Source of the DNA: Candidatus Aenigmatarchaeota archaeon
GTDB taxonomy: Archaea > Aenigmatarchaeota > Aenigmatarchaeia > Aenigmatarchaeales > Aenigmatarchaeaceae
Assembly (NCBI GenBank): GCA_016933455.1
Contig: JAFGAZ010000020.1
Location: forward strand, 119 to 64,118
Length of the DNA stretch: 64,000 bases
Reading direction: 5' to 3'
Shown: positions 1 through 64,000 of the stretch, in pieces
Layout of the letters: every line of letters begins with the position of its first letter
Numbering within the stretch: the first letter of the stretch is position 1
Translations under genes and position numbers: made by a program
The notes under the pieces: generated by a model
Told to the model about the DNA's origin: nothing
The model's input: the letters and a program-made list of their open reading frames with translations, nothing else
Database searches by the model: none

Positions 1-673
1 CGTTCTCTATCTTGTACATCACGCTCTCAAAGTCAGCAAGGTCAACCATTCCCTCATAGGCGTCTCTTTTCATCATGTGCGGGGGTATCACAAAAACGTA
101 ACCCTTCTTGACCAATGACTCGACAGCATACCTTATTATTGCCTGCTCCAAAAGCGCCAAGGATCCTTTTAGATAATAGAAACCTGCTCCGGCAGTCTTG
201 GCAGCCCTTTCCTCGTCTAATAATCCTAAACAAGTAACAATGTCAGCATGGTTCTTGGGCTCAAAGTCGAACTCGGGTTTCTTTCCCCACGTCTTTATCA
301 CGACGTTGTTTTCCTCGCCCGCGCCAACAGGAACAGACTCGTGAAGAATGTTTGGAATTCTCATCATGTTATAGTCAATCTTTTCCTTGAGGTTTAGCAT
401 CTCATCTTCCATTGTCTTGAGTTTCTGCGGCAGCTGCTTTGCCTCTTCCATTTGTTTGGAAGCATCCTTGCCGTCTTTCTTTAAGGCAGAAATTTCTTTT
501 GACAAGTTATTTCTCTTGCACTTTAAGCTCTCAACTTCCTGCAAAAGCTCCCTGTATTTTTTATCAAAATCTATAACTTCGTCTAGCATTTTTATTTTTT
601 CTTGAGCTTCCCTCTTCTTTAGATTCTCCCTGATAACATCAGGATTTTCTCTTATGAGTTTTATGTCAAGCAT
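1..673 (-). CDS. serS: seryl-tRNA synthetase, N-terminal part (gene runs off the left edge)
   Basis: This ORF is not in the supplied track because it is open at the window edge. My translation starts at the ATG on the complement of 671-673. It reads MLDIKLIRENPDVIRENLKKRE, then a long charged coiled-coil arm, then GFYYLKGSLALLEQAIIRYAVESLVKKGYVFVIPPHMM. That is the tRNA-binding arm plus the start of the class II core typical of SerRS. Confidence 0.8.
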   Translation of the reverse strand, partial: MLDIKLIRENPDVIRENLKKREAQEKIKMLDEVIDFDKKYRELLQEVESLKCKRNNLSKEISALKKDGKDASKQMEEAKQLPQKLKTMEDEMLNLKEKIDYNMMRIPNILHESVPVGAGEENNVVIKTWGKKPEFDFEPKNHADIVTCLGLLDEERAAKTAGAGFYYLKGSLALLEQAIIRYAVESLVKKGYVFVIPPHMMKRDAYEGMVDLADFESVMYKIEN

Positions 674-688
674 TTAATCACTTTATCA

Positions 689-1765
689 TTATCTTGTTAT
701 CTTTATGTTCTTTACAGTTTCGTGCAGCTCTTTGGCACGACTATTGTTTTCAAAATGTTTTCTTACAGGTTCTATTAGTTTGTCAATATGTGTTGCAACG
801 GAATTCTTAAGATCCAGAGGGAACAGCTTGCCTTCTAAAAAAGCTTTTTGTAAATCTCCATAATTAGCGTAAACAACATCGCCGCCGAACTTTTCAGGGC
901 GCTCTATTTTCATTTCCTTGAACTTTTCAAATATTATGTATTTGCAGTACTCTAGAATAGGATTTTCATCTATCTGCTTCTCAGGGCAGTATGCAGACCT
1001 TATCTTCTTCTTTATTTCATCAGACGCGTCTGTCATGAAAATTGCAGAGCTTGGAATCGACTTTGACATCTTCATTGCAATCTTTCTTTCCATCGGATCA
1101 TTTATGTTTGCCGAAGGCGCGGTAAGTCCCATGAGCATGTGATAATTGACAACAACCGGTTTCTTGAGCCCAAGCTTTGGTGCAATCTCTCTTGCAAGGA
1201 TGTTAACCTTCCTTTGATCCATCCCAAGATTTGTTATGTCAACGTCAAGCTCGAATATGTCCGATGCCTGCATGCACGGATATAGTATCTGGGCCGCGCT
1301 CAGCGTGTCCTTTTCGGATCTTCCCATTATCTGGACAGTCCTTAGAACCCTATTAAGAGTTATTTCTCTTGCTATGCTAACAACCCTTTTCCAGTATGCT
1401 TCATTTCCCATGGCTTGCTTTGACCATATGAATTCCACCTTCTTTGTATCCATGCCGCAAGCCTTCCATACTTCTATGAAATACTCTCCTGCAACGCTGA
1501 TTTTTTCCATGTCGCCTCCCATCTTGTTGTTCATCCAGGCAAACCAGTCAGCGACCCAGAACTTGAACTTGCAACCGGCTTCAAGAAGCTTGTTGGTATT
1601 GATGGCTCGCATTATGCCTTGCGCTATGTGCATCTGTCCAGAAGGCTCGAAACCGTCGTAAACTATTGGATGCTGATTTGTCTCAAGAAGAATTTTTAGC
1701 TCTTCTTCTGTGACTATCTCTTCACCAACGCTTTTTATCAGTTCTAGTCTTTTTTCCAAATCCAT
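689..1765 (-). CDS. tyrS: tyrosyl-tRNA synthetase (archaeal type)
   Basis: 358 aa. It carries the class I signatures HIAQG (HIGH-like) and KMSKS. Blocks FEPSG, YPCMQASD, KKIRSAYCP and RPEKFGGD are colinear with archaeal TyrRS as I remember the M. jannaschii enzyme. Confidence 0.88.
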   Translation of the reverse strand: MDLEKRLELIKSVGEEIVTEEELKILLETNQHPIVYDGFEPSGQMHIAQGIMRAINTNKLLEAGCKFKFWVADWFAWMNNKMGGDMEKISVAGEYFIEVWKACGMDTKKVEFIWSKQAMGNEAYWKRVVSIAREITLNRVLRTVQIMGRSEKDTLSAAQILYPCMQASDIFELDVDITNLGMDQRKVNILAREIAPKLGLKKPVVVNYHMLMGLTAPSANINDPMERKIAMKMSKSIPSSAIFMTDASDEIKKKIRSAYCPEKQIDENPILEYCKYIIFEKFKEMKIERPEKFGGDVVYANYGDLQKAFLEGKLFPLDLKNSVATHIDKLIEPVRKHFENNSRAKELHETVKNIKITR

Positions 1766-1826
1766 CCAATCACTATTATCATTTTGAGTTGCATGATATA
1801 AATATTTGAAAAATAATTAAGGTTCT

Positions 1827-2474
1827 ATGGAAAATTTCGAATGCTGGATGCCCAACTGGGACTATGTAAGCAAGGCATGCAAGAAGGCTGTTAGGGAAAT
1901 GAAGCAGCAAAATTTCAAGCCGGACATTGTTATTGCCCTGTCAAGAGGGGGCTATGTTCCTGCAAGAAATGTGTGCGACATGCTGATAATAAAGGATTTG
2001 GTCTCAATGAAGGTCGACCACTGGGGCATAACGGCAAGCAAGGACGGCGAGGCAAAGATAAGGTATCCCATAAGTTTTGACCTGACAGGAAAGAAGGTTC
2101 TAATAGTTGATGACATAACAGACAGCGGGGAGAGCATGAAGGTGTCGATGGATTTCATAAGGAGCTTGAACCCGTTGGAATTAAAGAGCATGGCAGTGTT
2201 TCACATGAAGGAATCAAAGTTCTTACCGGATTTTTTCGGCGAGGAGATAGACTGGAAATGGGTCATATTTCCATGGAACTATGTCGAGGACATGTGCAAC
2301 ATAATACCAAAGGTTCTAGACACAGAAAGGCCAAAGAACATAAAAAAGATCCAAATAGACCTTAAGGAAAACTTCAAAGTTGACATCTACGTCGAGGAGA
2401 TTGCAGAAATTCTAGACGAGCTTAATGAAGCAGGAAAGGTTTTAGAGAAAAGACTTGGCTGGGTTAAGCTTTAG
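1827..2474 (+). CDS. purine (hypoxanthine/guanine-type) phosphoribosyltransferase
   Basis: 215 aa. The type I PRTase PRPP loop VLIVDDITDSGES is preceded by ALSRGGYVPAR. The base specificity was not determined. Confidence 0.7.
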   Translation: MENFECWMPNWDYVSKACKKAVREMKQQNFKPDIVIALSRGGYVPARNVCDMLIIKDLVSMKVDHWGITASKDGEAKIRYPISFDLTGKKVLIVDDITDSGESMKVSMDFIRSLNPLELKSMAVFHMKESKFLPDFFGEEIDWKWVIFPWNYVEDMCNIIPKVLDTERPKNIKKIQIDLKENFKVDIYVEEIAEILDELNEAGKVLEKRLGWVKL

Positions 2475-3247
2475 GCGGATTTCAAAGCATCCTTGCAGAT
2501 GCAGTTTCTTTCATTAGGAATATTATTTACAACTTGCTTGATTATTTTCTTGACCTTCTCATTGTTTTCTTTCATGGTCTTCTTTATCTCGTCGAATGTA
2601 ACCGGCTTATCTGCCCAGACATCATAGTCGGTGACAGTTGCGAGTATGCCAAGGCACATTTCCTTTTCCCTTGCCAAAACAGCCTCGGGAATTCCTGTCA
2701 TACCTATGATGTCTCCGAAATTCCTAAACATCAAGCTTTCAGCCCTTGTAGAAAACCTCGGGCCCTCGACGCATACATATGTTCCTTTCGTATGGCAGGC
2801 AATTCCCAAATCCTTGCATGTAGCAATCAAAGCGTTTCTTATTTCAGAGCAAAAGGGGTCTGCCAACGAGACATGCCTGACATTTCCAGTGTTGTAAAAT
2901 GTGGTCGAATTCTTCTTCCAGTCAACAAACTGGTCGGGTATCACAATGTCTCCAGGCTTGTAGTCCTCTTTAAGCGAACCGACAGCGCAGCAGGCAATTA
3001 GCCTATTGACACCGATTTTTGCAAAGCCTGTTATGTTTGCCTTGAAGTTTATCTCATGAGGGGGTATTGTATGGCCTCTGCCGTGCCTGGCAAGAAAGGC
3101 AACTTTCCTGCCGTTCATCAGACCTACATTGAAAACATCAGAAGGGCTGCCGTACTCTGTGTCAACCTCCATTTCTGAAACATTGTCAATCATGCTAGAG
3201 TCATAAAGGCCTGTGCCGCCTATGAAGCCTATTTCCACCTTTTCCAT
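2471..3247 (-). CDS. mtnP: S-methyl-5'-thioadenosine / purine nucleoside phosphorylase
   Basis: The track ORF is 2471..3268. I prefer the start MEKVEIGFIGGTGLY at 3247. PNP/MTAP blocks GFIGGTG, FLARHGRGH and IIGMTGIPE are present. The 3' end overlaps the convergent PRTase gene by 4 nt. Confidence 0.85.
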   Translation of the reverse strand: MEKVEIGFIGGTGLYDSSMIDNVSEMEVDTEYGSPSDVFNVGLMNGRKVAFLARHGRGHTIPPHEINFKANITGFAKIGVNRLIACCAVGSLKEDYKPGDIVIPDQFVDWKKNSTTFYNTGNVRHVSLADPFCSEIRNALIATCKDLGIACHTKGTYVCVEGPRFSTRAESLMFRNFGDIIGMTGIPEAVLAREKEMCLGILATVTDYDVWADKPVTFDEIKKTMKENNEKVKKIIKQVVNNIPNERNCICKDALKSA

Positions 3248-3305
3248 AAGACTTATGAAGATTAACAAAATATTAATTTATCTACTATAACTGGTTAAGA
3301 TTATT

Positions 3306-4547
3306 ATGAAATTGAATTGTTTGGGAGGTTTTAGGGAAGTTGGCAAAAATGCTGTTCTCGTTGAAGCCAAGAAAAAGATAATGTTCGACTACGGTGTAAA
3401 GGTCGAGACAGGCGAAATGCCGATTATGCCAAAGAGCGTTGACGCTTTGGTTTTAAACCACGCCCATTTGGACCACGTGGGTTCTGCTCCGGCCCTATAC
3501 AAGAGGCAAAAGCCAGACATCTTCTCAACAATAACCACATTCGAACTTGGCGACATGATACTAAGAGACAGCCTAAAGATTGCAAGAATCGAGCACAAGA
3601 AAAAGAATTTCGACAGGAAAGAAATGGAAAGGATGAAAAAAAGCAGGGTCGAGATAACATACGGCCAAAATTACGAGGGGGACGGCTATACGCTAGAGTT
3701 CTTCAACGCGGGCCACATACCAGGGAGCTTTTGCTGCATTCTTGAAATCGAGGGCAAGAGGATTTTCTACACATCGGATTTCAACACCGACACGACAAGG
3801 CTTCTCAAGGGAGCCAACATAAAGACAAAGGACATCGACGTTCTGATAATGGAAAGCACCTATTCGAACAGGGACCACCCACCAAGAAAGGAAACTGACA
3901 AGGGCTTTTTCAATGCAGTGCAGGATACTGTTTCCAACGGAGGGGTTGCTGTAATACCCTCGTTTGCCATAGGAAGGGCTGCAGAGGTCTTGATGACAAT
4001 CGACTCTTTCAAGCCCGATTTTCCTGTTTACCTTGACGGCATGGCAAGGTCGGCCACCGAGATATCGCTTGACCACCCGGAGTTCATAAGAGACCCCAAG
4101 GCATTAAGAAAGGCGTTTAGAAGGGCAAGGGTGGTTGACAGCGACATCATGAGAAAGAAGGTCATAAAGGACCCGTGCGCGATTGTCACGACATCTGGCC
4201 TTTTGGAGGGCGGTCCTTCTGTCAGGTATGTAAAGTCGCTCTACAACAACGTGGAGAGTTCCATAATATTCACAGGATTTCTTATACCTAAGACTGCAGG
4301 AAGGTATCTGGTCGACACTGGAAGGTTTGTGACAGAGGGCTTTGACTTGAAGATAAAGATGAACATACAAAAGTTCGACTTTTCCGCTCACACAGGAAGG
4401 GACGGGCTTTTCAACTTTGTAAACAAGATGAACCCTGAGAAGGTCGTGTGCTTGCACGGGGATTATTGCGAAAGGTTTGCAAGCGAGCTTCGCGGAAGGG
4501 GCTTTGACGCCATTGCTCCTGTGAACGGAGATGTTGTTGACTTGTAA
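3306..4547 (+). CDS. beta-CASP metallo-beta-lactamase-fold RNase (aCPSF2/RNase J-like)
   Basis: 413 aa. It has the MBL motif HAHLDHVGS and beta-CASP motifs A to C (MESTYS, FSAHTG, CLHGD). Confidence 0.8.
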   Translation: MKLNCLGGFREVGKNAVLVEAKKKIMFDYGVKVETGEMPIMPKSVDALVLNHAHLDHVGSAPALYKRQKPDIFSTITTFELGDMILRDSLKIARIEHKKKNFDRKEMERMKKSRVEITYGQNYEGDGYTLEFFNAGHIPGSFCCILEIEGKRIFYTSDFNTDTTRLLKGANIKTKDIDVLIMESTYSNRDHPPRKETDKGFFNAVQDTVSNGGVAVIPSFAIGRAAEVLMTIDSFKPDFPVYLDGMARSATEISLDHPEFIRDPKALRKAFRRARVVDSDIMRKKVIKDPCAIVTTSGLLEGGPSVRYVKSLYNNVESSIIFTGFLIPKTAGRYLVDTGRFVTEGFDLKIKMNIQKFDFSAHTGRDGLFNFVNKMNPEKVVCLHGDYCERFASELRGRGFDAIAPVNGDVVDL

Positions 4548-4553
4548 TTTATT

Positions 4554-4994
4554 TTACACATTGAAAATTCTTGTCATATCGTATAATATTAATACTACAG
4601 AAATAATAGTAAGAACAATACCAAAAACAAAAACCTTATCTGTCATTAATGTTCTGTTATATTCTTCTTTCCAAGATTCAACTTTTGGTTTGAAATCTTC
4701 TTTAATTCTAAGAAGATTAACAGTAGAGTCTTTGTTCCTCTCATAAAATTTTGACGGCCAATTGTTTAGGCGCAAGTATGGACCATAGCCCATTTTTTCA
4801 TTGGTAATTCTCATTACTCGACTAGAGCTTGTAATAGAAAGAGTCATTCCAAAAATCATAATAATAAATATAATAAAGGCCGAAACATGTGATGGATTTG
4901 ATAGGTTAGGTCCAAAAATAGGAGAAACGGAAAGCAACATAAAAAATACGAAAAGTATTGGCACAATAACTAATGCTTTTCTCATGTTAATCAT
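4554..4994 (-). CDS. hypothetical membrane protein
   Basis: 146 aa with three hydrophobic segments. I recognise no family motif. Confidence 0.5.
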   Translation of the reverse strand: MINMRKALVIVPILFVFFMLLSVSPIFGPNLSNPSHVSAFIIFIIMIFGMTLSITSSSRVMRITNEKMGYGPYLRLNNWPSKFYERNKDSTVNLLRIKEDFKPKVESWKEEYNRTLMTDKVFVFGIVLTIISVVLILYDMTRIFNV

Positions 4995-5009
4995 TTATTA
5001 TTTGTTAAT

Positions 5010-5879
5010 TTAATTTTTTACTTTGAAAATTTCTGTTATCGTAAAGTCAACCCAATATAATCCGACTGTATTTGGTACTGTTTCCAATATATCGTTTCCT
5101 ATTTTGCTTGCAGACTCTTCAAACTGTTCCCATATTTTTCTGTCTGCTTCGTATCCGAACTGGAAAGCAACTTCTGCGTCTGAAAAGTGCTCACCCCATT
5201 TCCTAAACTCTTCAAGCATCTCATGATAGCTCTCAAAGCCCTGGCTGTCGCATATGAACACAACATCTTCCGGATAATTGCTTGGCAGCTTTTCATAGTC
5301 CCAGTGCTTTAGGAAAAGCTTGTATTCTGGTTTGTAAGTCTTGATAAGATGCAGCCATTCTGAAACTTCGCTTTCTGTCACTAATCTTCCCTCAAAATTA
5401 TCAGCTGAATTTAGCCACTCGACATCGATACCAAAGCCTATGACTGAATCATGATTAGAATATCTGTCAAGAACTAGCCTTATCAAAGTTTCAACATCAG
5501 CGTCAGCAGGCTCAACCTGCAGCCACACTTTCAGATTATTTCTATCGAACACTGTCAGATATTCCTCGCTCATGTCGTCCTGGGAGAAAGCTATGTTATG
5601 GTATTCAAAATTTCCTGGAAAGTTCAGGTTGCAGTCCCTTTCGCCGTCTCTTGAGCCCAGTATCCAAATGCCTGATGCAATTGAGCCTTGGATTTTGCTT
5701 GACATTTCATTTGAAAATTCTACCCAATACGAAGGCTGTTGTTCTTGCTGGTAGCCGTACTCTGAAGAGCGCCACCCGACGAATATCTCGTCTTTGCTAG
5801 AATTGTACAAAGAATAAACAACAATTGAGGAAAGAAACAAAAGAATTACAATAATAGCTGTGATTTTCATAAAGAACAT
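5010..5879 (-). CDS. secreted or N-terminally anchored hypothetical protein
   Basis: 289 aa with an N-terminal hydrophobic signal or anchor (KITAIIVILLFLSSIVVYS). It lies directly downstream of the surface-protein genes on the same strand. A glycoside-hydrolase-like fold is only a guess. Confidence 0.6.
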   Translation of the reverse strand: MFFMKITAIIVILLFLSSIVVYSLYNSSKDEIFVGWRSSEYGYQQEQQPSYWVEFSNEMSSKIQGSIASGIWILGSRDGERDCNLNFPGNFEYHNIAFSQDDMSEEYLTVFDRNNLKVWLQVEPADADVETLIRLVLDRYSNHDSVIGFGIDVEWLNSADNFEGRLVTESEVSEWLHLIKTYKPEYKLFLKHWDYEKLPSNYPEDVVFICDSQGFESYHEMLEEFRKWGEHFSDAEVAFQFGYEADRKIWEQFEESASKIGNDILETVPNTVGLYWVDFTITEIFKVKN

Positions 5880-5895
5880 TCCTCATCAGAGTTCT

Positions 5896-8739
5896 TTACT
5901 TTATCTTCTTTCTGTTTATCATGAATATCGAAAACACTGCGCACACGATAACCATTGCTGCAATTCCCATGCCTGTGGGCGTTGTGATGAAGTTAAACAT
6001 TCCAGCTATTCTGGATTCATCGTTGCATTCCTGGAAATCATTCGGCCTGCTATTTTCCGTGCCGCAGTCGTTGGCATCAACGCATGTTCTTACGGAGCCG
6101 CCTTCCCTGCATGAAGACCAGTCAGAGCAAACCCAGTCCTCAACACACTCTTCTATTGTTTCCTCTACTTCCTCGACATACACTGGCTCTTCTTGTTCAA
6201 CAACAACTTCTTCTTCCTCAACCTCTTCGGTTTTTGTTTTCACAGGAGGTATGTAACCGCCTCCTCCACCGCCTCCATATATTATTGTAGGTGAAGGTTG
6301 CTGCACAGTAAGCAAAGCCCAAACTCCGGACTCGTTTGCCGAATAGTTTGCGCCTCCTGTTGCATTGAATGTGTAGTTGTATATTCCCATTGCTGGGGAC
6401 ACAAGTTCCTTGTATGGCGTCTCGTTAGCTGACAAAAAGTCGTTCCTATACAAGGTATAGTTAACGTCATCGTCACCTATGTTGTTTTCTATTCCGTAAA
6501 CAGTTGTCTGGCTTCCAAGCTCGATAACGTCCGAAGGATCAAAATCAATAGTAATGTTTAGCACGCCCTTGTTGACAAATGCATAGTAAGTAACATCGGT
6601 ATTATTGTCAGAATAGTTCTGGTTGCCTGTGGCGTTTACCTTGTATGCGTATGTGCCGTTGCCAAGTCTTACCAATTCTGTTTTGTTTTCAACAAGAACC
6701 TCGTCCCTGTAAAGAGATGCGTTCCCGAATTCCGATATTGCTGTAGCGTTTATCATCTCAGGATATACATATGTCCTGTTTTCATTTACAACGTCATCTA
6801 GTATAAGCGATACTAAATTTTCTGCCTTTGCTATGGTAAACTCTGTCTTGTTAGTGGCATTGACCGTGCCTGCCGCATCTATACCAACAAACCTGTATTG
6901 GTATGTGCCTGCTGCCAAAGGCGATGAGTTGTAATAATAATTAGGATATGTTCCAATCATTGTTGAATTCGTCAAGTTTCCTGTAAAGTTGTTCTCAAGG
7001 TATGCCTCGGAAAATGCTGCAGTGTTGTTTACCCAAGTTATGCTAAAGTTGCTGTAGTTGGTTGGGCTGTAAACATCAACTGTCTGTGCATCACTACTGT
7101 TCCATGTCAAAGACCTGTTTACGATTATAGCATTGAAGCTAAACGCTTCTGTGGTGTTGCTATTACCTGAAGTGTCGTTTGCATAAACCTTCCAGCTAAC
7201 CAAGTTTCCAAAAGGCATCGAGTCGTTCTTCCAAGTGAAGTTTGTCCATGCCTCATAGTTTCTAGGCTTTCTTGGCGAGTTGTAGTAGTTGGCTGCATTG
7301 ATTATTTTGTCCGAATAGTCTATTGTGAAATAGTCTACCATATTCCAGTCGTTTCCCGAGACAACGCTAATATCATGGAAACCTGCTGTCATGTATATGT
7401 TCCAGAGAACCTGGCTTCCCCACACATATCCCCATTCAGTGACATTGTCCCCGCCGGGAACCGTGTGTGTGTCATTCACATAATCGTTTAATATGCTCTC
7501 CGAATAAGGAGCTGCGTCTATGAAATAATCATAAGTATTAAGATTGGGATTGTATGAGCTGGGATCAGAGACGTTCCAGCCCCCTGTCAGAACTCTGAAA
7601 GTTATGTTGTAGTAGTCTGAAACGGGTATCAAAACACCGACTGACAATTTGTCCCCTGTGTCAGGCATTGCTATGCTAGAGAAGCTGTCTTTCTCAAATT
7701 GGTCCTCGAGTGAAATGTTATACGAACCGATGTCCGAAACTATGCTGTACATGTCCTCGAACTCGTTTCTCCTGGTATAGTTTACAAGCTTCTCAAAGCT
7801 TACATAAGATGTTCCGTTAAGGGTTGTATTGGCATCTATTATGTTTGAGCCTATTGTGAACTTCTCCGTGTCGTTGGCAGAAGCTTTTAGGTATGCAAAT
7901 CTTGGCTCTGTCCAACCAGCATAAACACCGTCTTTTTCTATTGCCCTAGCGCCTATGTAACCATTCTGCTGCACCCATTCTATTATGGTATCGTTGAAAA
8001 CACCTTCTGGATAAGCGAATGTCTTTGGATAAACACCGATCATGTCATATATGTCCTGCGTGCTTTCGTTGATTTCTATGTCAAGGTTTGTAGAATTAAC
8101 AAGTCCTCCGATAGGATGTGTTTTGGAGTGGCATGCTATCTCCATTCCGGATGCGTACAAATCTTGGATTTGTGATATATTCATGTAGCCTGGATATATG
8201 GAGTTGTTTATGGCAGTGCCAGTTATTATGAAGAACGTGGCTGTAAAGCCGCGACTCTTTAGAATCGGGAATGCGCTAAGGTACTGGTCCTTCCAGCCGT
8301 CGTCAAAAGTTATTACAACCGACTTTTCAGGCAGCTTTGTGCCAGAATTCATGTGCTCCAAAAGCTCTGCAAAGGTTATGGTGTTGTAGTTGTTCTCATA
8401 TAGGTAATCCATCTGCGCTATAAAGTCGCTGACCTTTGTGTTGTATGGTGACGGGTAGGTTTCGCCTATTCCGTGATAGTATAATATAGGAACTAGCTCC
8501 TCTGTGTACTCGATGGGCTTTACATACTCTGTCCAAACACCTGTCTCGTTGGTAAACATGGTGGCTGTTGAAAGAGGCATTGTGCTGTTCCAGAAAACGC
8601 TAAGCGTTGTCTGGTTGCCGCTAGCAGTTGTTATCGTATTAGCAGTAACAGAAGAGTATGTTGGGGCTGCGAATGCCACTGTTGCCATGCCAGATATCAG
8701 CATGAAAACAAATATGAGCTGTTTTAACTCCTTAGTCAT
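5896..8739 (-). CDS. large cell-surface glycoprotein with a polysaccharide deacetylase (NodB/CE4) domain
   Basis: 947 aa. From N to C: a signal peptide (LIFVFMLISGMATVAFA); NodB motifs VVITFDDGWKDQY and ACHSKTHP; sequon-dense repeat modules (LGNGTYAYKVNATGNQNYSDNNT...); a Gly7 run; an acidic linker; a 41-aa six-Cys module; and a C-terminal TM segment ending in KKIK. Confidence 0.8.
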   Translation of the reverse strand: MTKELKQLIFVFMLISGMATVAFAAPTYSSVTANTITTASGNQTTLSVFWNSTMPLSTATMFTNETGVWTEYVKPIEYTEELVPILYYHGIGETYPSPYNTKVSDFIAQMDYLYENNYNTITFAELLEHMNSGTKLPEKSVVITFDDGWKDQYLSAFPILKSRGFTATFFIITGTAINNSIYPGYMNISQIQDLYASGMEIACHSKTHPIGGLVNSTNLDIEINESTQDIYDMIGVYPKTFAYPEGVFNDTIIEWVQQNGYIGARAIEKDGVYAGWTEPRFAYLKASANDTEKFTIGSNIIDANTTLNGTSYVSFEKLVNYTRRNEFEDMYSIVSDIGSYNISLEDQFEKDSFSSIAMPDTGDKLSVGVLIPVSDYYNITFRVLTGGWNVSDPSSYNPNLNTYDYFIDAAPYSESILNDYVNDTHTVPGGDNVTEWGYVWGSQVLWNIYMTAGFHDISVVSGNDWNMVDYFTIDYSDKIINAANYYNSPRKPRNYEAWTNFTWKNDSMPFGNLVSWKVYANDTSGNSNTTEAFSFNAIIVNRSLTWNSSDAQTVDVYSPTNYSNFSITWVNNTAAFSEAYLENNFTGNLTNSTMIGTYPNYYYNSSPLAAGTYQYRFVGIDAAGTVNATNKTEFTIAKAENLVSLILDDVVNENRTYVYPEMINATAISEFGNASLYRDEVLVENKTELVRLGNGTYAYKVNATGNQNYSDNNTDVTYYAFVNKGVLNITIDFDPSDVIELGSQTTVYGIENNIGDDDVNYTLYRNDFLSANETPYKELVSPAMGIYNYTFNATGGANYSANESGVWALLTVQQPSPTIIYGGGGGGGYIPPVKTKTEEVEEEEVVVEQEEPVYVEEVEETIEECVEDWVCSDWSSCREGGSVRTCVDANDCGTENSRPNDFQECNDESRIAGMFNFITTPTGMGIAAMVIVCAVFSIFMINRKKIK

Positions 8740-8799
8740 AGTAACACTATCAGTTCTATGTAACCAAATCTTTAAATAAGGATATTAGCTTAGAAAAAT

Positions 8800-11700
8800 T
8801 CACTCGTTTTCAGGCTCTTCTAGCCTGTAGGAGAGCTCGTAAAGATTGGTTTTGTGGCTTTTTTTCCTGCCGAAAAGCTCCTTGAACATGCTAAGTTTGA
8901 TGTGTCCGGTTACTTCAAGCAATACAAAGAGTATGAGAATGACAATTAGAACTGCCACAAGGGAAACCTCAAAAACTGGGAAGTCATCTCCCCCAGGAGC
9001 CACAATTGCCTCCATCTCGCAAGCCTGGCTTTCTGCAGGTTTGTCAGATGTTGTGCCGCAAGAGTTCGAGTCTGTGCAGGTTCTTGTCTGTACGTCTGCT
9101 GCGCACTCGGACCAGTCAGTGCAAGACCACGACTCTATGCAAACAGGGGCCTCTGCCTGGCTTCCACTAACACCTATAACAAATGTTGAAAATCCGGGTG
9201 AAACCGCCTCGTATATGTACTCTGTTGAATCGTTGCTTACAATGGTAGTTGTCAGTTCGTTCCACAACGTTTCTTCCCATCTGTACATGCTAACTTCTGC
9301 AGCGTTTATGTTGTTTTGTTCAAGCCATGTTTTATTGACTGCGAATCTAATTACAGTTTGATTAATATCATCGTTGTCTATGTTCTCCTTATCTATGTTC
9401 ATATAATGGTAAACGTTTCCTTCGATTTCATGTGATACGGATGCAGGAGCTCCTGCAATCTTTGTGATCCTTATCTGAATGTCATTTGCTGCGTTCTTTA
9501 CTGTTATGCTTATTTTTCTGACAACCACATCCTCTGTTTTTGTTATGGAAACGTTGGTTGTCTGGCCCGCTGACATGGAGCCTATGGTGACATTGGCTTT
9601 TCCTTTTTCCCTGTCAACATCTATTACCTGCGGCAATGGTCCCGAGCCTCCTGTTGACACAAATGCAGCTGCGCTTCCAGCTGTTATTGTAAGAGTGGAG
9701 TTTATTCCGGTGGAGTTTGCCGTCCAGTTGTCTCCGCCTGTTGCATTTAGCGTGTAAATGTAGCTTCCGACCGAGAGAATAGCCGACTCGTTGGTTACAT
9801 TATCTAAAAGCGCACCGTCCCTGTAGAGTGTGTAGTTGACATCGCTATCACCCACATTGCTCTCCAAAACAGAAACCGTTGTCCTATTGCCTGTTACAAC
9901 AGAACTTGAAGGACTCATGTTAACGGTTAGGTTCAAAATTCCCTTGTTTACAAAAGCGTAATAGGTGATGTTTGTTGAGTTTGCAGAATAGTTCTGGTTG
10001 CCTGTGGCGTTTACTGCAAAGACATAAGTTCCGTTACCGAGCCTTATGATCTCGTTTTGCGGAGATGTGCCGTTTGATATTGGTGATGCGTTCCTGTAAA
10101 GGAACACTTCTCCGCCCGCAGAAACTGCAGTGGCGTTGATGACATCAGGATATGCGTAAGTGGTGTTGTTTGATGTGCCGTTGAGGTACAATGCTATCGG
10201 GTTTGAGGCCTGGGAAACATTCCACCAAAAGTCAACTAGGGAAGATTCTGTATAATTGTCATTGCCCAAGACCTTGGCGCTAAAGTTGTTGTCCCATGCA
10301 GGCCATGTGCTGCTGTTCCATGCGACTGTTGTGGCATTGGATATCAAAGTGCCGTTCCTCCAAAGCTGGACATACAGTCCTGAAACATTGGAAACTGCTG
10401 TTGCGTTTATTGTTGAATTAGGATAGGTCGAAGTCTGGTCTGCAGCTTCGCCATTTAGCAAAAGCGAAACCAAGGTTGCGCCCTTGTTGACTAAGGCATA
10501 ATATGTAACACCGGTTGTGTTTGCAGAATAGTTGGCGTTTCCGGTCGCGTTGACCTTGTATGCGTATGTGCCGTTGCCAAGAAGTATGTTTTCCTCAGCT
10601 GTCAAGGTTCCGTTTGTTACCTCGACATCGTTTCTGTATATGGAAACATTGCCGATTGTTGAAGTGGCATTGGCTTTTACTGCCTCTGGGTATGTGTAAG
10701 TTTTATTGCCGTTCAAAGTGTCATTAAGCAAAAGCTGTACAGGGTTGTTAGCCTGTGAAACAATTAGATAGTATGTTATTCCAGACGAGTTCGCAGAATA
10801 GTTGACGTTTCCGGTCGTGTTAACCTTGTATGCGTATGTGCCTGCACCCAAGTTGACGGTCTCGTTTGTGCCAAGGTATACTCCGTCACGGTATAGGAAG
10901 CATGAGCCCGATCCGGTATAGTCATTTGAACAGTTGACATAAACAGATGTCCCGTATGTTATCGAGACGTTCTGGTTGTCATATGCTGTGCTGTTGTTAA
11001 TTGTAAGGCTTACAGGGTTTGTTGCATTGGTAGTGACTATGAGGAATATGCTGCTGTTCGAGGCAGATGTCCAGTTGGCGTTGCCTGATGTGTTGTAAAC
11101 TACGTTGTAAACGCCTATTTCAAAGGCGCCTGATATTGTTGCTGGATTTCCGGACGAGTTTGTTCCTTTTGCAAACAAAGTAAATGTCGGCGGGGTTATT
11201 GTTGTTGTAGAGTTTCCCCTTATCTCAACGGAATTTGGAACTTGGACCGTCTTGTTCTGGCCGTCACTGTCTATGAAAACCTGGACATCGGGAGTTCCCT
11301 GAGCTATTACCAATGTGTTTGCGGTCGTGTTGGAAGAATAGTTGGTGTTTCCTGATGTGTTTAAAGTATAATTGTGAGCTCCTGCGCCGAGAATTGTTCC
11401 TGTAGCGTTCTCAGAGGAAGCGTCCAGGCCTTCCCTGTAAAGGCCGCATGTTATCTGCGAAGGGCATCCTGTTCCCGTTGTCATTGAAACGTCAGGATAA
11501 GTTCCAGACCACGAGATGTTGTTTGCAAGGCTTAGCATGACAGGGGCCTGAGTTATCATAACATAGTAAGTGCTTGAATTATCAGTATAGTTCTGTGAAA
11601 GTGTCGTGTTCACAATATATTCCCAAACACCTGCTCCGATGGTTACATCCGTAAGATTTTCAGATGTTACGTCGGTTCCGTTTCTAAATACCATGCAAGT

Positions 11701-12594
11701 GCCTGCATCACAAATTCCTGTGACGTTTATCTGTGTGCCGTATACACCGCCAATGTTTTGGTTTGCATATTCTGTGCCGTTGTTTAGGTAAACATTGATT
11801 TCATTATCAGCCTGAGCAATTGAAAAATTGGAAGTTACGGAAGAGTTCCAGTTGCCGGAAGTATCGCTTGCATATACAGTCCAGTTGAAAGACCCAGCCG
11901 GAAGGACAACGGAATAAGAGTAGTTGGCCACGCTTATGTTTGACATGGAAGCGTTGTTGATTAAAACATCAGTAGAGTTCATGACTGTTATAAGGGCCGA
12001 GTTAACGCCCACATTGTCGTTTATTGACATGTTAAAAACAGTTTCTGTTGAAGGCGAGAAAGTTGAAACTGTTGTGTTTATTTCCCCCATCAAAACAGGT
12101 ATCATCGTGTCATTTACAAGTATCGTAACGTTGGTTGAATTGTAAGTTCCGTTTGCATCAAGAGTTGAGACGTTTATGTCAAAGGATGTGTTGGCCATGG
12201 GCATTACGTTGACATCAACGGCAAAGTACTGCTCTGTTCCGTTCTCGACAATGCCTATCTCGGTGTTGTTCATCCAATATACCATGCTGGTCGTGTTGTC
12301 GTACGGGGCGTCCAAAGCGGATGTCCAGTTAGTGGAGTCGACAAGAATGAAAGAGCCTGGAAGCGTTATGTTAACCTGGGTTATGTTGAATTCAGGATCA
12401 ATGTTGCTGATTGTAAAGTTTATTGTCTGATCGGGCGTTGCTGCACTTAGGCTCAAGGGATCAACAGAAGAGTCGAACGATGCGGCATATCCTGGCAGGA
12501 CAATTGTAAGGCAAATTATTGCCGAGATTATAAGAAGTGATGATACTGTAATGCTCTTGCCATACATGCCTTTTCTCAAACAAATCACTAACAT
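8800..12594 (-). CDS. giant S-layer-like surface glycoprotein (paralogue of 5896..8739)
   Basis: 1264 aa with a signal or anchor. It has at least 8 repeat modules of the type G(N/A)GTY.Y.VN.TGN.NYS.N. A PGF-pre-PGF-like segment follows (RFAVNKTWL...AVSPGFSTFVIGVSG). The same 41-aa six-Cys module, a TM segment and a charged tail complete it. My manual count gives about 90 N-x-S/T sequons. Confidence 0.8.
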   Translation of the reverse strand: MLVICLRKGMYGKSITVSSLLIISAIICLTIVLPGYAASFDSSVDPLSLSAATPDQTINFTISNIDPEFNITQVNITLPGSFILVDSTNWTSALDAPYDNTTSMVYWMNNTEIGIVENGTEQYFAVDVNVMPMANTSFDINVSTLDANGTYNSTNVTILVNDTMIPVLMGEINTTVSTFSPSTETVFNMSINDNVGVNSALITVMNSTDVLINNASMSNISVANYSYSVVLPAGSFNWTVYASDTSGNWNSSVTSNFSIAQADNEINVYLNNGTEYANQNIGGVYGTQINVTGICDAGTCMVFRNGTDVTSENLTDVTIGAGVWEYIVNTTLSQNYTDNSSTYYVMITQAPVMLSLANNISWSGTYPDVSMTTGTGCPSQITCGLYREGLDASSENATGTILGAGAHNYTLNTSGNTNYSSNTTANTLVIAQGTPDVQVFIDSDGQNKTVQVPNSVEIRGNSTTTITPPTFTLFAKGTNSSGNPATISGAFEIGVYNVVYNTSGNANWTSASNSSIFLIVTTNATNPVSLTINNSTAYDNQNVSITYGTSVYVNCSNDYTGSGSCFLYRDGVYLGTNETVNLGAGTYAYKVNTTGNVNYSANSSGITYYLIVSQANNPVQLLLNDTLNGNKTYTYPEAVKANATSTIGNVSIYRNDVEVTNGTLTAEENILLGNGTYAYKVNATGNANYSANTTGVTYYALVNKGATLVSLLLNGEAADQTSTYPNSTINATAVSNVSGLYVQLWRNGTLISNATTVAWNSSTWPAWDNNFSAKVLGNDNYTESSLVDFWWNVSQASNPIALYLNGTSNNTTYAYPDVINATAVSAGGEVFLYRNASPISNGTSPQNEIIRLGNGTYVFAVNATGNQNYSANSTNITYYAFVNKGILNLTVNMSPSSSVVTGNRTTVSVLESNVGDSDVNYTLYRDGALLDNVTNESAILSVGSYIYTLNATGGDNWTANSTGINSTLTITAGSAAAFVSTGGSGPLPQVIDVDREKGKANVTIGSMSAGQTTNVSITKTEDVVVRKISITVKNAANDIQIRITKIAGAPASVSHEIEGNVYHYMNIDKENIDNDDINQTVIRFAVNKTWLEQNNINAAEVSMYRWEETLWNELTTTIVSNDSTEYIYEAVSPGFSTFVIGVSGSQAEAPVCIESWSCTDWSECAADVQTRTCTDSNSCGTTSDKPAESQACEMEAIVAPGGDDFPVFEVSLVAVLIVILILFVLLEVTGHIKLSMFKELFGRKKSHKTNLYELSYRLEEPENE

Positions 12595-12665
12595 TTATTT
12601 AGAAAACCCGCATATAAAGATTTCTAAGGAAAAATCTTTATCTTAGGCCCGCGTTATTTATTTTA

Positions 12666-13826
12666 ATGAAAAAGTTTGTTTTGTCGCTTCTTAGAACCGA
12701 TATAGCCAAAAGTAGCGGGCTGATATTCATAGCCACTTTTTTGGCCAATTTGATAGTTTTTGTTGTTGACATCTTCATTTCAAATGTCTTGGGACCTGTG
12801 GACTTTGGTATTTTCAGGACTATATTCTATCTGTTCACTTTCTTGCCGATGCTAATCGATTTTGGAGTGAACATGACTCTGACAAAGTACATTGCCGAGT
12901 TCAAGAAAAGAAACAAGGAAAGGCTAGGATACCTGATAAGGTACTTTATTGGCATAAAGTTAGTATCATTTATTGCTCTAATCATTTTAGTAATACTTCT
13001 CCAGAATCAACTGACTCTTATTTTTCTAAAAGACCCAAGTCTTGGTTACCTAATAGTGCCGGGAATTGTGCTGACATGCGTGGTATTTCTCAATGTTTTC
13101 CAAAACATACTGCTTGGCTTTCAGGAATTCAAGTTATTTGCGCTCTCGCAGTTTCTTGTAACTGCAAGCTCTGCTGTTTTCGGTTATTTGCTAAGCTTTT
13201 TCGGAGTTTTTTACCTGGTTTTGGGCTGGAGTATGGGGTATGTCTTTGGTAACATTTTCTCTATAAGATTTTTCATGAAGCAAAAACTCGGCAAAAAAAA
13301 GTCATTTGACGCAAAAAAGATATTCAAAAATTTCAGCCTGCCGCTTCACGCAGTCTATGTAATAAACAGCATGTATTACGTTATAGTGCCCATACTTAGC
13401 ATATTCTTCTCTCAGGAAGCTGTTGGCTATTTCTCTTTCGCATTTCTGTTTTACTTTGCAGCCATGCTAATTCCCAACGCGGTTTCCTTTGTAATAATGC
13501 CCAAAGTGTCTGAACTTAAGGGTCTGGACAGAATGGGCGATGCCAAAAGAATGCTAATCAAGGTATTCAAGCTCTATACGCCCATAGTCATTGTAGGCAT
13601 AGCCGGCGTTCTTCTGATCTCCGACATAATATTCGGCATGTTCTTCCAGAGCTATATGCAAAGTCTTTTCTTCTTCAAGGTCCTTGTCATAATGAGCCTG
13701 CTTTTCGGCTACAATGTGATATACACCTACTATCTGCAAGGGACAGGCAAAGTCAAGAAATTCGCGGTATTTGCAGTGCTTCAAAACGTCCTGCTTTTGG
13801 CAGCAAGCTTTGCTCTGCTTGCATAG
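12666..13826 (+). CDS. Wzx/MOP-type oligosaccharide flippase-like membrane protein
   Basis: 386 aa and polytopic. The N-terminal pattern resembles polysaccharide-biosynthesis (Polysacc_synt) flippases. It sits immediately upstream of aglB. Confidence 0.6.
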   Translation: MKKFVLSLLRTDIAKSSGLIFIATFLANLIVFVVDIFISNVLGPVDFGIFRTIFYLFTFLPMLIDFGVNMTLTKYIAEFKKRNKERLGYLIRYFIGIKLVSFIALIILVILLQNQLTLIFLKDPSLGYLIVPGIVLTCVVFLNVFQNILLGFQEFKLFALSQFLVTASSAVFGYLLSFFGVFYLVLGWSMGYVFGNIFSIRFFMKQKLGKKKSFDAKKIFKNFSLPLHAVYVINSMYYVIVPILSIFFSQEAVGYFSFAFLFYFAAMLIPNAVSFVIMPKVSELKGLDRMGDAKRMLIKVFKLYTPIVIVGIAGVLLISDIIFGMFFQSYMQSLFFFKVLVIMSLLFGYNVIYTYYLQGTGKVKKFAVFAVLQNVLLLAASFALLA

Positions 13827-13869
13827 CGCCAAATAAACTTTTTATAGTTCTATTTCTAATTCTTCTTAG

Positions 13870-15948
13870 TTGATCATGGACGTAATTGGTATTCTTAAGA
13901 GCAAATGGTGGGTATTTGTCCTAATCTTTATTTTGCTCTACTCGTACCAGATAAGGTCACTAAACATAATAGAGGACAGGATAGTCTCATACGACCCCGT
14001 TGTGCAGTACAGGTACACCTATTATGTTGCCGAGTACGGCCATCTGCCGATATGGGACGAGATGACATATTATGTTGGCAGGCTTTTCGAGTACAACACA
14101 AGCCCGCCTTTGATGTTCTACATAACATCCTTTGTTTACTGGATGGTTCAGTCTTCAGGTATTAGCCTTCTGACTGTTTCAGCATACATGGCTGCCATAT
14201 ACGGCGCGGCAATGGTCATACCAGCGTTTTTGCTTGGAAGGGAGCTTTCCAACAAATACGGAGGGCTTTTCGCAGCGCTTCTGATAGGAACAGCCCCTCA
14301 GATACTCACAAGAACATTTGGCAGCTCGTACGACACTGACCAGATAGTGCTTTTCTTCCTTATGTTGACAATTTACCTTGGATACTATGCTGTAAAGAGA
14401 AAGACTGTCGCAAGCTACTGCATGGCGCTAGGCGGCTTTTTCGGCTTCCTTATGACATGGGGTTACTCATTCTACTCCTACTTCATCATACTGGGCTTTG
14501 TAATCCTATACGCAGTTGTAAAGTTCCTTGTTGGTGAAGGATTTTTCAAGAAGCTAAATGCCGAAAGGTTCAAGGAATTATTCAACGAATTCAAGAGCAA
14601 CGCATTATTCCTTGTGGCCTTGCTAGCAGGCCTTACAGGACTTGCTGCAATAAACGGTGAAAATATACTGCTTCACATAAGAAATGTTGTTGGCTTTGCC
14701 TTTAGCGCAGAGAACTGGATAGTAAACATTTCAATAGCCGAGCTTCAGCCTTTCAACATATTCAGCGTCTCCGGATGGTCTGTTGCAATGGGCAACTTTG
14801 TCACAGGCATAGGAGCAATCGACGTTTCGATATTGGTAGCTTTCTTCTCCTTGATGGCTTTCGGCTTCTTTGCAAGCTTCAAAAAGAAGGATTATATGAA
14901 GTTCTCCTTCCTTTTGACGCTTTTTGCCATAGGCATATACACTACCTTCAGGGGTGTTAGGTTCACAGAGTTCACGTCAACCCTTTTCATAACAATGATA
15001 GCAACCGGGTTTGGAAGCCTTGTTGAATGGGTAAAGGACAGTGACATCAAAAAGACTCTTGTCATAGGCTCCATAGTTTTCATAGCTTTGATAGGAATGC
15101 AGGTAAGCCTTGCAATGGGCGAGCAGCTAGGGCCTGACATGAACGCCAACTGGGACAGTGCCTGGGAATTCCTAAGATCAGAAACATCAGAACTTTCCTT
15201 GGTAGGCACTTGGTGGGACCCTGGCCACATGATAAACGGCCTTGCCGAGAGAAGGAACTTTGCTGACGGGGCCCACTGCCAGAACCAGTGTCTTTACACA
15301 ATAAACGACAGGATAACAGACCTTGGCAAGATAATGGCCACATCAAGCGAGCAAGAATCCCTTGACTTGATAAGAAAGTACACGGGCGATTCGACCGACG
15401 TTTACTGGATAGCTTCAGACGACCTCATAGGAAAGTACAGGTGGCTGCAGTATTTCGGAACAGGCTGCGACGGGACAGCTGACGCGTCATGCCCGCTATA
15501 CATACAACTGGGCCAGACGTCACAGTCAGTGGATGAGGGAGGCAATGTAATGTTTATCAACTATGCAATGTCGGACACTTCGCAATTGATGATTTACAAT
15601 ACGCAAATACCAATACCGATGTTCATGCAGGGCATAGACATAGCGCTTTTTGACGAGTTTATCTATTACAACGGAACCGAGCCGGTTGCAGTGAGCTTTA
15701 GCCAGGAGGAGATTAATCAGTTGGTTGAAGCGCTGTCGCCATTGGAAAGCAAGCTGAATGCAAGATTCACCAATCAGACAATACCAATGACTGTCTGGAT
15801 GCCCAGGCACTATCAGTACATTGTCATAATACCAGACAACCTAAGAAACACGGTCTTTACTAGAATGTTCATGCTAGAGGGCCAGGGCCTTGATCACTTT
15901 GAACAGGTGTTTAGAAACGAGCAGGTAAAGATATACAAAGTGGTATGA
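13870..15948 (+). CDS. aglB: archaeal oligosaccharyltransferase AglB (STT3 family)
   Basis: 692 aa. A multi-TM N-terminal half is followed by a soluble C-terminal half. The diagnostic WWDYG-type motif is present as LVGTWWDPGHMING. The track starts at TTG 13870, and ATG 13876 is an alternative start. Confidence 0.9.
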   Translation: MIMDVIGILKSKWWVFVLIFILLYSYQIRSLNIIEDRIVSYDPVVQYRYTYYVAEYGHLPIWDEMTYYVGRLFEYNTSPPLMFYITSFVYWMVQSSGISLLTVSAYMAAIYGAAMVIPAFLLGRELSNKYGGLFAALLIGTAPQILTRTFGSSYDTDQIVLFFLMLTIYLGYYAVKRKTVASYCMALGGFFGFLMTWGYSFYSYFIILGFVILYAVVKFLVGEGFFKKLNAERFKELFNEFKSNALFLVALLAGLTGLAAINGENILLHIRNVVGFAFSAENWIVNISIAELQPFNIFSVSGWSVAMGNFVTGIGAIDVSILVAFFSLMAFGFFASFKKKDYMKFSFLLTLFAIGIYTTFRGVRFTEFTSTLFITMIATGFGSLVEWVKDSDIKKTLVIGSIVFIALIGMQVSLAMGEQLGPDMNANWDSAWEFLRSETSELSLVGTWWDPGHMINGLAERRNFADGAHCQNQCLYTINDRITDLGKIMATSSEQESLDLIRKYTGDSTDVYWIASDDLIGKYRWLQYFGTGCDGTADASCPLYIQLGQTSQSVDEGGNVMFINYAMSDTSQLMIYNTQIPIPMFMQGIDIALFDEFIYYNGTEPVAVSFSQEEINQLVEALSPLESKLNARFTNQTIPMTVWMPRHYQYIVIIPDNLRNTVFTRMFMLEGQGLDHFEQVFRNEQVKIYKVV

Positions 15949-16115
15949 TGAAAGACGACTTGAAATGTGTTTTCTTTTCAATGCTGGGTCTTTTTTTTGG
16001 CCTAATACTTGTTGACGTTGACCATCTTTTCAACGTGGCGTATTTTCATTGGTTTCCCATAACATTCTTCTTTTTGTTCTTCGGGATAGGCCTGTTCTTG
16101 TGGAGGAAGGACTAG
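15945..16115 (+). CDS. small hypothetical membrane protein (56 aa)
   Basis: Below the track cutoff. My translation is MMKDDLKCVFFSMLGLFFGLILVDVDHLFNVAYFHWFPITFFFLFFGIGLFLWRKD. The start overlaps the aglB stop (ATGA). It ends at TAG 16113-16115, directly followed in the same frame by the next ATG. Confidence 0.35.
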   Translation: MMKDDLKCVFFSMLGLFFGLILVDVDHLFNVAYFHWFPITFFFLFFGIGLFLWRKD

Positions 16116-16397
16116 ATGATATTCTTCTACCATCTTCTGATATTGATTGCAAGCTCGTCTGGCCTGCTTTTGTCTTATTTTGTAAAAGACAAAATGAAAA
16201 CAAGAAGATACCTAATGTTGTTCTTCCTATTCCTGGGACTTTCAATGTTCATCCACTTTATCATAGACAGCATTCCGGTTCCAAAGGAAAATTTCATAAG
16301 ATACTATATGAATCTAGAGCCGCACGAGGACCTTTCGCTAGATTTTCTAATAGGAAAGGCAATGGAACTTAAGCAGTCGGCTAACATCAGCGGCTAG
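16116..16397 (+). CDS. small hypothetical membrane protein (93 aa)
   Basis: Two hydrophobic segments. It is in the same reading frame as 15945..16115, and only one TAG separates the two ORFs. Confidence 0.4.
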   Translation: MIFFYHLLILIASSSGLLLSYFVKDKMKTRRYLMLFFLFLGLSMFIHFIIDSIPVPKENFIRYYMNLEPHEDLSLDFLIGKAMELKQSANISG

Positions 16398-16422
16398 GTT
16401 GAAAAAAAATAAAAGGTATAAC

Positions 16423-17118
16423 ATGAAAACATACGCGCTCATATGCGCATACAACGAGGAAAAGATGGCAAATCTTGTCATAAAAAACACTTTGAATCAT
16501 GTAGACAAGGTCATTTTTGTTAATGATGGCAGCGAGGATAAGACTTTTGAAAAGGTAAAAAATGAGTTTGGTAAAAACAGGAAAGTAATAATAATTTCTT
16601 ACAAAAAAAATCGCGGCAAGGGATATGCGACAAGGCTTGGATTTAAAAGATTTCTAAAAGAGAACGGCGACATACTGGTAACTCTTGATTCCGACGGGCA
16701 GCACGATCCAAAGGAAATTAAACTGCTATTGTCCCAAATCAATGACAAAAATTGCGACATAATAATAGGGACAAGGTACAAGGGAGAAACAAAACAGCCG
16801 GGCATCAGGAAATTTTTCAACAAAATGTCAAGCATAATAGTCAAGATGCTGTCAAGCGGTGACTTTGACGACGTGGCATCAGGCTTTAGATGCTATTCCA
16901 AAAAAGCCATAAAAATAATAGAGCCCTCGTTGAAATTGGACGGCTTTGGCATAGAACCTGAGATACTTCAGATAGCTGGCAGAAATAATCTAAAGGCGAA
17001 ATCTGTTCAGATATCCTGCAAATATGACAAAGGCAAGGAAAAGAAGAATCTTTGGAAAATGGGGATGGACTATATCAGGTATGCCATAAAATACAAGAGC
17101 GGTTTGTTAAAAAACTAA
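16423..17118 (+). CDS. GT2 glycosyltransferase, dolichyl-phosphate hexose synthase-like
   Basis: The track ORF begins at TTG 16399. I prefer ATG 16423 (MKTYALICAYNEE). GT2 blocks are present: FVNDGSEDKT, LDSDGQHDP and GFRCYS. Confidence 0.75.
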   Translation: MKTYALICAYNEEKMANLVIKNTLNHVDKVIFVNDGSEDKTFEKVKNEFGKNRKVIIISYKKNRGKGYATRLGFKRFLKENGDILVTLDSDGQHDPKEIKLLLSQINDKNCDIIIGTRYKGETKQPGIRKFFNKMSSIIVKMLSSGDFDDVASGFRCYSKKAIKIIEPSLKLDGFGIEPEILQIAGRNNLKAKSVQISCKYDKGKEKKNLWKMGMDYIRYAIKYKSGLLKN

Positions 17119-18593
17119 AGAACGCGCCTTCTAAAGAAAAGCTTGAATGCGATCTTTGCGTCCTCGAAAAGTTCCCTTACACTTTTTAGGTTCCTAAGCC
17201 TCTTGAAGATGTAATAGGGCCTTAGGTAGTATACCCTATAGCACCACTTTACAAGGTACTCCAATTGCTCGTGCGTCATCTCGGGAAAATCAACTATGCC
17301 TGTGTTGTACGGGTCTATTCCCTCCCAGTCGCCTGACTTTGTTGTGAACCACTTGTTCTTCTTGACAATCTTGTAGAATTCCAATGAGGGGTGAGGAGCC
17401 ACAATGCCAAAAGACACAAAATCTATGTCTAGCATCTTTAGTATCTTGACAGTCCATCTGATATCATCGACTGTCTGAAGGGGTGAAGCTCCCAAAAGTA
17501 TGTTTATCTTTGGCTGGATGCCGACCTTCTTTAGAAGTATTATAGCGTTCATCTGAGCTCCTGGAGTTGTGCCCTTTCTGACATAGTCCAGAACCTTCTT
17601 GTCAAAGCTCTCAACGCCTATGTCAACGTACATGCAACCGGAATCTCTCATCTTCTGCAAGACTTCCTCGTCCTGCAGCTGGTCTGCCCTTGCCAAACAT
17701 CCCCATTCCATTTTCAAGGGCTTGATTAGGTCGCATATCTTCATTATCCTTTCCTTGTAGCCCTTTGTCGGGACTCCCATGAAGTTGTCGTCCATTATAG
17801 CAACAGACCTATATCCCTGTTTCTTGACTTGTTTGAATTCCTCGTATATGTTCTTTGGCGACCTTTCTGTCATTGGAGGCTTTTTGCCGCACTTGTTCTT
17901 CCACTCAATTTCCCTGGCAAAGTTGTAAGCCGCTGGTATGCAGTATATGCACTGGCCCCAGCACTGCCTTGTTGTAAACATTGTTGTTGTGGGCCTTTTG
18001 CTGAGCTTGGGATTAAAGTAAGCATAAGGCGTTTTTATCAAATGCCTTGCCGGAAACGGCAGCTTGTCCAAATTGTCTATGTAATGCCTCGGATAGATGT
18101 TGTAGACCTTCTTGCCCTTCATGAAGCTAAGGCCGTTGATTCCCTCAAGGTTATCGGATTTCTTTTTGATTTTATTCATTAGGTCGAGAATAATATACTC
18201 TGGCTCGCCTCTTACAACGAAAGTCTTTTCATCGCTTAGATATTTCTCAGGAACTCTTGTGGGCTCAGGTCCCATGAATATGACTATGGCGTCCTTGTTA
18301 AGCTCCCTTATCCTGTCTCTCCAGTAGATGTCGGTCTTCTCAGCAAGATACACTGTAAAGAACACGAAAACATCGGATTTCTTATTTTCAACATAATTTT
18401 CCAGCCATTTCTTGCTCTTCTTTTGCACCACACAGTCGATGAACTCTACATCAAAGCCGGCCTTTTCAAGAACTGCCGCTGGGTAGAGTATGTGTATGGG
18501 CTGCTGGAACGAAAGGCCATAGTTGCACCCAAAGCACCTCTCCGGAGCCCTGCTCTGCGGGTATGCTGGTGGTATCAAAAACGTTACTTTCAT
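17115..18593 (-). CDS. B12-binding-domain radical SAM protein, paralogue 1
   Basis: 492 aa. The N-terminal Rossmann-like region (MKVTFLIPPAY...FDVEFIDC...IVIFMGPEPT) is followed by the radical SAM cluster motif TTRQCWGQCIYC (CxxxCxxC). Confidence 0.8.
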   Translation of the reverse strand: MKVTFLIPPAYPQSRAPERCFGCNYGLSFQQPIHILYPAAVLEKAGFDVEFIDCVVQKKSKKWLENYVENKKSDVFVFFTVYLAEKTDIYWRDRIRELNKDAIVIFMGPEPTRVPEKYLSDEKTFVVRGEPEYIILDLMNKIKKKSDNLEGINGLSFMKGKKVYNIYPRHYIDNLDKLPFPARHLIKTPYAYFNPKLSKRPTTTMFTTRQCWGQCIYCIPAAYNFAREIEWKNKCGKKPPMTERSPKNIYEEFKQVKKQGYRSVAIMDDNFMGVPTKGYKERIMKICDLIKPLKMEWGCLARADQLQDEEVLQKMRDSGCMYVDIGVESFDKKVLDYVRKGTTPGAQMNAIILLKKVGIQPKINILLGASPLQTVDDIRWTVKILKMLDIDFVSFGIVAPHPSLEFYKIVKKNKWFTTKSGDWEGIDPYNTGIVDFPEMTHEQLEYLVKWCYRVYYLRPYYIFKRLRNLKSVRELFEDAKIAFKLFFRRRVL

Positions 18594-18636
18594 GTCAAAA
18601 CCTGTTCTTACTAATTATTATGAATTGTAAATAAAT

Positions 18637-19257
18637 TTAAGCCTGCTTTTCAAGCAGAAGCATATAGTTGTAGCAGATGGGCCTGAATAGCTCTCCTAGA
18701 GCCCTTGACAGGGGGAATAGGAACCTTAGGCTTGAGGGTATCCAGAAAAAGTGCCTCGCTTCCTTTAGTTTGAAGCCGTTCTTCTTGAAAATGTTGATTA
18801 ATTCCTTTTCCTCTATGAAATAGTCCTTTGAGTCGTGGACATCGTCGCTCCATCCAAGCCTTTTTGCAAAGTTTATGAGCCTGGGGTTGGGAGTTGATAT
18901 CACAACTCTTCCCCCAGTCCTTAGCACTCTGGTTATTTCCTTTACAGGGCTCTTTTTTCCAGGCACATGCTCTATCACCTCAAGGCAGCAAACCCCTTCA
19001 AATGTGTTGTTCTTGAATGGTATCTTGGATATGCTTCCTAGTTTTACTATGCCCTTTTTCTTGGACATCTTTATCGCTTCCTTGTCCATGTCTATGCCGT
19101 ACCAGTTCTTGTTTTTCAGGTTAAAGCCCGCCCCGCAGCCAATGTCTAGGACCTTTCCCCTGAGGTTCTTGGCAGCGTACTTGTATCGATACAGATGCAA
19201 GAAAGCCTCGTATGCTTTTCTTTTTTTCAATTCGTTTAGCGTGAACCAGCATTTCAT
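18637..19257 (-). CDS. class I SAM-dependent methyltransferase
   Basis: 206 aa with motif I VLDIGCGAGFN and the downstream block CLEVIEHV. Confidence 0.75.
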   Translation of the reverse strand: MKCWFTLNELKKRKAYEAFLHLYRYKYAAKNLRGKVLDIGCGAGFNLKNKNWYGIDMDKEAIKMSKKKGIVKLGSISKIPFKNNTFEGVCCLEVIEHVPGKKSPVKEITRVLRTGGRVVISTPNPRLINFAKRLGWSDDVHDSKDYFIEEKELINIFKKNGFKLKEARHFFWIPSSLRFLFPLSRALGELFRPICYNYMLLLEKQA

Positions 19258-19261
19258 AGAA

Positions 19262-19957
19262 TCACTTTTTCCTAGTAGGATAGTAGAGCACTGCCCCTAT
19301 TAAAGTTCCGAGCAGAAAGCCTATTTTAGAAACTATAAGACCCAGTTCCCTTTTCAAAAGGCTGAAGGCGTTCTTCTTGCCGCTGCCTTTGAAATTGGAC
19401 TTGAAGCCTGCCTGGCCGTACTTCATCTGTATCTTGACAAGCAGTATGCCGTAAAGGAAATTGTTTCTAATCATCTTGGAAACTGAATTGCTTCTTTCGT
19501 GCAGAACGGGGGCTATCGGAAGTTCGACTCCTTTGTAGCCCCTTTTCCTAAGCCTTGCGTAAAGCTCGGTGTCCTCTGCTATGGGGAAGGACTCGTCAAG
19601 CTTGTTTTCTTTCATCACATTCGCATAGGCGGCAAAGTTGGACCAGTCCCATGTGGAGGGCGTCACCTCGATTCCCCTTACAAGCGTTCTTTTCTTTTTG
19701 TCATTTCTGTTTTCTTTCTTGACAGCATTGACCATCTCTTCAAGCCACGTGTTTGTCATTGGCATTGCGTCTGTTTCTGTTATGACAATTATTTCTCCTT
19801 TGGCTTTTGATATGGCATCGTTCATTGCCTGGGGTATTCCCTTTTTGGTAGAATATACTAGCTCGAAATCTTTGAATGTCTGTTTCTTGAGAGCTTCTTT
19901 TAGCTTTCTCAAGTCTCTTTCGTTTCTCGCTATGGTTACTACTGAAACTTGAGGCAT
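19262..19957 (-). CDS. GT2-like glycosyltransferase (short form, C-terminal TM)
   Basis: 231 aa. The N-terminus VSVVTIARNERDLRKLKEALKKQTF and the block IIVITETDAMP fit GT2. There is a hydrophobic C-terminus. The stop abuts the next gene with a 0-nt gap. Confidence 0.6.
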   Translation of the reverse strand: MPQVSVVTIARNERDLRKLKEALKKQTFKDFELVYSTKKGIPQAMNDAISKAKGEIIVITETDAMPMTNTWLEEMVNAVKKENRNDKKKRTLVRGIEVTPSTWDWSNFAAYANVMKENKLDESFPIAEDTELYARLRKRGYKGVELPIAPVLHERSNSVSKMIRNNFLYGILLVKIQMKYGQAGFKSNFKGSGKKNAFSLLKRELGLIVSKIGFLLGTLIGAVLYYPTRKK

Positions 19958-21376
19958 CTAATTACCCTTCGGTTTTATCACAGAATTCAAAAGCACTTTT
20001 GCCGCTCCCTTAAGTCCCTTGTATTTGTATAGGTTGTAAAAATGGAAAACTATGATGTCGGGTCTTTTCGTGACCATCTTCCTGTACCAGAGCTTGTTTG
20101 CCAAGTTGAGGTTTTCCTTTATCTGGTCGTGCGTGTATCCAGGAAGGTCGACAACGCATTCGGTGTTTGCAATAAAGTTCTTCCAGTCGGTTTCAACAAA
20201 CAAATCGTTGTCCTTGCACCACTTGTTGAGCCTTGTCCCTGGAAACGGCATGCAGACTGAGAACTGCAAAGTGTCAGACGGCAGGTTTATTGCAAACTCT
20301 ATTGTTTCCCTGTCGCTTTCCTTGGTAGAACCCTTCATGCCCAACACCCAGCAAAGGTGCGTTCTAAGTCCGAGCTTGTTGCACGATTCAACGAATTCTT
20401 TTATGTCTTTTCTTGTTATGGGCTTGCCTTCCAGCTGCTTGAGAACTTTGTCATCAGCGGACTCTGCCCCTATTGTTATCCCTGTGCAACCCGCATCTCT
20501 CATAATTTTTAATGTATTGTAACTGATCTTGGCATCTGCCATGCAGTTCCATTTAACTTTCGATTTTCTTCGTATCAGTTCCTTGCAAATTTTCTTGACA
20601 TGTGACTCGTTAATGCTAAAGTTGTCATCATCAAAGTAAAGCTCGTCTGGTTTGTATTTGTTCCAAAGATATTCCATTTCGTTTACAATATCGTTAACAT
20701 CTTTTCTCATCCTATAACTTTTTTGCCTATAGTAAGTTTCAACAGTGCAAAAATTGCATCCCCATGGACATCCTCTGGAAGTAATCATGACTACATTGAA
20801 ACCGTGAAGCTTTGGATCGTTGTACTTGTCCATTGGAAGCTCGTCTCTTTCTGGCCAAGGAAGCTCGTCCAAATCTTGTATCAATGGTCTTGGTCTGAAT
20901 TTTTGTCCTTTTGCAGCAACGCCTGCAGGAAAACTTTTTTCTTCCTTGTTTAGCCATCTAACAAGACCAAGAATGCTGTATTCACACTCACCCACTATTG
21001 CAAAATCGTATCCTGCATTGACACATTCATTATACGCCGGGGTTGCATGATAACCTGAAGCTGCGAATTTTATTTTAGAATTAAACTTCTTAATCATCTT
21101 CATTGTTTTAAGATCATGTTCGAAAGAAGATGCAGTGGTTTCCCATACTATTAAATCGGGCTTTATTTCTCTGACTTTTTTTAGAAATTCTTTTCTTGTC
21201 ATCTCCGATGCAGTGGCATCTACTATATGAGCATCATAACCATGCTTCTTTAGAACTGAAGTTGCATAAGCAAGCCTTACAGGATAAGGAAAATAGTTGG
21301 CAGCACCCTTTGGTAGCTTTATGTCCCATCTACATCTGAGCCAAAGACCTGGTGGGTTTGCAAGTAAGATTTTCAT
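19958..21376 (-). CDS. B12-binding-domain radical SAM protein, paralogue 2
   Basis: 472 aa. MKILLANPPGLW...YDAHIVDA is followed by ITSRGCPWGCNFC (CxxxCxxC). Confidence 0.8.
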   Translation of the reverse strand: MKILLANPPGLWLRCRWDIKLPKGAANYFPYPVRLAYATSVLKKHGYDAHIVDATASEMTRKEFLKKVREIKPDLIVWETTASSFEHDLKTMKMIKKFNSKIKFAASGYHATPAYNECVNAGYDFAIVGECEYSILGLVRWLNKEEKSFPAGVAAKGQKFRPRPLIQDLDELPWPERDELPMDKYNDPKLHGFNVVMITSRGCPWGCNFCTVETYYRQKSYRMRKDVNDIVNEMEYLWNKYKPDELYFDDDNFSINESHVKKICKELIRRKSKVKWNCMADAKISYNTLKIMRDAGCTGITIGAESADDKVLKQLEGKPITRKDIKEFVESCNKLGLRTHLCWVLGMKGSTKESDRETIEFAINLPSDTLQFSVCMPFPGTRLNKWCKDNDLFVETDWKNFIANTECVVDLPGYTHDQIKENLNLANKLWYRKMVTKRPDIIVFHFYNLYKYKGLKGAAKVLLNSVIKPKGN

Positions 21377-21380
21377 ATTA

Positions 21381-22148
21381 TCACTTTTGTTTTGTTCCTA
21401 TAAAATGCATGAACATTAGGTTGTATACAGGCCATATTATTTCAGGATATTTGTTTCTTTCAAAAACCTCTCTTTTCATATGATCTATATCTTTGAGTTC
21501 AACTCCGTACTTTTTGAAAGCGTTTTTTATCTCAAATGAAAAGGAAAACATGTAGTGGTCTAATGAAGGAAGTTTTAGTATATTCTTTTGTATCCATACT
21601 CTCAATTTTTTGGGCAAAAGAATTGTGAACGGCATGTTGTCATGTGGACTTTTTAGAATATATTGGGGGAACCATCTTCTTTCCTCTCCAACAAATATCT
21701 TTGCTCCAGGTTTCATAACTCTACATATTTCACTAACGAAATATCTCCATTTTGGAGCATGATGCAATGTATCTGTACAGATTATAAAATCAAAATACTC
21801 GTCAGGATAAGGTATTTTATAACCACCACCTTTCCATTTGCTTATTTTCTTATATTTTAATTTCAGTTCTTTGAATCTTGCCTTTGATATTTCCAAGAAA
21901 TAGTCTTCTACATCAAGACCATAACAAAAAGCCCCTTTTTCGGCAAACGAACATAATATTCCACCAGAACCCACAGCAACGTCCAATACTTTCTTACCTT
22001 TAACATTTGATTTTGTGTGTTTTAGAAACATTCTTCCGGCATCAAGCCTACTTATAGCATAAGACGTGTCGACATCCTTATGAGTCATAGGATGTTTCTT
22101 GTCCTTTTCCCACAAATCCATCTTTTTTTCCCATTTCATTTTTATCAC
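21381..22148 (-). CDS. class I SAM-dependent methyltransferase
   Basis: 255 aa with motif I VLDVAVGSGGILC and the block ICTDTLHH. Confidence 0.7.
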   Translation of the reverse strand: MIKMKWEKKMDLWEKDKKHPMTHKDVDTSYAISRLDAGRMFLKHTKSNVKGKKVLDVAVGSGGILCSFAEKGAFCYGLDVEDYFLEISKARFKELKLKYKKISKWKGGGYKIPYPDEYFDFIICTDTLHHAPKWRYFVSEICRVMKPGAKIFVGEERRWFPQYILKSPHDNMPFTILLPKKLRVWIQKNILKLPSLDHYMFSFSFEIKNAFKKYGVELKDIDHMKREVFERNKYPEIIWPVYNLMFMHFIGTKQK

Positions 22149-22151
22149 ACA

Positions 22152-23531
22152 TTATTTTGTAAAGGGTCTTATCATCATCTTAAATTGTGTTTTACTATCA
22201 TTTGATGTCAATAGTGAAAGATATTTGGGTATGTTTTTTATCATATTCCATTTCCATGTTTTTAATATTTTTCTTTTGTAATGTTTTAAATCTTCTTTTG
22301 TTAGGTTTTCGAGTTTTATGGGATAGTCATTTTTACAATAATCATAATCATCTATTTTTCTTATGTTTGATATTCCATCCTTTTGACATATTTCAAATAA
22401 TCTAGAGCCTATCATGGGAGTTGTTATACTAACTTGTATTGAATCTGGATGTATTTGACTGATAAGGTTTATTGTATCGTCCAAATCTTCTTTAGTTTCG
22501 GTTGGGGATCCTATCATTATGAAGGCGTTGGCTATCATGCGGTATTTATGGCACAAATAAAACGCTTTCCTGATCTGGTCCACTGTAATTCCCTTTTTCA
22601 TTACATCATTTAGTATACGTTGGCTGCCACTTTCTACACCAAAGTTTATTGAGATACAACCAGATTTCTTCAACACCTTAATAGTTTCAGAATCGATCAT
22701 GTCGACTCTTGTGCTTATGGACCACTCGATATCAAGTCTTTTCACGTGCTTACAAAAATGCTTTAGCCATTTCTTGTCGTAAGTAAACGTATCGTCCACA
22801 AAATAAAATCTGTATTTTTTGTTTCCAAGTTCGGCGTGTTTTGAAATTAACCATTTCATTTCTTTTATTACATTTTCCGGGCTCCTTCTTCGTATGGTAT
22901 TTCCAAAAACTTTCCTTTGTGTAGGCTGACAATAAACACAATTAAACGGGCATCCTCTAGCAGTAATCATGGTCATTTCTAAAGAAGATTTCAAATATTT
23001 CTCTATATCAACAAATGCTCTGTCTGGAAATGGAAGGGAGTCTAAATTTTCAATGCGTTCAGACGGTTTGTTCTTTATGATTTTGCCAGATTGTTTGAAT
23101 ACGATCCCCTTTATGTTTTTAAGAGACTTGTTTTTTTCAATCGTATTAACAATTTCTAGGAAGGTTCTTTCACCTTCACCCAAAACAACAATATCGACAT
23201 CTTTGTTCCTAATTACTTTATCAGTATCAACACATGCATGCACACCACCTACTATTATTTTGCTTTTTGGGGAAAGTTTTTTAGCTATTTTAATTGACCT
23301 AAACCCAGAAGACGCAATTGGAGTGAATATAGAAAATCCTATTATATCAGGTTTTGTTTCCTTTATCTTTCTTTCATATTTCTTCCAATTACTAAAAGTC
23401 ATATCGAAAACTTCACAGTCGATATCATTTTCCTTTAGATATGAAGCAATATACAGTATTCCTAAAGGATAGTCTTTACCTCCTGCTTCTATATCTTCAG
23501 GTTCTCTAGGAAAAACCAGCAAAACTTTCAT
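22152..23531 (-). CDS. B12-binding-domain radical SAM protein, paralogue 3
   Basis: The track ORF extends to 23672, which would overlap the upstream gene. I prefer the start MKVLLVFPREPED at 23531, 4 nt after the upstream stop. The cluster motif is ITARGCPFNCVYC. Confidence 0.8.
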   Translation of the reverse strand: MKVLLVFPREPEDIEAGGKDYPLGILYIASYLKENDIDCEVFDMTFSNWKKYERKIKETKPDIIGFSIFTPIASSGFRSIKIAKKLSPKSKIIVGGVHACVDTDKVIRNKDVDIVVLGEGERTFLEIVNTIEKNKSLKNIKGIVFKQSGKIIKNKPSERIENLDSLPFPDRAFVDIEKYLKSSLEMTMITARGCPFNCVYCQPTQRKVFGNTIRRRSPENVIKEMKWLISKHAELGNKKYRFYFVDDTFTYDKKWLKHFCKHVKRLDIEWSISTRVDMIDSETIKVLKKSGCISINFGVESGSQRILNDVMKKGITVDQIRKAFYLCHKYRMIANAFIMIGSPTETKEDLDDTINLISQIHPDSIQVSITTPMIGSRLFEICQKDGISNIRKIDDYDYCKNDYPIKLENLTKEDLKHYKRKILKTWKWNMIKNIPKYLSLLTSNDSKTQFKMMIRPFTK

Positions 23532-23535
23532 AATA

Positions 23536-24567
23536 TCACAAACAAGAACATTTCTGACATTGTTTGGGTTGATTTTTGCTTCTTGCAGCTTTCCTAAATG
23601 CCATTGCCTTTTTATTATTCCATATATCTTTGAAGGACTCTTCAAAGATATTGCCGTAGAAAAAATGAACATGTGTCAGTGTTGTGCAGCAGGGCGTTAT
23701 CATTCCGTTCCATCTTATATATGCCTGATTCCAAGGTGCCACACATTTGGTTCTTACAAGAGAATAGTCTGATGTATTGTAAAACTTGACAGAAACTCCC
23801 AGTTCCTTACCGACCTTGTTTGCTTCTTTAATATATTTTTCAAAAAAGCTTCTGTTAGATCTCATCGCATGTTCTTCTGTTGACCATCCTGTATCAAACT
23901 TTATTTCTATGTCTTGAAATCTAAACTCTTTGACTCCTAGTTTGCTTGCAAGTCGAACCATATCAGGCAGGTCCTTTGCATTCTCCTTTAACAAAACAGA
24001 TTGTAGTATGACTTCCATTTTAGATTTTCTTTTCTTTATTTCATTTGTAAGATTTTTTATATTGGAACACACTTTATCAAAGTTAGCACCAACACGTATT
24101 GTTTCATACATTTCCTTGGAAGAGCTATCCATCGAAATGAACATTCTGTTGAGATTGTTTTTAATCAGGGATTTTATCTTATCATCAGTAAGCAATGTGG
24201 CATTTGTAGTGACAAACTTCCATACCTTTCTATCTTCCAAATATTCTATCATATCCGTAAATTTTGGATGAAGAAGAGGTTCACCTATTCCCATAAAGCC
24301 ATGAAAGTGCCAATATGGAAACTGTTTCTGCATAACTTCCTTCCATTTTTCAAAATCAACACTTCCCTGTTTTTTATAATCTATAGCAGCCCTTGGACAC
24401 ATTTTACATTTTAGGTTACAATCTCCTGTAGGCTCGGACATTATGGTTACCGGCTTTGAGATACATTTTATGGGTTTTGTTCTACATTCTAAATAATTCA
24501 TAGAAAGATTAAAAAGTCCGGACAAACCGGCTTTCCTTAAATTTACTTTTGTTATGTATTCTAACAT
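23536..24567 (-). CDS. radical SAM protein with a C-terminal SPASM/twitch-type Cys-rich domain
   Basis: 343 aa. The cluster motif is EPTGDCNLKCKMC. The C-terminal auxiliary-cluster cysteines are CVAPWNQAYIRWNGMITPCC ... QCQKCSC. Confidence 0.75.
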   Translation of the reverse strand: MLEYITKVNLRKAGLSGLFNLSMNYLECRTKPIKCISKPVTIMSEPTGDCNLKCKMCPRAAIDYKKQGSVDFEKWKEVMQKQFPYWHFHGFMGIGEPLLHPKFTDMIEYLEDRKVWKFVTTNATLLTDDKIKSLIKNNLNRMFISMDSSSKEMYETIRVGANFDKVCSNIKNLTNEIKKRKSKMEVILQSVLLKENAKDLPDMVRLASKLGVKEFRFQDIEIKFDTGWSTEEHAMRSNRSFFEKYIKEANKVGKELGVSVKFYNTSDYSLVRTKCVAPWNQAYIRWNGMITPCCTTLTHVHFFYGNIFEESFKDIWNNKKAMAFRKAARSKNQPKQCQKCSCL

Positions 24568-24578
24568 TTTTTCTCAGC

Positions 24579-26084
24579 TTATATTAACTCAAAAATTATG
24601 CTTTCAGTATTCTGATACGTAGCATTGAAATGATCCGGATCGTTCATTACAACATCAAGGAAGTTCGTAGTAAATATTCCCAAAAGGTTGCTTTCTGGCA
24701 CAACGAAATTATTTCCTAAAACACTGCTCCACACAAGTATGTATGAAACGTTATAGTCTTTCAGTGTGTCGTATATGTAAGTGGAATCGCTTGTTGACAT
24801 TATCTCAGGCAACTCGTCTATGACCCATATAGCGTCCCTTTGAGCGAAGTATTTTACGCTACCTGCATATGTTGTAAGTACGAATTCGTCTTCTTGTGTA
24901 TTTTTTCCAAGCCATGTCAAAGCATTGACATAGTTGTCAGAATATCTTTGTGAAGATGAAGTGCTCATTGCTACAATAGAGCTAAAGTAAATCGATACTA
25001 TAACAAAACTTAACAACAAAACCGTGAATATTTTTTTGTAATCTTTGAGTCTGTATATGAAAAACCCACCTATTAGAGCCATTTGAGGAAATATTATGAA
25101 TATGTTTCTTGGTTCGGATATACCGAGTTGAAGGAAGTAGTATATGTTGTATAGTAACAAGAAAATTGCGGCCAAAAGCATGAAAAAAGCAACATCTTTG
25201 TTGACTTTATTTTTGCCCGCTTCCATGAAGAATAAGACAACGCTAAATATCATGGATATCATCATCAAATAACTTGTATTCGATATGTAGCTATCCAAAG
25301 TGAACATATGATTTGAAAAGTCTTGTGCTGTTATTCCCGACCATCCACTAAAAGCATCCGTAGGAGCATCGAAAAACGAATTGAGGAAAAGTATGTGTGG
25401 ATAATCGTAAAGTATTATGTTTCTAAGCGGAAATGCCATAGATAGCATTGCGGCAATGACTAATGCTATGAACAAATTCCTAAGTATTTCCTTGTCTTTC
25501 TTGTGAAGGTAAACCAAAATTTCGAAAATAAAGAGACCGGCAATCAGGAAAAGGCCGCTCTGCTTGGCAATAAATGAAAGGAAAAGCACAACGCCTGTCA
25601 AGACAGCCCCCTTGCCAGAGTCCATGTTCAAAATAACATAAGTTGCCAGTGCGGAAAAGAACGCAACAGGAATTTCCAAATAAACAAGCATCATATAATG
25701 ACTAAAAAGTGTTGCAGAAAGCAGTATGAAAGCTGCCAATATTCCATAAAAAACATTTATTCTCTTGCCTATCAGATAAACGACAAGCATTGTCAAAATG
25801 CCAAATGATGCTATTATCATCTTGGCTAAAGCCAAAGAAGGACCAAATATCATGAAAGGCACTGACAAAATCAAAGGTATCAAAGGCTGCATTGTACCTG
25901 TTGCTCTATTACCACTATCATAGGCAGGATATTCTGATTGAGAAAATGTTATTCCTAAATCATAGAAAAATGCTTCGTCCTCACCAAGCATCTGAGTCTG
26001 GGAAGCCAAATAAACAAAAACTATTCCAAGAACCAGAAGCGAGACTAGAAACAACTTTTCCATCATTTTTTCATCAAGCTTCAT
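24579..26084 (-). CDS. GT-C fold membrane glycosyltransferase (GT39/ArnT/PMT-like)
   Basis: 501 aa with about 11 hydrophobic segments. An acidic first-loop motif (LGEDEAFFYD) resembles the DE loop of PMT/ArnT-type enzymes. The C-terminal domain is soluble. Confidence 0.6.
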   Translation of the reverse strand: MKLDEKMMEKLFLVSLLVLGIVFVYLASQTQMLGEDEAFFYDLGITFSQSEYPAYDSGNRATGTMQPLIPLILSVPFMIFGPSLALAKMIIASFGILTMLVVYLIGKRINVFYGILAAFILLSATLFSHYMMLVYLEIPVAFFSALATYVILNMDSGKGAVLTGVVLFLSFIAKQSGLFLIAGLFIFEILVYLHKKDKEILRNLFIALVIAAMLSMAFPLRNIILYDYPHILFLNSFFDAPTDAFSGWSGITAQDFSNHMFTLDSYISNTSYLMMISMIFSVVLFFMEAGKNKVNKDVAFFMLLAAIFLLLYNIYYFLQLGISEPRNIFIIFPQMALIGGFFIYRLKDYKKIFTVLLLSFVIVSIYFSSIVAMSTSSSQRYSDNYVNALTWLGKNTQEDEFVLTTYAGSVKYFAQRDAIWVIDELPEIMSTSDSTYIYDTLKDYNVSYILVWSSVLGNNFVVPESNLLGIFTTNFLDVVMNDPDHFNATYQNTESIIFELI

Positions 26085-26105
26085 TATTACACCTTCGATA
26101 TTAAA

Positions 26106-27074
26106 CTACTTAAATTTTACAAAAATACCGCGAAAGATGCCAAAGCACCAGGCAATGTTCCTGAAGGCAAATATCGCAAAGTACAATAGAAAATCGCTGC
26201 CTTTCCTGCTCAGCCTGTCGGCAAGGGCAAAGTACGTGAAAAGAAGAACGCCTAAAGGAAGCAAAGAGACGTATAGCAATTCGGGAAAAACAAAAGACAT
26301 TAGCAAAAACAACGCGAACGAATATATCAGCGTTATCTGGAAGGGTATGTAGAACTTTGTCAGATGGTCCCCGAACATCTTGTCCTTGTGCTTTTTGGCA
26401 AAAAACAGCATGAAGGCCGCCCTGGCATAGGCGTACTGCTGCTTAAAGTAGTTCTTCCATGTGGCCCGATGATAGTGGTAGACAATGGCGTCTTTCACAA
26501 AAACCATGCGCCCAAGCTTTGTGACCCTATAGCCCCAGTCGGTTTCCTGGGCAACTGCCAGATCCTCGTCAAACAGGACCTTTTTGGCAATCCTTGTCCT
26601 GACGCAAAGGGATATGGTGGGCAGGCGATCGACATATCTTGGCATCCTAGAAAAACGGTACTCTAGCTCCCTTCCGATTAGCTTCTGGAGAGTATTAACG
26701 CCTTTGGGGGTTTTGACCATTCCACCTGAAGCAACAACAGCCTCGCTGTCTATTGCCGAAATTAGCTTCTTTAGCCAGTCCTTTTGCACAACGCAGTCGG
26801 CGTCTGTAAAGGCGATGTACTCACTTTTGCACCTTCTTATCATGTGGTTATGGCCTGCGGCGATGTTGCCCTTGACCCTTTCAAGCCTTATCTTTTTGCC
26901 GTATTTCTTGAGAATTTCAAATGTCCCGTCGTCAGAATAAGCATCGGTCACATAGATTTTCTTGTTTTTGTAGTCCAGTTTCAGCAAGGAGTCTATGCAC
27001 TTTTTGATGGTGTTGCTAGAATTCCTAACAGTCACAAGCACTGTAACAGAAGGCTGCTTTGAAGACATCGTCAT
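26106..27074 (-). CDS. GT2 glycosyltransferase with C-terminal TM segments
   Basis: 322 aa with PSVTVLVTVRNSSNTIKKCIDSLL and IAFTDADCV. It is the first gene of the nine-gene minus-strand operon. Confidence 0.75.
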   Translation of the reverse strand: MTMSSKQPSVTVLVTVRNSSNTIKKCIDSLLKLDYKNKKIYVTDAYSDDGTFEILKKYGKKIRLERVKGNIAAGHNHMIRRCKSEYIAFTDADCVVQKDWLKKLISAIDSEAVVASGGMVKTPKGVNTLQKLIGRELEYRFSRMPRYVDRLPTISLCVRTRIAKKVLFDEDLAVAQETDWGYRVTKLGRMVFVKDAIVYHYHRATWKNYFKQQYAYARAAFMLFFAKKHKDKMFGDHLTKFYIPFQITLIYSFALFLLMSFVFPELLYVSLLPLGVLLFTYFALADRLSRKGSDFLLYFAIFAFRNIAWCFGIFRGIFVKFK

Positions 27075-27193
27075 CCTTTATTAAACGTTAATTTTTGAAT
27101 ATAATACTATTGTTTTGGCGTTTTAATAAGTAAAATCAAAAAAAGTCAATATTATTAAAATCCAAGGCATAAACAAATATACGAGATGATAAG

Positions 27194-28624
27194 ATGAAAG
27201 CAGTGTTTTTGAATCCTCCTTTTAAGAAATTCTACAACAGGGTTGTGAGGTGGCAGGCGGTCACCAACCAGGGAGCTTTGCACCCGCCCATTTGGCTATT
27301 GTACCAGGCTACCATGACAAAGCAGTCCGGGCACAAGGTCGATTTCATAGACGCCATTGCGGAGAATCTGGACTACCAGAAGACAATAGACAGGATAGGC
27401 GATGCTGACGTTGTGGTCATGGAAACAGCTGCATCATCTTTCAACAACGATGTCAGGTTTGCCAAAATGATAAAGGAGCAAAGGCCTGACATAAAGATAG
27501 CCATGTCAGGGCCGCAGGTAACGGCAATGCCCAAGTTCTCGATGAAAGAGCCAATAGACGCTGTGATATTCGGTGAGGCAGACCTTACAACAAAGGAATA
27601 TGTTGACAGCCTAAACCAGGCAAACAAGTCAGACATACTAGGACTTGTTTGGAGAAACGGCAATGAAATAGTCCAAAACAAGCCAAGGCCCCTAATAGAG
27701 GACCTAGACAGCATACCTGTGCCGGACAGGAGCTTATTGCCGATGGACAAGTACAGCGACTCCATGTTCCCGTCGCCTTTCTCTTTTTACTATACCATGA
27801 GGGGCTGCGCCTACAAGTGCATCTACTGCCTTTGGACTCACACGATATACAGGCAAAGGCTAAGGTTTAGGAGCCCGAGGCTGGCAGCAGAGGAAGTGCT
27901 AAACGATATCAAGAAACTAAAGTTGAAATGCTTCTACATCAACGACGAGTGCTTTACTGTGAACAAAAAGCATCTTATGGAATTCTGCAGGGAATTGGGC
28001 GACCCGGGCATAAGATGGGGCTGCTACTTTAGGTCGGACAACATAGACGAGGAGATGTGCAAAAGGCTAAAGGACAGCGGCTGTGAGATAATAAGAACTT
28101 CACCTGAAGTTGGGACAAACGAGGGTTTGAAAGTGATAAACAAGGGCGGAACCGCGTCAATGGAAAATGACATAAAGGCTTTCAAGCTGGCAAAGAAATA
28201 CGGGTTTGAAATTTACGCATCGTTTGTCTTGGGACATCCGGGAGAAACAAAGGAGACTATAAAGAAAACAGTCGAACACGCAATAGAGCTTGAGCCGGAC
28301 ACGGCGCAGTTCGCAATACTTCAGCCTCTTCCAGGAACGCCTTTCTACAACTACCTAAAGGAGAAGGGATATCTTCTCACTGAGAACTTTGACGACTATC
28401 TTAACGAGGCGGGCTCGACAAAGGCGGTTTTCGAGTACCCGTGGCTTTCACATGAGGACCTTGTTAACGGCTGGCACTATTGCTGGAGAAAATTTTATAT
28501 GAGACCCAAATTCATATTAAGAACAGGGCTTAGGCTTCTAAAGCATCCCAAGTTCATAGTGCCTACGATAAGCGCATACATGAACATGAGAAAGTCAAGC
28601 CTGAGCAAGAAGGTCGAATGGTAA
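27194..28624 (+). CDS. B12-binding-domain radical SAM protein, paralogue 4
   Basis: 476 aa. MKAVFLNPPFKK...HKVDFIDA is followed by TMRGCAYKCIYC. Confidence 0.8.
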   Translation: MKAVFLNPPFKKFYNRVVRWQAVTNQGALHPPIWLLYQATMTKQSGHKVDFIDAIAENLDYQKTIDRIGDADVVVMETAASSFNNDVRFAKMIKEQRPDIKIAMSGPQVTAMPKFSMKEPIDAVIFGEADLTTKEYVDSLNQANKSDILGLVWRNGNEIVQNKPRPLIEDLDSIPVPDRSLLPMDKYSDSMFPSPFSFYYTMRGCAYKCIYCLWTHTIYRQRLRFRSPRLAAEEVLNDIKKLKLKCFYINDECFTVNKKHLMEFCRELGDPGIRWGCYFRSDNIDEEMCKRLKDSGCEIIRTSPEVGTNEGLKVINKGGTASMENDIKAFKLAKKYGFEIYASFVLGHPGETKETIKKTVEHAIELEPDTAQFAILQPLPGTPFYNYLKEKGYLLTENFDDYLNEAGSTKAVFEYPWLSHEDLVNGWHYCWRKFYMRPKFILRTGLRLLKHPKFIVPTISAYMNMRKSSLSKKVEW

Positions 28625-30042
28625 TGACAAAAATTTTGCTAGTAGAGCCGCCGGCACCGAAAAAACATAAAAGTTTGAGAGTTCTTGGAAGCGTGGGTTC
28701 TTTGAAAGCCAACATGATTTGGCCGCCATACGATCACATGCTAATCGGGGGTCTTCTTAGAAAAAATGGCATTTATGATTTTGACATAATAGATGCTCAG
28801 AACCTAAACATCACTTATCCGCAGCTAAAAAACATGATAAGAAAGGCAAGGCCCGAGTTTGTTGTTTTCACAACAACCAACCACAGCCTTCCAAGCGACC
28901 TAAACACGGCAAAGGTTGCAAAGCAGGTTGACAAAAACATAAAGACTGCGGCAATCGGTCTTTCAATCCAGGCAATAAAGGACTTGGACAATGTAATGAA
29001 GAAAAACAAGGATTTGGATTTCATAGTATACAACGAGGCAGAGTACCCGGTGCTCAATTTGATAAAGAATAATTACAATCCCAAAGATGTTCTTGGCATA
29101 TACTACAGAAAGGGCGGAAAGATTGTAAAGAACAAACCGCAACCGCCAATAGACTATGATTCTTTGGGAATTCCGGCGCAAGACAAGATTCCTTTGGAAA
29201 TATACAAGGACCCGCTGATGGAAAGAAAGCCCTTCACTTTGGTTTGCAACTCCAGGGGCTGCGTGGGCTCGTGCATTCACTGCTCGTCTTTCCCGTTCCA
29301 AAGGCCCCTAAGGCACAGGTCGATAGACAATGTCATAGAGGAGCTAAGGCTGATAAAGAGGCTGGGCGTCAAGGAGATAAAGTTCTTTGACAACTGCTTC
29401 ACCGGCAATCCCAAGTGGACTGAAAAGTTCCTCAAAAGAATGATAGAAGAAGATTTCAATTTCACATGGCTATGCGATGTAAGGGCGGATTGCACGCCAA
29501 TGCATCTGTTAAAGCTCATGAAAAAGGCAGGATGCCACACAATAATGATGGGCGGGGATAGCGCAGACCAAAAGGTCTTAGACAGCATGCACAAGAGGCA
29601 GACAGTAAAGCAAGTAGAAGACGCAGTGAAGAGAATCAAGAGCCTTGGTTTCAAGCTCCTGCTTTATTTCGAATTCGGCTATCCAGCAGAAACAAAAGAG
29701 ACAATGGAAAAGACAATAGAGTTTGCCAAGAGAATGGATCCTGACATGGTAACCTTTGCAGTTGTTACGCCTGTTTACAAAACGCAGTTCTATGACTTTT
29801 TGGAAAAGAACAACTATCTTGACAAGAGCGCGAACATAGAAAAATACGACACAATAAAGCCCCCTGTTTACAACTATCCGCATCTATCAGCCGAAGAAAT
29901 ATACGCAGCATCAACAAAAGGCTATCGTGAATTCTACCTGAGGCCAAAGTTCATATTAAAGAGATTGAAAAATTCCCCGTCGCTAAAAGACGACATTGAG
30001 AATTTCAAGATGTTCATGAAGCAGTTCATCCTAAGAAACTAG
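28618..30042 (+). CDS. B12-binding-domain radical SAM protein, paralogue 5
   Basis: 474 aa, with ATG 28624 as an alternative start. (M)TKILLVEPPAPKK is followed by CNSRGCVGSCIHC. It overlaps the stop of paralogue 4 (TAATG). Confidence 0.8.
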   Translation: MVMTKILLVEPPAPKKHKSLRVLGSVGSLKANMIWPPYDHMLIGGLLRKNGIYDFDIIDAQNLNITYPQLKNMIRKARPEFVVFTTTNHSLPSDLNTAKVAKQVDKNIKTAAIGLSIQAIKDLDNVMKKNKDLDFIVYNEAEYPVLNLIKNNYNPKDVLGIYYRKGGKIVKNKPQPPIDYDSLGIPAQDKIPLEIYKDPLMERKPFTLVCNSRGCVGSCIHCSSFPFQRPLRHRSIDNVIEELRLIKRLGVKEIKFFDNCFTGNPKWTEKFLKRMIEEDFNFTWLCDVRADCTPMHLLKLMKKAGCHTIMMGGDSADQKVLDSMHKRQTVKQVEDAVKRIKSLGFKLLLYFEFGYPAETKETMEKTIEFAKRMDPDMVTFAVVTPVYKTQFYDFLEKNNYLDKSANIEKYDTIKPPVYNYPHLSAEEIYAASTKGYREFYLRPKFILKRLKNSPSLKDDIENFKMFMKQFILRN

Positions 30043-30953
30043 AATTTGGGTTCTCTTTTGTACTTTACATATATTTTTGTTCGCTTCTCGCTTTTCTTTC
30101 TATGAGCCGCTGCTATTGAAACAGTGTAAACCATTCCCCAATAGAAGAATGCGGCAATGTCTTTTAGGGAATACTTGTAGATGTTTGAGAGAAAATACAA
30201 AAACACTTTCGAATAGAACTTGCCGTATTTTATCTTTCTTCTTTTGGCAATTCTCATCAATGCAATCGTACTTCTTCTTTTTTGCAGAAACAGCCTGCTC
30301 GAATCTTTAGGTAAACCGATCGGATAGTACGGTATGTCAGGAAAAAGGAGCTTGTATCCCTGCTCTATTATCCTATACCCGAACTCTATGTCGTCTGCCA
30401 TTATTCTCGGGTTTATTTTCGGTATCAGTTTCTTCCTAAAGGAGTTGCATATCAAAGGCATGTCCCATTTGCCTTCTATTACAGGATGCTTCTGAGTGAA
30501 CCAGTCGTAGACAAGGCGCTGCACGAATATCTCGCCCCTGGATATCATGCTCTTTCTCTTCTCGGATTCCAAAGAGTCCCTTACCCTGAAAGATAGCCCG
30601 CCGACTTTCGGGTCCTCGTATAGCTTGGCGACCTGAAACAGAACCTTTGAGGGGTTTCCCAGCCTTATGTCGGCATCGTTCTTGACAATTATATCTCCTG
30701 TCGCCCTTTTTATCAGGTCATTTTCAGCAGCGCTTGTGCCCCTTCTTTTGGGGGAGAAATCAATTTTTATCCTCTTGTATTTCTTGGCATACTTTTTTGC
30801 AATCTCATGTGTCTTGTCTTCGTCAGTATCGATTCCGATTATTATCTCAAGATTTGGATATTTTATTTTCTTGACAAGATACTCCAAGGCATTGCCGATT
30901 GTTTCCTCTTCCTTGTATGCCGGAACTATGACAGAAATCTTGGGATATTTCAT
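30039..30953 (-). CDS. GT2 glycosyltransferase
   Basis: 304 aa with PKISVIVPAYKEEETIGNALEYL, IGIDTDEDKT and VKNDADI. Confidence 0.75.
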   Translation of the reverse strand: MKYPKISVIVPAYKEEETIGNALEYLVKKIKYPNLEIIIGIDTDEDKTHEIAKKYAKKYKRIKIDFSPKRRGTSAAENDLIKRATGDIIVKNDADIRLGNPSKVLFQVAKLYEDPKVGGLSFRVRDSLESEKRKSMISRGEIFVQRLVYDWFTQKHPVIEGKWDMPLICNSFRKKLIPKINPRIMADDIEFGYRIIEQGYKLLFPDIPYYPIGLPKDSSRLFLQKRRSTIALMRIAKRRKIKYGKFYSKVFLYFLSNIYKYSLKDIAAFFYWGMVYTVSIAAAHRKKSEKRTKIYVKYKREPKF

Positions 30954-30975
30954 AATATCTTATTGCAATTTTGTT

Positions 30976-31944
30976 TTAAAAAATCCAGTCACTGTCAAAG
31001 GAAAATTGCTTTGGGGCAAGAATAGGCATTTTGCTTGCAAGCCCGACACCCAGCCAGCGGGCAAATCTCGAGGTTCTAATCTTTGTGCCGAATTTTAGCT
31101 TCAAGGAAGAATTGTACTTGGAAAAATTCGGAAAACTTTTGACAAGCATATCACCCGCCTCAAGCCCCCATATGACGCCGCCCCCGCTCCAGGGCTTTGT
31201 AAGGCCGATCGCATCACCGCACAGGGCCACGTTTCCCTTTGCAGCATCAACAAGACCCCCAGGTATCACATAAGAATATGTCTTTTTTGGCTTTGTCCTG
31301 TTCTTCTTGCAGAAATCCTTGTACATCTTGCTTGCAACATCAGGCATTTCCATTACACCAAATTCCACGGTTCCCTTTCTGGGTATTTTCCAGCAAAAGC
31401 CGTTTTCAGTTGGATAAATGTCAACAGTTTTTGAATCACCCTTTCTTTTGACATAGCCATAAATCCCTAATCGGTGTTTTGGTTGCTCTATGCCAACGCC
31501 TTTTCTCACAACAGAAAAGAAGCCATCGCAGCCAATAAGTCTGTCAAACTCTATGACTTTCTTTCCCACCTTGACCTGCGGCTTCATGCCCTTGACATTG
31601 TATACCATGTCGACCTCGGTTCCAAGCTTTATTTCAGCGCCAGCCTTTTCAGCCAAAGACGCAACATACTGGTCGAGCTTTTTTCTGTCAAGAATAAGCA
31701 TGTCAGGCCTGAATTTCAAAACAACTTCCTTTTTAGGGAAATGCAGCTTGGCCTCGTTTATATCATTGATGATTAGATTTTCGTTCTTTGGGATGTGATT
31801 CCACAGTCTTTTGGAAACTATGCCAGAGCACACGTCCTTGCCAACAACTTTCTTTTTCTCAAACACAGTCACTTTGTGCCTTTTTGCAAGCCTATATGCC
31901 AAATAGGCCCCGTTTATGCCGCATCCAACTATGCCGATTCTCAT
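30976..31944 (-). CDS. geranylgeranyl reductase family FAD-dependent oxidoreductase
   Basis: The track ORF runs to 32151, which would overlap secF. I prefer the start MRIGIVGCGINGAYLAYRL at 31944 (a GxGxxG dinucleotide fold). Family blocks DVCSGIV, LIGCDGFFS and LCGDAIGLTKPWSGGG are present. Confidence 0.75.
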   Translation of the reverse strand: MRIGIVGCGINGAYLAYRLAKRHKVTVFEKKKVVGKDVCSGIVSKRLWNHIPKNENLIINDINEAKLHFPKKEVVLKFRPDMLILDRKKLDQYVASLAEKAGAEIKLGTEVDMVYNVKGMKPQVKVGKKVIEFDRLIGCDGFFSVVRKGVGIEQPKHRLGIYGYVKRKGDSKTVDIYPTENGFCWKIPRKGTVEFGVMEMPDVASKMYKDFCKKNRTKPKKTYSYVIPGGLVDAAKGNVALCGDAIGLTKPWSGGGVIWGLEAGDMLVKSFPNFSKYNSSLKLKFGTKIRTSRFARWLGVGLASKMPILAPKQFSFDSDWIF

Positions 31945-31988
31945 ATTATCAAAAGCCTTAAAATAGTTTACTGACGTAACTATTTGAT

Positions 31989-32810
31989 ATGAATTATAAA
32001 CTATTGATTGCCGTCCCTTTAATTGTTTTGGCACTGTCAACAACTTATCTTTTGTGGAAGATGAGCACCGAGGGGCTAAGCCTAGACATCGACCTGAAAG
32101 GTGGAACGCAGATAATTGTTGAATCGGATACGCCTCTAAACGAGCAGTCAATAGAAGAGGTTCTTGACGAATATGATGTCAATGTAAGAATAGCGTCAGG
32201 TCTTACAGGGCATTCCGCATTCATAGAATTCGATGCCGAGATAGATTCTAATGATGTTCTGGAAACATTGGAAGGCGCAGGATACGAGTTCGAGGACTAT
32301 TCTGTTCAGACAGTAGGACCAAGCCTTGGAGCAGCATCAATGAACCAGGCAATCATAGTTCTAATAATAGCTTTCGCCTTCATGGCAACAACCATTCTTT
32401 TCATATTCAAGATACCGATTGTCAGCTTGTACGTCACTTTGTGCCCTGCATTCGACATAATAGGAACTCTTGCAATTTCACAACTACTTGGAATAAAACT
32501 TTCATTGGCTGGTTTTGCAGCGCTTCTCATGATAATAGGTTACTCTGTTGACGACGACGTCATGATAACAACAAGGGTGCTAAAAGGTGAGGGCAGCATA
32601 GACGAGAAGGTTAGGGGAAGTTACAAGACAAGCTTTACAACAACGGCGGCAACTCTTGTTGCCTTGGCAGCTTTATACGCAATGTCTTTGTCATCTGTTA
32701 TAACCCAGATAGCATCTATTCTGCTCATAGGTCTTATACTAGACCTTCAAAACACATGGCTCTTTGCAACGCCGTTGCTTAGGTGGCATGTTGAGAGGAA
32801 ATCAAAATGA
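31989..32810 (+). CDS. secF: protein-export membrane protein SecF
   Basis: 273 aa. LSLDIDLKGGTQIIV is followed by the SecDF-type 6-TM C-terminal region. It overlaps secD by 4 nt. Confidence 0.8.
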   Translation: MNYKLLIAVPLIVLALSTTYLLWKMSTEGLSLDIDLKGGTQIIVESDTPLNEQSIEEVLDEYDVNVRIASGLTGHSAFIEFDAEIDSNDVLETLEGAGYEFEDYSVQTVGPSLGAASMNQAIIVLIIAFAFMATTILFIFKIPIVSLYVTLCPAFDIIGTLAISQLLGIKLSLAGFAALLMIIGYSVDDDVMITTRVLKGEGSIDEKVRGSYKTSFTTTAATLVALAALYAMSLSSVITQIASILLIGLILDLQNTWLFATPLLRWHVERKSK

Positions 32811-34483
32811 AATTCGACTTGTTAAAGAACTGGAGAATACTGATAATGATATTCGCAGTGCTACTTTCAATTCTTCTAATTGACCCGTTCCCCAAGTCAG
32901 GCGTCCTAATAACATCAGTTTCAAAGGAGTCGCCCTTCTACGGCACTGTTCAGGCAGGCGAGTACATAACATGGGCAAACGAAAGGGAGATTAGAACTCC
33001 TGATGATTTTTACATCTTCGAGGGCTTTGTCGGAAGCTTTAGGCTAATACACGACGGTGACCTTTCGATAGTCGGATTCGAACAAGGCGACGAGCTCGGC
33101 ATTGTTGTTGAAAAACCAGCGTCAACCAACCTTCAATTCGGCCTTGACCTTGTGGGAGGAACAAGAGTTCTGCTAAGACCGATGGAGAACGTGTCTAACG
33201 CCGAGATGCAGCAGATAGTCGGGACATTGGAGACAAGAATCAATGTCTTTGGTTTGAAAGAGGCAAAGTTCCAGACAATAAACGACGTTTCAGGGGAAAA
33301 GTACGTACAGATAGAAATGGCTGGAGGCTCAAAGGCAGAGGTCGAGAACCTTCTGGCAAAGCAGGGCAAGTTCGAGGGAAAGGTCCCAAGAAACATCATA
33401 TTTACCAATAACAGCGGCGAGCTTGAACTAGACACTATTCACACAATAAATCTTGTAGGAGATTCCATAAGGGTTGACGGGGAAACTTTGCAAGTAAACG
33501 ACACATCCGTGATGGACGGCGTCAACTACAAGGTTCTAAACATAACAGACGAGGGAGCTGTCTTGATGTTTACCATATTCACAGGAGCAGACATACAGTC
33601 AGTGTGCCTGCAGGACCAGCAGGGCATTTGCGTTTCAAGGGTTATCCAGCAAAGCGGCGGATGGGAGTTCAACTTCCAGGTTTTTGTAACAGAGGAGAGC
33701 GCTGAAAAGTTCGCCAAGATCACAAAGACCATGAAGGTTTTGACAAACACAGGTGGCAGCAGCTACCTAGAGAACAACATTTACCTTTTCCTAGATGACG
33801 GAATAATAACCGACCTTGGCATATCTTCCGATCTCAAGGGAAAGACTTTGACATCGCCTGCAATAACAGGCTTTAGGCCAACAAGAATAGAGGCATACGA
33901 AGAGCAGCTCATGCTAAAGAGCATCCTGCAGTCGGGTGCCTTGCCAGTAACTCTTGAAACAATCAAGATAGACGAGATATCTGCAAACCTTGGTAGCGAA
34001 TTCTTCAGGGAGGCGTTGGTTGCAGGCATTATAGCGGTCACAGCTGTTATGACTATTATTTTCATAAGATACAGGAATTTCAAGATAATGGGGCAGATGC
34101 TTGTATGGAGCGCATGCGAGCTGATAATTACTTTGGGCACAGCTGCTTTGTTCAAATGGACAATTGATCTTTCATCTATAGCAGGTCTTATCGCTGCAAT
34201 AGGAACGGGAACAAACGACCAGGTCATAATGATAGACGAGATTCTTACAGGCGGAGGCACCAAGGACAACTACACGGTGTCGCAGAGGATAAAGAGGTCG
34301 TTCTTCATAGTGTTTAGCGCAGCAGGAACAATAATAGCAGCAATGGTGCCCTTGATGTTCATAGGCATAGGCTCGATGAAGGGCTTTGCCATAATAACCA
34401 CCATGGGTGTTCTAATCGGTGTGTTCATAACAAGGCCCCCGTTCGCAACAGTGGCAGAGAAGATACTTGTCAAGGAAGAGTAA
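32807..34483 (+). CDS. secD: protein-export membrane protein SecD
   Basis: 558 aa with LQFGLDLVGGTRVLLRP, a large extracytoplasmic domain and a C-terminal 6-TM bundle. Confidence 0.8.
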   Translation: MKFDLLKNWRILIMIFAVLLSILLIDPFPKSGVLITSVSKESPFYGTVQAGEYITWANEREIRTPDDFYIFEGFVGSFRLIHDGDLSIVGFEQGDELGIVVEKPASTNLQFGLDLVGGTRVLLRPMENVSNAEMQQIVGTLETRINVFGLKEAKFQTINDVSGEKYVQIEMAGGSKAEVENLLAKQGKFEGKVPRNIIFTNNSGELELDTIHTINLVGDSIRVDGETLQVNDTSVMDGVNYKVLNITDEGAVLMFTIFTGADIQSVCLQDQQGICVSRVIQQSGGWEFNFQVFVTEESAEKFAKITKTMKVLTNTGGSSYLENNIYLFLDDGIITDLGISSDLKGKTLTSPAITGFRPTRIEAYEEQLMLKSILQSGALPVTLETIKIDEISANLGSEFFREALVAGIIAVTAVMTIIFIRYRNFKIMGQMLVWSACELIITLGTAALFKWTIDLSSIAGLIAAIGTGTNDQVIMIDEILTGGGTKDNYTVSQRIKRSFFIVFSAAGTIIAAMVPLMFIGIGSMKGFAIITTMGVLIGVFITRPPFATVAEKILVKEE

Positions 34484-34535
34484 CCACTTTAGGTAGTTAA
34501 CCTTGTTCTTTTCAATGTAGTTTGAATTCTCAATC

Positions 34536-35741
34536 ATGATTGACCTGCTTCTAGCCTTGGCACTGGGCATTGGCTTTGGGATTGTGGCAGGTCTTTTGCC
34601 AGGGCTTCATCCAAACAACACAATACCAATCATATTGGGACTTTCGTTTATCCTCGGCCCTCTGCCCACTGCGATAATTCTTGTAACGTCGGGTGTTTCA
34701 AATTCATTCATCAACTTCATACCGTCGATTCTTCTGGGCGCTCCTGAGGATTCCACTGCATTGGGAGTTCTGCCAGGCCACAGGCTCCTGATGAAAGGAA
34801 GGGGTTATGAGGCAATCAAGCTCTGCGTTATAGGGTGTCTTGGAGGCGTTGCGTTCTCTGTACTAACCCTTCCCATTTTCATTTTTGTTATACCAAAATT
34901 GTACGAAGCAATAAGGCAGCACGTTCACTGGCTGCTAATAGCTGTGATTGGATACATGTTGCTTTCAGAAAAGGGAAAGAACAAGCTGATATGCCTTGGT
35001 ATTTTTCTAATGTCAGGATTTCTTGGTCTTATAGTTCTAAACAATTATGCTGACAGCGCCTTGTTTCCTTTGCTAACAGGAATTTTTGGAATGCCTATGC
35101 TTTTGTTATCAATATTTGAAAAAACAAAATTGCCGGCTTCTTTTAGTTTCGAGGAGGAAAAGATAGAAAGAAAGACTTTGCTTTCATGCATAGGTGTTGG
35201 AAGCATAGGCGGTATCATAGCGGGTCTGCTTCCTGGGCTTGGCGCAACGCAGTCTACAATGCTAACGCAAAATGTGTTGGGAAGGCAAGACGAAAGCGGA
35301 AGGAACTTTCTGATATCAATAGGAGCTATAACCACTTGCGACATTGTTTATTCGATTCTGTCTTTGTGGCTTATAGGAAACCCGAGATCCGGAATAGCTG
35401 TGGGTGTTAGCCAGCTAATGGAAGTTGGCATGAAAGAGACCATGATGTTCATAGCAATGATAGTGATAACAGCAGGCATATCGACTATTCTAACTCTTAA
35501 GATGACTAGAATTTCATTAAGGTTCCTTGGAAAAATAGATTACCAGAAGCTTTGCTTGTACACGACAATATTTCTTTTCATTCTTACTTTCATTTTCTCG
35601 GGAATGGTGGGCATGCTGATATTTGCAGTGTCGATAGCAGTAGGGATGATACCAAATTTGCTGAACGTAAGAAGAACCTACGGCATGGGATGTCTGATAC
35701 TGCCATGCATGCTATTCTTCATGGGAATATCACTACTTTAG
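34536..35741 (+). CDS. TctA/DUF112-family membrane permease-like protein
   Basis: 401 aa and polytopic. The repeated motif G(I)(V/I)AGLLPGL(H/G) occurs at both ends of the protein, as in TctA-type proteins. Confidence 0.5.
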   Translation: MIDLLLALALGIGFGIVAGLLPGLHPNNTIPIILGLSFILGPLPTAIILVTSGVSNSFINFIPSILLGAPEDSTALGVLPGHRLLMKGRGYEAIKLCVIGCLGGVAFSVLTLPIFIFVIPKLYEAIRQHVHWLLIAVIGYMLLSEKGKNKLICLGIFLMSGFLGLIVLNNYADSALFPLLTGIFGMPMLLLSIFEKTKLPASFSFEEEKIERKTLLSCIGVGSIGGIIAGLLPGLGATQSTMLTQNVLGRQDESGRNFLISIGAITTCDIVYSILSLWLIGNPRSGIAVGVSQLMEVGMKETMMFIAMIVITAGISTILTLKMTRISLRFLGKIDYQKLCLYTTIFLFILTFIFSGMVGMLIFAVSIAVGMIPNLLNVRRTYGMGCLILPCMLFFMGISLL

Positions 35742-36317
35742 CATTATATCCCTTATTTCCTTTGTGAGTATCACAAGCTTCGTCTTGCCTCTGCTTTCAG
35801 TCTCTATAACACCCTTCATCTCAAGATTCTTTATTGCCCTGTGGGTCTTTAGCTTGTTCATGCCCTCTATTCGGCTTATCTCGGACTGCAAGACCTCGCC
35901 GTTCCTTTTGATCAGCCTTTCTAGAACCTTTCTTTCATTAAAGTTTAGCAGCTTTAGTACGGCGTCCTTGTTCATGGTTCCATTCATGTTCTTCGTCTTG
36001 ATGCTACTCTTTCCTGACATCTTGAGCATTAGCTTCATGTTCTTCTCAAGCTTTCTTTCTAGTCTCTGTGAGATGAAATAGTAAGAAACCGGTATTACTG
36101 CTATTAGCAAAAGAAGGGGCGATAGTCCTATTCTGTATTCAAAAGGTATTGGCATTCTGGGTCCCGGTCTCATGAAACCCTGCGTCTGATTCTGGCTGTT
36201 TGTTTGGAATGCGTCAACCAAGTTAAAGTAAAACACAATAATAAAACACAGTATAGAAATTATCGATATTATCAGTAGTATTTTTTTGTTTGTCATGTTG
36301 ATAATGACATTTGACAT
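35733..36317 (-). CDS. membrane-anchored winged-helix transcriptional regulator
   Basis: 194 aa. Two N-terminal TM segments are followed by a C-terminal wHTH (ERKVLERLIKRNGEVLQSEISRIEGMNKLKTHRAIKNLEMKGVIETESRGKTKLV). Confidence 0.65.
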   Translation of the reverse strand: MSNVIINMTNKKILLIISIISILCFIIVFYFNLVDAFQTNSQNQTQGFMRPGPRMPIPFEYRIGLSPLLLLIAVIPVSYYFISQRLERKLEKNMKLMLKMSGKSSIKTKNMNGTMNKDAVLKLLNFNERKVLERLIKRNGEVLQSEISRIEGMNKLKTHRAIKNLEMKGVIETESRGKTKLVILTKEIRDIMLK

Positions 36318-36336
36318 TTTATAAAGTTTCCAATCT

Positions 36337-36361
36337 ATGAAACCGTGAAAAACGGTTTCAT
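36337..36361. promoter_or_regulatory. perfect palindrome ATGAAACCG-N7-CGGTTTCAT (candidate operator)
   Basis: Read directly from the sequence. It lies in the 97-nt divergent region between the wHTH regulator (start 36317) and the secreted-protein gene (start 36415). Confidence 0.55.
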
Positions 36362-36377
36362 AAACCCTTTATATACG

Positions 36378-36395
36378 GTTTCATTCATATGAAAC
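36378..36395. promoter_or_regulatory. second palindrome GTTTCAT-N4-ATGAAAC sharing the same half-site
   Basis: Read directly from the sequence. CGGTTTCAT recurs 23 nt after the first copy. It sits just upstream of the GGAGGTGA Shine-Dalgarno-like element and ATG 36415. Confidence 0.5.
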
Positions 36396-36414
36396 TTCAT
36401 TCGGAGGTGAAAAT

Positions 36415-36888
36415 ATGAAAAAAGCAGCAATTATGACAGCAATTGTACTTGGTATGGTTGCAGTAAGCGGGACCGCCTTTGCTTTTAACGGCGGTTTCAA
36501 AACGGAAAACAACGAAGCAGTAAGAGATGCATTGAAAACGAACGACTACAATGCATGGAGATTGGCTATGGAAGAAACTCTGACAGAGGAAAATTTCAAC
36601 CAAATGGTTGAAATGAATCAGAACAGAGAAAGAATAAGGCTAAACATGGAAGATGCAAATCAAGCGTTGGAAAACGGGGACTATGATGCTTGGAAGGCTG
36701 CCATGGAGAACTGTGAAAGGCAAAGAACAGACATGTCAGAAGTGACCCAAGAGCAGTTTGCGATCATGATGCAGATTCGTGAGGCAAGGCAAAACAAAGA
36801 CTTTGACACTGCAGCAGAACTCGGCCAAGAACTAGGCTTCGACTTTGGATTTGGAATGGGAAGAATGGAAAGAAAAATGAGACCGTAG
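36415..36888 (+). CDS. secreted helical-repeat protein, function unknown
   Basis: 157 aa with a signal peptide (MKKAAIMTAIVLGMVAVSGTAFA). The repeated motif is NDYNAWRLAMEE / GDYDAWKAAMEN. A strong GGAGGTGA element lies 7 nt upstream. Confidence 0.65.
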   Translation: MKKAAIMTAIVLGMVAVSGTAFAFNGGFKTENNEAVRDALKTNDYNAWRLAMEETLTEENFNQMVEMNQNRERIRLNMEDANQALENGDYDAWKAAMENCERQRTDMSEVTQEQFAIMMQIREARQNKDFDTAAELGQELGFDFGFGMGRMERKMRP

Positions 36889-36900
36889 CATCTCCCTTTT

Positions 36901-36940
36901 GGGTTGGAAATTATTGGTCTCAACCCATTCTTTTATTTTA
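36901..36940. terminator. hairpin GGGTTG-N14-CAACCC followed by a T-rich tract, between convergent genes
   Basis: Read directly from the sequence. The stem arms are at 36901-36906 and 36921-36926, followed by ttcttttatttta. Confidence 0.35.
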
Positions 36941-36951
36941 TTAAAATTGGT

Positions 36952-37848
36952 TCAGCAAATTGTTCCGTGTCCAATTATCCTTGGCAAGATGTTGTTTTGA
37001 GAAGCGATTATACATCTCTGATTATTTGTGCATGCTATTGTTTGGTCTGACTTTAATTCTAAAATTTCCCCTACCTTTATGACGTTGAAAGATATTACCT
37101 GAACGCCTATGGAAACGAAAAGGTCCATGCCTTCCTTTATTTCCTGCCTGAAGAATTTGTTCTTCTCGAATTTTATTTTCAATTCGTTTGTTTTTTCGAT
37201 TTTATTGCACAAAACATAGCCCCTTTTTATTTCATCTGCAGAAACTCCCTTGAGATTCAAACCCACACGCATACCCATTTCAGTTTCCTTGTAATCCTTG
37301 TCCTGTGACTGTATTCCCTTTACAGTAACTTCCCTGCCCAAAGGCTCCATCATAAGCTTGTCGTGCAAAGAAACATTCTCTCCCTTTACTGTTCCTAATA
37401 CGACAGTTCCTATTCCCTTTACATTGAAATAATTGTCAATTGGTATCATTACAGAATCGTATTTCTTCTCGAACTTTGTCTCAAGTAATTTCTGGCGCAG
37501 TTCGCTTTCCTCTATCATCTCGAATTTCTCAAGGCTGGTGTTTTTTATGAAATCCTTCACATTCTCCTTTAGCTCTGTTATTATAAAGCCCTTTTCAAAT
37601 TTCATCTCGTCTATTCCTATTATCGTTTCGCCAATCTCCTTTGTTAAATTCTTGACAACAAGAACGGGAACATCTATCATGTTTAGAACGTAAAGCAAAG
37701 ACTGCACTTTTTCTGAATTTGGGCATACGTATGTAAAAACGCCTTCAGAGCTGCCATGATTATAGATGGTAATGTCGTTTGTGGTTCCCTTCTTTCCCAT
37801 CTTCTTTGCCAATTCATGGTCCCCGAATATACCCACTGTTAAATGCAT
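36952..37848 (-). CDS. EF-Tu/SelB-like protein with a degenerate G domain
   Basis: 298 aa. A clear EF-Tu domain-II beta-barrel pattern is present (VKGIGTVVLGTVKGENVSLHDKLMMEPLGREVTVKGIQ...IKRGYVLC). The N-terminal region (VGIFGDHELAKKMGKKGTT) lacks a canonical GxxxxGK(S/T) P-loop. Confidence 0.55.
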   Translation of the reverse strand: MHLTVGIFGDHELAKKMGKKGTTNDITIYNHGSSEGVFTYVCPNSEKVQSLLYVLNMIDVPVLVVKNLTKEIGETIIGIDEMKFEKGFIITELKENVKDFIKNTSLEKFEMIEESELRQKLLETKFEKKYDSVMIPIDNYFNVKGIGTVVLGTVKGENVSLHDKLMMEPLGREVTVKGIQSQDKDYKETEMGMRVGLNLKGVSADEIKRGYVLCNKIEKTNELKIKFEKNKFFRQEIKEGMDLFVSIGVQVISFNVIKVGEILELKSDQTIACTNNQRCIIASQNNILPRIIGHGTIC

Positions 37849-37924
37849 CTATATTCTTTGTAAGCAAAAGTAAATAACCTTTTCTAATGAGGATTTTATA
37901 TGCTTGCAAGTTCTTGATTTATTT

Positions 37925-38239
37925 ATGTCTTTGAAAAACATTCAAGAAGACGTTGACAAGTGGATATCCCAGTGGAAGGTGGGTTACTTTGAACCATTCG
38001 AAGCCTTGGCGTGCATGATGGAGGAAACCGGCGAGGTTTCAAGGGAAATAAACCACATGTTCGGGCCGAAAAAGAAAAAATCAACAGAAGAGAAAAAGGA
38101 TCTGGCAGATGAGCTTGCAGACACGATATTTACAATATGCTGCATAGCAAACCCTCTTGGAATAGACCTTGACGAGGCCTGGAAAAGGATGCTAGACAAG
38201 TTCAACACACGCGACAAGGAAAGGCTGGAAAGAAAATAG
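37925..38239 (+). CDS. MazG-type nucleoside triphosphate pyrophosphohydrolase
   Basis: The track ORF starts at TTG 37904. I prefer ATG 37925. MazG blocks EETGEVSREI and ELADTIFTICCIANPLGIDLDEAW are present. Confidence 0.75.
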   Translation: MSLKNIQEDVDKWISQWKVGYFEPFEALACMMEETGEVSREINHMFGPKKKKSTEEKKDLADELADTIFTICCIANPLGIDLDEAWKRMLDKFNTRDKERLERK

Positions 38240-38240
38240 T

Positions 38241-40904
38241 TCAGTTGCCAAAATCAACTGTCTTTCCTATTGATCCGCTGTCAGAAAAATAAAGCGTGCC
38301 AGAGCATTTTGGACACTTGCCGGTCAACGACGGTCTTCTAAAGTTCCAGTCGCAGTTCTTGCAGGCAATAGTTTCATAGTTCTTCAGAACAATTTCATCA
38401 GGCGACGGCTCCTTTTTCTTCTTGCCGCTAAGAATGTCAAGAAGGTTCTGCTGCCTGACCCCCTCTATTAGTTCAGACGGTGTTATGTCGCAAACCTCAA
38501 ACACCCTTTCCAATGGAGGCAAAAGCTGGTTGTGGATATAATAGTCGGAATCTATCTGCAACCCCCTTTGCTTAACCCACTTGGGCTCCTCTGCTCTTTT
38601 TGAGAGCATCTGATTGCCCTTGATTATGACGTATTCTATCCTAGAACCTATCACAGAACGCGTCTTGTCTCTTTTCACTATCTTCTTTGCAAGCTCCACA
38701 TGGGGCTGCATGCCGTTGTACTCTTCGAACGGCTTTGTTATGCCCTTTGTTATGGACAGTCTCTCCAAAGGTATCTTGCCGTCAGCAAGGTCCTTTATTA
38801 TTCCCCTCACGAACTTTGTTGCCTTCTTCATGTCCTTTTCCTTGAGTATTATGTTGAGTGTCTCAAGCATTGTTTCTGAAACAAGCGTGCACCAGTCCCT
38901 TCTCACAGTCTCTATTCCCTTCATGTCTATTTTTCCCTTCCACTCGCCGGCAATCTGCTCGAATGCCCAACCCGCATATCTTTTCTTGGCTTCTATTAGG
39001 AATGTCTTGTAGGTCTTTTCGAATTTCAGGTCCAATCCGAAAAGCTGGTCAGAAATAAAATCAGATATCTCGCTGCCAAATCTCCTGGACTCGTCAAGCT
39101 CCTTTATGTCAGTTATCAAAAATACGGAATCTGTGTCCGCGTAGATGACCTTGGCCTTGTAATTTTTTTCTATAAGTTCTCTTGTCTTGATTATGGTATC
39201 CCTTCCCCAGGCAGTTATGGAATTGGCAATGTCCATTAGAAACAGCCTTGATCTTGCATAGCCCGTGTAACCATACAAAGAATTGACCAGAGTCTTAAGA
39301 GCCAACTGCTTGGCATCAAGTATTCTTCTCTTTTCCTTGTCGGTTTCTGTTTTCAGTATTTTCTTGACAGCTGCCCTGGATTTCAGATACTCGTCAACTA
39401 TGGAAGGAATAACTCCCCTTCTAACGTTTTCCTTGACGAACTTTGAACCGTAAGGGGACTCGTAATGATCTATCTTCTCGCTCTTATCTAGCATGAAGGT
39501 CGTTGTGCAAATGTTCAAGGCATTAATCATCGACGGGTACATGCTGGTAAAGTCAAGACATATGACCCATTCATGAAAACCCACTGTTGGCTCAAGAACT
39601 ATTGCGCCTTTAAGGGTCTGTCCTTCCAGGGAAACATTTCTTGGCTTGCATGGCATAACATACCCTCTGACAAAGAACTCGCGAAGAAGCTTGACCTCGT
39701 GCCTTTGCGACTGACCGCCTAGGCTGTCTTGCAGAAGAACGCCCGATATCTTTGATATTTCAAAGAACTTGTCCATAAGCCTTTTCTCAATGACAAGGCG
39801 CTTGACCAAAACAGCATCAACCCTTGCGTATTCTACGAACTTGTCAAGCCCAATTCCCCTATACCAGGCATCATGAATCTTCTCGAACATGTTGCCCTCA
39901 AGGTCTATCTTACTAACACCGAGCATTTTATCTGATATCGTGCTAAGGTCGTATCTCTTGAAACGAACCCACGGGTCTCTCTTGTATATTGCATAAGTGT
40001 CGACTATGGTCCTGCCTGAAACATAGGGTATGAAGCCGTTTTGTATTTTCCTGCAATATGCCTGCTTGTCTGTTCTTCCAATATCCTTTGACATGCCAAG
40101 CCTTGTCATTCTTTCAACTATGAATGGCAAATCGAAGCCGTTTATGTTGTGACCGCAAACAATGTCAGGGTCGTACTCATCCATTATCTCCTTGAACCTC
40201 TCAAGCATCGCCTTCTCATCATCACAAACAACAATGTTCTTGCCTTTGGCATACTTTGTCAGCAACACGAGGTCGTTTTTGCCTTTGTATGGCTCGGAAA
40301 AAGCAAAACTCATTACTATTATTGTGTCCTTGTCTGGTGTTGGAATTCTTTCCTCTTCTGGCAAACACTCTATGTCCAGGGCCATGTATTTTATGGGCAC
40401 ATTCTCCATCTTGTCTAATGGCTTTATGGACTTGGCATCAAACGCCGCGCACTTGACAGTGCTTGTCCTGATATAGTTGCCCTCAACTTCCATCCATCCC
40501 ATACCCTTGAGCCCGAAATCGGCCATGAACCTGTACTTGAACAAGACATCTGCTTCATATGGGGTGCCAAACATCCTCACATAATCTCTTATCTCAGGGG
40601 TCTTGGCAGGATTTGTGCCTGTTATCTTGAGAATCTTCGAAGGAGGCTGGTATCCCATGGGTATTATTTTCTCAACAACCTCCATTTGAAGGTCCGGATA
40701 CTTTTTCAGTATCTTCTTTTTTATTTCATCATAGTTGCCTTCCTTGGAATGCAGATAGAAATACGGCATAAAGTCGTTATAGAAAACGCATATGGATTTT
40801 CCTTCCTTTGTCTTGCCAAAAATCCTAACAACAGGCTTCTTGTTGTTTAAAAGAATGTAATCGCAATCAAGAATCTGGACTTCCATAGTGTCCTTATTAG
40901 TCAT
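38241..40904 (-). CDS. polB: family B DNA polymerase with a C-terminal C4 zinc ribbon
   Basis: 887 aa with exonuclease motif LDIECL, polymerase motifs SMYPS and VIYADTDSVF, and KKRYAG. A roughly 70-aa C-terminal extension ends with CKNC-x12-CPKC (codons at 38304-38363). Confidence 0.92.
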   Translation of the reverse strand: MTNKDTMEVQILDCDYILLNNKKPVVRIFGKTKEGKSICVFYNDFMPYFYLHSKEGNYDEIKKKILKKYPDLQMEVVEKIIPMGYQPPSKILKITGTNPAKTPEIRDYVRMFGTPYEADVLFKYRFMADFGLKGMGWMEVEGNYIRTSTVKCAAFDAKSIKPLDKMENVPIKYMALDIECLPEEERIPTPDKDTIIVMSFAFSEPYKGKNDLVLLTKYAKGKNIVVCDDEKAMLERFKEIMDEYDPDIVCGHNINGFDLPFIVERMTRLGMSKDIGRTDKQAYCRKIQNGFIPYVSGRTIVDTYAIYKRDPWVRFKRYDLSTISDKMLGVSKIDLEGNMFEKIHDAWYRGIGLDKFVEYARVDAVLVKRLVIEKRLMDKFFEISKISGVLLQDSLGGQSQRHEVKLLREFFVRGYVMPCKPRNVSLEGQTLKGAIVLEPTVGFHEWVICLDFTSMYPSMINALNICTTTFMLDKSEKIDHYESPYGSKFVKENVRRGVIPSIVDEYLKSRAAVKKILKTETDKEKRRILDAKQLALKTLVNSLYGYTGYARSRLFLMDIANSITAWGRDTIIKTRELIEKNYKAKVIYADTDSVFLITDIKELDESRRFGSEISDFISDQLFGLDLKFEKTYKTFLIEAKKRYAGWAFEQIAGEWKGKIDMKGIETVRRDWCTLVSETMLETLNIILKEKDMKKATKFVRGIIKDLADGKIPLERLSITKGITKPFEEYNGMQPHVELAKKIVKRDKTRSVIGSRIEYVIIKGNQMLSKRAEEPKWVKQRGLQIDSDYYIHNQLLPPLERVFEVCDITPSELIEGVRQQNLLDILSGKKKKEPSPDEIVLKNYETIACKNCDWNFRRPSLTGKCPKCSGTLYFSDSGSIGKTVDFGN

Positions 40905-40938
40905 GGAAACTTAAAGGCTTTTTGGTCCAAATAAAAGT

Positions 40939-41082
40939 ATGACATCACAATTATTATCAATGGAAAAAAACGGTCTTATCACGCCAGAATTTGTGTCTGA
41001 TTTGGAAAAGAAAGCAAAGAATTATAATCAGGATGTTATATCCAAGCTAGGCTATTATAAAATCCAAGAAAAGACGCAATAA
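40939..41082 (+). CDS. small hypothetical ORF (47 aa)
   Basis: Below the track cutoff. My translation is MTSQLLSMEKNGLITPEFVSDLEKKAKNYNQDVISKLGYYKIQEKTQ. It fills the 179-nt gap between the DP1-like gene and polB on the opposite strand. Coding status is uncertain. Confidence 0.25.
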   Translation: MTSQLLSMEKNGLITPEFVSDLEKKAKNYNQDVISKLGYYKIQEKTQ

Positions 41083-41083
41083 A

Positions 41084-41989
41084 TCATGGCTTCTGTTCTA
41101 TTTTCTCGATTTTCCTTGTCATAAGGTCTATTATGCTATTTTTCGGCACTATGCTAACCCCTTTGTAGCTCATGCTAATTTCTTGGTCTGTAAATATCAC
41201 ATCTGGAATTGGGTCTATTAGAAAATCTATCCTGTTGATGTTTAGATATCTTTTGTTAAGGATGTCTATAGGCTTGGCTCCTGTCAAGAACATGATGTTT
41301 ATGTTGCCTATGCTAAACATGTAGGGGCTTGAGACCTTGTGCTTTGACTGTTTTTTGTTGTCAAAAACACAGTCCTTTGAAACAACATAATCAACGTCAA
41401 GCTTCTTGTCCGAGAACGCCACCTTTATAGGTTTTTTGCTAAGATTGACAGGCCTAAGAGGAATTGATGGAAACAGCACCTTTTCAGCAAAAACAACTTT
41501 GTTCTTTGCCTGCCCGAAAACCGCTATAACATCATCCAAAACAAGCCTTTCAATCATCTTGCTGTCCATAACAACGTCTATATACCCTGTCGGGTCTTCC
41601 ATAACAACAGTCTTGCCGGAATTTTTTGCAACAATGTCCTTTACCATGCCTATAACACTGACCGGCCCTTGGCTTACCTTGTTTATGGATACTATGTTTT
41701 TTAGCTCGACTTTTTTCATCAAAAGGTCCTGCAAAAACCCATAGCGCTTGTTTAGGGCATTGACATAGTCCTGAACAGTGAAGACCTTCTTTTCTTCAAA
41801 CTGCTTTATTATCTCTATATCCTCTGCTAGAATCTTGTCTACGATGCTGCCAGTAACTATGAACGGTTTTTCCTGCTTTAGATGCTTGATTAGTTTGTCA
41901 AATGCCTTTTCATCTATTTTTTCTATAGACTCCTTGGCATCCTCTTCAACAAGAAAACCCTGCTTTATGAGCTCTTCTAAATGGTTCAT
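41084..41989 (-). CDS. truncated, probably catalytically inactive DNA polymerase small-subunit (DP1 / B-subunit)-like protein
   Basis: 301 aa. An N-terminal helical region is followed by an OB-fold-like core (PVSVIGMVKDIV...VVMEDPTGYIDVVM...VIAVFGQAK). Remnants of phosphoesterase blocks follow (KVAFSDKK, MFSIGNINIMFLTG, FLIDPIPDVIFTD) without the metal-binding His/Asp residues. The assignment is from memory of DP1 motifs, not from a search. Confidence 0.5.
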   Translation of the reverse strand: MNHLEELIKQGFLVEEDAKESIEKIDEKAFDKLIKHLKQEKPFIVTGSIVDKILAEDIEIIKQFEEKKVFTVQDYVNALNKRYGFLQDLLMKKVELKNIVSINKVSQGPVSVIGMVKDIVAKNSGKTVVMEDPTGYIDVVMDSKMIERLVLDDVIAVFGQAKNKVVFAEKVLFPSIPLRPVNLSKKPIKVAFSDKKLDVDYVVSKDCVFDNKKQSKHKVSSPYMFSIGNINIMFLTGAKPIDILNKRYLNINRIDFLIDPIPDVIFTDQEISMSYKGVSIVPKNSIIDLMTRKIEKIEQKP

Positions 41990-43182
41990 AAGAATATTTC
42001 TTCCAAAAGATTCTTTAATTTATTGTAGACTGTATCAGATAGGTTAAGTGATATTACCCTTGTTCTGCCGTATCTGCCCTTTGAGACTATCTTTGTGCTT
42101 ATCACGCTTGACAAATCAAGTTCCGAGATAAGGTCAGACACTCTTCTGGTTGTTAGGGTCTTTATTCCTTGCTGCTTACATATCTCCTGATACTTGTCAA
42201 AAACCTCGCCGGTTTGTATCTCCTTTGTCTTTTCAGCCAAAAACACTATAGAGTACAAGACTATTTGGCTCTGCTTTGGCATTGACTTTACTGTTTCAAC
42301 AACTCTGTCAACGTCTATTTTCTCCTCAGCATCATCAACATGTTCTATAGATACCTTTTCATGAGAGTTTCTCTCGGATAGCTCTCCTGCTACTCTGAGC
42401 AAATCTAGGGCTCGCCTGGCATCCCCGTGTTCTTGGGCAGCCAAAGCAGCGCATTTCTCAATAACACCAGGCTGAAGAACATCTTGTGTAAAAGCTATAG
42501 ATGCCCTGTTCTTGAGAATGTCCTGGAGCTGCAGGGCATTGTAAGGCGGGAATATCAACTCCTCCTCACTAAGGGAGCTCTTAACCCTTGGATCCAAAGT
42601 CTCTATGAAGCCCAAGTTATTGGTTATGCCTATTATGGAAAGCTTGGAATTGTTAAGGTCTTGGTTTATCCTTGTAAGGTTATATAGAATCTCATCACCC
42701 GTCTTTTGAACCAAAGTGTCGATTTCGTCGACAATAAGTATTATGGTCTGCTTCCTACTGTCGAGTGCGTCGAAAAATGCATTATACACCTGGTCAGTGG
42801 GAAGGCCTGTGAAAGGCACCTCTTTTCCCAGCGCCTTGGATAACTCTGCCAATAATCTATACTCTGTATCAGCAATTTTCTTCATTTTGCAGTTAACATA
42901 CATGACTTTGACGCTTTGACCGTTCTCACCGCTTATCTTTTCAAGCTCAGAACCCACAAACCTTGATACAAGCGTCTTGCCTGTGCCAGGCCTGCCGTAA
43001 AGGAATATGTTGCTTGGCCTGCCGCCCTTGAGTGCAGGTGCCAGTATCCTTCCCAGGTCATTGACTTGCTTTTCCCTATGAGGTATTGTCTCCGGCTTGA
43101 ATGAAATAGTCAAAGCATCTCTATTGGAAAATATGGGTTTGGATGCCAAGAATTTTGTGAATATGTTGTTGGTATCTGTCAT
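41986..43182 (-). CDS. cdc6: Orc1/Cdc6 replication initiator
   Basis: 398 aa with Walker A YGRPGTGKT, Walker B IVDEID, HGDARRALDLLR and a C-terminal winged helix. It overlaps the downstream DP1-like gene by 4 nt. Confidence 0.9.
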   Translation of the reverse strand: MTDTNNIFTKFLASKPIFSNRDALTISFKPETIPHREKQVNDLGRILAPALKGGRPSNIFLYGRPGTGKTLVSRFVGSELEKISGENGQSVKVMYVNCKMKKIADTEYRLLAELSKALGKEVPFTGLPTDQVYNAFFDALDSRKQTIILIVDEIDTLVQKTGDEILYNLTRINQDLNNSKLSIIGITNNLGFIETLDPRVKSSLSEEELIFPPYNALQLQDILKNRASIAFTQDVLQPGVIEKCAALAAQEHGDARRALDLLRVAGELSERNSHEKVSIEHVDDAEEKIDVDRVVETVKSMPKQSQIVLYSIVFLAEKTKEIQTGEVFDKYQEICKQQGIKTLTTRRVSDLISELDLSSVISTKIVSKGRYGRTRVISLNLSDTVYNKLKNLLEEIFL

Positions 43183-43531
43183 TGTATCACATATGAATAT
43201 CGTCGAACCTTTGTTTCTCTTGAAGATATCTAGATTAACATATATAAAAATTACTTCACGTTAACCCCCTTGTTTCCTTAGGAAAATGTTCATGTGAAGG
43301 TTTTGTTACATGAATTTTGATGTTTTTCCTTCATATGAAATAACCACCCTATGACTTCCACTCAAAATCCAAATGAAACAAAGGTTGCGAGATAAAATTC
43401 TTCTTTTTTCAGATATTATTAATCTATAAAATATACCTTTATTTCATATAACATTGTTATATAATAATATAATATAATACATTTCTATCTATAAAGTCAT
43501 GTTCGACTAGTAATGAGGGGGTGGGCCCTAA
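43183..43531. other. candidate replication origin (oriC-like intergenic region)
   Basis: 349 nt of non-coding sequence immediately upstream of orc1/cdc6. Four dyads of the type TTCAYRTGAA occur at 43254, 43289, 43306 and 43330. An AT-rich stretch of about 95 nt spans 43404-43497. A G-rich element GAGGGGGTGGGCCC follows. Confidence 0.5.
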
Positions 43532-44245
43532 TCAGAAAGAACTTTTCAAAACCTTTAGAAACTCTTTGTTGTTTTTAGATACAGTTCCAAGAGGTATTGA
43601 TTCAAGTTCAGCAATCCTCTTGGCAAGATCATCTATTTTTTCAGAACCCTGGAATACAACAAAACCTGGTCTTAGATTGGTAACTTTCAAAGCAACCATA
43701 GAACTTCTTCCGGAATTTGCTCCTGTGAAAACCAAAACCCTCTCGCTTGTCATTCCATAAAGCTTTACCATATCTATAGGTGAAAGGTCCACTATTGCTT
43801 TCATGGCATCTATTACAGTATAACCATTGACCTGCTTGTCACCCAAGTCGTCCCTTATTACAAGGTCAACTCCTATGGTCTCGCAGAACTTTTTGATGGA
43901 CATTGGGGCATTGAATTCCTTCATGTCCAAAACAGCATCAGAAAGCATTGCCTGGGAAGGAAGATCTGAAAACTCATGAATTATCTTTCCCCCAAGCCTC
44001 TCGTCTATAGATATCATGGCATCCACTATTTTCTTTACCATCTTGATACCAGGCGACTTTCTCCTGCCGTTTTCATAGTCTGAGATAACAGAAGGCATTA
44101 TTTTCATCTCATCTGCAAGCCTTCTTTGTGGAATCTTGAACACGTTTCTCCATTTTTGTATTATTTTTCCCCCTTCAGGGCTAAGAACTATCTCACCTGC
44201 AATTCTCTTTGCCAGGTTCTCTTTTGCCAGAGAATGTGTATCCAT
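43532..44245 (-). CDS. archaeal XRE-type HTH transcriptional regulator with a C-terminal domain (COG1395-like)
   Basis: 237 aa with the HTH region KIPQRRLADEMKIMPSVISDYENGRRKSPG. Confidence 0.65.
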   Translation of the reverse strand: MDTHSLAKENLAKRIAGEIVLSPEGGKIIQKWRNVFKIPQRRLADEMKIMPSVISDYENGRRKSPGIKMVKKIVDAMISIDERLGGKIIHEFSDLPSQAMLSDAVLDMKEFNAPMSIKKFCETIGVDLVIRDDLGDKQVNGYTVIDAMKAIVDLSPIDMVKLYGMTSERVLVFTGANSGRSSMVALKVTNLRPGFVVFQGSEKIDDLAKRIAELESIPLGTVSKNNKEFLKVLKSSF

Positions 44246-44343
44246 ATTAATAATCTGACGTATAAGCTTTTAAAACTTGACCTTTCAATAACCATGATTT
44301 AAACACATATAATTTTAAATGGTTTGGAAAGCTAAACTAGATT

Positions 44344-44892
44344 ATGTCAACAGGCATTACTGTCAAAGACGCCATGGTTACAGGCGTAATAACAATGGGA
44401 CCTGACAAAACAGTTCTTGAAAGTGCAAAAATAATGAAGCAAAACGACATTGGAAGCGTTGTTGTATGTGAAAACAATATTCCTTTGGGCATAGCAACCA
44501 GGGAGGATATCATAAACAAGGTGGTTGCAGATGGAAAATCCCCGTCCGATGTGCTTCTAAAAGAAATAATGTCTAAAAACCTGATTGTTTGCAGCCCGGA
44601 CTGCGACATTTCCGAAGCAGCAAACCAGATGTCAAGATACCAGTATGAAAGAATACCTGTTGTCAGTGAAGGCAGGCTTTTGGGCATAATATCCACAAGA
44701 GAGATAGCCAAAGTTGCTCCAGCAGCCCTTGAGATCATGACAGAACATATGAGAATAGAAAACCCGGAGCAAATGGAAGAAAAAGAAGACGAGACAACAG
44801 AGGGCATTTGCGAGTCATGCGGCAACCAGGCAGACGAGCTCTTTAATGTCAATGACAGCTGGGTGTGCGAGTCCTGCAAGCAGAATGTCTGA
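44344..44892 (+). CDS. CBS-pair protein with a C-terminal zinc ribbon
   Basis: 182 aa. Two CBS motifs (VKDAMVTGVITMGPD..., LKEIMSKNLIVCSPD...IPVV) are followed by an acidic linker and CESC-x15-CESC. Confidence 0.75.
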   Translation: MSTGITVKDAMVTGVITMGPDKTVLESAKIMKQNDIGSVVVCENNIPLGIATREDIINKVVADGKSPSDVLLKEIMSKNLIVCSPDCDISEAANQMSRYQYERIPVVSEGRLLGIISTREIAKVAPAALEIMTEHMRIENPEQMEEKEDETTEGICESCGNQADELFNVNDSWVCESCKQNV

Positions 44893-44936
44893 TTCTTAGA
44901 TAATTTGATTAATTTTAAATACTTTTATAATTCAAT

Positions 44937-45290
44937 ATGCTTATACAAGAGGTTAAAGAAGAACTGTTCAAAGCCCTTGAAATTACCAAGGGAAAGCAGG
45001 TCATTGTCGAAGGAAAACGCGACAAACTTGCTTTATGTTTATTAGGTTTTAAGAATATAATCGAGCTCAACACAGGAATTTACGAGATAGTTGAGAAACT
45101 CAATGGCAAGAACGTAGTCATATTGACTGATTACGACAAAGAAGGCATAGAGATAGCAAAAAAACTTAACAAAATTCTTCCACCTCTTGGATACAAGGTA
45201 GACACGAAAACCAGGAAAAAGATAGGTTTTCTGTTTGCCGAACTTAAAATACGAAAAATAGAGGAATTAAGAGGTGTTATAAATGGGTAA
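44937..45290 (+). CDS. small Toprim-domain protein (RNase M5/primase-like)
   Basis: 117 aa with Toprim signatures VIVEGKRD and ILTDYDKEG. It overlaps the dnaG start by 8 nt. Confidence 0.65.
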   Translation: MLIQEVKEELFKALEITKGKQVIVEGKRDKLALCLLGFKNIIELNTGIYEIVEKLNGKNVVILTDYDKEGIEIAKKLNKILPPLGYKVDTKTRKKIGFLFAELKIRKIEELRGVING

Positions 45291-46470
45291 ATTAGCACAA
45301 TCAACTTCAAAATACGTCATTCATGCTAGATTTGACGCAGAGGGAACTGTTGAAAAACCCGATGTCATAGGCGCAGTATTCGGCCAGACTGAGGGTCTTT
45401 TGGGTCCTGACATGGACCTTAGGGAATTGCAAAAAACAGGAAGGATAGGAAGAATCGATGTCGAGCTTAAGACAACAAGCGGCAAGACATCAGGACTTAT
45501 CACCATACCGTCTTCTTTGGACAGCTCGGAAACCGCTCTGATAGCAGCTTCTGTTGAGACCATAGAAAGAGTCGGGCCTTGCAACGCCAAGATAATAATA
45601 GAGAAAATCGATGATGTTAGAATTTTCAAGAGAAAATACGTCATTGAAAGGGGAAAAGAGCTCTTAGAGAAGATGTTTGACGAGGGTGCGCCTGACACAG
45701 AGGTCATATCCGAGCAGATAAAGGAGGCCATACGCGGGGGCGAGATAGAGACCTACATGGGCCTTACAACAGGTCCTGACATTGAAAGCTATGATTCAAT
45801 AATTGTTGTTGAGGGCAGGGCTGACGTTGTCAACCTGCTAAAATGCGGCATAAGAAACGTTATAGCTATAGAGGGAACTTCTGTTCCGCCTGCCATAGCA
45901 GAGCTTTCCAAGGACAAGACAGTGACAGCTTTCCTTGACGGCGACCGTGGAGGGGACCTGATCCTAAAAGAATTGATGTCTGTTTGCGATGTTGATTTCG
46001 TTGCAAGGGCTCCAATGGGCAAGGAAGTTGAGGAGATAAGCAAGAAGCTGGTTTTCAAGGCGCTAAGAAGCAAGGTCCCTGTTGAAAAGCTTGGCAAGAC
46101 AAACTCAAAGTCTGAAAACTCCAAAAGAAACAGCAGAAGGCCAAGAGAGCCTTCGAAAAAGATGCAGCCTCCCAAGATAGACAAGCAAAAAGCCCTAGCT
46201 TTCAAGAAAGCAATAGACGATCTTGTAGGCACAAGGGCCGCCTGCTTTATGAACAGCAAGTCTGAGATTCTCGGCAGGGTTCCTGTCAAGGAGATGTTCT
46301 CGACAATGAGAAGCCTTGAGGCAGAGGCCCTAATCTTTGACGGCGACATTGACCAGAAGCTGATAAACCAGTGCGCAACCAACGGTGTAAAGTACATTGT
46401 TGGCATGAAGACCGGAAGAATTAGGCACACAGAGGGCGTAACCGTAATAACAATCGAAGACTTGAAATGA
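45283..46470 (+). CDS. dnaG: archaeal DnaG primase-like protein (Toprim)
   Basis: 395 aa with the archaeal DnaG N-terminal block YVIHARFDAEGTVEKPDVIGAVFGQTEGLLG, and Toprim motifs VVEGRADV and LDGDRGGD. Confidence 0.88.
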   Translation: MGKLAQSTSKYVIHARFDAEGTVEKPDVIGAVFGQTEGLLGPDMDLRELQKTGRIGRIDVELKTTSGKTSGLITIPSSLDSSETALIAASVETIERVGPCNAKIIIEKIDDVRIFKRKYVIERGKELLEKMFDEGAPDTEVISEQIKEAIRGGEIETYMGLTTGPDIESYDSIIVVEGRADVVNLLKCGIRNVIAIEGTSVPPAIAELSKDKTVTAFLDGDRGGDLILKELMSVCDVDFVARAPMGKEVEEISKKLVFKALRSKVPVEKLGKTNSKSENSKRNSRRPREPSKKMQPPKIDKQKALAFKKAIDDLVGTRAACFMNSKSEILGRVPVKEMFSTMRSLEAEALIFDGDIDQKLINQCATNGVKYIVGMKTGRIRHTEGVTVITIEDLK

Positions 46471-46479
46471 TATTTCCAA

Positions 46480-46500
46480 GGAGAATTTTTTCTTTTCTCC
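46480..46500. terminator. hairpin GGAGAA-N9-TTCTCC between convergent dnaG and pepF
   Basis: Read directly from the sequence, with a T-rich loop and flank. A role as a bidirectional terminator is inferred only. Confidence 0.3.
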
Positions 46501-48303
46501 TTATTTTTCAATTATTTCTTCAAGCATACTTACAAACCTTTCAAACTGCTTCATGCCGTTCTCCCAAAACTCCTGCTTTGAAACATCGAATCCGAATATC
46601 TTGCCGATTTCCAAGGGCGACATGCTGCTTCCAGCTGAAAGGGCTTTTTTGAATTTTGGTATGAAACCTTCCTTATCCTCAAGATATTTCTGATAAAGGC
46701 TGTACACGAAAAGCTTGGCATAGACGTAGGGATAGTTGTAGAACCTGTAGTTGGCCATAAAGTAATGCGGTTTCATTGCCCACTCCGACTCCATCTCAGG
46801 TAGCCATTCAACAGAGTCGCCGTATATTCTGTCCCTTGCAGCTGTCCAGAGTTCGCAAATGGTATTGTAATCAAGATATTTTCCCTCATCTATTGCTTTG
46901 TATAGGCTTTGCTCAAACCAAACCCTTGCAGATACCTGGAAAGCCGTCATGCCGTCGTTGTCAAGAACAGAGCATAGTATGTCTCTTTTTTCCTTGTCTG
47001 TTTTGGCTTCTTTTAGAAGTATGTCTGTTAGCAGCAGTTCTCCGAAAATGGATGCGGTCTCCGCAACAACAGAAGCAACGTTCGTGTTCATGATTGTCTG
47101 GTTTGTTGTTGAATAGTATGTGTGCGTCGAATGCCCAAGCTCGTGCGCAAGCGTGAAAACATCCTTTATTGTTCCAGTGAACGACTGCAAAACAAAAGAG
47201 CTTTTGCCGTTGTACCAATAGTAGCAGAATGCGCCGTTCTTTTTGCCGAATCTAGGCTCGGCATCGATCCTGTTTTTATTGAAAACGTCCTTTAGCGCCT
47301 TGACATAATCAGCATCAAAGTCCTCGTAAGCCTTTGTTACAAGAGCTTTTGCCTCATCAAAAGTATAGTCCTTGTTTTCCGAGTCTGGCAAAGGTGCCAC
47401 AATGTCGTGATTGCCCAGCTTTTCAAGGCCCATTATTTTTGATTTCAATATGAGATATTTCTGGTATAGCTTTGTGCTATTTTCAACAACATCCATCATG
47501 CTATCTATTGTTTTCTTGTCAGTGTCGTTTGCAACAAGGCTTGCTTCCATTGCAGAATTGTAATTTCTTCTTTTTGATACAGAAAGCCAGTCATTGCATA
47601 TGTTTCGAAGAGCTGAAGAGAAAATTTCCCCGTCTTCTTTCAACTTGCCGTATATTGACCTGTTTGCCGACTCTCGTGTCTTCCTGTCAATGTGGATCAA
47701 CAAGCCGTCCGCATCGCCATAGTTTAGCGTTTTTCTCTCACCCAAAACATCTACATCAAACATGCGAGTGTTTAGCCATTTGCCTTGCAATTCGGACCAT
47801 GCGCAAACACCGAAAAGGTCCTTTTCAATTATTAGCTTTTCCTCCTTTTCCGAAAGTATGTGCTTTGCCGACCTTTCAACGCATTCCAGCCTGTGCTTGT
47901 AGTTTGAAAGAGATTTGTCGTTTATTATTTCGGGTCTTTCCAAGACAAGTTTGGCAAGCTCTATGGAAAAGAAGCTAAGCCTCTTTTCTATTTCTGAATT
48001 GATTTTAGATGTCTTGTCGTACAATGCCTGGTTTTTTGGCAACGACATGTTGGCTGTGAATGACAAATAAGCATACATCAACATGTCATCCAAATTTGAC
48101 TCGAATGATTCTAGCGTCTTTATGCATTCCAAAATGCCGTCAGAAGATAATGATGTTATTTTTCCTTTGTATTTGCTTTCAAAGTCTTCCACCAAGGCCC
48201 GTATTTCCTTTATTTTGTTTTCAATTGTTTTATCGTCCATGCTTGGAAATAATTGGGATAGGTCCCATGTCACATCTGTTTTAGGCATTAGAATAATACA
48301 CAT
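46501..48303 (-). CDS. pepF: oligoendopeptidase F (M3B family)
   Basis: 600 aa with the zinc motif HELGHSTH and typical PepF length. ATG 48288 (MPKTDV) is an alternative start. Confidence 0.85.
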   Translation of the reverse strand: MCIILMPKTDVTWDLSQLFPSMDDKTIENKIKEIRALVEDFESKYKGKITSLSSDGILECIKTLESFESNLDDMLMYAYLSFTANMSLPKNQALYDKTSKINSEIEKRLSFFSIELAKLVLERPEIINDKSLSNYKHRLECVERSAKHILSEKEEKLIIEKDLFGVCAWSELQGKWLNTRMFDVDVLGERKTLNYGDADGLLIHIDRKTRESANRSIYGKLKEDGEIFSSALRNICNDWLSVSKRRNYNSAMEASLVANDTDKKTIDSMMDVVENSTKLYQKYLILKSKIMGLEKLGNHDIVAPLPDSENKDYTFDEAKALVTKAYEDFDADYVKALKDVFNKNRIDAEPRFGKKNGAFCYYWYNGKSSFVLQSFTGTIKDVFTLAHELGHSTHTYYSTTNQTIMNTNVASVVAETASIFGELLLTDILLKEAKTDKEKRDILCSVLDNDGMTAFQVSARVWFEQSLYKAIDEGKYLDYNTICELWTAARDRIYGDSVEWLPEMESEWAMKPHYFMANYRFYNYPYVYAKLFVYSLYQKYLEDKEGFIPKFKKALSAGSSMSPLEIGKIFGFDVSKQEFWENGMKQFERFVSMLEEIIEK

Positions 48304-48374
48304 CCTAAATATATTATTTTTAATTTAATGCAAAAAGCCGCAAAAGCTTAATAATGAAGCATAGAAAATAACAT

Positions 48375-49901
48375 ATGATAGTTATGAAAAGCCTTCCTCT
48401 TTCCTACAAGAAACTTCTTGAGAAGAACAAAAAGCTAACGCTTCTGGGTTCTGTCCAAGGCACCATGTCTTGGGACATGGAAACCATGATGCCTCCAAGG
48501 GCGGTCGGTCTAAGAAGCGAGCAGATGGCTCTTCTAAGCAGCATTTTTCACAAGAGCGCCACATCCCCGGAAATAGGCAGTCTGCTTGCAGAAGTTATGA
48601 AGAAAGGCAATTTCGATATGCTAGGTCAAATAGAGAAGAGGAATGTTGAGCTAATCAAGAAAAGCTATGACGAAAGGACAAAGATACCAACAGAGCTTGT
48701 GGAAAAGATTGCAAAGCAGCGTGCAGTTTCAGTGAACGTATGGAAGAAGGCAAAAAAGAAGCAGGACTATTCCATGTTCAGGCCCGAGCTTGAAAAGAAT
48801 ATAGATTTGTCAAAAAAGCTGGCCGAAATTCTGATGAAGGTAAAGGATGCAAAGAGCCTATATGATGCTCTTCTTGATGACTATGAGCCCAAGATTACAA
48901 CAGACGCTATAGCAAAAATATTTTCCAAGCTTCAAAACGAGCTTAGAGTCATAATTTCCAAATGTGAAAATTCAGGAATACAAGTAGAGGAAATAAAAAA
49001 GAGTGCAAGCATAGATGCGCAGAAAAAAATAGCAGGGATGCTTGCAGAGTTTGCAGGCTACGACATAACTTCTGATAATGCCGGCGGAAGAATAGACGAG
49101 ACAGAGCACCCCTTTACACAGGGGTATTTTGACGATGTCAGGATAACAACGCATTATTATGAGAACAATATTTTCTCATCAATATTTTCAACGCTTCATG
49201 AGATGGGGCATGCCATATACGAGCAAAACATTGACCAGAAATTAAAATACCAGCCTGTTGGCTCTGCCTGCTCATACGGCATACATGAGTCACAGTCTAG
49301 ATTTTTGGAAAACATGGTGGGACGCTCAAAAGAGTTCTGGACATTTTTCCTACCGAATATCAATAGTGTGACATGTCTTGATTTGGACATGGAAAAGCTC
49401 CTTCTCTATGTAAACAGGGTAAGACCTTCCAAGATAAGAATAGAGGCAGACGAGGTGACATACGGGCTTCACATAATAACGCGCTTTGAAATTGAAAGGG
49501 ACATGTTTTCTGGAAAGTTGGATGCATGCGATCTTCCAAATGTCTGGAATTCGAAATACAAAGAATATCTTGGCCTTGAAATAAAGAACGACTCCGAGGG
49601 CGTTATGCAGGACATGCATTGGGCAAGTAACCTGTTCGGCTACTTTCCAAGTTACGCTCTGGGTAACATCTATGGAGGACAAATGCTTGGAGCAATGAAC
49701 AAGAAATTTCCGAATTGGAAGGAAGATTTGTCTAAAGGCGACCTTACAAAGGAAAGAATCTGGATAAAGAAGAACATTTATGACAACTGCAAGATATACG
49801 ACCCAGCTGATTTGATAAAGAAAATAACAGGAAAGCCTGTTTCAGTTGAGCCGTTTGTCAATTATCTCAAGAAAAAGTTCGGAGCCATCTACGGTTTCTA
49901 A
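48375..49901 (+). CDS. carboxypeptidase Taq-type metallocarboxypeptidase (M32)
   Basis: 508 aa with HEMGHAIYE, HESQSRFLEN, DMHW and GYFPSYALG. Confidence 0.88.
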   Translation: MIVMKSLPLSYKKLLEKNKKLTLLGSVQGTMSWDMETMMPPRAVGLRSEQMALLSSIFHKSATSPEIGSLLAEVMKKGNFDMLGQIEKRNVELIKKSYDERTKIPTELVEKIAKQRAVSVNVWKKAKKKQDYSMFRPELEKNIDLSKKLAEILMKVKDAKSLYDALLDDYEPKITTDAIAKIFSKLQNELRVIISKCENSGIQVEEIKKSASIDAQKKIAGMLAEFAGYDITSDNAGGRIDETEHPFTQGYFDDVRITTHYYENNIFSSIFSTLHEMGHAIYEQNIDQKLKYQPVGSACSYGIHESQSRFLENMVGRSKEFWTFFLPNINSVTCLDLDMEKLLLYVNRVRPSKIRIEADEVTYGLHIITRFEIERDMFSGKLDACDLPNVWNSKYKEYLGLEIKNDSEGVMQDMHWASNLFGYFPSYALGNIYGGQMLGAMNKKFPNWKEDLSKGDLTKERIWIKKNIYDNCKIYDPADLIKKITGKPVSVEPFVNYLKKKFGAIYGF

Positions 49902-49905
49902 AAAG

Positions 49906-50856
49906 ATGATTTATATGGAACTAGATAAAATACTGCAGCGAACATTCGGTATAAAACGAAAAGAGCGTGTTCTGATAGTAACTGATAGACGAAAGAAAGC
50001 AGTTGCCGAGAAATTCTTCAGGGCATCAAAGAAACTTTCAGACAATGTTGACATAATAGTAAAGCCAGTTGCCAAGCAGTCTGCAGAAGAGCCCCCCAAA
50101 TATGTTGCCAAAGAGATGAAAAAATCCGACGTTATAATGGTTATACAATCAGTTTCTTCCATGAGCCATACAAAAGCAAGAAGAGAAGCTAGCAAAGCCG
50201 GGGCAAGGATAGCAACAATGCCGGAGTTCAATCAAAGGTTAATGAAAGCATTGGAAGCTGATCCTGTCAAGATGTCCAAAGTCGGCGAGAAGATAAGGAA
50301 GATTTTCAAGAGAACCGACATGGTAAGAATAAAAACCAAAAGCGGGACTGATGTTACATTCTCAATAAAGAAAAGGTTGATAGATGTCGATGAGGGCCTG
50401 TATAACAAGCCGGGAAAAATAGGGAATTTTGGCAACCTTCCTGCGGGAGAGGTGTGTCTGGCTCCTGTCGAGGGAACTGCCAATGGAATTGTTGTCATAG
50501 ATTCTTTGAAGGATTTGAAAACAGTCTATGCTAAACCGAAAACAAAGGTTGTGGTAAGAAACGGGAAAGCAGTTGACATTTCTGATAATAGATGCAAGCT
50601 GGGCAGGATATTCAAGACAGTTAGAAACGCAACCAACATTGCCGAGTTTGGAATAGGCATAAATCCGAAGGCAAAGGTTATAGGCCAGATACTTCAGGAC
50701 GAGAAGGCAAAAGGAACGTGCCACATTGCCTTTGGAAACAACAAATCATTCGGCGGTAGTGTCCAGTCAAAGATACATTTGGATGCTATTCTTTTCAAAC
50801 CAAATATTTGGTTTGACGGGAAAGTTTTCATGAAGAATGGAAAAATAATTTTCTAG
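49906..50856 (+). CDS. aminopeptidase, M29 (AmpS/PepS) family
   Basis: The track ORF starts at 49846, inside the previous gene. I prefer ATG 49906 (MIYMELDKIL). Blocks GNLPAGEVCLAPVEG, EFGIGINP and GTCHIAFG are present. Confidence 0.75.
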   Translation: MIYMELDKILQRTFGIKRKERVLIVTDRRKKAVAEKFFRASKKLSDNVDIIVKPVAKQSAEEPPKYVAKEMKKSDVIMVIQSVSSMSHTKARREASKAGARIATMPEFNQRLMKALEADPVKMSKVGEKIRKIFKRTDMVRIKTKSGTDVTFSIKKRLIDVDEGLYNKPGKIGNFGNLPAGEVCLAPVEGTANGIVVIDSLKDLKTVYAKPKTKVVVRNGKAVDISDNRCKLGRIFKTVRNATNIAEFGIGINPKAKVIGQILQDEKAKGTCHIAFGNNKSFGGSVQSKIHLDAILFKPNIWFDGKVFMKNGKIIF

Positions 50857-50871
50857 GTTGATATCTTGGGT

Positions 50872-51591
50872 ATGATCAAAACAAAAAAAGAGATAAAAAG
50901 TTTGATAAAATCTGCAAAGATAACTGATTCCTGTATTAGGGTTATAGAAAAATCACTTGAAGAAAATATAACTGAAATTGAACTGAGAAGAAGAATAGGA
51001 AGAAACATAAGAAAACAAGGGGCTTCACTTTCTTTCAATACATTAGTTGCTACGGGAAAAAGGTCCGCCATGATACACTGCGACCCAAGAGCCACAAAAA
51101 GATTGATTTCCGGTATAGGGTATGTTGATTTTGGCGCTAGATACAAAGGCTACTGTACAGACATAACAGTGCCGTTCATCAAAGGAAATATAACCAAGAA
51201 GCAGAAGAGAATAGTTGACACGGAACTTGCAGCATACAAGCTTGCCATAAATTCCTTAAAATTAAACCAGCATTGTTGGAAGCTTTTTGATAAAGTGGAC
51301 AAATACCTGAGGAAAAAAGGTTATAGTTTGGATCATGGTCTTGGTCATGGTACGGGAAAGAAGATACATGAGCAGCCGTTCATAGTAATACCTAAAAAAG
51401 AAAAGTTGAAAAGAAAGAAAAAGAGAAATTGGGATGTCATAAAGAAACTAAGATTCCAAGAAGGCATGTTCTTTTCAATAGAGCCAGGCGTTTATGTGAA
51501 AGGTGTTGGCGGCTGCAGGCTTGAGAATGATGTTTTGATGACAAGAAAAGGCCCGAAAGTAATAACACATTCAAGATTGTTGATAGTTTAG
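50872..51591 (+). CDS. M24-family peptidase (Xaa-Pro/methionine aminopeptidase fold, catalytic domain only)
   Basis: The track starts at TTG 50866. I prefer ATG 50872. Pita-bread metal ligand blocks are present: DFGARYKGYCTDIT, HGLGHGTG, FSIEPGVY and RLEND. Confidence 0.75.
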   Translation: MIKTKKEIKSLIKSAKITDSCIRVIEKSLEENITEIELRRRIGRNIRKQGASLSFNTLVATGKRSAMIHCDPRATKRLISGIGYVDFGARYKGYCTDITVPFIKGNITKKQKRIVDTELAAYKLAINSLKLNQHCWKLFDKVDKYLRKKGYSLDHGLGHGTGKKIHEQPFIVIPKKEKLKRKKKRNWDVIKKLRFQEGMFFSIEPGVYVKGVGGCRLENDVLMTRKGPKVITHSRLLIV

Positions 51592-52277
51592 ACGCCCCGT
51601 ATTTCGCATTTCTCAAAATAAGGTTTCATTAATTTTTGGAAGCTTTCAAGCTCTTCCTTGGTAAAGGATTTCTTGTTCTCAAAAGTTTTGTCAAACGTCT
51701 TTATTCCCCTGAAATTTTGGATAAAAAATTTCTTAGAACCCTTTAACCACTCACTGATTTTTCTAGCATCCTCCTTTGTGAAAATACCCGGTACTGCAGT
51801 TGTCCTGAACTCGTGCTCTGGAAAATTTTTGATAACATTCACACTTTCCAATATCTTGTCCTTGTCAACTTTAACACATGATGCAATATCATAGGAATCA
51901 ATGGGCGCCTTGATGTCCATTGCAATATAGTCTATAAGATTTTTTTCTACCAAACTTTTTATCATGTCAGGATTGCTTCCGTTTGTATCAAGTTTGACAT
52001 CAAACCCAAGTTCTTTTATCTTGTAAATGAATTCAGGTAGGTCCTTGTTTATTGTGGGCTCGCCGCCTGTTATACACACACCGTCCAAAAACCCCTTTCT
52101 TTCCTCTAGAAATTTCAAGATTTCTTCTTGTTGTATTTCAGGTCTTCCATCTTCTGTTAAAAGTTCTGGATTATGGCAGTAGCCGCACCTAAAGTTGCAG
52201 CCGAAAAGAAAAATGGTGCAGGCAAGCTTGCCTGGATAATCCAATACAGTTTGCTTCTCAAGACCCTTAATTATCAT
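51588..52277 (-). CDS. nrdG: anaerobic ribonucleotide reductase activating protein (radical SAM)
   Basis: The track ORF extends to 52349, inside nrdD. I prefer the start MIIKGLEK at 52277, which overlaps the nrdD stop as ATGA. The cluster motif is FGCNFRCGYCHN. Confidence 0.85.
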   Translation of the reverse strand: MIIKGLEKQTVLDYPGKLACTIFLFGCNFRCGYCHNPELLTEDGRPEIQQEEILKFLEERKGFLDGVCITGGEPTINKDLPEFIYKIKELGFDVKLDTNGSNPDMIKSLVEKNLIDYIAMDIKAPIDSYDIASCVKVDKDKILESVNVIKNFPEHEFRTTAVPGIFTKEDARKISEWLKGSKKFFIQNFRGIKTFDKTFENKKSFTKEELESFQKLMKPYFEKCEIRGV

Positions 52278-54349
52278 GCCAATCTCTTGATCATGGGTGC
52301 CTTGTATGTTACCCTTTGCCTGTATTCTTCTGACTTGCCCTGGTTCCATGTATTAATCGGACGTATGTATCCGACAACCCTGGAATATACCTGCGTTCTT
52401 GCATGGCATGTCGGGCACTTGGGTCTTTCTCCTCTGATGTAGCCGTGCACAGGACAAACAGAGAACGTGGGCGTTATGGTAAAGTATGGTACTGCAAAGC
52501 CTGATGCGATCTTCTTTACCAGCTGCCTTACCTCTTCTCCGCCGTTTGGCGATTCCCCAAGGAAGGTGTGGAACACTGTCCCTCCCGTATACTTTCTTTG
52601 CAGTCCCTCTTGGTGCGTCAGTGCCTCGAAAACATCTGCAGTGTGGTCAACTGGCAATTGCGTTGAGTTGGTATAGTACGGAACCCTTTCGCCGTATGTC
52701 TTGATTCCAGGCATTTGCTTTTTGTCAATTCTTGCCAGCCTAAACGATGTCCCCTCTCCTGGCGTGGCTTCCAGATTGTAAATGTGGCCTGTTTCTTCCT
52801 GGTATTCTGCTATCTTCTTTCTCATAAATTCAAGGACCTTTAATGAAAAGTCCTTGCCGTCAGGTGTTGCTATGCCCTGACCCAGGAAATTAAGGCACGA
52901 CTCGTTCATGCCTATAAGCCCTATTGTGGAAAAGTGGTGGTCCAAGTTGCCAAGGTACCTCTTGGAATACGGTAGCATGCCCATTCCCATCATCCTCTCA
53001 ACAACCTTTCTTTTCAGCTCCAAAGAGTTCTTGGCAAGATACATCAGTCTGTCAAGCTTTTCAAAGTACTGCGACTCCTCCCTTGAGGTATAGCCGATTC
53101 TTGGCATGTTTATTGTAACAACTCCAAGGCTGCCTGTGGATTCGCCAAAACCGAAAAGGCCCCCTGTCTTGTGCCTAAGGTCCCTTAGGTCAAGCTGCAG
53201 CCTGCAGCACATTGCCCTAACGTCAGTGGGCTTGAGATCGCTCTTGATAAAGTTTTGGAAATATGGCAGCCCGTACTTTGCAGTCATCTTAAACAAGGAA
53301 TCGAGGTTCTCGTTGTTCCAGTCCAGATCCTTTGTGATATTGTAAGTCGGTATGGGCCATGTGAACACCTGTCCTGTCTGGTCCCCCTTTGTCATGACTT
53401 CTATAAAGGCCTTGTTTATGACATCCATTTCCTTTTGATAGTCGGCATAAGTGTCGTTTGTCACCTTGCCCCCTATGATTACAGGATTGTCTTTCAGATC
53501 CTCAGGCACTGTCCAGTCAAGCGTTATGTTCGAGAAAGGCGTCTGCCCTCCCCATCTCGATGTCACGTTCATGCCGTAGATGTACTCTTGCATGCACTGC
53601 TTTACCTGGTCATATGAAAGATTGTCCGCCCGAACAAAGGGTGCAAGATAAGTATCGAATGAGGAAAACGCCTGCGCTCCTGCCCACTCGTTTTGCAGAA
53701 CACCGATAAAGTTAACCATCTGGGCAACAGCCGATCTTAGGTGCTTTGCCGGGGCGCAGTGTACCTTTCCCGGCACTCCGTTAAAGCCTTCCATTAATAG
53801 CTGCCTTAGGCTCCAGCCTGCGCAGTAGCCGCAAAGGCTCATTGAAAGATTATGCAAGTGGAAATCCCCGTTGCTATGAGCTGTTGTTATCTCCTTTGGA
53901 TAGACGTTGTTTAGAGCATAGTATGCAATCACAGTTCCTATGCCGTGCCACATAAGGCCTGAATATGAAAAACCTATATTGGCATTCTCCTTTATCCTCC
54001 ACTCGTTCTCGGAAATGTAGTTGTCAATAACATCGCTAACATCCAAAAGAACGCCCTTGACATCCCTTAGTTTCTTGTGCTCTTCCCTGTAGAGTATGAA
54101 AGCCTTTGAAGTCCTATAATGGCCCCCCTCTACAAGCACCTTTTCAACAGCGTCCTGCACATCCTCGACTGTTGGGAACTTTTCAGTGAACTTTTCCTCA
54201 AGAATTTCGCAAACATTCTCGGCAAGCTCCTTTGACATCTCCTGGTTCGTGCCTCCCACTGCCTGGGCAGCTTTCCATATGGCGTTTGCAACCTTTTCCT
54301 TTTCAAAAGGAACTACCATGCCGTTTCTTTTCCTAACCAATTTAACCAT
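52274..54349 (-). CDS. nrdD: class III anaerobic ribonucleoside-triphosphate reductase
   Basis: 691 aa. There is an N-terminal ATP-cone (VRKRNGMVVPFEKEKV). The C-terminal Zn site is CPVHGY...CPTCH, and the glycyl-radical motif is SRVVGYIRP. Confidence 0.9.
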   Translation of the reverse strand: MVKLVRKRNGMVVPFEKEKVANAIWKAAQAVGGTNQEMSKELAENVCEILEEKFTEKFPTVEDVQDAVEKVLVEGGHYRTSKAFILYREEHKKLRDVKGVLLDVSDVIDNYISENEWRIKENANIGFSYSGLMWHGIGTVIAYYALNNVYPKEITTAHSNGDFHLHNLSMSLCGYCAGWSLRQLLMEGFNGVPGKVHCAPAKHLRSAVAQMVNFIGVLQNEWAGAQAFSSFDTYLAPFVRADNLSYDQVKQCMQEYIYGMNVTSRWGGQTPFSNITLDWTVPEDLKDNPVIIGGKVTNDTYADYQKEMDVINKAFIEVMTKGDQTGQVFTWPIPTYNITKDLDWNNENLDSLFKMTAKYGLPYFQNFIKSDLKPTDVRAMCCRLQLDLRDLRHKTGGLFGFGESTGSLGVVTINMPRIGYTSREESQYFEKLDRLMYLAKNSLELKRKVVERMMGMGMLPYSKRYLGNLDHHFSTIGLIGMNESCLNFLGQGIATPDGKDFSLKVLEFMRKKIAEYQEETGHIYNLEATPGEGTSFRLARIDKKQMPGIKTYGERVPYYTNSTQLPVDHTADVFEALTHQEGLQRKYTGGTVFHTFLGESPNGGEEVRQLVKKIASGFAVPYFTITPTFSVCPVHGYIRGERPKCPTCHARTQVYSRVVGYIRPINTWNQGKSEEYRQRVTYKAPMIKRLA

Positions 54350-54355
54350 TAAAAA

Positions 54356-54790
54356 TCACCTCAATGCTTTTTTGAAAGTCTTGACGTCCTTGAAATCCTT
54401 GAAATGCGACATGAATCTCACGTATGCGACCTTGTCTAGCTTCTTTAGCTTCTCTGTCACAATGTCGCCTATTATCTGGCTTTTTACCTGCATGCAGTTC
54501 ATGCCCTTTATTTCCATCTCGATTTCCTGGAGCAGCTTTTCTATCTTTTTTTCGTTCACTGGCCTTCCTTTGAGGGCTTGCACAATGCCGTTTTTTATCT
54601 TGTCTCGGTTGAAGTTTTCCCTGCTCTTGTTGCGTTTTATCACAATCAGGGGCGTTTTGACGATTTCGTATGTTGTGAAGCGGTTCTTGCACTCCAAACA
54701 CTCCCTTCTGCGCCTGATTGCCCCGTTCTCTCCAGTATCCCTCTTGTCTACTACCATTGATTTGGATGAACTGCAGTAAGGACAAAACAT
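54356..54790 (-). CDS. nrdR: NrdR transcriptional repressor (zinc ribbon plus ATP-cone)
   Basis: I prefer the start MFCPYCSS at 54790. The zinc ribbon is CPYC...CLEC within VVDKRDTGENGAIRRRRECLECKNRFTTYE. An ATP-cone follows. Confidence 0.85.
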   Translation of the reverse strand: MFCPYCSSSKSMVVDKRDTGENGAIRRRRECLECKNRFTTYEIVKTPLIVIKRNKSRENFNRDKIKNGIVQALKGRPVNEKKIEKLLQEIEMEIKGMNCMQVKSQIIGDIVTEKLKKLDKVAYVRFMSHFKDFKDVKTFKKALR

Positions 54791-54798
54791 ATGAAAAA

Positions 54799-54814
54799 CC
54801 ACAACATCTTGTGT
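54799..54814. promoter_or_regulatory. NrdR-box-like 16-mer CCACAACATCTTGTGT
   Basis: The palindrome CACAA-N4-TTGTG lies 9 nt upstream of the nrdR start. It matches 13 of 16 positions of the bacterial NrdR-box consensus as I recall it (ACACAATATATTGTGT). Confidence 0.5.
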
Positions 54815-54830
54815 GCTTCTAGATTTTTGA

Positions 54831-54846
54831 CCACAATTTCTGGCCG
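54831..54846. promoter_or_regulatory. weak second NrdR half-box (CCACAATTTCTGGCCG)
   Basis: It shares the CCACAA half-site exactly 32 nt from the first box, the roughly three-turn spacing known for tandem NrdR boxes. The right half is poorly palindromic. Confidence 0.3.
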
Positions 54847-54930
54847 GTAACTAAAATATGCGTTTTTCATTTATAATGATTTGTGTAATGCCAAATAGAT
54901 GTTTAAGTTTCCCAAAAAGACAATATCAAT

Positions 54931-55479
54931 ATGAGAGCGTTTCTTGGCGTGTCTGTTAATGATGCCCTAAAGCCCAGGATAACACAGGTACTGGACGCTT
55001 TGGACCATTTTGACGTAAAGCAGGTCGAGCCAAAGAACCTCCATTTCAATCTTAGGTTCTTTAGCTACATATCGCCTGATGATGCTGAAAATCTTAAAGA
55101 TATTGTCAGCGGCATTTCCAGAAGGCATTCGTCCTTTGAAGTCGAATTGTACGGTGTCGGGGCATTTCCGAGCAAGAATATTGCAAGGGTATTGTGGCTT
55201 GGGGTCCGCGACGGCTATGAAAAGTTCAAGAGCTTTGGCGACGACATAGAGAATTCGGTTTCCCATGCCCTTGGTTTGGAAAAGGAGAAGGAATTTAGGC
55301 CCCACATGACGCTTGGCAGGGTAAGATCTGGCAGCAACAGCAACGAGCTGCTGGTGTTTCTTAGAAAATACGAGAACATAGAGATTGGTAGAATGAGGAT
55401 AGATAAAATAACACTGTTCAAGTCTTTGCTAGAGCCCAAAGGACCAAAATACGAAGAAGTCTTTTCAATAAAAATTTAA
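54931..55479 (+). CDS. thpR: RNA 2',3'-cyclic phosphodiesterase / 2'-5' RNA ligase (2H family)
   Basis: 182 aa with two 2H-type motifs, LHFNLRF and PHMTLGR. Confidence 0.8.
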   Translation: MRAFLGVSVNDALKPRITQVLDALDHFDVKQVEPKNLHFNLRFFSYISPDDAENLKDIVSGISRRHSSFEVELYGVGAFPSKNIARVLWLGVRDGYEKFKSFGDDIENSVSHALGLEKEKEFRPHMTLGRVRSGSNSNELLVFLRKYENIEIGRMRIDKITLFKSLLEPKGPKYEEVFSIKI

Positions 55480-55626
55480 TCAAAATGTAAGAGCTTCAAT
55501 AGTTAATTTTTTTGCCAATGTGTTAATTTCAGCATTTCTTACAGCTCCTCTAAGACATGCCTTTTCAATGGCCAAATCAACACAAGCATTGACATAAGTG
55601 TCTGAAAACGTATTATATTCATCCAT
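55480..55626 (-). CDS. small hypothetical ORF (48 aa)
   Basis: Below the track cutoff. My translation is MDEYNTFSDTYVNACVDLAIEKACLRGAVRNAEINTLAKKLTIEALTF. It is preceded by the conserved TTATTACTA...GTAT leader shared with 56039..56332. Confidence 0.35.
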   Translation of the reverse strand: MDEYNTFSDTYVNACVDLAIEKACLRGAVRNAEINTLAKKLTIEALTF

Positions 55627-55716
55627 AATATATTATTACTACTAAGTAGTATATATACATATCACCACTGCAAGTGGCAAGAAAAGCCGAATTACTCAAA
55701 AAAATACTATACTTTC

Positions 55717-56061
55717 ATGGACATTCTAAAGATATCCATAGCTGTTTCCATAATAGGAATAGTTTCCCTGTTCTTCCTAACCAGGATATTCGAGGAGGAA
55801 ATAACAGACATAACGGATTTGAAAATAGGCCAGATAGAGAAGATATCGGGAATGGTGACGTCTGTTTATGTTAGCAGGGATAGCCATGTCTTCATCAAAG
55901 TTGCTGACAGAACAGGAGAAATAACAGTTGTTGCCTTCAAGAATTCTAATATAGACAAGGCATACGATCTCGAAGTCGGGGAAGAGATATCTGTTCTAGG
56001 AAGAGTTGATGAATATGAGGGGGATATAGAAATAATAGCTAGCGAGATTGAGACTCTTTGA
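55717..56061 (+). CDS. membrane-anchored OB-fold protein
   Basis: 114 aa. An N-terminal TM segment (ISIAVSIIGIVSLFFL) is followed by an OB-fold pattern like nucleic-acid-binding tRNA_anti domains (ISGMVTSVYVSRDSHVFIKVADRTGEITVVAF...ISVLGRVDEYEG). Confidence 0.6.
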   Translation: MDILKISIAVSIIGIVSLFFLTRIFEEEITDITDLKIGQIEKISGMVTSVYVSRDSHVFIKVADRTGEITVVAFKNSNIDKAYDLEVGEEISVLGRVDEYEGDIEIIASEIETL

Positions 56062-56332
56062 TATTTTTTATAATATTCTTTTTTATCAAAAAAAGAGCTG
56101 CTATTGCACCGTTATCATCTAATTCACATTCATCTTTTAAGAGAGATAACTCGTCTTCTCTATTTTTTCTGTAAATGCCGTTTCCTGTTATATGTTCAGT
56201 TCTTATACCTTTCTCGAGTTCTTCTATTACTGAATATAGTTCTATAGTTTTAGTTATACTAGGAAAAAATCCAGAATCAAAAAGTTTTTGCGTTCCTCTT
56301 GTTGGAGTAACATAATCCATATTACATCCCAT
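56039..56332 (-). CDS. hypothetical protein
   Basis: 97 aa with no motif I recognise. It overlaps the 3' end of the OB-fold gene by 23 nt. Confidence 0.45.
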   Translation of the reverse strand: MGCNMDYVTPTRGTQKLFDSGFFPSITKTIELYSVIEELEKGIRTEHITGNGIYRKNREDELSLLKDECELDDNGAIAALFLIKKNIIKNIKESQSR

Positions 56333-56362
56333 ATATTTATTACTATTTAGTGGTATTTATAT

Positions 56363-56653
56363 TTAACTTCCTCTTATCCTTTTCTTAACTTGGATGTATT
56401 TTAGTACATCCTCGACTGTAGTATTTTCCTTTCCAGGCTTTAGGCCAATTAGCCTCAGCCTTATGCCGAATTGGTCGATTGACCTGGAGTTTACAAAGAA
56501 ATCAAGGTAGTTGTTTACTATGTTTGATACTATGAACGGATTAAGGTCTAAGGCCTTTGAAATGCCTCTAATATGCAGTTCTCCGTTCTCTTTGAGCAGA
56601 TCTAAAATTTTGGCTATGTTCAAAACAGTTTTTCTATGAATTCCTTGACCCAA
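56363..56653 (-). CDS. small winged-helix DNA-binding protein
   Basis: 96 aa with a wHTH-like pattern (ILDLLKENGELHIRGISKALDLNPFIVSNIVNNYL). Its start faces the palindrome array. Confidence 0.55.
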   Translation of the reverse strand: MGQGIHRKTVLNIAKILDLLKENGELHIRGISKALDLNPFIVSNIVNNYLDFFVNSRSIDQFGIRLRLIGLKPGKENTTVEDVLKYIQVKKRIRGS

Positions 56654-57227
56654 TTATAACACCTGTTATATATACTGGTTTGGCATGCATATAAGCTTGT
56701 TCCCGAGCTATTATTAAGTCAAATGTCGTAAAAATAATATAAACTATACGTTAAAAGACGTAAAAATAGCTTCACGTGAATGTTCATATCTTCTTCATTT
56801 TTGATATCATTTCAATCACACATAATTCACACATTTGACACACAATTACAACCAAGATTTTTTCAGCTAAAAAATCTTCACGTGAATAATATATATAATG
56901 TGTAACATACCTACTATTTCACGTTATCTTCACATATGAACACGTGAACTTCACATGAATATTACGTGAATTGACGTGAACGATATGAACATTTTGTGAA
57001 CATCATATGAACTTCACATAATCTTCACGCGGGAAAACTCACAAACCTAAAAATGACATGAAGAGGACAAAAAATTCACGTGAAATTGAATGAAATTTAT
57101 CACCTTCACGTCGTGAATAAAAAATCAAGAAAAACCTTCATTTTATCTTCACAAAATCTTCATTTATGAACTTCATGTTCACGTGAAACTCAGTAAAATT
57201 TAAATACCTAATTCACGTGAATATTAT
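56654..57227. repeat. 574-nt non-coding array of TTCACGTGAA palindromes and half-sites
   Basis: Perfect 10-mers occur at 56771, 56877, 57075, 57178 and 57212. Degenerate copies include 56918, 56928, 56938, 56950, 56962, 56971, 57013, 57024 and 57105. By my count there are about 13 TTCAC and 10 GTGAA half-sites. Confidence 0.85.
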
Positions 57228-58322
57228 ATGAACATCATGAATGATAATTTTTCAAAGTGGGGCTGGACAGAAAACCCGTTTGTTCTTAGAATTGATCCTA
57301 GCCTGTTTGTCGGCTATGAAAACCAAGTCAAAGCAGCCCTAAATCATATAGAAAACAAGCACAAGATAGCCCTGATAACAGGAAGAACAGGTGCTGGCAA
57401 GACCACTTTCCTCAAATGGGTTGAAAAGAACTATGATGCATCAAAGTTCTACGTTTCCAAGCCTCCTCAGAAGCCTGAGGAGTTTGTCTCACTTTTCACA
57501 GAGCTTTTCGGAACAAGCTTTTTTGAGCGCCTTTTGGGCCAAAAACCGACCTTATACAGCCTTCCAAAATACGTGAACAAGAAGCTTGGAAATCGACACT
57601 TGGTATTTCTTTTGGACGAAATCCACGAGACTAACAAGGAAGTTCTGGAATGGCTAAGGGTCCTAATAGATCAGATAGACAACATAAGCCTTGTCATAGC
57701 CGGCATGCCTGTTGTTGACGAGAAGCTGTCAGAACTTCAGACCCTAAACCAGAGAATAACAACCAGGATAAACCTTGTTTCCCTGGACAAAAGTGAGACC
57801 AAGGAGCTCATAAAGAAGAGAATTGAGAGTGTTGGCGGCAAGGGCATTGCGCCCTTTACAGACGATACCATAAGCACGATATACGAGAAGACGGGGGGCT
57901 TTCCAAGGGAGATTCTAAAGCTGTGCGACAGGCTTGTCAACTCGGCCCTTGAAAAGGGACTGGACGTCATAACCCTAAAGGACATTGAGGAGCACAAGGA
58001 AATCGAGCTGCCAAAAGTGAGAGTTGAGGAGCCAAAGGTCACTTTTATGCCAAAACCCCCTTCTGACGAGCAGATAAGGAACCTGCCTTTCAAGCAAAGA
58101 AAGATCCTGAAATTGCTTTCAGAAAAGGACTGGCTTACCCCGACAACCATAGTCGAGGAGATGGACACTGGCTCCTACAAGTCAAAGGGCCATGCCATAA
58201 GGTCTGTGAACAATATCCTAAGAAGGCTGATGCTGGACGGCTATGTTCAAAGAGAAAGCCGGGGAAAAGCGTTCATGTACGCCCTGACCCCGAAAGTTAG
58301 GACAATGTTTGTTGAAAACTAG
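57228..58322 (+). CDS. AAA+ ATPase (ExeA/ORC-like AAA_22 type) fused to a C-terminal winged helix
   Basis: 364 aa. The N-terminus reads WTENPFVLRIDPSLFVGYE. Walker A is TGRTGAGKTT and Walker B is LLDEIHE, followed by GGFPREILKLCDRL. The C-terminal wHTH is KILKLLSEKDWLTPTTIVEEM...GYVQRESRGKAFMYALTPK. Confidence 0.75.
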   Translation: MNIMNDNFSKWGWTENPFVLRIDPSLFVGYENQVKAALNHIENKHKIALITGRTGAGKTTFLKWVEKNYDASKFYVSKPPQKPEEFVSLFTELFGTSFFERLLGQKPTLYSLPKYVNKKLGNRHLVFLLDEIHETNKEVLEWLRVLIDQIDNISLVIAGMPVVDEKLSELQTLNQRITTRINLVSLDKSETKELIKKRIESVGGKGIAPFTDDTISTIYEKTGGFPREILKLCDRLVNSALEKGLDVITLKDIEEHKEIELPKVRVEEPKVTFMPKPPSDEQIRNLPFKQRKILKLLSEKDWLTPTTIVEEMDTGSYKSKGHAIRSVNNILRRLMLDGYVQRESRGKAFMYALTPKVRTMFVEN

Positions 58323-58693
58323 ATTGAAAACGGGTTTTCGTTTGTTTTCTTGGTCTTTTCTGCTTTGGAATGTGAGAGTTCCTGATATTTTGCATATGTT
58401 GAGAGGTCTTTGTTGGTTCTGCCTGTATAATTTGAACTCTTTTGTGAGACTGGAGAATCATACGAATTAGTTGAACTGTTATTCAATGTTCCTGCAAAAA
58501 GACCTGTCATATTACCTATGGTCCTCTCGTCCTTTCTTGGCATCAGGTTGCTTAAGCATTCGTTTCTGACAACAACATAATTGCCGTTCTGCGAAAAGAC
58601 GCTGTTGTATTCGTCTGTGCTTCTCAAAGAACCGCCTTTAATTAGCATGTCTGAAACTTCTTTTGGATCTTCAAGATATTTTACTGTTTTCAT
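58319..58693 (-). CDS. hypothetical protein
   Basis: 124 aa with a Ser/Asn/Thr-rich C-terminal half. It overlaps the AAA+ gene stop by 4 nt (convergent). Confidence 0.45.
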   Translation of the reverse strand: MKTVKYLEDPKEVSDMLIKGGSLRSTDEYNSVFSQNGNYVVVRNECLSNLMPRKDERTIGNMTGLFAGTLNNSSTNSYDSPVSQKSSNYTGRTNKDLSTYAKYQELSHSKAEKTKKTNENPFSI

Positions 58694-58800
58694 AATATTC
58701 TATTGTCTGAGGTGCTATATAAAGTTATCACTAATACATAGTAAATATAATGATAGTTTTATATACTACTTATACATATACTACTATTAGGTGATAAATT

Positions 58801-58959
58801 ATGTCTTCAGAAGGTGGTGTGGCGATGAATGAAACTTTAGCGGCATATCATGCAAATAGCGAGAATGCCTCTAGAAAGAATTTCATCCAAATGGCTAAAC
58901 AAGGAAAAATAGTTGAAATAGGATATAGAGAACAAACTGGATACAACAGTCAAAGATAA
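58801..58959 (+). CDS. small hypothetical ORF (52 aa)
   Basis: Below the track cutoff. My translation is MSSEGGVAMNETLAAYHANSENASRKNFIQMAKQGKIVEIGYREQTGYNSQR. It is preceded by TATATACTACTTA, which is also found upstream of 55480..55626. Confidence 0.3.
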   Translation: MSSEGGVAMNETLAAYHANSENASRKNFIQMAKQGKIVEIGYREQTGYNSQR

Positions 58960-59006
58960 CAGTTTTTTCTCTTTTCTTTTTATTTTAAAATCTAATAATT
59001 ACTTCT

Positions 59007-59555
59007 ATGGAAAAGCTTCTAATCATAGTGGGACTTCCGGGTTCTGGCAAGTCCTTTGCTGCCGAAGTTGTCAAAGAAGAGTTCAAAGCCAGTGTTTTCA
59101 AGTCAGGTGATCTCATACGTGAGGAAATTAAAAGCCGCGGCCTCAAGTACACTCCTGAAAACGATGCCAAGATAGCCCACTGGTTCCACACAAGCGGCAG
59201 GGAAAGGCTTTTGATAAAGCGTTTGTTTGACAAGATAGAAAGGACCAACCGAAAGCTGGTTGTTGTCGACGGTCTAAGGTCAGTCCAGCAGCTAAAGTAT
59301 GTCAAGTCTCACTTTGAAAGTCCCATAATTATCTACATAAAATCGTCTTTCGAATCCCGCGCCAAAAGAGAGCTCAAGAGAAAGCGCTTCAAGAAGGGTG
59401 AGACAAAGGAATACATAAGATTCCGAGACAGGCTGGAGAAAAGCCACGGCGTTTTGGGCCTGATAAACAAGGCGAATTATACAATAGACAACACAAGCCT
59501 TACAATGCCCAGGTTCAGAAACGAGGTTATAAAACTCGTGAAAAATATCGCATAA
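59007..59555 (+). CDS. P-loop nucleotide kinase (archaeal UPF0200/adenylate-kinase-like)
   Basis: 182 aa with the P-loop IVGLPGSGKS followed by GDLIREE. The substrate is unknown. Confidence 0.6.
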   Translation: MEKLLIIVGLPGSGKSFAAEVVKEEFKASVFKSGDLIREEIKSRGLKYTPENDAKIAHWFHTSGRERLLIKRLFDKIERTNRKLVVVDGLRSVQQLKYVKSHFESPIIIYIKSSFESRAKRELKRKRFKKGETKEYIRFRDRLEKSHGVLGLINKANYTIDNTSLTMPRFRNEVIKLVKNIA

Positions 59556-59600
59556 GTTTAAATATCTTGGTTAAAAATTATACTAAAGATAAATTTTAAG

Positions 59601-59870
59601 GTGATATTTGTGCGCGATAAACTAAGGGCCAAGGAAATGGTCGGCAAGGTAATTGTTTCTGAAGACACGGGCAGAAAGTTCGGTGTCGTGGGCGATGTCA
59701 ATTTTATTACAGAATCCGGAGAGCTAATGAACATTATTGTTTCTGAGCCAACAAGGCAGGCTTTGGATTTGAAATTGGCGGAAGACGACAAGGGCAGGAT
59801 GCTCATCCCATTTTCTGCAGTGAGATCTGTTGGTGACTTTATCATTGTTGCAGAAAAAGACATTGTCTGA
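59601..59870 (+). CDS. PRC-barrel domain protein
   Basis: 89 aa with a GTG start (ATG 59637 is an alternative). It shows the PRC-barrel pattern KEMVGKVIVSEDTGRKFGVVGDVNF...LIPFSAVRSVGDFIIV. Confidence 0.65.
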   Translation: MIFVRDKLRAKEMVGKVIVSEDTGRKFGVVGDVNFITESGELMNIIVSEPTRQALDLKLAEDDKGRMLIPFSAVRSVGDFIIVAEKDIV

Positions 59871-59913
59871 TTTCTTTTTCTAATTCTTGTTTTTAATATA
59901 GTTAGAAGTGGTT

Positions 59914-60873
59914 CTATTTTTCTTCAGGATCTTTTATGCCATCAGGGGTTATGATGTATACTGCCTCGCCTTCCGGAAGGTTTGGCGAGTCGACTATTCT
60001 TGCAATCCTAGTGTTTCCCTTGGACTTTCTGACATAAAGCCTGTGCGTTGAAAAGTGGCCCAGGATGTGGCCGCCTATTGGCCTTGTGGGGTCGCCGAAA
60101 AGAATCGCGGGGTTTGCCATCACCTGGTTGGTGATGTATACCGCGACGTTGTAGACATCTGCCAGTCTTTGCAAAGTGTGCAGGTGCCTGTTTAGTTTCT
60201 GCTGCCTTGAGGCAAGCTCCCCTCTTCCTGAAAAGTCTGCCCTGAAATTAGAAGTTACGCTGTCAACTATTACCAGCTTTACGTTCTTTTCCTTTATCAT
60301 CTCTCCCACATGCTCGGCCAGAACCATCTGGTGGTCCGAGTTGTAGCACCTTGCGACAAAGATGTTTTCCAACACCTTGTCAGCATCCATGCCCTCGGCC
60401 TCTGCAATCTGCCTTATCCTTTCAGGCCTGAAGGTGTTTTCAGCGTCAAGAATTATGACATTGCCCGCAACCCCGCCCTCGTCAATAGGCTTTTGCGCAT
60501 TCACCGCTATCTGGAACCCGACCTGGGTCTTTCCTGATCCGAACGCTCCGTGGAACTCTGTCACAGACTGGGTCTCGATTCCTCCCTCCAGAAGCTTGTC
60601 TAGGTTCTCGCTGCCGGTCGATATCTTCCTTATCTGAAGCCTCTTGTCGTCGACCTCCTTTCCTGTTTCGAAACCGATGTCTAGTTCCTCTCTTGCGGTG
60701 TTTATTATCTTGGTTGCCGTAAGCTCGCCAACATTGGCAGTGTCCCCAAGCTCCTTTGGAGAGGCGGCTGCAATGCTCATCATGTCGATGTAGCCTGCCG
60801 CCTTTAGCTTCTGCCCTATCTTCTCGCCCACTCCGGGCAAATCAGATACATTGGTTATCTTCTTTTTGGCCAT
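59914..60873 (-). CDS. radA: DNA repair and recombination protein RadA
   Basis: 319 aa with an N-terminal HhH ([12 protein letters not shown]), Walker [10 protein letters not shown] and Walker B LVIVDS. Confidence 0.92.
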
Positions 60874-60885
60874 AGAATCATACTA

Positions 60886-61920
60886 TTACATGTTCTTTTT
60901 CAAATTATTTATTAGTTTATTTACCTGCTCTTTCATGTCAACTTCCTTGACATCGTTTGCCACAAACTCAAGCCTCTTAAACATCTTGTTTTTCCTAACC
61001 CTTCCGGATATCAAAAACTCCTTTCCCAAAACATCCAGGTCCCCAAAGAAGGTGTCCTCCTTGTCCAAGACCTCGTCCATGCTCATGCCTATCAGCTTTA
61101 GCGCGTTGTCTCTAAAGAAAACAACCCTTATGTTCCCTGTTCCGTCGTCAACAACCCCTGACAGCACCATGTTCTTTTTCGGCTCGACCTTCCCGTGGTC
61201 TGCGCACGTGTAATCGTTATCCTTGGTAACTCTTTTTCCGCATTCCGGGCACACCGTGTAGAAGAAGTTGGTTTCGAACAACTGCACAACAGCTGCCCTA
61301 ATTTCCGTCATGTCCCCTTCCTTTAGTTTCTCTATTGTGCTGAACTGCTTTGCGGAAGGCGCGGGAGCTGTCTTGGCAAGCTCTGGCAGCTCGCTGTCAT
61401 CAAGAAGCTTGAGGCCCCCTGTCTTGCTCAGCCTTATCTCGGCCCCTCCCCTTGGGTCAGGCCTTGTATAGCCTCCGAACACCTCGACTGCCATGCCCTC
61501 CTTTACCTTCCCTATTATCTCTGTCTGCGCGTCCCAGAGGGTAAGCCTTATGGTGCCCGACTCGTCTGCAAGAACAATCGATGCCACCTTGCCCTTTCTC
61601 CCCTTGCTCTCGAACTCCTTTACCGGAAATATCCTGGCTATCCTTGCCTTGATGTTTAGAATCCTGATCTTTGGTACGATGTTTTTTATCTGAAGACGTC
61701 TTTCCTGCTTTTTTGGGAAAAGCTCAACCCCTAGCTCCTTTGCTATGATGTATGCTGCCCCGTCCTTTGAAACGAGATTTGACAGCTCCTTTTGCTTTTC
61801 TATTATCCTTTCCTGGAGGTCCTCGTCGGATAACTTTGTCTTTTCTTTTATCTTGTTTAGAATCTCTTCATAGTCCATGAAATCAATTGTGGTTAGAAAT
61901 TTATATTGTTTCTTGACCAC
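60886..61920 (-). CDS. replication protein A (OB-fold ssDNA-binding protein with zinc finger)
   Basis: 344 aa. Two OB-fold units are followed by CPECGKRV...YTCADHG and a further OB segment. It is adjacent to radA. Confidence 0.8.
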   Translation of the reverse strand: MVKKQYKFLTTIDFMDYEEILNKIKEKTKLSDEDLQERIIEKQKELSNLVSKDGAAYIIAKELGVELFPKKQERRLQIKNIVPKIRILNIKARIARIFPVKEFESKGRKGKVASIVLADESGTIRLTLWDAQTEIIGKVKEGMAVEVFGGYTRPDPRGGAEIRLSKTGGLKLLDDSELPELAKTAPAPSAKQFSTIEKLKEGDMTEIRAAVVQLFETNFFYTVCPECGKRVTKDNDYTCADHGKVEPKKNMVLSGVVDDGTGNIRVVFFRDNALKLIGMSMDEVLDKEDTFFGDLDVLGKEFLISGRVRKNKMFKRLEFVANDVKEVDMKEQVNKLINNLKKNM

Positions 61921-61931
61921 TTTTGGGCGGT

Positions 61932-62549
61932 CTATAATTTCACGTCAGCCTTTATCATTCTGACAAGTTCCGGGAATTTTTCTATCCTAAAGTGGCCGTT
62001 CTTGCTCTTGTATATTATTATCCTGGGCTGCTTTAGGGCGTTTCTGTATTTCTCCGCATGCTCAACAGGAACGACATCATCATCCTTTGAGAACATAAGA
62101 CATAGGTTTTTCGTGTGCTTTTGCATTGCTGTCAAATCTTTCTTTAGGGCAAACCCGCTTGCAGCTGCCTTTGGAACGCTTTTGCCATAGAATGGAGGAC
62201 AAACTAGATATGTTGACAATATTTTCTTTTTGGGTTTGTTTTCCGACAAGTATTTGGCAAGAAATATGCCTCCTAGGGAGTTGCCCACAAGTATCACATT
62301 GCTTTTTAGTTTTGGAAAATGCCTTTCAAAGTGTATTTTCCATTCATTGTAGATGGCATTGTCTGAAAGAGGCATTCTTGGCCTTATTATCTGGAATTTT
62401 TTCCCAAGTGTCTTGTCAAAGTACTCACCGTGCCATCTTCTGCGCGCCTCTATCTTTATCTCTCTTGTTCTCAGGTTTTTCAGATAGTCGTGCCTGTTTT
62501 TGAAGGTCTCCCCTCCATGTACGTATAGAAGCTGGATTTTTCCTTTCAT
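61932..62549 (-). CDS. alpha/beta hydrolase (YdeN/RBBP9-like serine hydrolase)
   Basis: 205 aa with the nucleophile elbow VGNSLGG, then SKDDDVVP and a distal His (NGHF). Confidence 0.6.
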   Translation of the reverse strand: MKGKIQLLYVHGGETFKNRHDYLKNLRTREIKIEARRRWHGEYFDKTLGKKFQIIRPRMPLSDNAIYNEWKIHFERHFPKLKSNVILVGNSLGGIFLAKYLSENKPKKKILSTYLVCPPFYGKSVPKAAASGFALKKDLTAMQKHTKNLCLMFSKDDDVVPVEHAEKYRNALKQPRIIIYKSKNGHFRIEKFPELVRMIKADVKL

Positions 62550-62554
62550 AGAAA

Positions 62555-62758
62555 TCAGAGTAATTTTCTTTTCGCCCTGCTTATGTCCTCAAGCTTTACA
62601 GTCGCTCTGCCCTTGCTTTTGGCTATTGCAACTGCCTCTGAGGCAATGTCTGTTGCTGTTTCTTCCAAAAGGGCTGAAAACTCACTTATCGCATCCTTTG
62701 ATACCCTCATGTTGGTTCTTTTGAGTATCTTTTCCGCGCATGCCAGGGGGATTTCCAT
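62555..62758 (-). CDS. archaeal histone (HMf family)
   Basis: I prefer the start MEIPLACAEKILK at 62758. It is colinear with HMfB as I recall it (ELPIAPIGRIIK...RVS.DA...LEE...DIASEA...A...GRKTV..EDI). Confidence 0.85.
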   Translation of the reverse strand: MEIPLACAEKILKRTNMRVSKDAISEFSALLEETATDIASEAVAIAKSKGRATVKLEDISRAKRKLL

Positions 62759-62953
62759 AAATATCATAGGTATTTCCCGAATTTTAAGCTTTAAGCAAAG
62801 TTCGATTCAAACAGCCAATCCTCACTTTTGCGTGAGTTTCTCTTGTTTTTGCCTATTTCCATTCCCCAAGTCATCCCTCACAATCTCCACTCGAAACGGG
62901 AGGGTTAATTTCGGCATCATGAAAATCATTAATCTATAATATATATCTTATAT

Positions 62954-63067
62954 AATATATCATAAGAAATATGTCACAAAATAGATTAACCATAGAAAAT
63001 AGTAAATGATATATGTTTAGCTTTATATATCATAAATAATATATAACATAAAAGATAGTAAATGCTT
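62954..63067. repeat. imperfect direct repeat pair in an AT-rich upstream region
   Basis: TATATCATAA(G/A)(A/T)AATAT occurs at about 62956 and about 63026. CATA(G/A)AA(A/G)ATAGTAAATG occurs at 62991-63008 and 63047-63064. Both sit upstream of the wHTH gene at 63113. Confidence 0.6.
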
Positions 63068-63112
63068 AAATAAAACTTTGACCTAAAAAGTTATATAACA
63101 TCAGGTGAGAGA

Positions 63113-63430
63113 ATGCAAAAAGCCCAAAAAAATATCTTCGAGAAACTGTTTCTGCACCCCAAGCCAGTCAAGATGCTCACCATGCTAAAGAACGAGGACA
63201 TACAGTATGCGACTCAGGTCTCAAAAGTGGTCGATTGCACCTATTCGCACACCGTAAAGGTGCTTGATATGTTCAAAAAACTGGGCCTTGTTGTGTTCGA
63301 AAAGAAGGGCAGGATCAAATTGGTCAAACTAACTGATGAGGGAATGGACATTGCCCATGACTTTGAGGGCATTCGAAGAAAGTTCTCCAAGCTTCCCGGC
63401 AAGGAAAAAACTGTAACTCCTAAAAAGTAG
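63113..63430 (+). CDS. small winged-helix transcriptional regulator
   Basis: 105 aa with the wHTH pattern ATQVSKVVDCTYSHTVKVLDMFKKLGLVVFEKKGRIKLVKLTDEG. Confidence 0.65.
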   Translation: MQKAQKNIFEKLFLHPKPVKMLTMLKNEDIQYATQVSKVVDCTYSHTVKVLDMFKKLGLVVFEKKGRIKLVKLTDEGMDIAHDFEGIRRKFSKLPGKEKTVTPKK

Positions 63431-63636
63431 GAAAGCTGTTTTTTTGGTATAAGCATTGGCACCAATTTTTAATCTCGGACAGTTGACGCTTATTTCTAAC
63501 AATTCCAAATAGTGTTTGTCGCGCCATCAGGATCAAATGCTCAGATATATGGCTCATGGACATATCTGTGAACTGCATAATCCATATATTTTTGAATACG
63601 GACACTTGATATTAATCTAGTAAAAACAGTGGTTTT

Positions 63637-63975
63637 ATGAAGGAATTATTGCTTTGGCTCTATGGGAAGAGCGCTCGCAATGCGCACATTAGGGACATGG
63701 CTGAAAGGGCTATCAAGATCCTAAAGAAAGAGGGCTCGATGGAGTACCAGGAGCTGGCCAAAGCTTTGGGAATTGAGCTAAACAAGTACCAAAAGCCCAA
63801 GAGGACCTTCTATTTTGTGATAAATCCCTTGAAAAAGATACAGCTGATACAGGATCGTAGGATCTTTGAGGACAAGGAGAAGAAAAAGTACAAGACTGTT
63901 TATTTCTTCAATCCGGACGCCTTCTATGGCTATATGAAAAGGGTTCTTGATGACTTTTATTCCAAAGTAAAGTGA
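63637..63975 (+). CDS. hypothetical protein, possible HTH
   Basis: 112 aa. An HTH is only weakly suggested (ILKKEGSMEYQELAKALGIE). Confidence 0.45.
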   Translation: MKELLLWLYGKSARNAHIRDMAERAIKILKKEGSMEYQELAKALGIELNKYQKPKRTFYFVINPLKKIQLIQDRRIFEDKEKKKYKTVYFFNPDAFYGYMKRVLDDFYSKVK

Positions 63976-64000
63976 GATTTGGCTGAAAATTATAAGGCTA

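Follow-up and report, generated by a model that had tools for sequence, protein, structure and literature searches.

A radical SAM cassette in an AglB-type glycosylation locus of Candidatus Aenigmarchaeota: candidate tailoring of lipid-linked sugars

The locus analyzed here joins an Agl-type glycosylation gene set to a group of radical SAM genes, which raises the question of what these enzymes would modify. A preliminary description, made from the nucleotide sequence, had proposed that they install radical modifications such as C-methylation on the N-glycan or its dolichol-type carrier.

Gene content of the locus

The window (the whole 64-kb stretch of DNA analyzed) belongs to the metagenome-assembled genome of a tiny, uncultured archaeon of the Candidatus Aenigmarchaeota (DPANN). 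Its Agl-type set consists of a flippase, AglB, a polyprenyl-phosphate GT2, three other GT2s and a GT39/ArnT-like GT-C; the same window encodes five B12-domain radical SAM paralogues (A–E), one SPASM radical SAM protein and two class I methyltransferases. The features are the following.

5896..8739, minus: surface protein, 947 aa, CE4 polysaccharide deacetylase (Pfam Polysacc_deac_1, 3.2e-24)
8800..12594, minus: sequon-rich S-layer-like surface protein, 1264 aa (sequons, C-terminal TM anchor)
12666..13826, plus: Wzx/AglR-type multi-TM flippase candidate (Pfam Polysacc_synt, 1.4e-18)
13870..15948, plus: AglB oligosaccharyltransferase, STT3 family (Pfam STT3, 1.3e-22; WWDPGH in the translation)
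15945..16115, plus: 56-aa ORF, two hydrophobic helices (ATG overlaps the aglB stop codon)
16116..16397, plus: 93-aa ORF, two hydrophobic helices (start directly 3′ of the 56-aa ORF stop)
16399..17118, plus: DPM1/AglJ/PpgS-like GT2 (Pfam GT2, 4e-22)
17115..18593, minus: paralogue A, CWGQCIYC (PF04055 1.4e-17, PF02310 1.7e-8; HpnJ 157.5 bits)
18637..19257, minus: class I SAM methyltransferase (Methyltransf_11, 3.1e-15)
19262..19957, minus: divergent GT2-like protein, one C-terminal TM segment (GT2 2.3e-7, partial profile)
19958..21376, minus: paralogue B, CPWGCNFC (PF04055 1.8e-16, PF02310 7.6e-13; HpnJ 213.7 bits)
21381..22148, minus: class I SAM methyltransferase (Methyltransf_11, 2.1e-18)
22152..23531, minus: paralogue C, CPFNCVYC (PF04055 4.6e-24, PF02310 1.1e-19; HpnJ 199.9, BchE 186.9 bits)
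23536..24567, minus: radical SAM/SPASM enzyme, CNLKCKMC plus C-terminal Cys clusters (PF04055 8.7e-20, PF13186 4.7e-17)
24579..26084, minus: GT-C glycosyltransferase, GT39/ArnT type (PMT_2 weak, 3.7e-4)
26106..27074, minus: GT2 with C-terminal TM segments (GT2 2e-25; MftF-like, 107 bits)
27075..27193, no strand: AT-rich divergent intergenic region, 119 nt, presumed from its sequence to be a shared promoter region
27194..28624, plus: paralogue D, CAYKCIYC (PF04055 2e-17, PF02310 4.5e-16; HpnJ 291.6 bits)
28618..30042, plus: paralogue E, CVGSCIHC (PF04055 7.5e-24, PF02310 32.0 bits; HpnJ 197.3 bits; 7-nt overlap with D)
30039..30953, minus: GT2 glycosyltransferase (GT2 1.6e-22; PgaC-like top match)
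30976..31944, minus: geranylgeranyl-reductase-family flavoprotein (TIGR02032, 135.6 bits, cut-off 158.8)

Pfam profile searches and inspection of the translations located every part named in the preliminary description; the translations also contain the LGEDEAFFYD loop and each of the six CxxxCxxC motifs quoted there. The nine minus-strand genes (27074 down to 17115) are indeed spaced by 0–43 nt, and the divergent region measures 119 nt. Paralogue C had been correctly identified, with a start that required revision: the frame given as 22152–23672 most likely begins at MKVLLV (22152–23531, 459 aa), which is also the length called in L001. The gene at 30976–31944, previously left without a name, encodes the geranylgeranyl-reductase-family protein, and the 450 nt that seem to separate aglB from the GT2 contain the two start/stop-overlapped small 2-TM ORFs. 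The 56-aa ORF had no Pfam match and is missing from L002 and L045; the 93-aa ORF gave Pfam matches at chance level only.

The flippase candidate has nine hydrophobic segments. The best NCBIfam matches of the GT2 at 16399..17118 were PpgS (72.8 bits), AglJ (65.3) and ArnC-type families, none of which reached its cut-off, and the protein is predicted to be a dolichyl-phosphate sugar synthase. The GT-C, weak on PMT_2 (21.2 bits vs a cut-off of 26.1), was nevertheless confirmed as a second enzyme of this fold by 45 homologues named GT39, with PF13231/PF02366, and by an AF2 model (pLDDT 93.1) whose Foldseek matches were STT3 (4.5e-11), ArnT (2e-9, TM 0.65/0.62), AglB, PglB, AftA and Pmt4. It has 11 TM segments, with EDE in the first loop, and is predicted to take a dolichyl-phosphate-monosaccharide donor at the outer face. 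The donors of ArnT/GT39-type GT-Cs are polyprenyl-phosphate monosaccharides, and the type of this enzyme was therefore counted in favor of a lipid-linked sugar as the substrate of the cassette. The methyltransferase at 18637..19257 reached no NCBIfam family and probably performs O-methylation.

The two surface proteins adjoining the cluster contain roughly three times as many sequons as shuffled sequences do. The 947-aa protein has a signal/TM segment at its N terminus and a TM anchor at its C terminus; it contains 47 N-x-S/T sequons (14.8 ± 3.3 in shuffles) and is, as a context gene, a probable N-glycosylation substrate. The 1264-aa protein, without match in the Pfam search and with TM segments at 10–41 and 1201–1237, contains 94 (32.7 ± 5.1 in shuffles) and is the probable main substrate of AglB.

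Radical SAM proteins and their closest relatives

Paralogues A–E share 26–31% identity with one another and have no predicted TM segment. Both PF02310 and PF04055, the profiles suggested for checking the preliminary assignment, matched all five proteins, and PF13186 matched the SPASM protein. The B12-binding scores of A (34.8 bits) and E (32.0 bits) lie at the Pfam threshold of 32.1 bits. For all five proteins, and for each extra paralogue tested in relatives, the best profile was HpnJ, at about half of the family cut-off or less (157–292 bits vs 577.6), so that the reaction is not fixed by homology. All five scored far below the cut-offs for BchE, HpnR, PhpK, AprD4, MCR methylase and the RiPP methylases, and no radical SAM protein of the locus reached the cut-off of any curated family; the paralogues thus fall outside every curated family of known function, an outcome in favor of the preliminary proposal.

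Paralogue D is the most HpnJ-like of the five, with a match over its full length, and 32 of 32 D homologues matched HpnJ at 1e-60 or better (best 2e-146). The best solved structure for D in both sequence and fold was AprD4 with bound sugar substrate (AF2 model pLDDT 93.5; Foldseek TM 0.76/0.80). HpnJ is the ring-contraction enzyme for the hopanoid sugar, and AprD4 is a diol-dehydratase acting on a sugar. AprD4 works without cobalamin, which counts against the putative binding and use of this cofactor by A–E. The HpnJ substrate is a lipid-linked glucosamine, itself the product of a GT2 (PMC13459092). The SPASM enzyme matched best, among PDB sequences, BtrN (C-terminal domain, 5.7e-12) and PqqE.

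Conservation of the linkage in archaea and bacteria

The co-location of radical SAM genes with aglB and glycosyltransferase genes, on which the earlier proposal was built, is kept in relatives. The aglB–GT2–A arrangement recurs at 50–82% identity in three Aenigmarchaeota loci (L002, L044 and L045), and GT2–A in two others (L052 and L054); in all five, as in the window, paralogue A and the DPM1-like GT2 are transcribed toward each other. Orthologues of B (64–73% identity) and of the divergent GT2-like protein at 19262..19957 (44–52%) were found in L003 and L041, a 75%-identity orthologue of the GT2 at 30039..30953 in L003, and homologues of the SPASM enzyme in L003, L022, L018 and L053. Each of the four long Aenigmarchaeota contigs inspected (L002, L003, L041 and L042) again has the GT2/D–E arrangement, with orthologues of the GT2 at 26106..27074 (44–62% identity) always divergent from the D–E pair. 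Because of this recurrence in independent genomes, the clustering of the locus genes is non-chance. Radical SAM, methyltransferase and glycosyltransferase content varies widely among close relatives, L042 having at least seven radical SAM genes, as is typical of diversifying surface-glycan loci.

Orthologues of D at 34–41% identity occur in 33 species genomes of two domains, from Iainarchaeia, Chloroflexota, Omnitrophota, Brocadiaceae, Pirellulales and Nitrospinae. Their surroundings contain GT2, GT4, flippase, GT-C, methyltransferase and further B12-radical SAM genes. Within ±6 kb a GT2 was found in 25 of the 33 genomes (AglJ/PpgS-type in 23) and at least one further B12-radical SAM gene likewise in 25; the 243 neighboring ORFs include 34 Radical_SAM, 32 GT2, 20 GT1/4, 18 Polysacc_synt, about 18 methyltransferases and at least eight PMT_2. 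Paralogue E has bacterial orthologues at 40–45% identity, and the D–E pair is also present in Omnitrophota and Brocadiaceae (L030, L032, L035 and L039). In one protein of 707 aa (P0263), found on three contigs, an AglJ/Dol-P-hexose-transferase-like GT2 is joined to a radical SAM protein of the E type; this fusion is a single case on short contigs. Adjacency to aglB was observed in Aenigmarchaeota alone and not across the wider family. The proposed tie to N-glycosylation accordingly held as regards the conserved linkage to aglB and the glycosyltransferases, and failed as regards specificity, because the module is present in bacterial surface-glycan loci as well.

In the literature searched, 'radical SAM' was not found together with AglB, nor was a characterized precedent for this radical tailoring; members directed at glycans or dolichol also go unmentioned in two 2026 reviews, which cover B12-radical SAM enzymes and lipid radical SAM enzymes. 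Many uncultured archaea and bacteria have related gene sets in their sugar-coat loci, which suggests an unstudied route to unusual surface sugars.

Proposed role of the cassette and its alternatives

The reading we favor, with somewhat better than even confidence, is an AglB-dependent N-glycosylation/surface-glycan cluster extended by a radical SAM cassette that edits the carbon skeleton of lipid-linked sugars; radical tailoring of lipid-linked sugars bound for surface glycans is the most likely function. The analysis establishes what the genes are by domain and fold, that their linkage is kept, and that the radical SAM proteins lie outside every curated family; the substrate, order of steps, use of cobalamin and kind of chemistry are what we infer, as follows. 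The DPM1/AglJ/PpgS-like GT2 would place a monosaccharide on dolichyl phosphate at the cytoplasmic face, and the other membrane-anchored GT2s would lengthen the lipid-linked saccharide(s). The five HpnJ/AprD4-like enzymes would alter the lipid-linked sugars by C-methylation, deoxygenation/dehydration, ring rearrangement or oxidation, and the BtrN-like SPASM enzyme and two methyltransferases would add further modifications. The Wzx-type flippase would carry the products outward, AglB would pass the glycan to the adjoining sequon-rich surface proteins, and the GT39/ArnT-like GT-C would attach a dolichyl-phosphate-borne, possibly modified, sugar at the cell exterior. Radical tailoring as such is supported, with C-methylation reduced to one option, since the nearest characterized relatives rearrange or dehydrate sugars and are not methylases. 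The likeness to HpnJ, AprD4 and BtrN, the kept linkage, P0263 and the sequon-rich neighbors were counted for this reading; the restriction of aglB adjacency to Aenigmarchaeota and the absence of cobalamin transport or salvage genes from the 64-kb window were counted against it, as was the fact that the class B enzymes characterized so far are mostly methylases with non-sugar substrates.

The radical SAM enzymes could instead act before transfer, building unusual sugars as soluble nucleotide-sugar precursors that the GT2s then transfer in finished form, which would still be glycan tailoring, off the lipid carrier. AprD4, GenK and Fom3 use soluble substrates, the paralogues have no predicted TM segments, and the cluster, as judged by Pfam search, lacks the usual NDP-sugar epimerases, dehydratases and aminotransferases, so that unusual sugars would have to arise in another way. 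This alternative is nevertheless rather unlikely: the closest profile, HpnJ, works on a lipid-bound sugar, an ArnT-type GT-C shares the operon, and the kept adjacency and the one fusion involve a polyprenyl-phosphate GT2, not a nucleotidyltransferase. Maturation of peptides or proteins by enzymes merely co-located with glycosylation genes (RiPP-like C-methylation, epimerization or cross-linking, for instance of the adjoining surface proteins) is very improbable. Peptide maturation is the most frequent role of SPASM enzymes, which also counts against a sugar substrate, large secreted proteins adjoin the cluster, and NCBIfam matches were obtained for ApyD (at most 152 bits) and a RiPP C-methyltransferase family (57–103 bits); these matches are far under their cut-offs (750 and 282) and lower than HpnJ, however, and neither a precursor peptide nor a protease or RiPP recognition element turned up. 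The sole small ORFs are hydrophobic 2-TM proteins not kept in relatives, and the conserved partner is a GT2, one fusion included.

Methylation, cyclization or cross-linking of the dolichol carrier or of scavenged membrane lipids, as by HpnP/HpnR, GrsA/B or Tes, is improbable, and of the two targets proposed originally the sugar is better supported than the polyprenol chain. Radical SAM proteins account for several of the enzymes that tailor archaeal lipids, and A–E matched HpnR (50–88 bits) and TIGR04072, 'lipid biosynthesis B12/radical SAM' (32–132 bits), but far under the cut-offs of 650 and 360 and more weakly than HpnJ, in a comparison that left out GrsA/B, Tes and Cds. Across organisms of two domains with different lipids, the genes kept alongside are those for GT2s, methyltransferases, flippases and GT-Cs, and the variable radical SAM copy number among close relatives is unexpected for a conserved carrier. 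The geranylgeranyl-reductase-family gene at the cluster edge, which would provide chain saturation under the isoprenoid alternative, follows secFD and not the glycan genes; it is kept beside secFD in L003, L047 and L048, sometimes apart from glycan genes. Its tie to the cluster is uncertain, and its product is possibly a polyprenol/dolichol or lipid saturase.

Composition of the glycosylation locus

The gene map was obtained from an ORF listing and from Pfam and NCBIfam profile scans of the window.

Genes of the locus, with window coordinates, strand and basis of assignment
12666-13826 (+), Polysacc_synt flippase (Pfam)
13870-15948 (+), STT3/AglB protein with WWDPGH (PF02516, 1.3e-22; motif in the translation)
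16399-17118 (+), GT2 glycosyltransferase, best profiles PpgS, AglJ and ArnC-type polyprenyl-phosphate transferases (Pfam/NCBIfam)
17115-18593 (-), B12-domain radical SAM paralogue A (Pfam)
18637-19257 (-), class I methyltransferase (Pfam)
19262-19957 (-), divergent GT2 (Pfam)
19958-21376 (-), B12-domain radical SAM paralogue B (Pfam)
21381-22148 (-), class I methyltransferase (Pfam)
22152-23531 (-), B12-domain radical SAM paralogue C (Pfam)
23536-24567 (-), radical SAM/SPASM protein (Pfam)
24579-26084 (-), GT-C glycosyltransferase (homologues and predicted fold)
26106-27074 (-), GT2 (Pfam)
27075-27193, divergent intergenic region of 119 nt
27194-28624 (+), B12-domain radical SAM paralogue D (Pfam)
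28618-30042 (+), B12-domain radical SAM paralogue E (Pfam)
30039-30953 (-), GT2 (Pfam)
30976-31944 (-), geranylgeranyl-reductase (GGR)-family flavoprotein (TIGR02032, below cut-off)

The locus listed in the preliminary description was confirmed, since all the motifs quoted there were found in the translations; the parts it named stood, and the flavoprotein at 30976-31944 was missing from its list. Long upstream start codons for paralogue C and for the GGR-like gene were rejected. An 11.7-kb piece of the window is identical in a second assembly. The rest of the window consists of housekeeping genes (aminoacyl-tRNA synthetase, PolB, Cdc6, NrdDG, RadA, RPA and peptidases), and tRNA and Rfam scans across the window gave no match. 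The class III ribonucleotide reductase NrdD and its radical SAM activase, at 51588-54349 (-), point to anaerobic life and to one way of making deoxynucleotides without B12.

The 13870-15948 protein carries the WWDxG catalytic motif by which STT3-family oligosaccharyltransferases are recognized; its NCBIfam archaeo_STT3 score of 38.6 bits, against a cut-off of 450, places it outside that subfamily. The same locus holds a predicted dolichyl-phosphate-charging GT2 (best matches of the PpgS/AglJ/ArnC type), three more GT2s and the Polysacc_synt protein. The GT2s and the flippase all scored below equivalog cut-offs, so that a role is assigned to them and orthology is not. Two proteins with signal/anchor topology are probable AglB substrates, judged from their sequon (N-x-S/T) content: 94 sequons in the 8800-12594 protein (32.7 expected from shuffles) and 47 in the 5896-8739 protein (14.8 expected). 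The latter, encoded on the minus strand, is a 947-aa anchored surface protein with a CE4 polysaccharide-deacetylase domain and long sequon-rich repeats; the 1264-aa protein next to it shares these repeats and also a Cys-rich stalk that precedes the anchor.

The second GT-C enzyme proposed in the preliminary description was borne out in spite of its sub-threshold PMT_2 score (21.2 bits, cut-off 26.1). Its 45 homologues, annotated as GT39, have PF13231/PF02366 domains, and Foldseek matched its model (pLDDT 93) with STT3, ArnT, AglB, PglB, AftA, ALG12 and Pmt4. It has 11 TM segments and, in the first outer loop, an acidic EDE which is nearly invariant among the 45 homologues. For GT39/ArnT-type enzymes the donors are polyprenyl-phosphate monosaccharides, taken up at the outer face of the membrane.

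The GGR-like flavoprotein matched TIGR02032 across the full profile length with 135.6 bits (cut-off 158.8) and is thus family-like only; in relatives this gene tracks secFD, not glycan genes. The gap between aglB and the DPM1-like GT2 is filled by two start/stop-coupled ORFs on the plus strand, 15945-16115 (56 aa) and 16116-16397 (93 aa), each coding for a hydrophobic product with two helices. They were preferred to a mechanically called 107-aa ORF in another frame (16049-16372), which was considered spurious. Neither had a family match, and relatives have neither of them at the corresponding place; they may form a small flippase or serve the GT2 as accessory subunits, or be non-coding.

Family placement of the radical SAM proteins

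Pairwise identity among the five paralogues is only 26-31%; these are old subfamilies and no recent copies. All five have the PF04055 core with aligned CxxxCxxC motifs (61-86 bits, cut-off 29.5). The PF02310 B12-binding domain was clear in B, C and D (48.8, 70.9 and 59.2 bits, respectively) and lay at the threshold of 32.1 in A (34.8 bits) and E (32.0 bits). The SPASM enzyme gave 72.0 bits for PF04055 and 62.5 bits for the C-terminal Cys-rich PF13186. These profile searches upheld the domain assignments made earlier from sequence reading for all six proteins. For the SPASM enzyme the best NCBIfam score was 134 bits (cut-off 380), no equivalog being reached, and its best PDB sequence matches were BtrN, in the C-terminal domain only, and PqqE.

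HpnJ (TIGR03471) ranked first among the profiles for each of the five paralogues, at 157.5 bits for A, 213.7 for B, 199.9 for C, 291.6 for D and 197.3 for E, against a curated cut-off of 577.6 bits. BchE (TIGR02026) was second with 100-187 bits (cut-off 481); no (bacterio)chlorophyll genes were found at the locus. AprD4, HpnR, PhpK, the MCR methylase and the RiPP methylases ranked below BchE. The scores were 57-94 bits for the AprD4 family NF033070 (cut-off 500), 50-88 bits for HpnR (TIGR04367, cut-off 650) and 32-132 bits for the ladderane-type lipid B12-radical SAM family TIGR04072 (cut-off 360). No curated NCBIfam cut-off was reached by any of the five, in agreement with the expectation that they fall outside families of known function. 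HpnJ was likewise the top profile for every additional paralogue tested from relatives, and all 32 D homologues compared matched it at <=1e-60, the best (2e-146) still under the cut-off. With HpnJ on top and the cut-off unreached throughout, the group is HpnJ-like, yet not HpnJ. Hopanoid genes (shc, hpnH, hpnI, hpnK) were found neither in the window nor in any fetched locus.

The model of paralogue D (pLDDT 93.5) showed a Rossmann domain, a TIM barrel and C-terminal helices. Its best fold match was AprD4 with the paromamine substrate bound (TM 0.76/0.80), followed by the cobalamin enzymes CysS, TsrM, MgmA, TokK and OxsB, and a profile search of PDB sequences with D gave the same order. Methylases and non-methylases are not separable by this search, all six enzymes being matched. 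At the sequence level the N-terminal domains of OxsB, CysS and MgmA were matched and that of AprD4 was not.

The cobalamin contacts defined in PMC9204698 are a Ser-containing motif after beta3, a Gly on beta4 and a Gly-Glu at alpha5, the 'GE' cobalamin-tail motif. In the alignment, all five paralogues keep the beta4 Gly and the Glu of the GE, which reads NE in E. A T/S-x-S-x-F/L-like motif occurs in B, C, D and E but not in A. The paralogue GE aligns with that of CysS and MgmA. The conserved motifs and this alignment are suggestive of cobalamin binding but do not amount to proof. No genes for cobalamin uptake, transport or salvage were found within the 64-kb window, the flanking 45 kb of which contains housekeeping genes only.

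Conservation in Aenigmarchaeota and beyond

The unit formed by the 26106-27074 GT2 and the divergent D-E pair was present in all four long Aenigmarchaeota contigs (L002, L003, L041 and L042), with 64-78% identity for D. The GT-C was found in three of them, B in two and A in one. Their content is otherwise variable: radical SAM genes number at least seven in L042, which also has a GT87-like protein, and four in L041, alongside four methyltransferase and five GT genes. With paralogue A as query, a metagenome scan gave 11 more loci. The row aglB-GT2-A, seen in the window and L002, recurs in L044 and L045, and GT2-A is arranged in the same way in the short contigs L052 and L054. The association of aglB and glycosyltransferase genes with radical SAM genes, on which the preliminary description depended, is therefore conserved in relatives (L002, L044 and L045 for aglB; four contigs for GT2/D-E).

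Paralogue C is the least conserved between relatives (31-51% identity), and the 22000-26000 segment that contains C, the SPASM gene and the GT-C has a G+C content of 0.34-0.35, against about 0.41-0.45 elsewhere; both features suggest a swapped or recently acquired segment. In the 75%-identical relative (L003/L004:13812-15469), a TauE-family exporter gene and a PAPS-reductase-family gene, both missing from the window, separate the last GT2 from the GGR-like gene, a hint of sulfur or sulfate chemistry tied to the glycan locus.

A wider genome scan, run with an alignment of 11 sequences, showed D orthologues (34-41% identity) in 33 species-level genomes from Iainarchaeia, Chloroflexota, Omnitrophota, Brocadiaceae, Pirellulales, Nitrospinae and Dehalococcoidia, a taxonomic reach wider than could be seen from the window. 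A GT2 was located within 6 kb on either side in 25 of the 33 (AglJ/PpgS/ArnC-like in 23 of these), and at least one further B12-radical SAM gene likewise in 25 of 33. Among 243 neighbouring ORFs, the Pfam tally was Radical_SAM 34, GT2 32, B12-binding 30, GT1/4 20, Polysacc_synt 18, methyltransferases about 18, Phosphodiest 10 (type I phosphodiesterase/nucleotide pyrophosphatase, PF01663; loci L008-L040), PMT_2 at least 8 and UDP-glucose dehydrogenase 7. The D-E pair is also kept in Omnitrophota and Brocadiaceae loci, bacterial E orthologues being 40-45% identical. On three contigs, the 707-aa protein P0263 consists of an AglJ/Dol-P-hexose-transferase-like GT2 fused to an E-type radical SAM protein. 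In the Nitrospinae locus L038 a DUF2304 protein follows a PpgS-like GT2; this is the PpgS-Rv3632 arrangement of mycobacteria.

Two Brocadiaceae (anammox family) MAG loci, L030:4554-10685 and L039, contain successive D-, E- and D-like radical SAM genes; in L030 these come after a 569-aa membrane protein that faintly matches AglB. The S-layer O-glycan of Kuenenia is reported to bear up to five methyl groups at unresolved positions (PMC5088730); that paper makes no statement tying the methylation to radical SAM genes. A relation between the two is only a lead, kept because D/E-type genes occur in Brocadiaceae MAGs.

Candidate substrates and relation to known systems

Judging from gene content, the conventional genes cover the roles found in the Haloferax Agl pathway and in the three-component polyprenyl-phosphate sugar systems (GT2, flippase, GT-C). 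The H. volcanii pathway (AglJ, AglG/I/E, AglP, AglR, AglS and AglB) likewise has a Dol-P-charging GT2, more GT2s, a SAM methyltransferase, a Wzx-like flippase, a Dol-P-sugar-dependent membrane transferase acting outside, AglB and a heavily sequon-bearing surface protein, whereas all window matches to Agl equivalog models were below cut-offs; to our knowledge, radical SAM enzymes take part in no characterised Agl pathway. ArnC/ArnD/ArnT, GtrA/B/C and PpgS-Rv3632-Rv3779 share with the locus a GT2-made polyprenyl-P-monosaccharide, an optional change on the lipid (ArnD), flipping and GT-C transfer; the PpgS and ArnC models were both among the top matches of the window GT2, and the GT-C model matched ArnT. 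We know of no such system in which radical SAM enzymes modify the sugar on the lipid.

The radical SAM substrates are most likely sugars, probably modified while lipid-linked. This is favoured because the closest characterised relatives, HpnJ, AprD4 and BtrN, act on sugars or cyclitols, because a polyprenyl-phosphate GT2 is the steady partner of these genes, because one such GT2 is naturally fused to an E-type radical SAM protein and because an ArnT-type GT-C lies in the same operon. One close parallel is the HpnI-HpnK-HpnJ hopanoid branch, where a lipid receives its sugar from a GT2 and the lipid-bound sugar is then rearranged by a B12-domain radical SAM enzyme whose gene lies nearby. That branch has one such enzyme instead of five to seven paralogues, and the window differs in its archaeal host, in containing neither hopanoid genes nor a YdjC-type deacetylase, and in a partner GT2 of the AglJ/PpgS or MftF type; an HpnI-like identity of this GT2 was tested by profile and found unsupported. 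HpnJ itself is known only from genetics (2026 review).

One less likely rival places the radical SAM enzymes at the nucleotide-sugar stage. AprD4 (with AprD3), GenK, GenD1, Fom3 and BtrN tailor sugar carbons by radical SAM chemistry (GenK and Fom3 compared by description only); those are secondary-metabolite enzymes with soluble substrates. Against this rival, it is the polyprenyl-phosphate GT2 that recurs beside D. Another, unlikely rival has the isoprenoid as substrate. The archaeal radical SAM enzymes Cds, GrsA/B, Tes and Gms/Gmm, likened here by description only, act on membrane-lipid cores or head groups, in contrast to the protein-glycosylation context found here, and lipid synthesis is generally missing in DPANN archaea. 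Variation in copy number among close relatives is more in keeping with diversifying surface-glycan loci than with a conserved carrier lipid. Cds of Sulfolobus has been proposed to ring-contract lipid-linked glucose as HpnJ does (2026 review). Peptides are a third, unlikely candidate, the RiPP methylase scores of the paralogues lying below those for HpnJ and BchE.

Modification of lipid-linked sugars is thus retained as the preferred reading. The type of chemistry is not fixed by homology or fold: most class B radical SAM enzymes methylate, and the top relatives of the window paralogues do not. It is conceivable, if rather doubtful, that a widespread, unrecognised HpnJ-like cobalamin-dependent clade edits sugar carbon skeletons on polyprenyl-phosphate (C-methyl branches, deoxygenation, contraction to carbasugar or cyclitol rings), and that genome-reduced DPANN archaea and several uncultured bacterial phyla, with cobalamin from hosts or neighbours, thereby build non-canonical, highly variable surface glycans and N-glycans without the usual nucleotide-sugar tailoring enzymes.

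An Agl-type glycosylation locus and proposed radical SAM sugar tailoring, both of known kinds, are joined here in a combination that appears to be new. We know of no characterised protein-glycosylation or surface-polysaccharide pathway that employs a whole set of class-B-type radical SAM enzymes. Two 2026 reviews contain no glycan- or dolichol-directed B12-radical SAM enzyme, and a search of the available literature on radical SAM enzymes with AglB, undecaprenyl, O-antigen or DPANN gave nothing relevant.

If lipid-linked sugars are tailored, unusual sugars would be made by a new route, and cobalamin radical SAM chemistry would extend to a new class of substrates. As host-attached organisms, DPANN archaea probably have determinants of interaction in their surface glycans, and a B12-dependent hypervariable glycan cassette would link cell-surface diversity with cofactor cross-feeding. 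Uncultured organisms are the source of all the homologues. Being small, the conserved units GT2 plus D-E and aglB-GT2-A lend themselves to heterologous expression, and HpnJ would gain a large set of relatives fit for mechanistic work. In three homologues an intein-like insertion is present, each time at a different conserved Cys position: after the N-terminal CFGC of an A-type orthologue (L050:8001-10148), after the conserved WGC (L049:5985-8146) and, in protein P0273 (PF14890), directly after the CxxxCxxC motif.

Follow-up and report, generated by a model that had tools for sequence, protein, structure and literature searches.

A helically phased half-site array near the orc1 origin of Aenigmatarchaeota, and the AAA+/winged-helix ATPase that may assemble on it

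The window, by which we mean the whole 64,000-nucleotide stretch of Candidatus Aenigmatarchaeota DNA that was analysed, contains a 574-nt gap (56654-57227) between a divergent 96-aa ORF and the gene of a 364-aa AAA+ ATPase (Table 1). This is the longest true non-coding stretch of the window, as the original prediction stated; two longer gaps in a greedy set of open reading frames are filled by real genes (51588-52349 and 31989-32810). Approximately 450 bp of the gap is taken up by an array of short sites. The surroundings form a replication/repair island encoding PolB, Orc1, a Toprim (DnaG-like) protein, RadA and RPA. Rfam and tRNA scans of the whole window gave no matches, and a reading of the array as an RNA gene or CRISPR-like element was dropped.

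Table 1. Coordinates of the array, its flanking genes and the orc1-adjacent gap
Feature	Position	Strand	Remarks
Bona fide Orc1/Cdc6 gene	41986..43182	-	NF001625 521.6 bits (cut-off 501); TIGR02928 430.6 bits (cut-off 181.3)
orc1-adjacent oriC-like gap	43183..43531		ORB-like dyads at 43255 (TTCACGTTAACCCCC), 43289 and 43330; G-string near 43516; 83% AT core (43380-43500); ATAACATTGTTAT (43448-43460)
Divergent 96-aa ORF	56363..56653	-	Weakly HTH-like; gene conserved, position beside the array not conserved
Palindrome ATAACACCTGTTAT	56656..56669		Distal edge of gap; sole other window copy in the orc1 origin
Half-site array	56771..57221		23 strong (TTCAC/GTGAA) and 12 weak (TTCAT/ATGAA) half-sites, five perfect palindromes
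Perfect palindrome TTCACGTGAA, copy 1	56771..56780
Perfect palindrome, copy 2	56877..56886
Densest run	56918..57028		15 half-sites at 9-11-bp spacing; RTGAA-oriented in the middle, TTCAC-oriented at either end
Perfect palindrome, copy 3	57075..57084
Promoter-proximal run	57137..57187		TTCAT 57137, TTCAC 57148, TTCAT 57159 (11-bp steps), ATGAA 57166, TTCAT 57172, palindrome copy 4
Perfect palindrome, copy 4	57178..57187
TATA-like box TTTAAATA	57199..57206	+	Approximately 22-29 nt before ATG, between palindrome copies 4 and 5
Perfect palindrome, copy 5	57212..57221		Between TATA-like box and start codon
AAA_22 (ExeA/MuB/TnsC-like) AAA+ ATPase, 364 aa	57228..58322	+	AAA+ domain, lid, disordered linker of approximately 20 residues, C-terminal winged helix

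Five perfect copies of the palindrome TTCACGTGAA had been predicted in the gap and all are present, at 56771, 56877, 57075, 57178 and 57212. There are none elsewhere in the window; the mean for shuffled sequences is 0.09 and none of 100 shuffles reaches five. The 23 strong half-sites compare with 0.89 expected at the rate found in the remainder of the window, and CACGTGA is enriched approximately 800-fold in the gap. Any other 574-nt segment of the 64 kb holds five half-sites at most. The claim of at least ten degenerate copies holds for half-sites, strong and weak, but not for whole 10-mers, of which just five more occur with two mismatches or fewer.

The array has an 11-bp lattice unit (TTCACGTGAAC) and a long-range phase of approximately 10.5 bp. 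At the 10.5-bp period the half-sites of the window show a coherence of 0.617, compared with 0.012 ± 0.056 for random placement, a spacing that puts them all on the same side of the double helix. Distances between half-sites of the same orientation, pooled over 80 loci, peak at 11 (n = 350) and then at 21-22, 31-32, 41-42, 52 and 62-63. Runs of direct half-sites converge toward palindromes.

Upstream of the orthologous gene, half-sites are enriched at least three-fold in 71 of the 76 species loci of Aenigmatarchaeota, at protein identities down to 41%. This conservation and the shuffles exclude chance or a low-complexity repeat, and the sequence comparisons support a genuine, selected array, a candidate for high-occupancy protein binding. 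The median number of half-sites is 23 against a background of 1.3 where identity is 50% or more, and 12 against 2.1 below that; individual loci carry 20-38. Within 6 kb on either side, the density peaks at -600 to 0 of the AAA+ gene and nowhere else. Gene and array together form a conserved module of the core chromosome whose synteny with radA and rpa is fixed, and a PRC-barrel gene is likewise retained nearby in 70 of 80 loci. In a single clade of 16 loci, whose protein carries H322N, the CG core and the palindromes are gone (medians of zero palindromes against three and of 3.5 TTCACG against 14). Four orthologues among the most divergent (L074, L077, L079 and L080) have short upstream gaps devoid of an array, as do distant relatives in Jingweiarchaeum and Lokiarchaeia, with gaps of 150 nt; the protein can therefore exist without the array.

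The promoter of the ATPase gene lies inside the array, the TATA-like box being assigned from established archaeal promoter geometry. Palindrome copy 4 is directly upstream of the box and copy 5 occupies, to judge by the layout, the position of an archaeal repressor operator. The final dyad ends at 57221 and the start codon follows at 57228, in agreement with the close proximity first described. This order of dyad, TATA box, dyad and ATG is conserved among relatives. In 51 loci with a TATA-like hexamer there is a strong half-site no more than 35 nt upstream of it in 45, and a half-site between it and the start codon in 38. Sites that flank or overlap the BRE/TATA region of a regulator's own gene are typical of archaeal autoregulated operators, and the arrangement matches that layout. 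Such embedding of the promoter is not an absolute rule because at two loci (L012 and L013) a LAGLIDADG endonuclease gene places 760 bp between array and AAA+ gene.

The 364-aa protein carries the Walker A (GRTGAGKTT, 57381-57407) and Walker B (DEIHE, 57615-57629) motifs originally read from the sequence and belongs with the AAA_22/ExeA-like ATPases (Pfam PF13401, 52.9 bits against a cut-off of 27). In an AF2 model (pLDDT 83.6) an AAA+ domain and lid are followed by a disordered linker (residues 257-275) and then by a winged helix. The last of these had also been predicted; profile matches to the C-terminus are weak and the model displays a helix-turn-helix plus beta hairpin (approximately 58065-58301). 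The recognition helix, HAIRSVNNIL, is nearly invariant among orthologues as HA[IV]RSVNNIL. Invariant in 57 sequences are Walker A (G52-K58), Walker B (D130-E134), Arg176, Arg180 and Arg227. A relationship to the XrtA/PEP-CTERM-associated ATPase (TIGR03015) extends to the AAA module, but at 98 bits against an equivalog cut-off of 324.5 the protein is no member of that family.

Comparison of the model with the PDB using Foldseek gives archaeal Orc1/Cdc6 (2qby, 1w5t, 2v1u, 1fnn) and eukaryotic ORC/Cdc6 as the top full-length matches, with E about 1e-12 over 380-400 columns, and these include proteins on origin DNA. The RuvB, NLR and TnsC matches are weaker by just 2-3 orders of magnitude. The modelled protein thus has the three-domain Orc1/Cdc6 fold of AAA+ base, lid and C-terminal winged helix. 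Sequence comparisons place it elsewhere. It scores 18.1 bits with TIGR02928 against a cut-off of 181.3 and 430.6 for the real Orc1 of the window, the match being weak but end to end (E = 9.5e-4, residues 45-343). A profile comparison (hhalign, against an Orc1 profile) gives 30% probability, restricted to the AAA core (residues 24-203), and Pfam finds no Cdc6_lid or Cdc6 winged-helix match, whilst Orc1 homologues carry PF22703 and PF09079. The only PDB sequence-profile match with E below 0.001 is MuB (8xvb, E = 8e-5), to which, together with TnsC, the ATPase core is nearest, and the best superpositions of that core are on TnsC (TM 0.65-0.67; 7plh, TM 0.67) and MuB (TM 0.65). An ExeA/ORC-like initiator had been proposed; the model has the Orc1/Cdc6-like shape, but membership of that family is not supported. 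As modelled, the ATPase is Orc1-shaped yet outside the Orc1/Cdc6 sequence family.

The canonical orc1 origin is close by. The distance from array to orc1 is approximately 13 kb in the window and 4.6-13.7 kb in all six genomes measured, and in these six orc1 and the AAA+ gene are transcribed away from one another. On the 740-kb contig Ga0366824_1000001 orc1 is at 358.6 kb and the array at 344.4 kb. Related dyads noted earlier at 43.2-43.4 kb exist, but they are not copies of the array; they resemble the ORB elements upstream of orc1 in related DPANN loci and are best taken for ORB-type elements belonging to the orc1 origin. One genome (L042) has both motifs as distinct entities: canonical ORBs with G-strings by orc1 and, at a distance of 4.6 kb, an array with 37 TTCAC half-sites. 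Across 28 DPANN loci the gap upstream of orc1 contains 0-2 half-sites.

Which protein reads the array? One alternative in the original prediction was that one of the flanking winged-helix proteins binds it. We infer that the AAA+/winged-helix protein is the most likely reader because the array follows its gene across the phylum, encloses its promoter and changes in motif with the recognition helix, a covariation seen in a single clade and so representing one evolutionary event. The 96-aa protein fares less well. The divergent gene is real and conserved, but its HTH likeness is weak (Pfam E about 0.015) and an AF2 model built from its sequence alone is of low quality (pLDDT 49.5). Only 18 of 80 loci have the ORF, in varying places, and most loci that bear the array either lack it or have it elsewhere; on this synteny it was dropped as a partner.

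The explanation that we prefer, and to which we would give an even chance, is that the array is the cis-acting assembly and self-control site of the downstream ATPase, a self-repressing, cooperative, origin-proximal landmark rather than an origin. The C-terminal winged helix would recognize the 5-bp half-site TTCAC. At the full palindromes, TTCAC|GTGAA, two subunits would bind head to head to provide nucleation points, from which ATP-bound AAA+ domains might polymerize subunit by subunit over half-sites one turn apart, with contacts made through the conserved Arg176 and Arg227 (GGFPRE motif). The product would be a one-faced, probably DNA-bending nucleoprotein filament of at least 20 protomers. 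Since the TATA box sits between two dyads, we propose that filling the array shuts the promoter and so silences the gene in a cooperative autoregulatory switch. Repression alone does not account for the 20-38 sites seen, since 1-3 would suffice for simple autoregulation. A single complex of very high occupancy at a fixed point 5-14 kb from the orc1 origin could then serve as a chromosomal landmark, for example in segregation or organization of the origin region or in control of initiation.

Filament formation has precedents in the AAA_22 transposition ATPases MuB, TnsC and TniB, which share the AAA+ core described above. MuB and TnsC polymerize on DNA with ATP, and all three form ATP-dependent helical DNA filaments. 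In these proteins DNA contact is non-specific and made by the AAA+ channel, with no sequence-reading winged helix, a point against the explanation that we prefer. They are also transposon-encoded with a transposase partner, whereas there is no transposase at the array locus. In Sulfolobus the Orc-like protein Orc1-2 serves as a transcription factor, and by analogy the ATPase, with its gene beside radA and rpa, may likewise be an Orc-shaped, sequence-specific AAA+/winged-helix regulator and not an initiator. Orc1-2, however, belongs among the true Orc1/Cdc6 paralogues and its promoter sites are scattered; the present locus has one massive array, and neither the radA nor the rpa promoter showed half-sites.

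A more specific form of the landmark is a centromere-like partition or origin-organizing site, on which the AAA+/winged-helix protein would wrap the phased array, as ParR does parC and TubR tubC, for capture by segregation or condensation machinery. The locus is unique and its origin-proximal position conserved, the number of sites is far above regulatory need, and the PRC-barrel neighbour belongs to a class linked to archaeal cell division. In plasmid R1 two sets of five 11-bp repeats surround the parMR promoter, and tubC of pBtoxis pairs with TubR, itself a winged-helix protein; cooperative coating produces a superhelical scaffold and autorepression. The helically phased iterons around the promoter of an adjacent NTPase gene would be analogous. 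Nevertheless we consider this form unlikely. Here ATPase and DNA reader would be one AAA+ polypeptide, no motor of the actin, tubulin or ParA type accompanies it, and the module is chromosomal and phylum-wide where those systems are plasmid-borne. The conserved neighbourhood shows no ParA, ParM or TubZ-type motor or other partner for a segregation role, the annotated neighbours include neither ParA nor a ParB (CTPase clamp), and we know of no partition role for AAA_22 ATPases. The 16-bp bacterial parS consensus (TGTTTCACGTGAAACA) has this palindrome as its central 10 bp, probably by coincidence. The flanking bases differ; after GTGAA, C, G or T predominates in place of the A.

A second chromosomal origin is less likely than the landmark and, we judge, rather improbable. 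An Orc1-shaped, non-canonical initiator would oligomerize on the phased sites, as DnaA does at oriC or Rep on iterons, melt neighbouring DNA and load MCM. Phased repeats beside the gene of their presumed binder, here the AAA+/winged-helix protein on the grounds given, are what is expected of iterons. The structural matches and the end-to-end TIGR02928 alignment are in favour, as is the replication/repair setting. Like orc1, the gene adjoins its own repeated dyad-like sites, whose outline, TTCac-gtGAA, is similar to the ORB TTCCAnnnGAAA; the palindrome ATAACAnTGTTAT is common to the array gap and the orc1-adjacent origin regions, and some loci have very AT-rich spacers, such as L027 with 12% GC over 313 nt. 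DnaA too combines an AAA+ ATPase with a DNA-binding domain at the C-terminus; its sites form arrays of opposed orientation at an 11-bp period and recur in its own, autoregulated promoter. At Escherichia coli oriC, arrays of low-affinity DnaA boxes guide the progressive growth of the oligomer.

Against this, a canonical origin so close by would make a second redundant in genomes of approximately 1 Mb. ORB origins have dyads and G-strings around an AT-rich unwinding element. The array has 5-bp half-sites, far more numerous and phased at 10.5 bp, and no G-strings, and an AT-rich spacer is inconsistent; GC content of the spacer ranges over 12-56%, on average near that of the array, reaching 52-56% in L019 and L075. 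Neither a consistent unwinding element nor a trio-like motif turned up at the array, and the protein has a winged helix where DnaA has the domain IV HTH. The setting is archaeal with Orc1 present. The protein falls below every Orc1/Cdc6 cut-off, and the proximal part of the array is taken up by the promoter. Flanking genes mostly point toward the array, with 38% of the flanking coding sequence co-oriented away from it as opposed to 65% around orc1-upstream regions. GC skew across the window tracks gene orientation and does not mark the array. Skew at four-fold sites, over 13-21 kb per locus, is null at the array (57-58 loci) and equally so at the orc1-upstream control (21 loci), so that the test is without power. 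The suggestion of an origin captured from an extrachromosomal element sits poorly with a conserved chromosomal module, and a search of 2.9 million viral contigs found no homologue. In 33 viral contigs with a motif match, 32 have at most seven half-sites in any 600 nt, and the exception (L122) is an unrelated phage array; a mobile-element source was rejected on this sparseness and the lack of homologues among these viral contigs.

It is very unlikely that another protein, whether the 96-aa HTH protein, Orc1/Cdc6 titrated by a mini-ORB-like bank or an unlinked regulator, reads the array with the AAA+/winged-helix gene merely its target: the DPANN ORBs resemble TTCACGTGAA in outline, the orc1 gap of the window has TTCAYRTGAA-like dyads and in the closest relatives the 96-aa ORF is transcribed away from the array, but the motif shifts with the recognition helix of the ATPase, most array-keeping loci lack the ORF at this position, and L042 with the 28 array-free orc1 gaps makes Orc1 an unlikely reader.

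How chromosomes are organized and segregated, and replication timed, is little understood in DPANN and in archaea generally. The module is a sharply defined, testable pair, a 364-aa protein and a 450-bp DNA element beside a replication origin, and the grammar of the latter, 5-bp half-sites at each helical turn with palindromic nucleation points, is conserved across the Aenigmatarchaeota loci examined. Our search of the full-text literature found no description of the protein family or of the array. Tentatively, this could be a previously unrecognised chromosome-maintenance system of Aenigmatarchaeota, in which an Orc1-shaped but unrelated AAA+/winged-helix protein polymerizes on a phased array by oriC, forming either a centromere or origin-organizing complex of a new mechanistic class or a second, Orc-independent pair of initiator and origin. 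A centromere-like or initiation-control complex would represent a new, AAA+ ATPase-based class of mechanism. Were it merely an autoregulatory switch, it would still be an unusually clear natural case of sequence-templated AAA+ filament assembly, suited to structural work. The model further suggests that the Orc1/Cdc6-like shape arose, or diverged past recognition, in a second DNA-reading AAA+ family.

At distant loci extra perfect palindromes occur away from the array, in the coding sequence of an OB-fold gene. On our reading of the sequence they would correspond to CAC GTG, the codons for His-Val in a conserved SHV motif.

All five copies of the palindrome TTCACGTGAA in the 64-kb window lie between 56771 and 57221, inside the non-coding gap between the 96-aa ORF and the 364-aa ORF that encodes the AAA+/wHTH protein (see table), compared with a mean of 0.09 in shuffled sequence, where none of 100 shuffles reached five. 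Selection acts on the 5-bp half-site TTCAC/GTGAA, of which the gap holds 23 against 0.89 expected from the rate in the rest of the window, and every other 574-nt segment has five or fewer. Twelve more, weak half-sites (TTCAT/ATGAA) lie in the gap in register with the strong ones. Rfam and tRNA scans for RNA genes in the window were both empty.

The array follows an 11-bp lattice, TTCACGTGAAC, in which TTCAC (position 0) is followed by GTGAA at 5 and TTCAC again at 11. Over the window and 80 related loci the top same-orientation spacing is 11 (350 pairs), with further peaks at 21-22, 31-32, 41-42, 52 and 62-63; opposite-orientation spacings peak at 5, 16, 26-27 and 37, and also at 6, 17 and 28. 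The long-range period is therefore approximately 10.5 bp, one turn of B-DNA, which places the half-sites on one face of the helix over at least six turns. Phase coherence at 10.5 bp in the window alone is 0.617, as opposed to 0.012 ± 0.056 (maximum 0.228) for randomly placed sites. Site maps reveal direct half-site runs that converge on full palindromes, and outside the palindromes the TTCAC orientation, pointing to the gene, outnumbers GTGAA in most 50-nt bins, typically 1.5-3-fold. The first codons of the AAA+ gene (57228-57242, ATGAACATCATGAAT) include a pair of ATGAA half-site-like pentamers at a 9-nt spacing. Many orthologues likewise have ATGAA at or close to the start codon, so the array may continue into the beginning of the coding sequence.

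The source genome of the window belongs to Candidatus Aenigmatarchaeota, DPANN, and an NCBI Aenigmarchaeota MAG encodes a protein with 100% identity to the 364-aa one. Scanning one genome from each GTDB species gave 115 stretches encoding a relative, and the best 80 of these, 41-88% identical to the query protein, were analysed. Half-sites are enriched at least 3-fold in the 700 nt upstream of the AAA+ gene in 71 of the 76 loci with enough upstream sequence. The median count is 23 (background 1.3) at loci of at least 50% protein identity and 12 (background 2.1) below 50%. The peak of half-site density is limited to -600 to 0 from the gene, and the most frequent upstream 8-mers are CACGTGAA, ACGTGAA[G/T/C] and GAACTTCA. 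No array was found in L074, L077, L079 and L080, among the most divergent loci (gaps of approximately 90 nt), nor upstream of the Jingweiarchaeum and Lokiarchaeia AAA_22 plus winged-helix relatives (gaps of 150 nt). In the related loci L012 and L013 a LAGLIDADG endonuclease gene lies between array and AAA+ gene, and despite this insertion the array is retained at -1040 to -777. The L013 contig (JBHIEE010000119.1) is labelled a Candidatus Aminicenantia bacterium MAG and has the same locus, protein and upstream sequence as L012; it is probably mis-binned.

Features of the window and of related loci, with distances between array and orc1-adjacent gap
Feature	Position	Remarks
PolB	38241-40904	Pfam/NCBIfam
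Orc1/Cdc6	41986-43182	Pfam/NCBIfam
orc1-adjacent gap	43183-43531	ORB-like dyads, C/G-strings, AT core
ATAACA-N1-2-TGTTAT copy	43448-43460	AT-rich core of probable orc1 origin
96-aa ORF	56363-56653	leftward; bounds gap on one side
Non-coding gap	56654-57227	574 nt; between 96-aa and 364-aa ORFs
ATAACA-N1-2-TGTTAT copy	56656-56669	distal edge of array gap
Palindrome 4	57178-57187	immediately upstream of TATA-like box
TATA-like box TTTAAATA	57199-57206	about 22-29 nt before ATG of AAA+ gene
Palindrome 5	57212-57221	between TATA-like box and start codon
364-aa ORF, AAA+/wHTH	57228-58322	rightward; bounds gap on other side
LAGLIDADG homing-endonuclease ORF	L012 5242-6000	free-standing, 252 aa; identical in L013
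Array to orc1 gap, window		13.2 kb
Array to orc1 gap, L001 genome		about 10.8 kb
Array to orc1 gap, L012 genome		about 12.2 kb
Array to orc1 gap, L010 genome		about 12 kb
Array to orc1 gap, 740-kb contig Ga0366824_1000001		about 13.7 kb
Array to orc1 gap, L042		about 4.6 kb

The order dyad-TATA-dyad-ATG is repeated in relatives. A TATA-like hexamer is present at -65 to -18 in 51 of 79 loci; 45 of the 51 have a strong half-site no more than 35 nt upstream of it and 38 a half-site between it and the start. Recruitment of archaeal RNA polymerase is blocked by proteins bound right downstream of the TATA box and, since dyads flank the TATA-like box here, the geometry predicts autorepression of the AAA+ gene.

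Which protein reads the array? It accompanies the AAA+/wHTH gene throughout the phylum. The segment HA[IV]RSVNNIL of the recognition helix is near-invariant among homologues, and in the one clade (16 loci) where H322 is replaced by asparagine the arrays lack the CG core, with medians of 3.5 against 14 for TTCACG and 0 against 3 for palindromes. The joint change fits a winged helix that reads the half-site, but it amounts to one evolutionary event. Orc1 is unlikely to read the array. L042 has both kinds of element: next to orc1 it carries canonical ORBs with G-strings (TTCCACCTGAAA...GGGG), and 4.6 kb off an array with 37 TTCAC half-sites. Upstream of orc1, 28 DPANN metagenome loci show canonical ORBs and only 0-2 TTCAC half-sites. 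The neighbouring 96-aa ORF, originally a candidate partner of the array, can be set aside, since it is present in just 18 of 80 loci and varies there in distance and orientation.

The 364-aa protein matches Pfam AAA_22 (52.9 bits, cut-off 27) and gives a full-length but sub-threshold match to the ExeA-like TIGR03015 model (residues 11-255, 98 bits against 324.5); the C-terminus gives weak winged-helix matches to Penicillinase_R and DUF6293_C. All of 57 homologues share Walker A, Walker B (DExHE), R176, R180 and R227, the arginine of GGFPRE. In the AF2 model (pLDDT 83.6) the AAA+ base, which carries three helices between strands 2 and 3, is followed by the lid, by residues 257-275 as a disordered linker, and lastly by the winged helix. 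The top full-length Foldseek matches (E ~1e-12) include archaeal Orc1/Cdc6 on origin DNA (2qby A/B), ApeORC2, ApeORC1, Pyrobaculum Cdc6 and eukaryotic ORC/Cdc6; RuvB, plant NLRs, TnsC and MuB are weaker by only two to three orders of magnitude. Taken by itself, the AAA+ core gives its best superpositions with TnsC and MuB (TM 0.65-0.67, rmsd 3.8-5.2 Å). Against TIGR02928 (orc1/cdc6, cut-off 181) the protein scores 18 bits, the true Orc1 of the window 431. With hhalign an Orc1 profile aligns at 30% probability, and only along the AAA core, and the sole match below E = 0.001 in a PDB profile search is MuB (E = 8e-5). The protein therefore has an Orc1/Cdc6 shape but an AAA_22/ExeA-MuB-TnsC sequence neighbourhood; the ORC-like character of the original prediction holds for the fold by Foldseek, whereas the Orc1/Cdc6 HMM and hhalign comparisons fail.

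That the AAA+/wHTH protein assembles on the array upstream of its own gene, with binding, filament and autorepression taken jointly, has in our judgement an even chance of being correct. Palindromes would nucleate head-to-head pairs of subunits, a flexible linker of about 20 residues tethering AAA+ domains to winged helices. ATP-bound AAA+ domains would then polymerise along half-sites one turn apart to give a one-faced nucleoprotein filament, and occupation of both TATA-bracketing dyads would switch the gene off. The presence of 20-38 sites at a single locus in a fixed origin-proximal position suggests a role beyond autoregulation. The complex may be a chromosomal landmark, and we favour a role in segregation, organisation or initiation control over initiation itself.

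Could the array instead be a second replication origin? It is near the orc1 gap in all six genomes measured, with orc1 and the AAA+ gene oriented away from one another in each, and the two genes apparently share 32-93 kb contigs in about ten lineages, a linkage direct for the measured genomes and otherwise inferred from the longest contigs having equal lengths in the two match tables. We regard this reading as improbable because a canonical orc1 origin so close by would make two origins redundant in genomes of ~1 Mb, motif-free spacers are not consistently AT-rich (12% to 56% GC) and just 38% of flanking coding sequence points away from the array, compared with 65% at orc1-upstream regions. 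Four-fold-site skew is null at the array and equally null at orc1-upstream regions, and hence weighs neither for nor against. Capture from a mobile element fares no better, since a search of 2.9 M viral contigs gave no homologue of the AAA+/wHTH protein.

Among the closest designs we know are DnaA, with sites of 11-bp period in opposed arrays at oriC and the dnaA promoter, and ParR on parC and TubR on tubC, where phased iterons surround the promoter of an NTPase operon. It is already known in principle that phased sites, those at its own promoter included, can template a DNA-binding AAA+ ATPase. A full-text literature search found no description of the AAA+/wHTH family or the array; the protein family, the motif grammar, its conservation in the Aenigmatarchaeota loci examined and the position beside an archaeal origin appear new. 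TTCACGTGAA is identical to the middle 10 bp of the consensus for bacterial parS, TGTTTCACGTGAAACA, and literature matches for the string all concern ParB/parS; the bases flanking the array copies differ, so the likeness is probably coincidence. An IMG/VR phage contig (L122, 111,855 bp) has a gap at 8690-8940 packed with TTCACGTGAA, TTTCACA and GTGAA repeats, with 23 half-sites in 600 nt, adjoining a weakly DUF6291-like gene. This bacteriophage is unrelated to the Aenigmatarchaeota module, and its repeats may form an independent iteron origin of the phage, built on a similar core motif.

The window carries an island of replication and repair genes. Pfam/NCBIfam matches between 38241 and 62549 identify PolB, an OB-fold protein, Orc1, an HTH_3 protein, Toprim (DnaG-like), RadA and RPA. 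We take the island also to include nrdD, with a radical-SAM activase, and nrdR; relatives match the putative nrdD at up to 86% identity, and the ORF at 54356-54802 presumably encodes NrdR (zinc ribbon plus ATP-cone), to our knowledge unusual for an archaeon. The orc1 gap has ORB-like dyads, one touching a C-run (TTCACGTTAACCCCC), an opposed G-string GAGGGGGTGGG and an AT core (83% at 43380-43500), and is probably the real chromosomal origin. Dyads related to the array, originally reported at 43.2-43.4 kb, do exist but are ORB-type elements of this gap.

The dyad ATAACA-N1-2-TGTTAT occurs exactly twice in the window against 0.05 expected. It lies at -470 to -620 from the AAA+ gene in relatives L001, L006, L014, L017-L019 and L023, and 120-300 nt upstream of orc1 in L042, L085, L086 and L110. 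Judged by its placement, the dyad may connect the orc1 and array gaps through a common putative factor, the 96-aa HTH protein being a candidate binder.

An 89-aa PRC-barrel protein (59601-59870), whose gene invariably falls between radA and the AAA+/wHTH gene, shows extreme conservation, being present at 70 of 80 loci and 99% identical in L001, and may be related to archaeal cell-division PRC-barrel proteins. Upstream, a 114-aa OB-fold protein of tRNA_anti-codon type (55717-56061) is a conserved neighbour in 38 of 80 loci. Its N-terminal segment is hydrophobic and resembles a membrane anchor, and in a distant clade a perfect TTCACGTGAA appears to encode its SHV motif.
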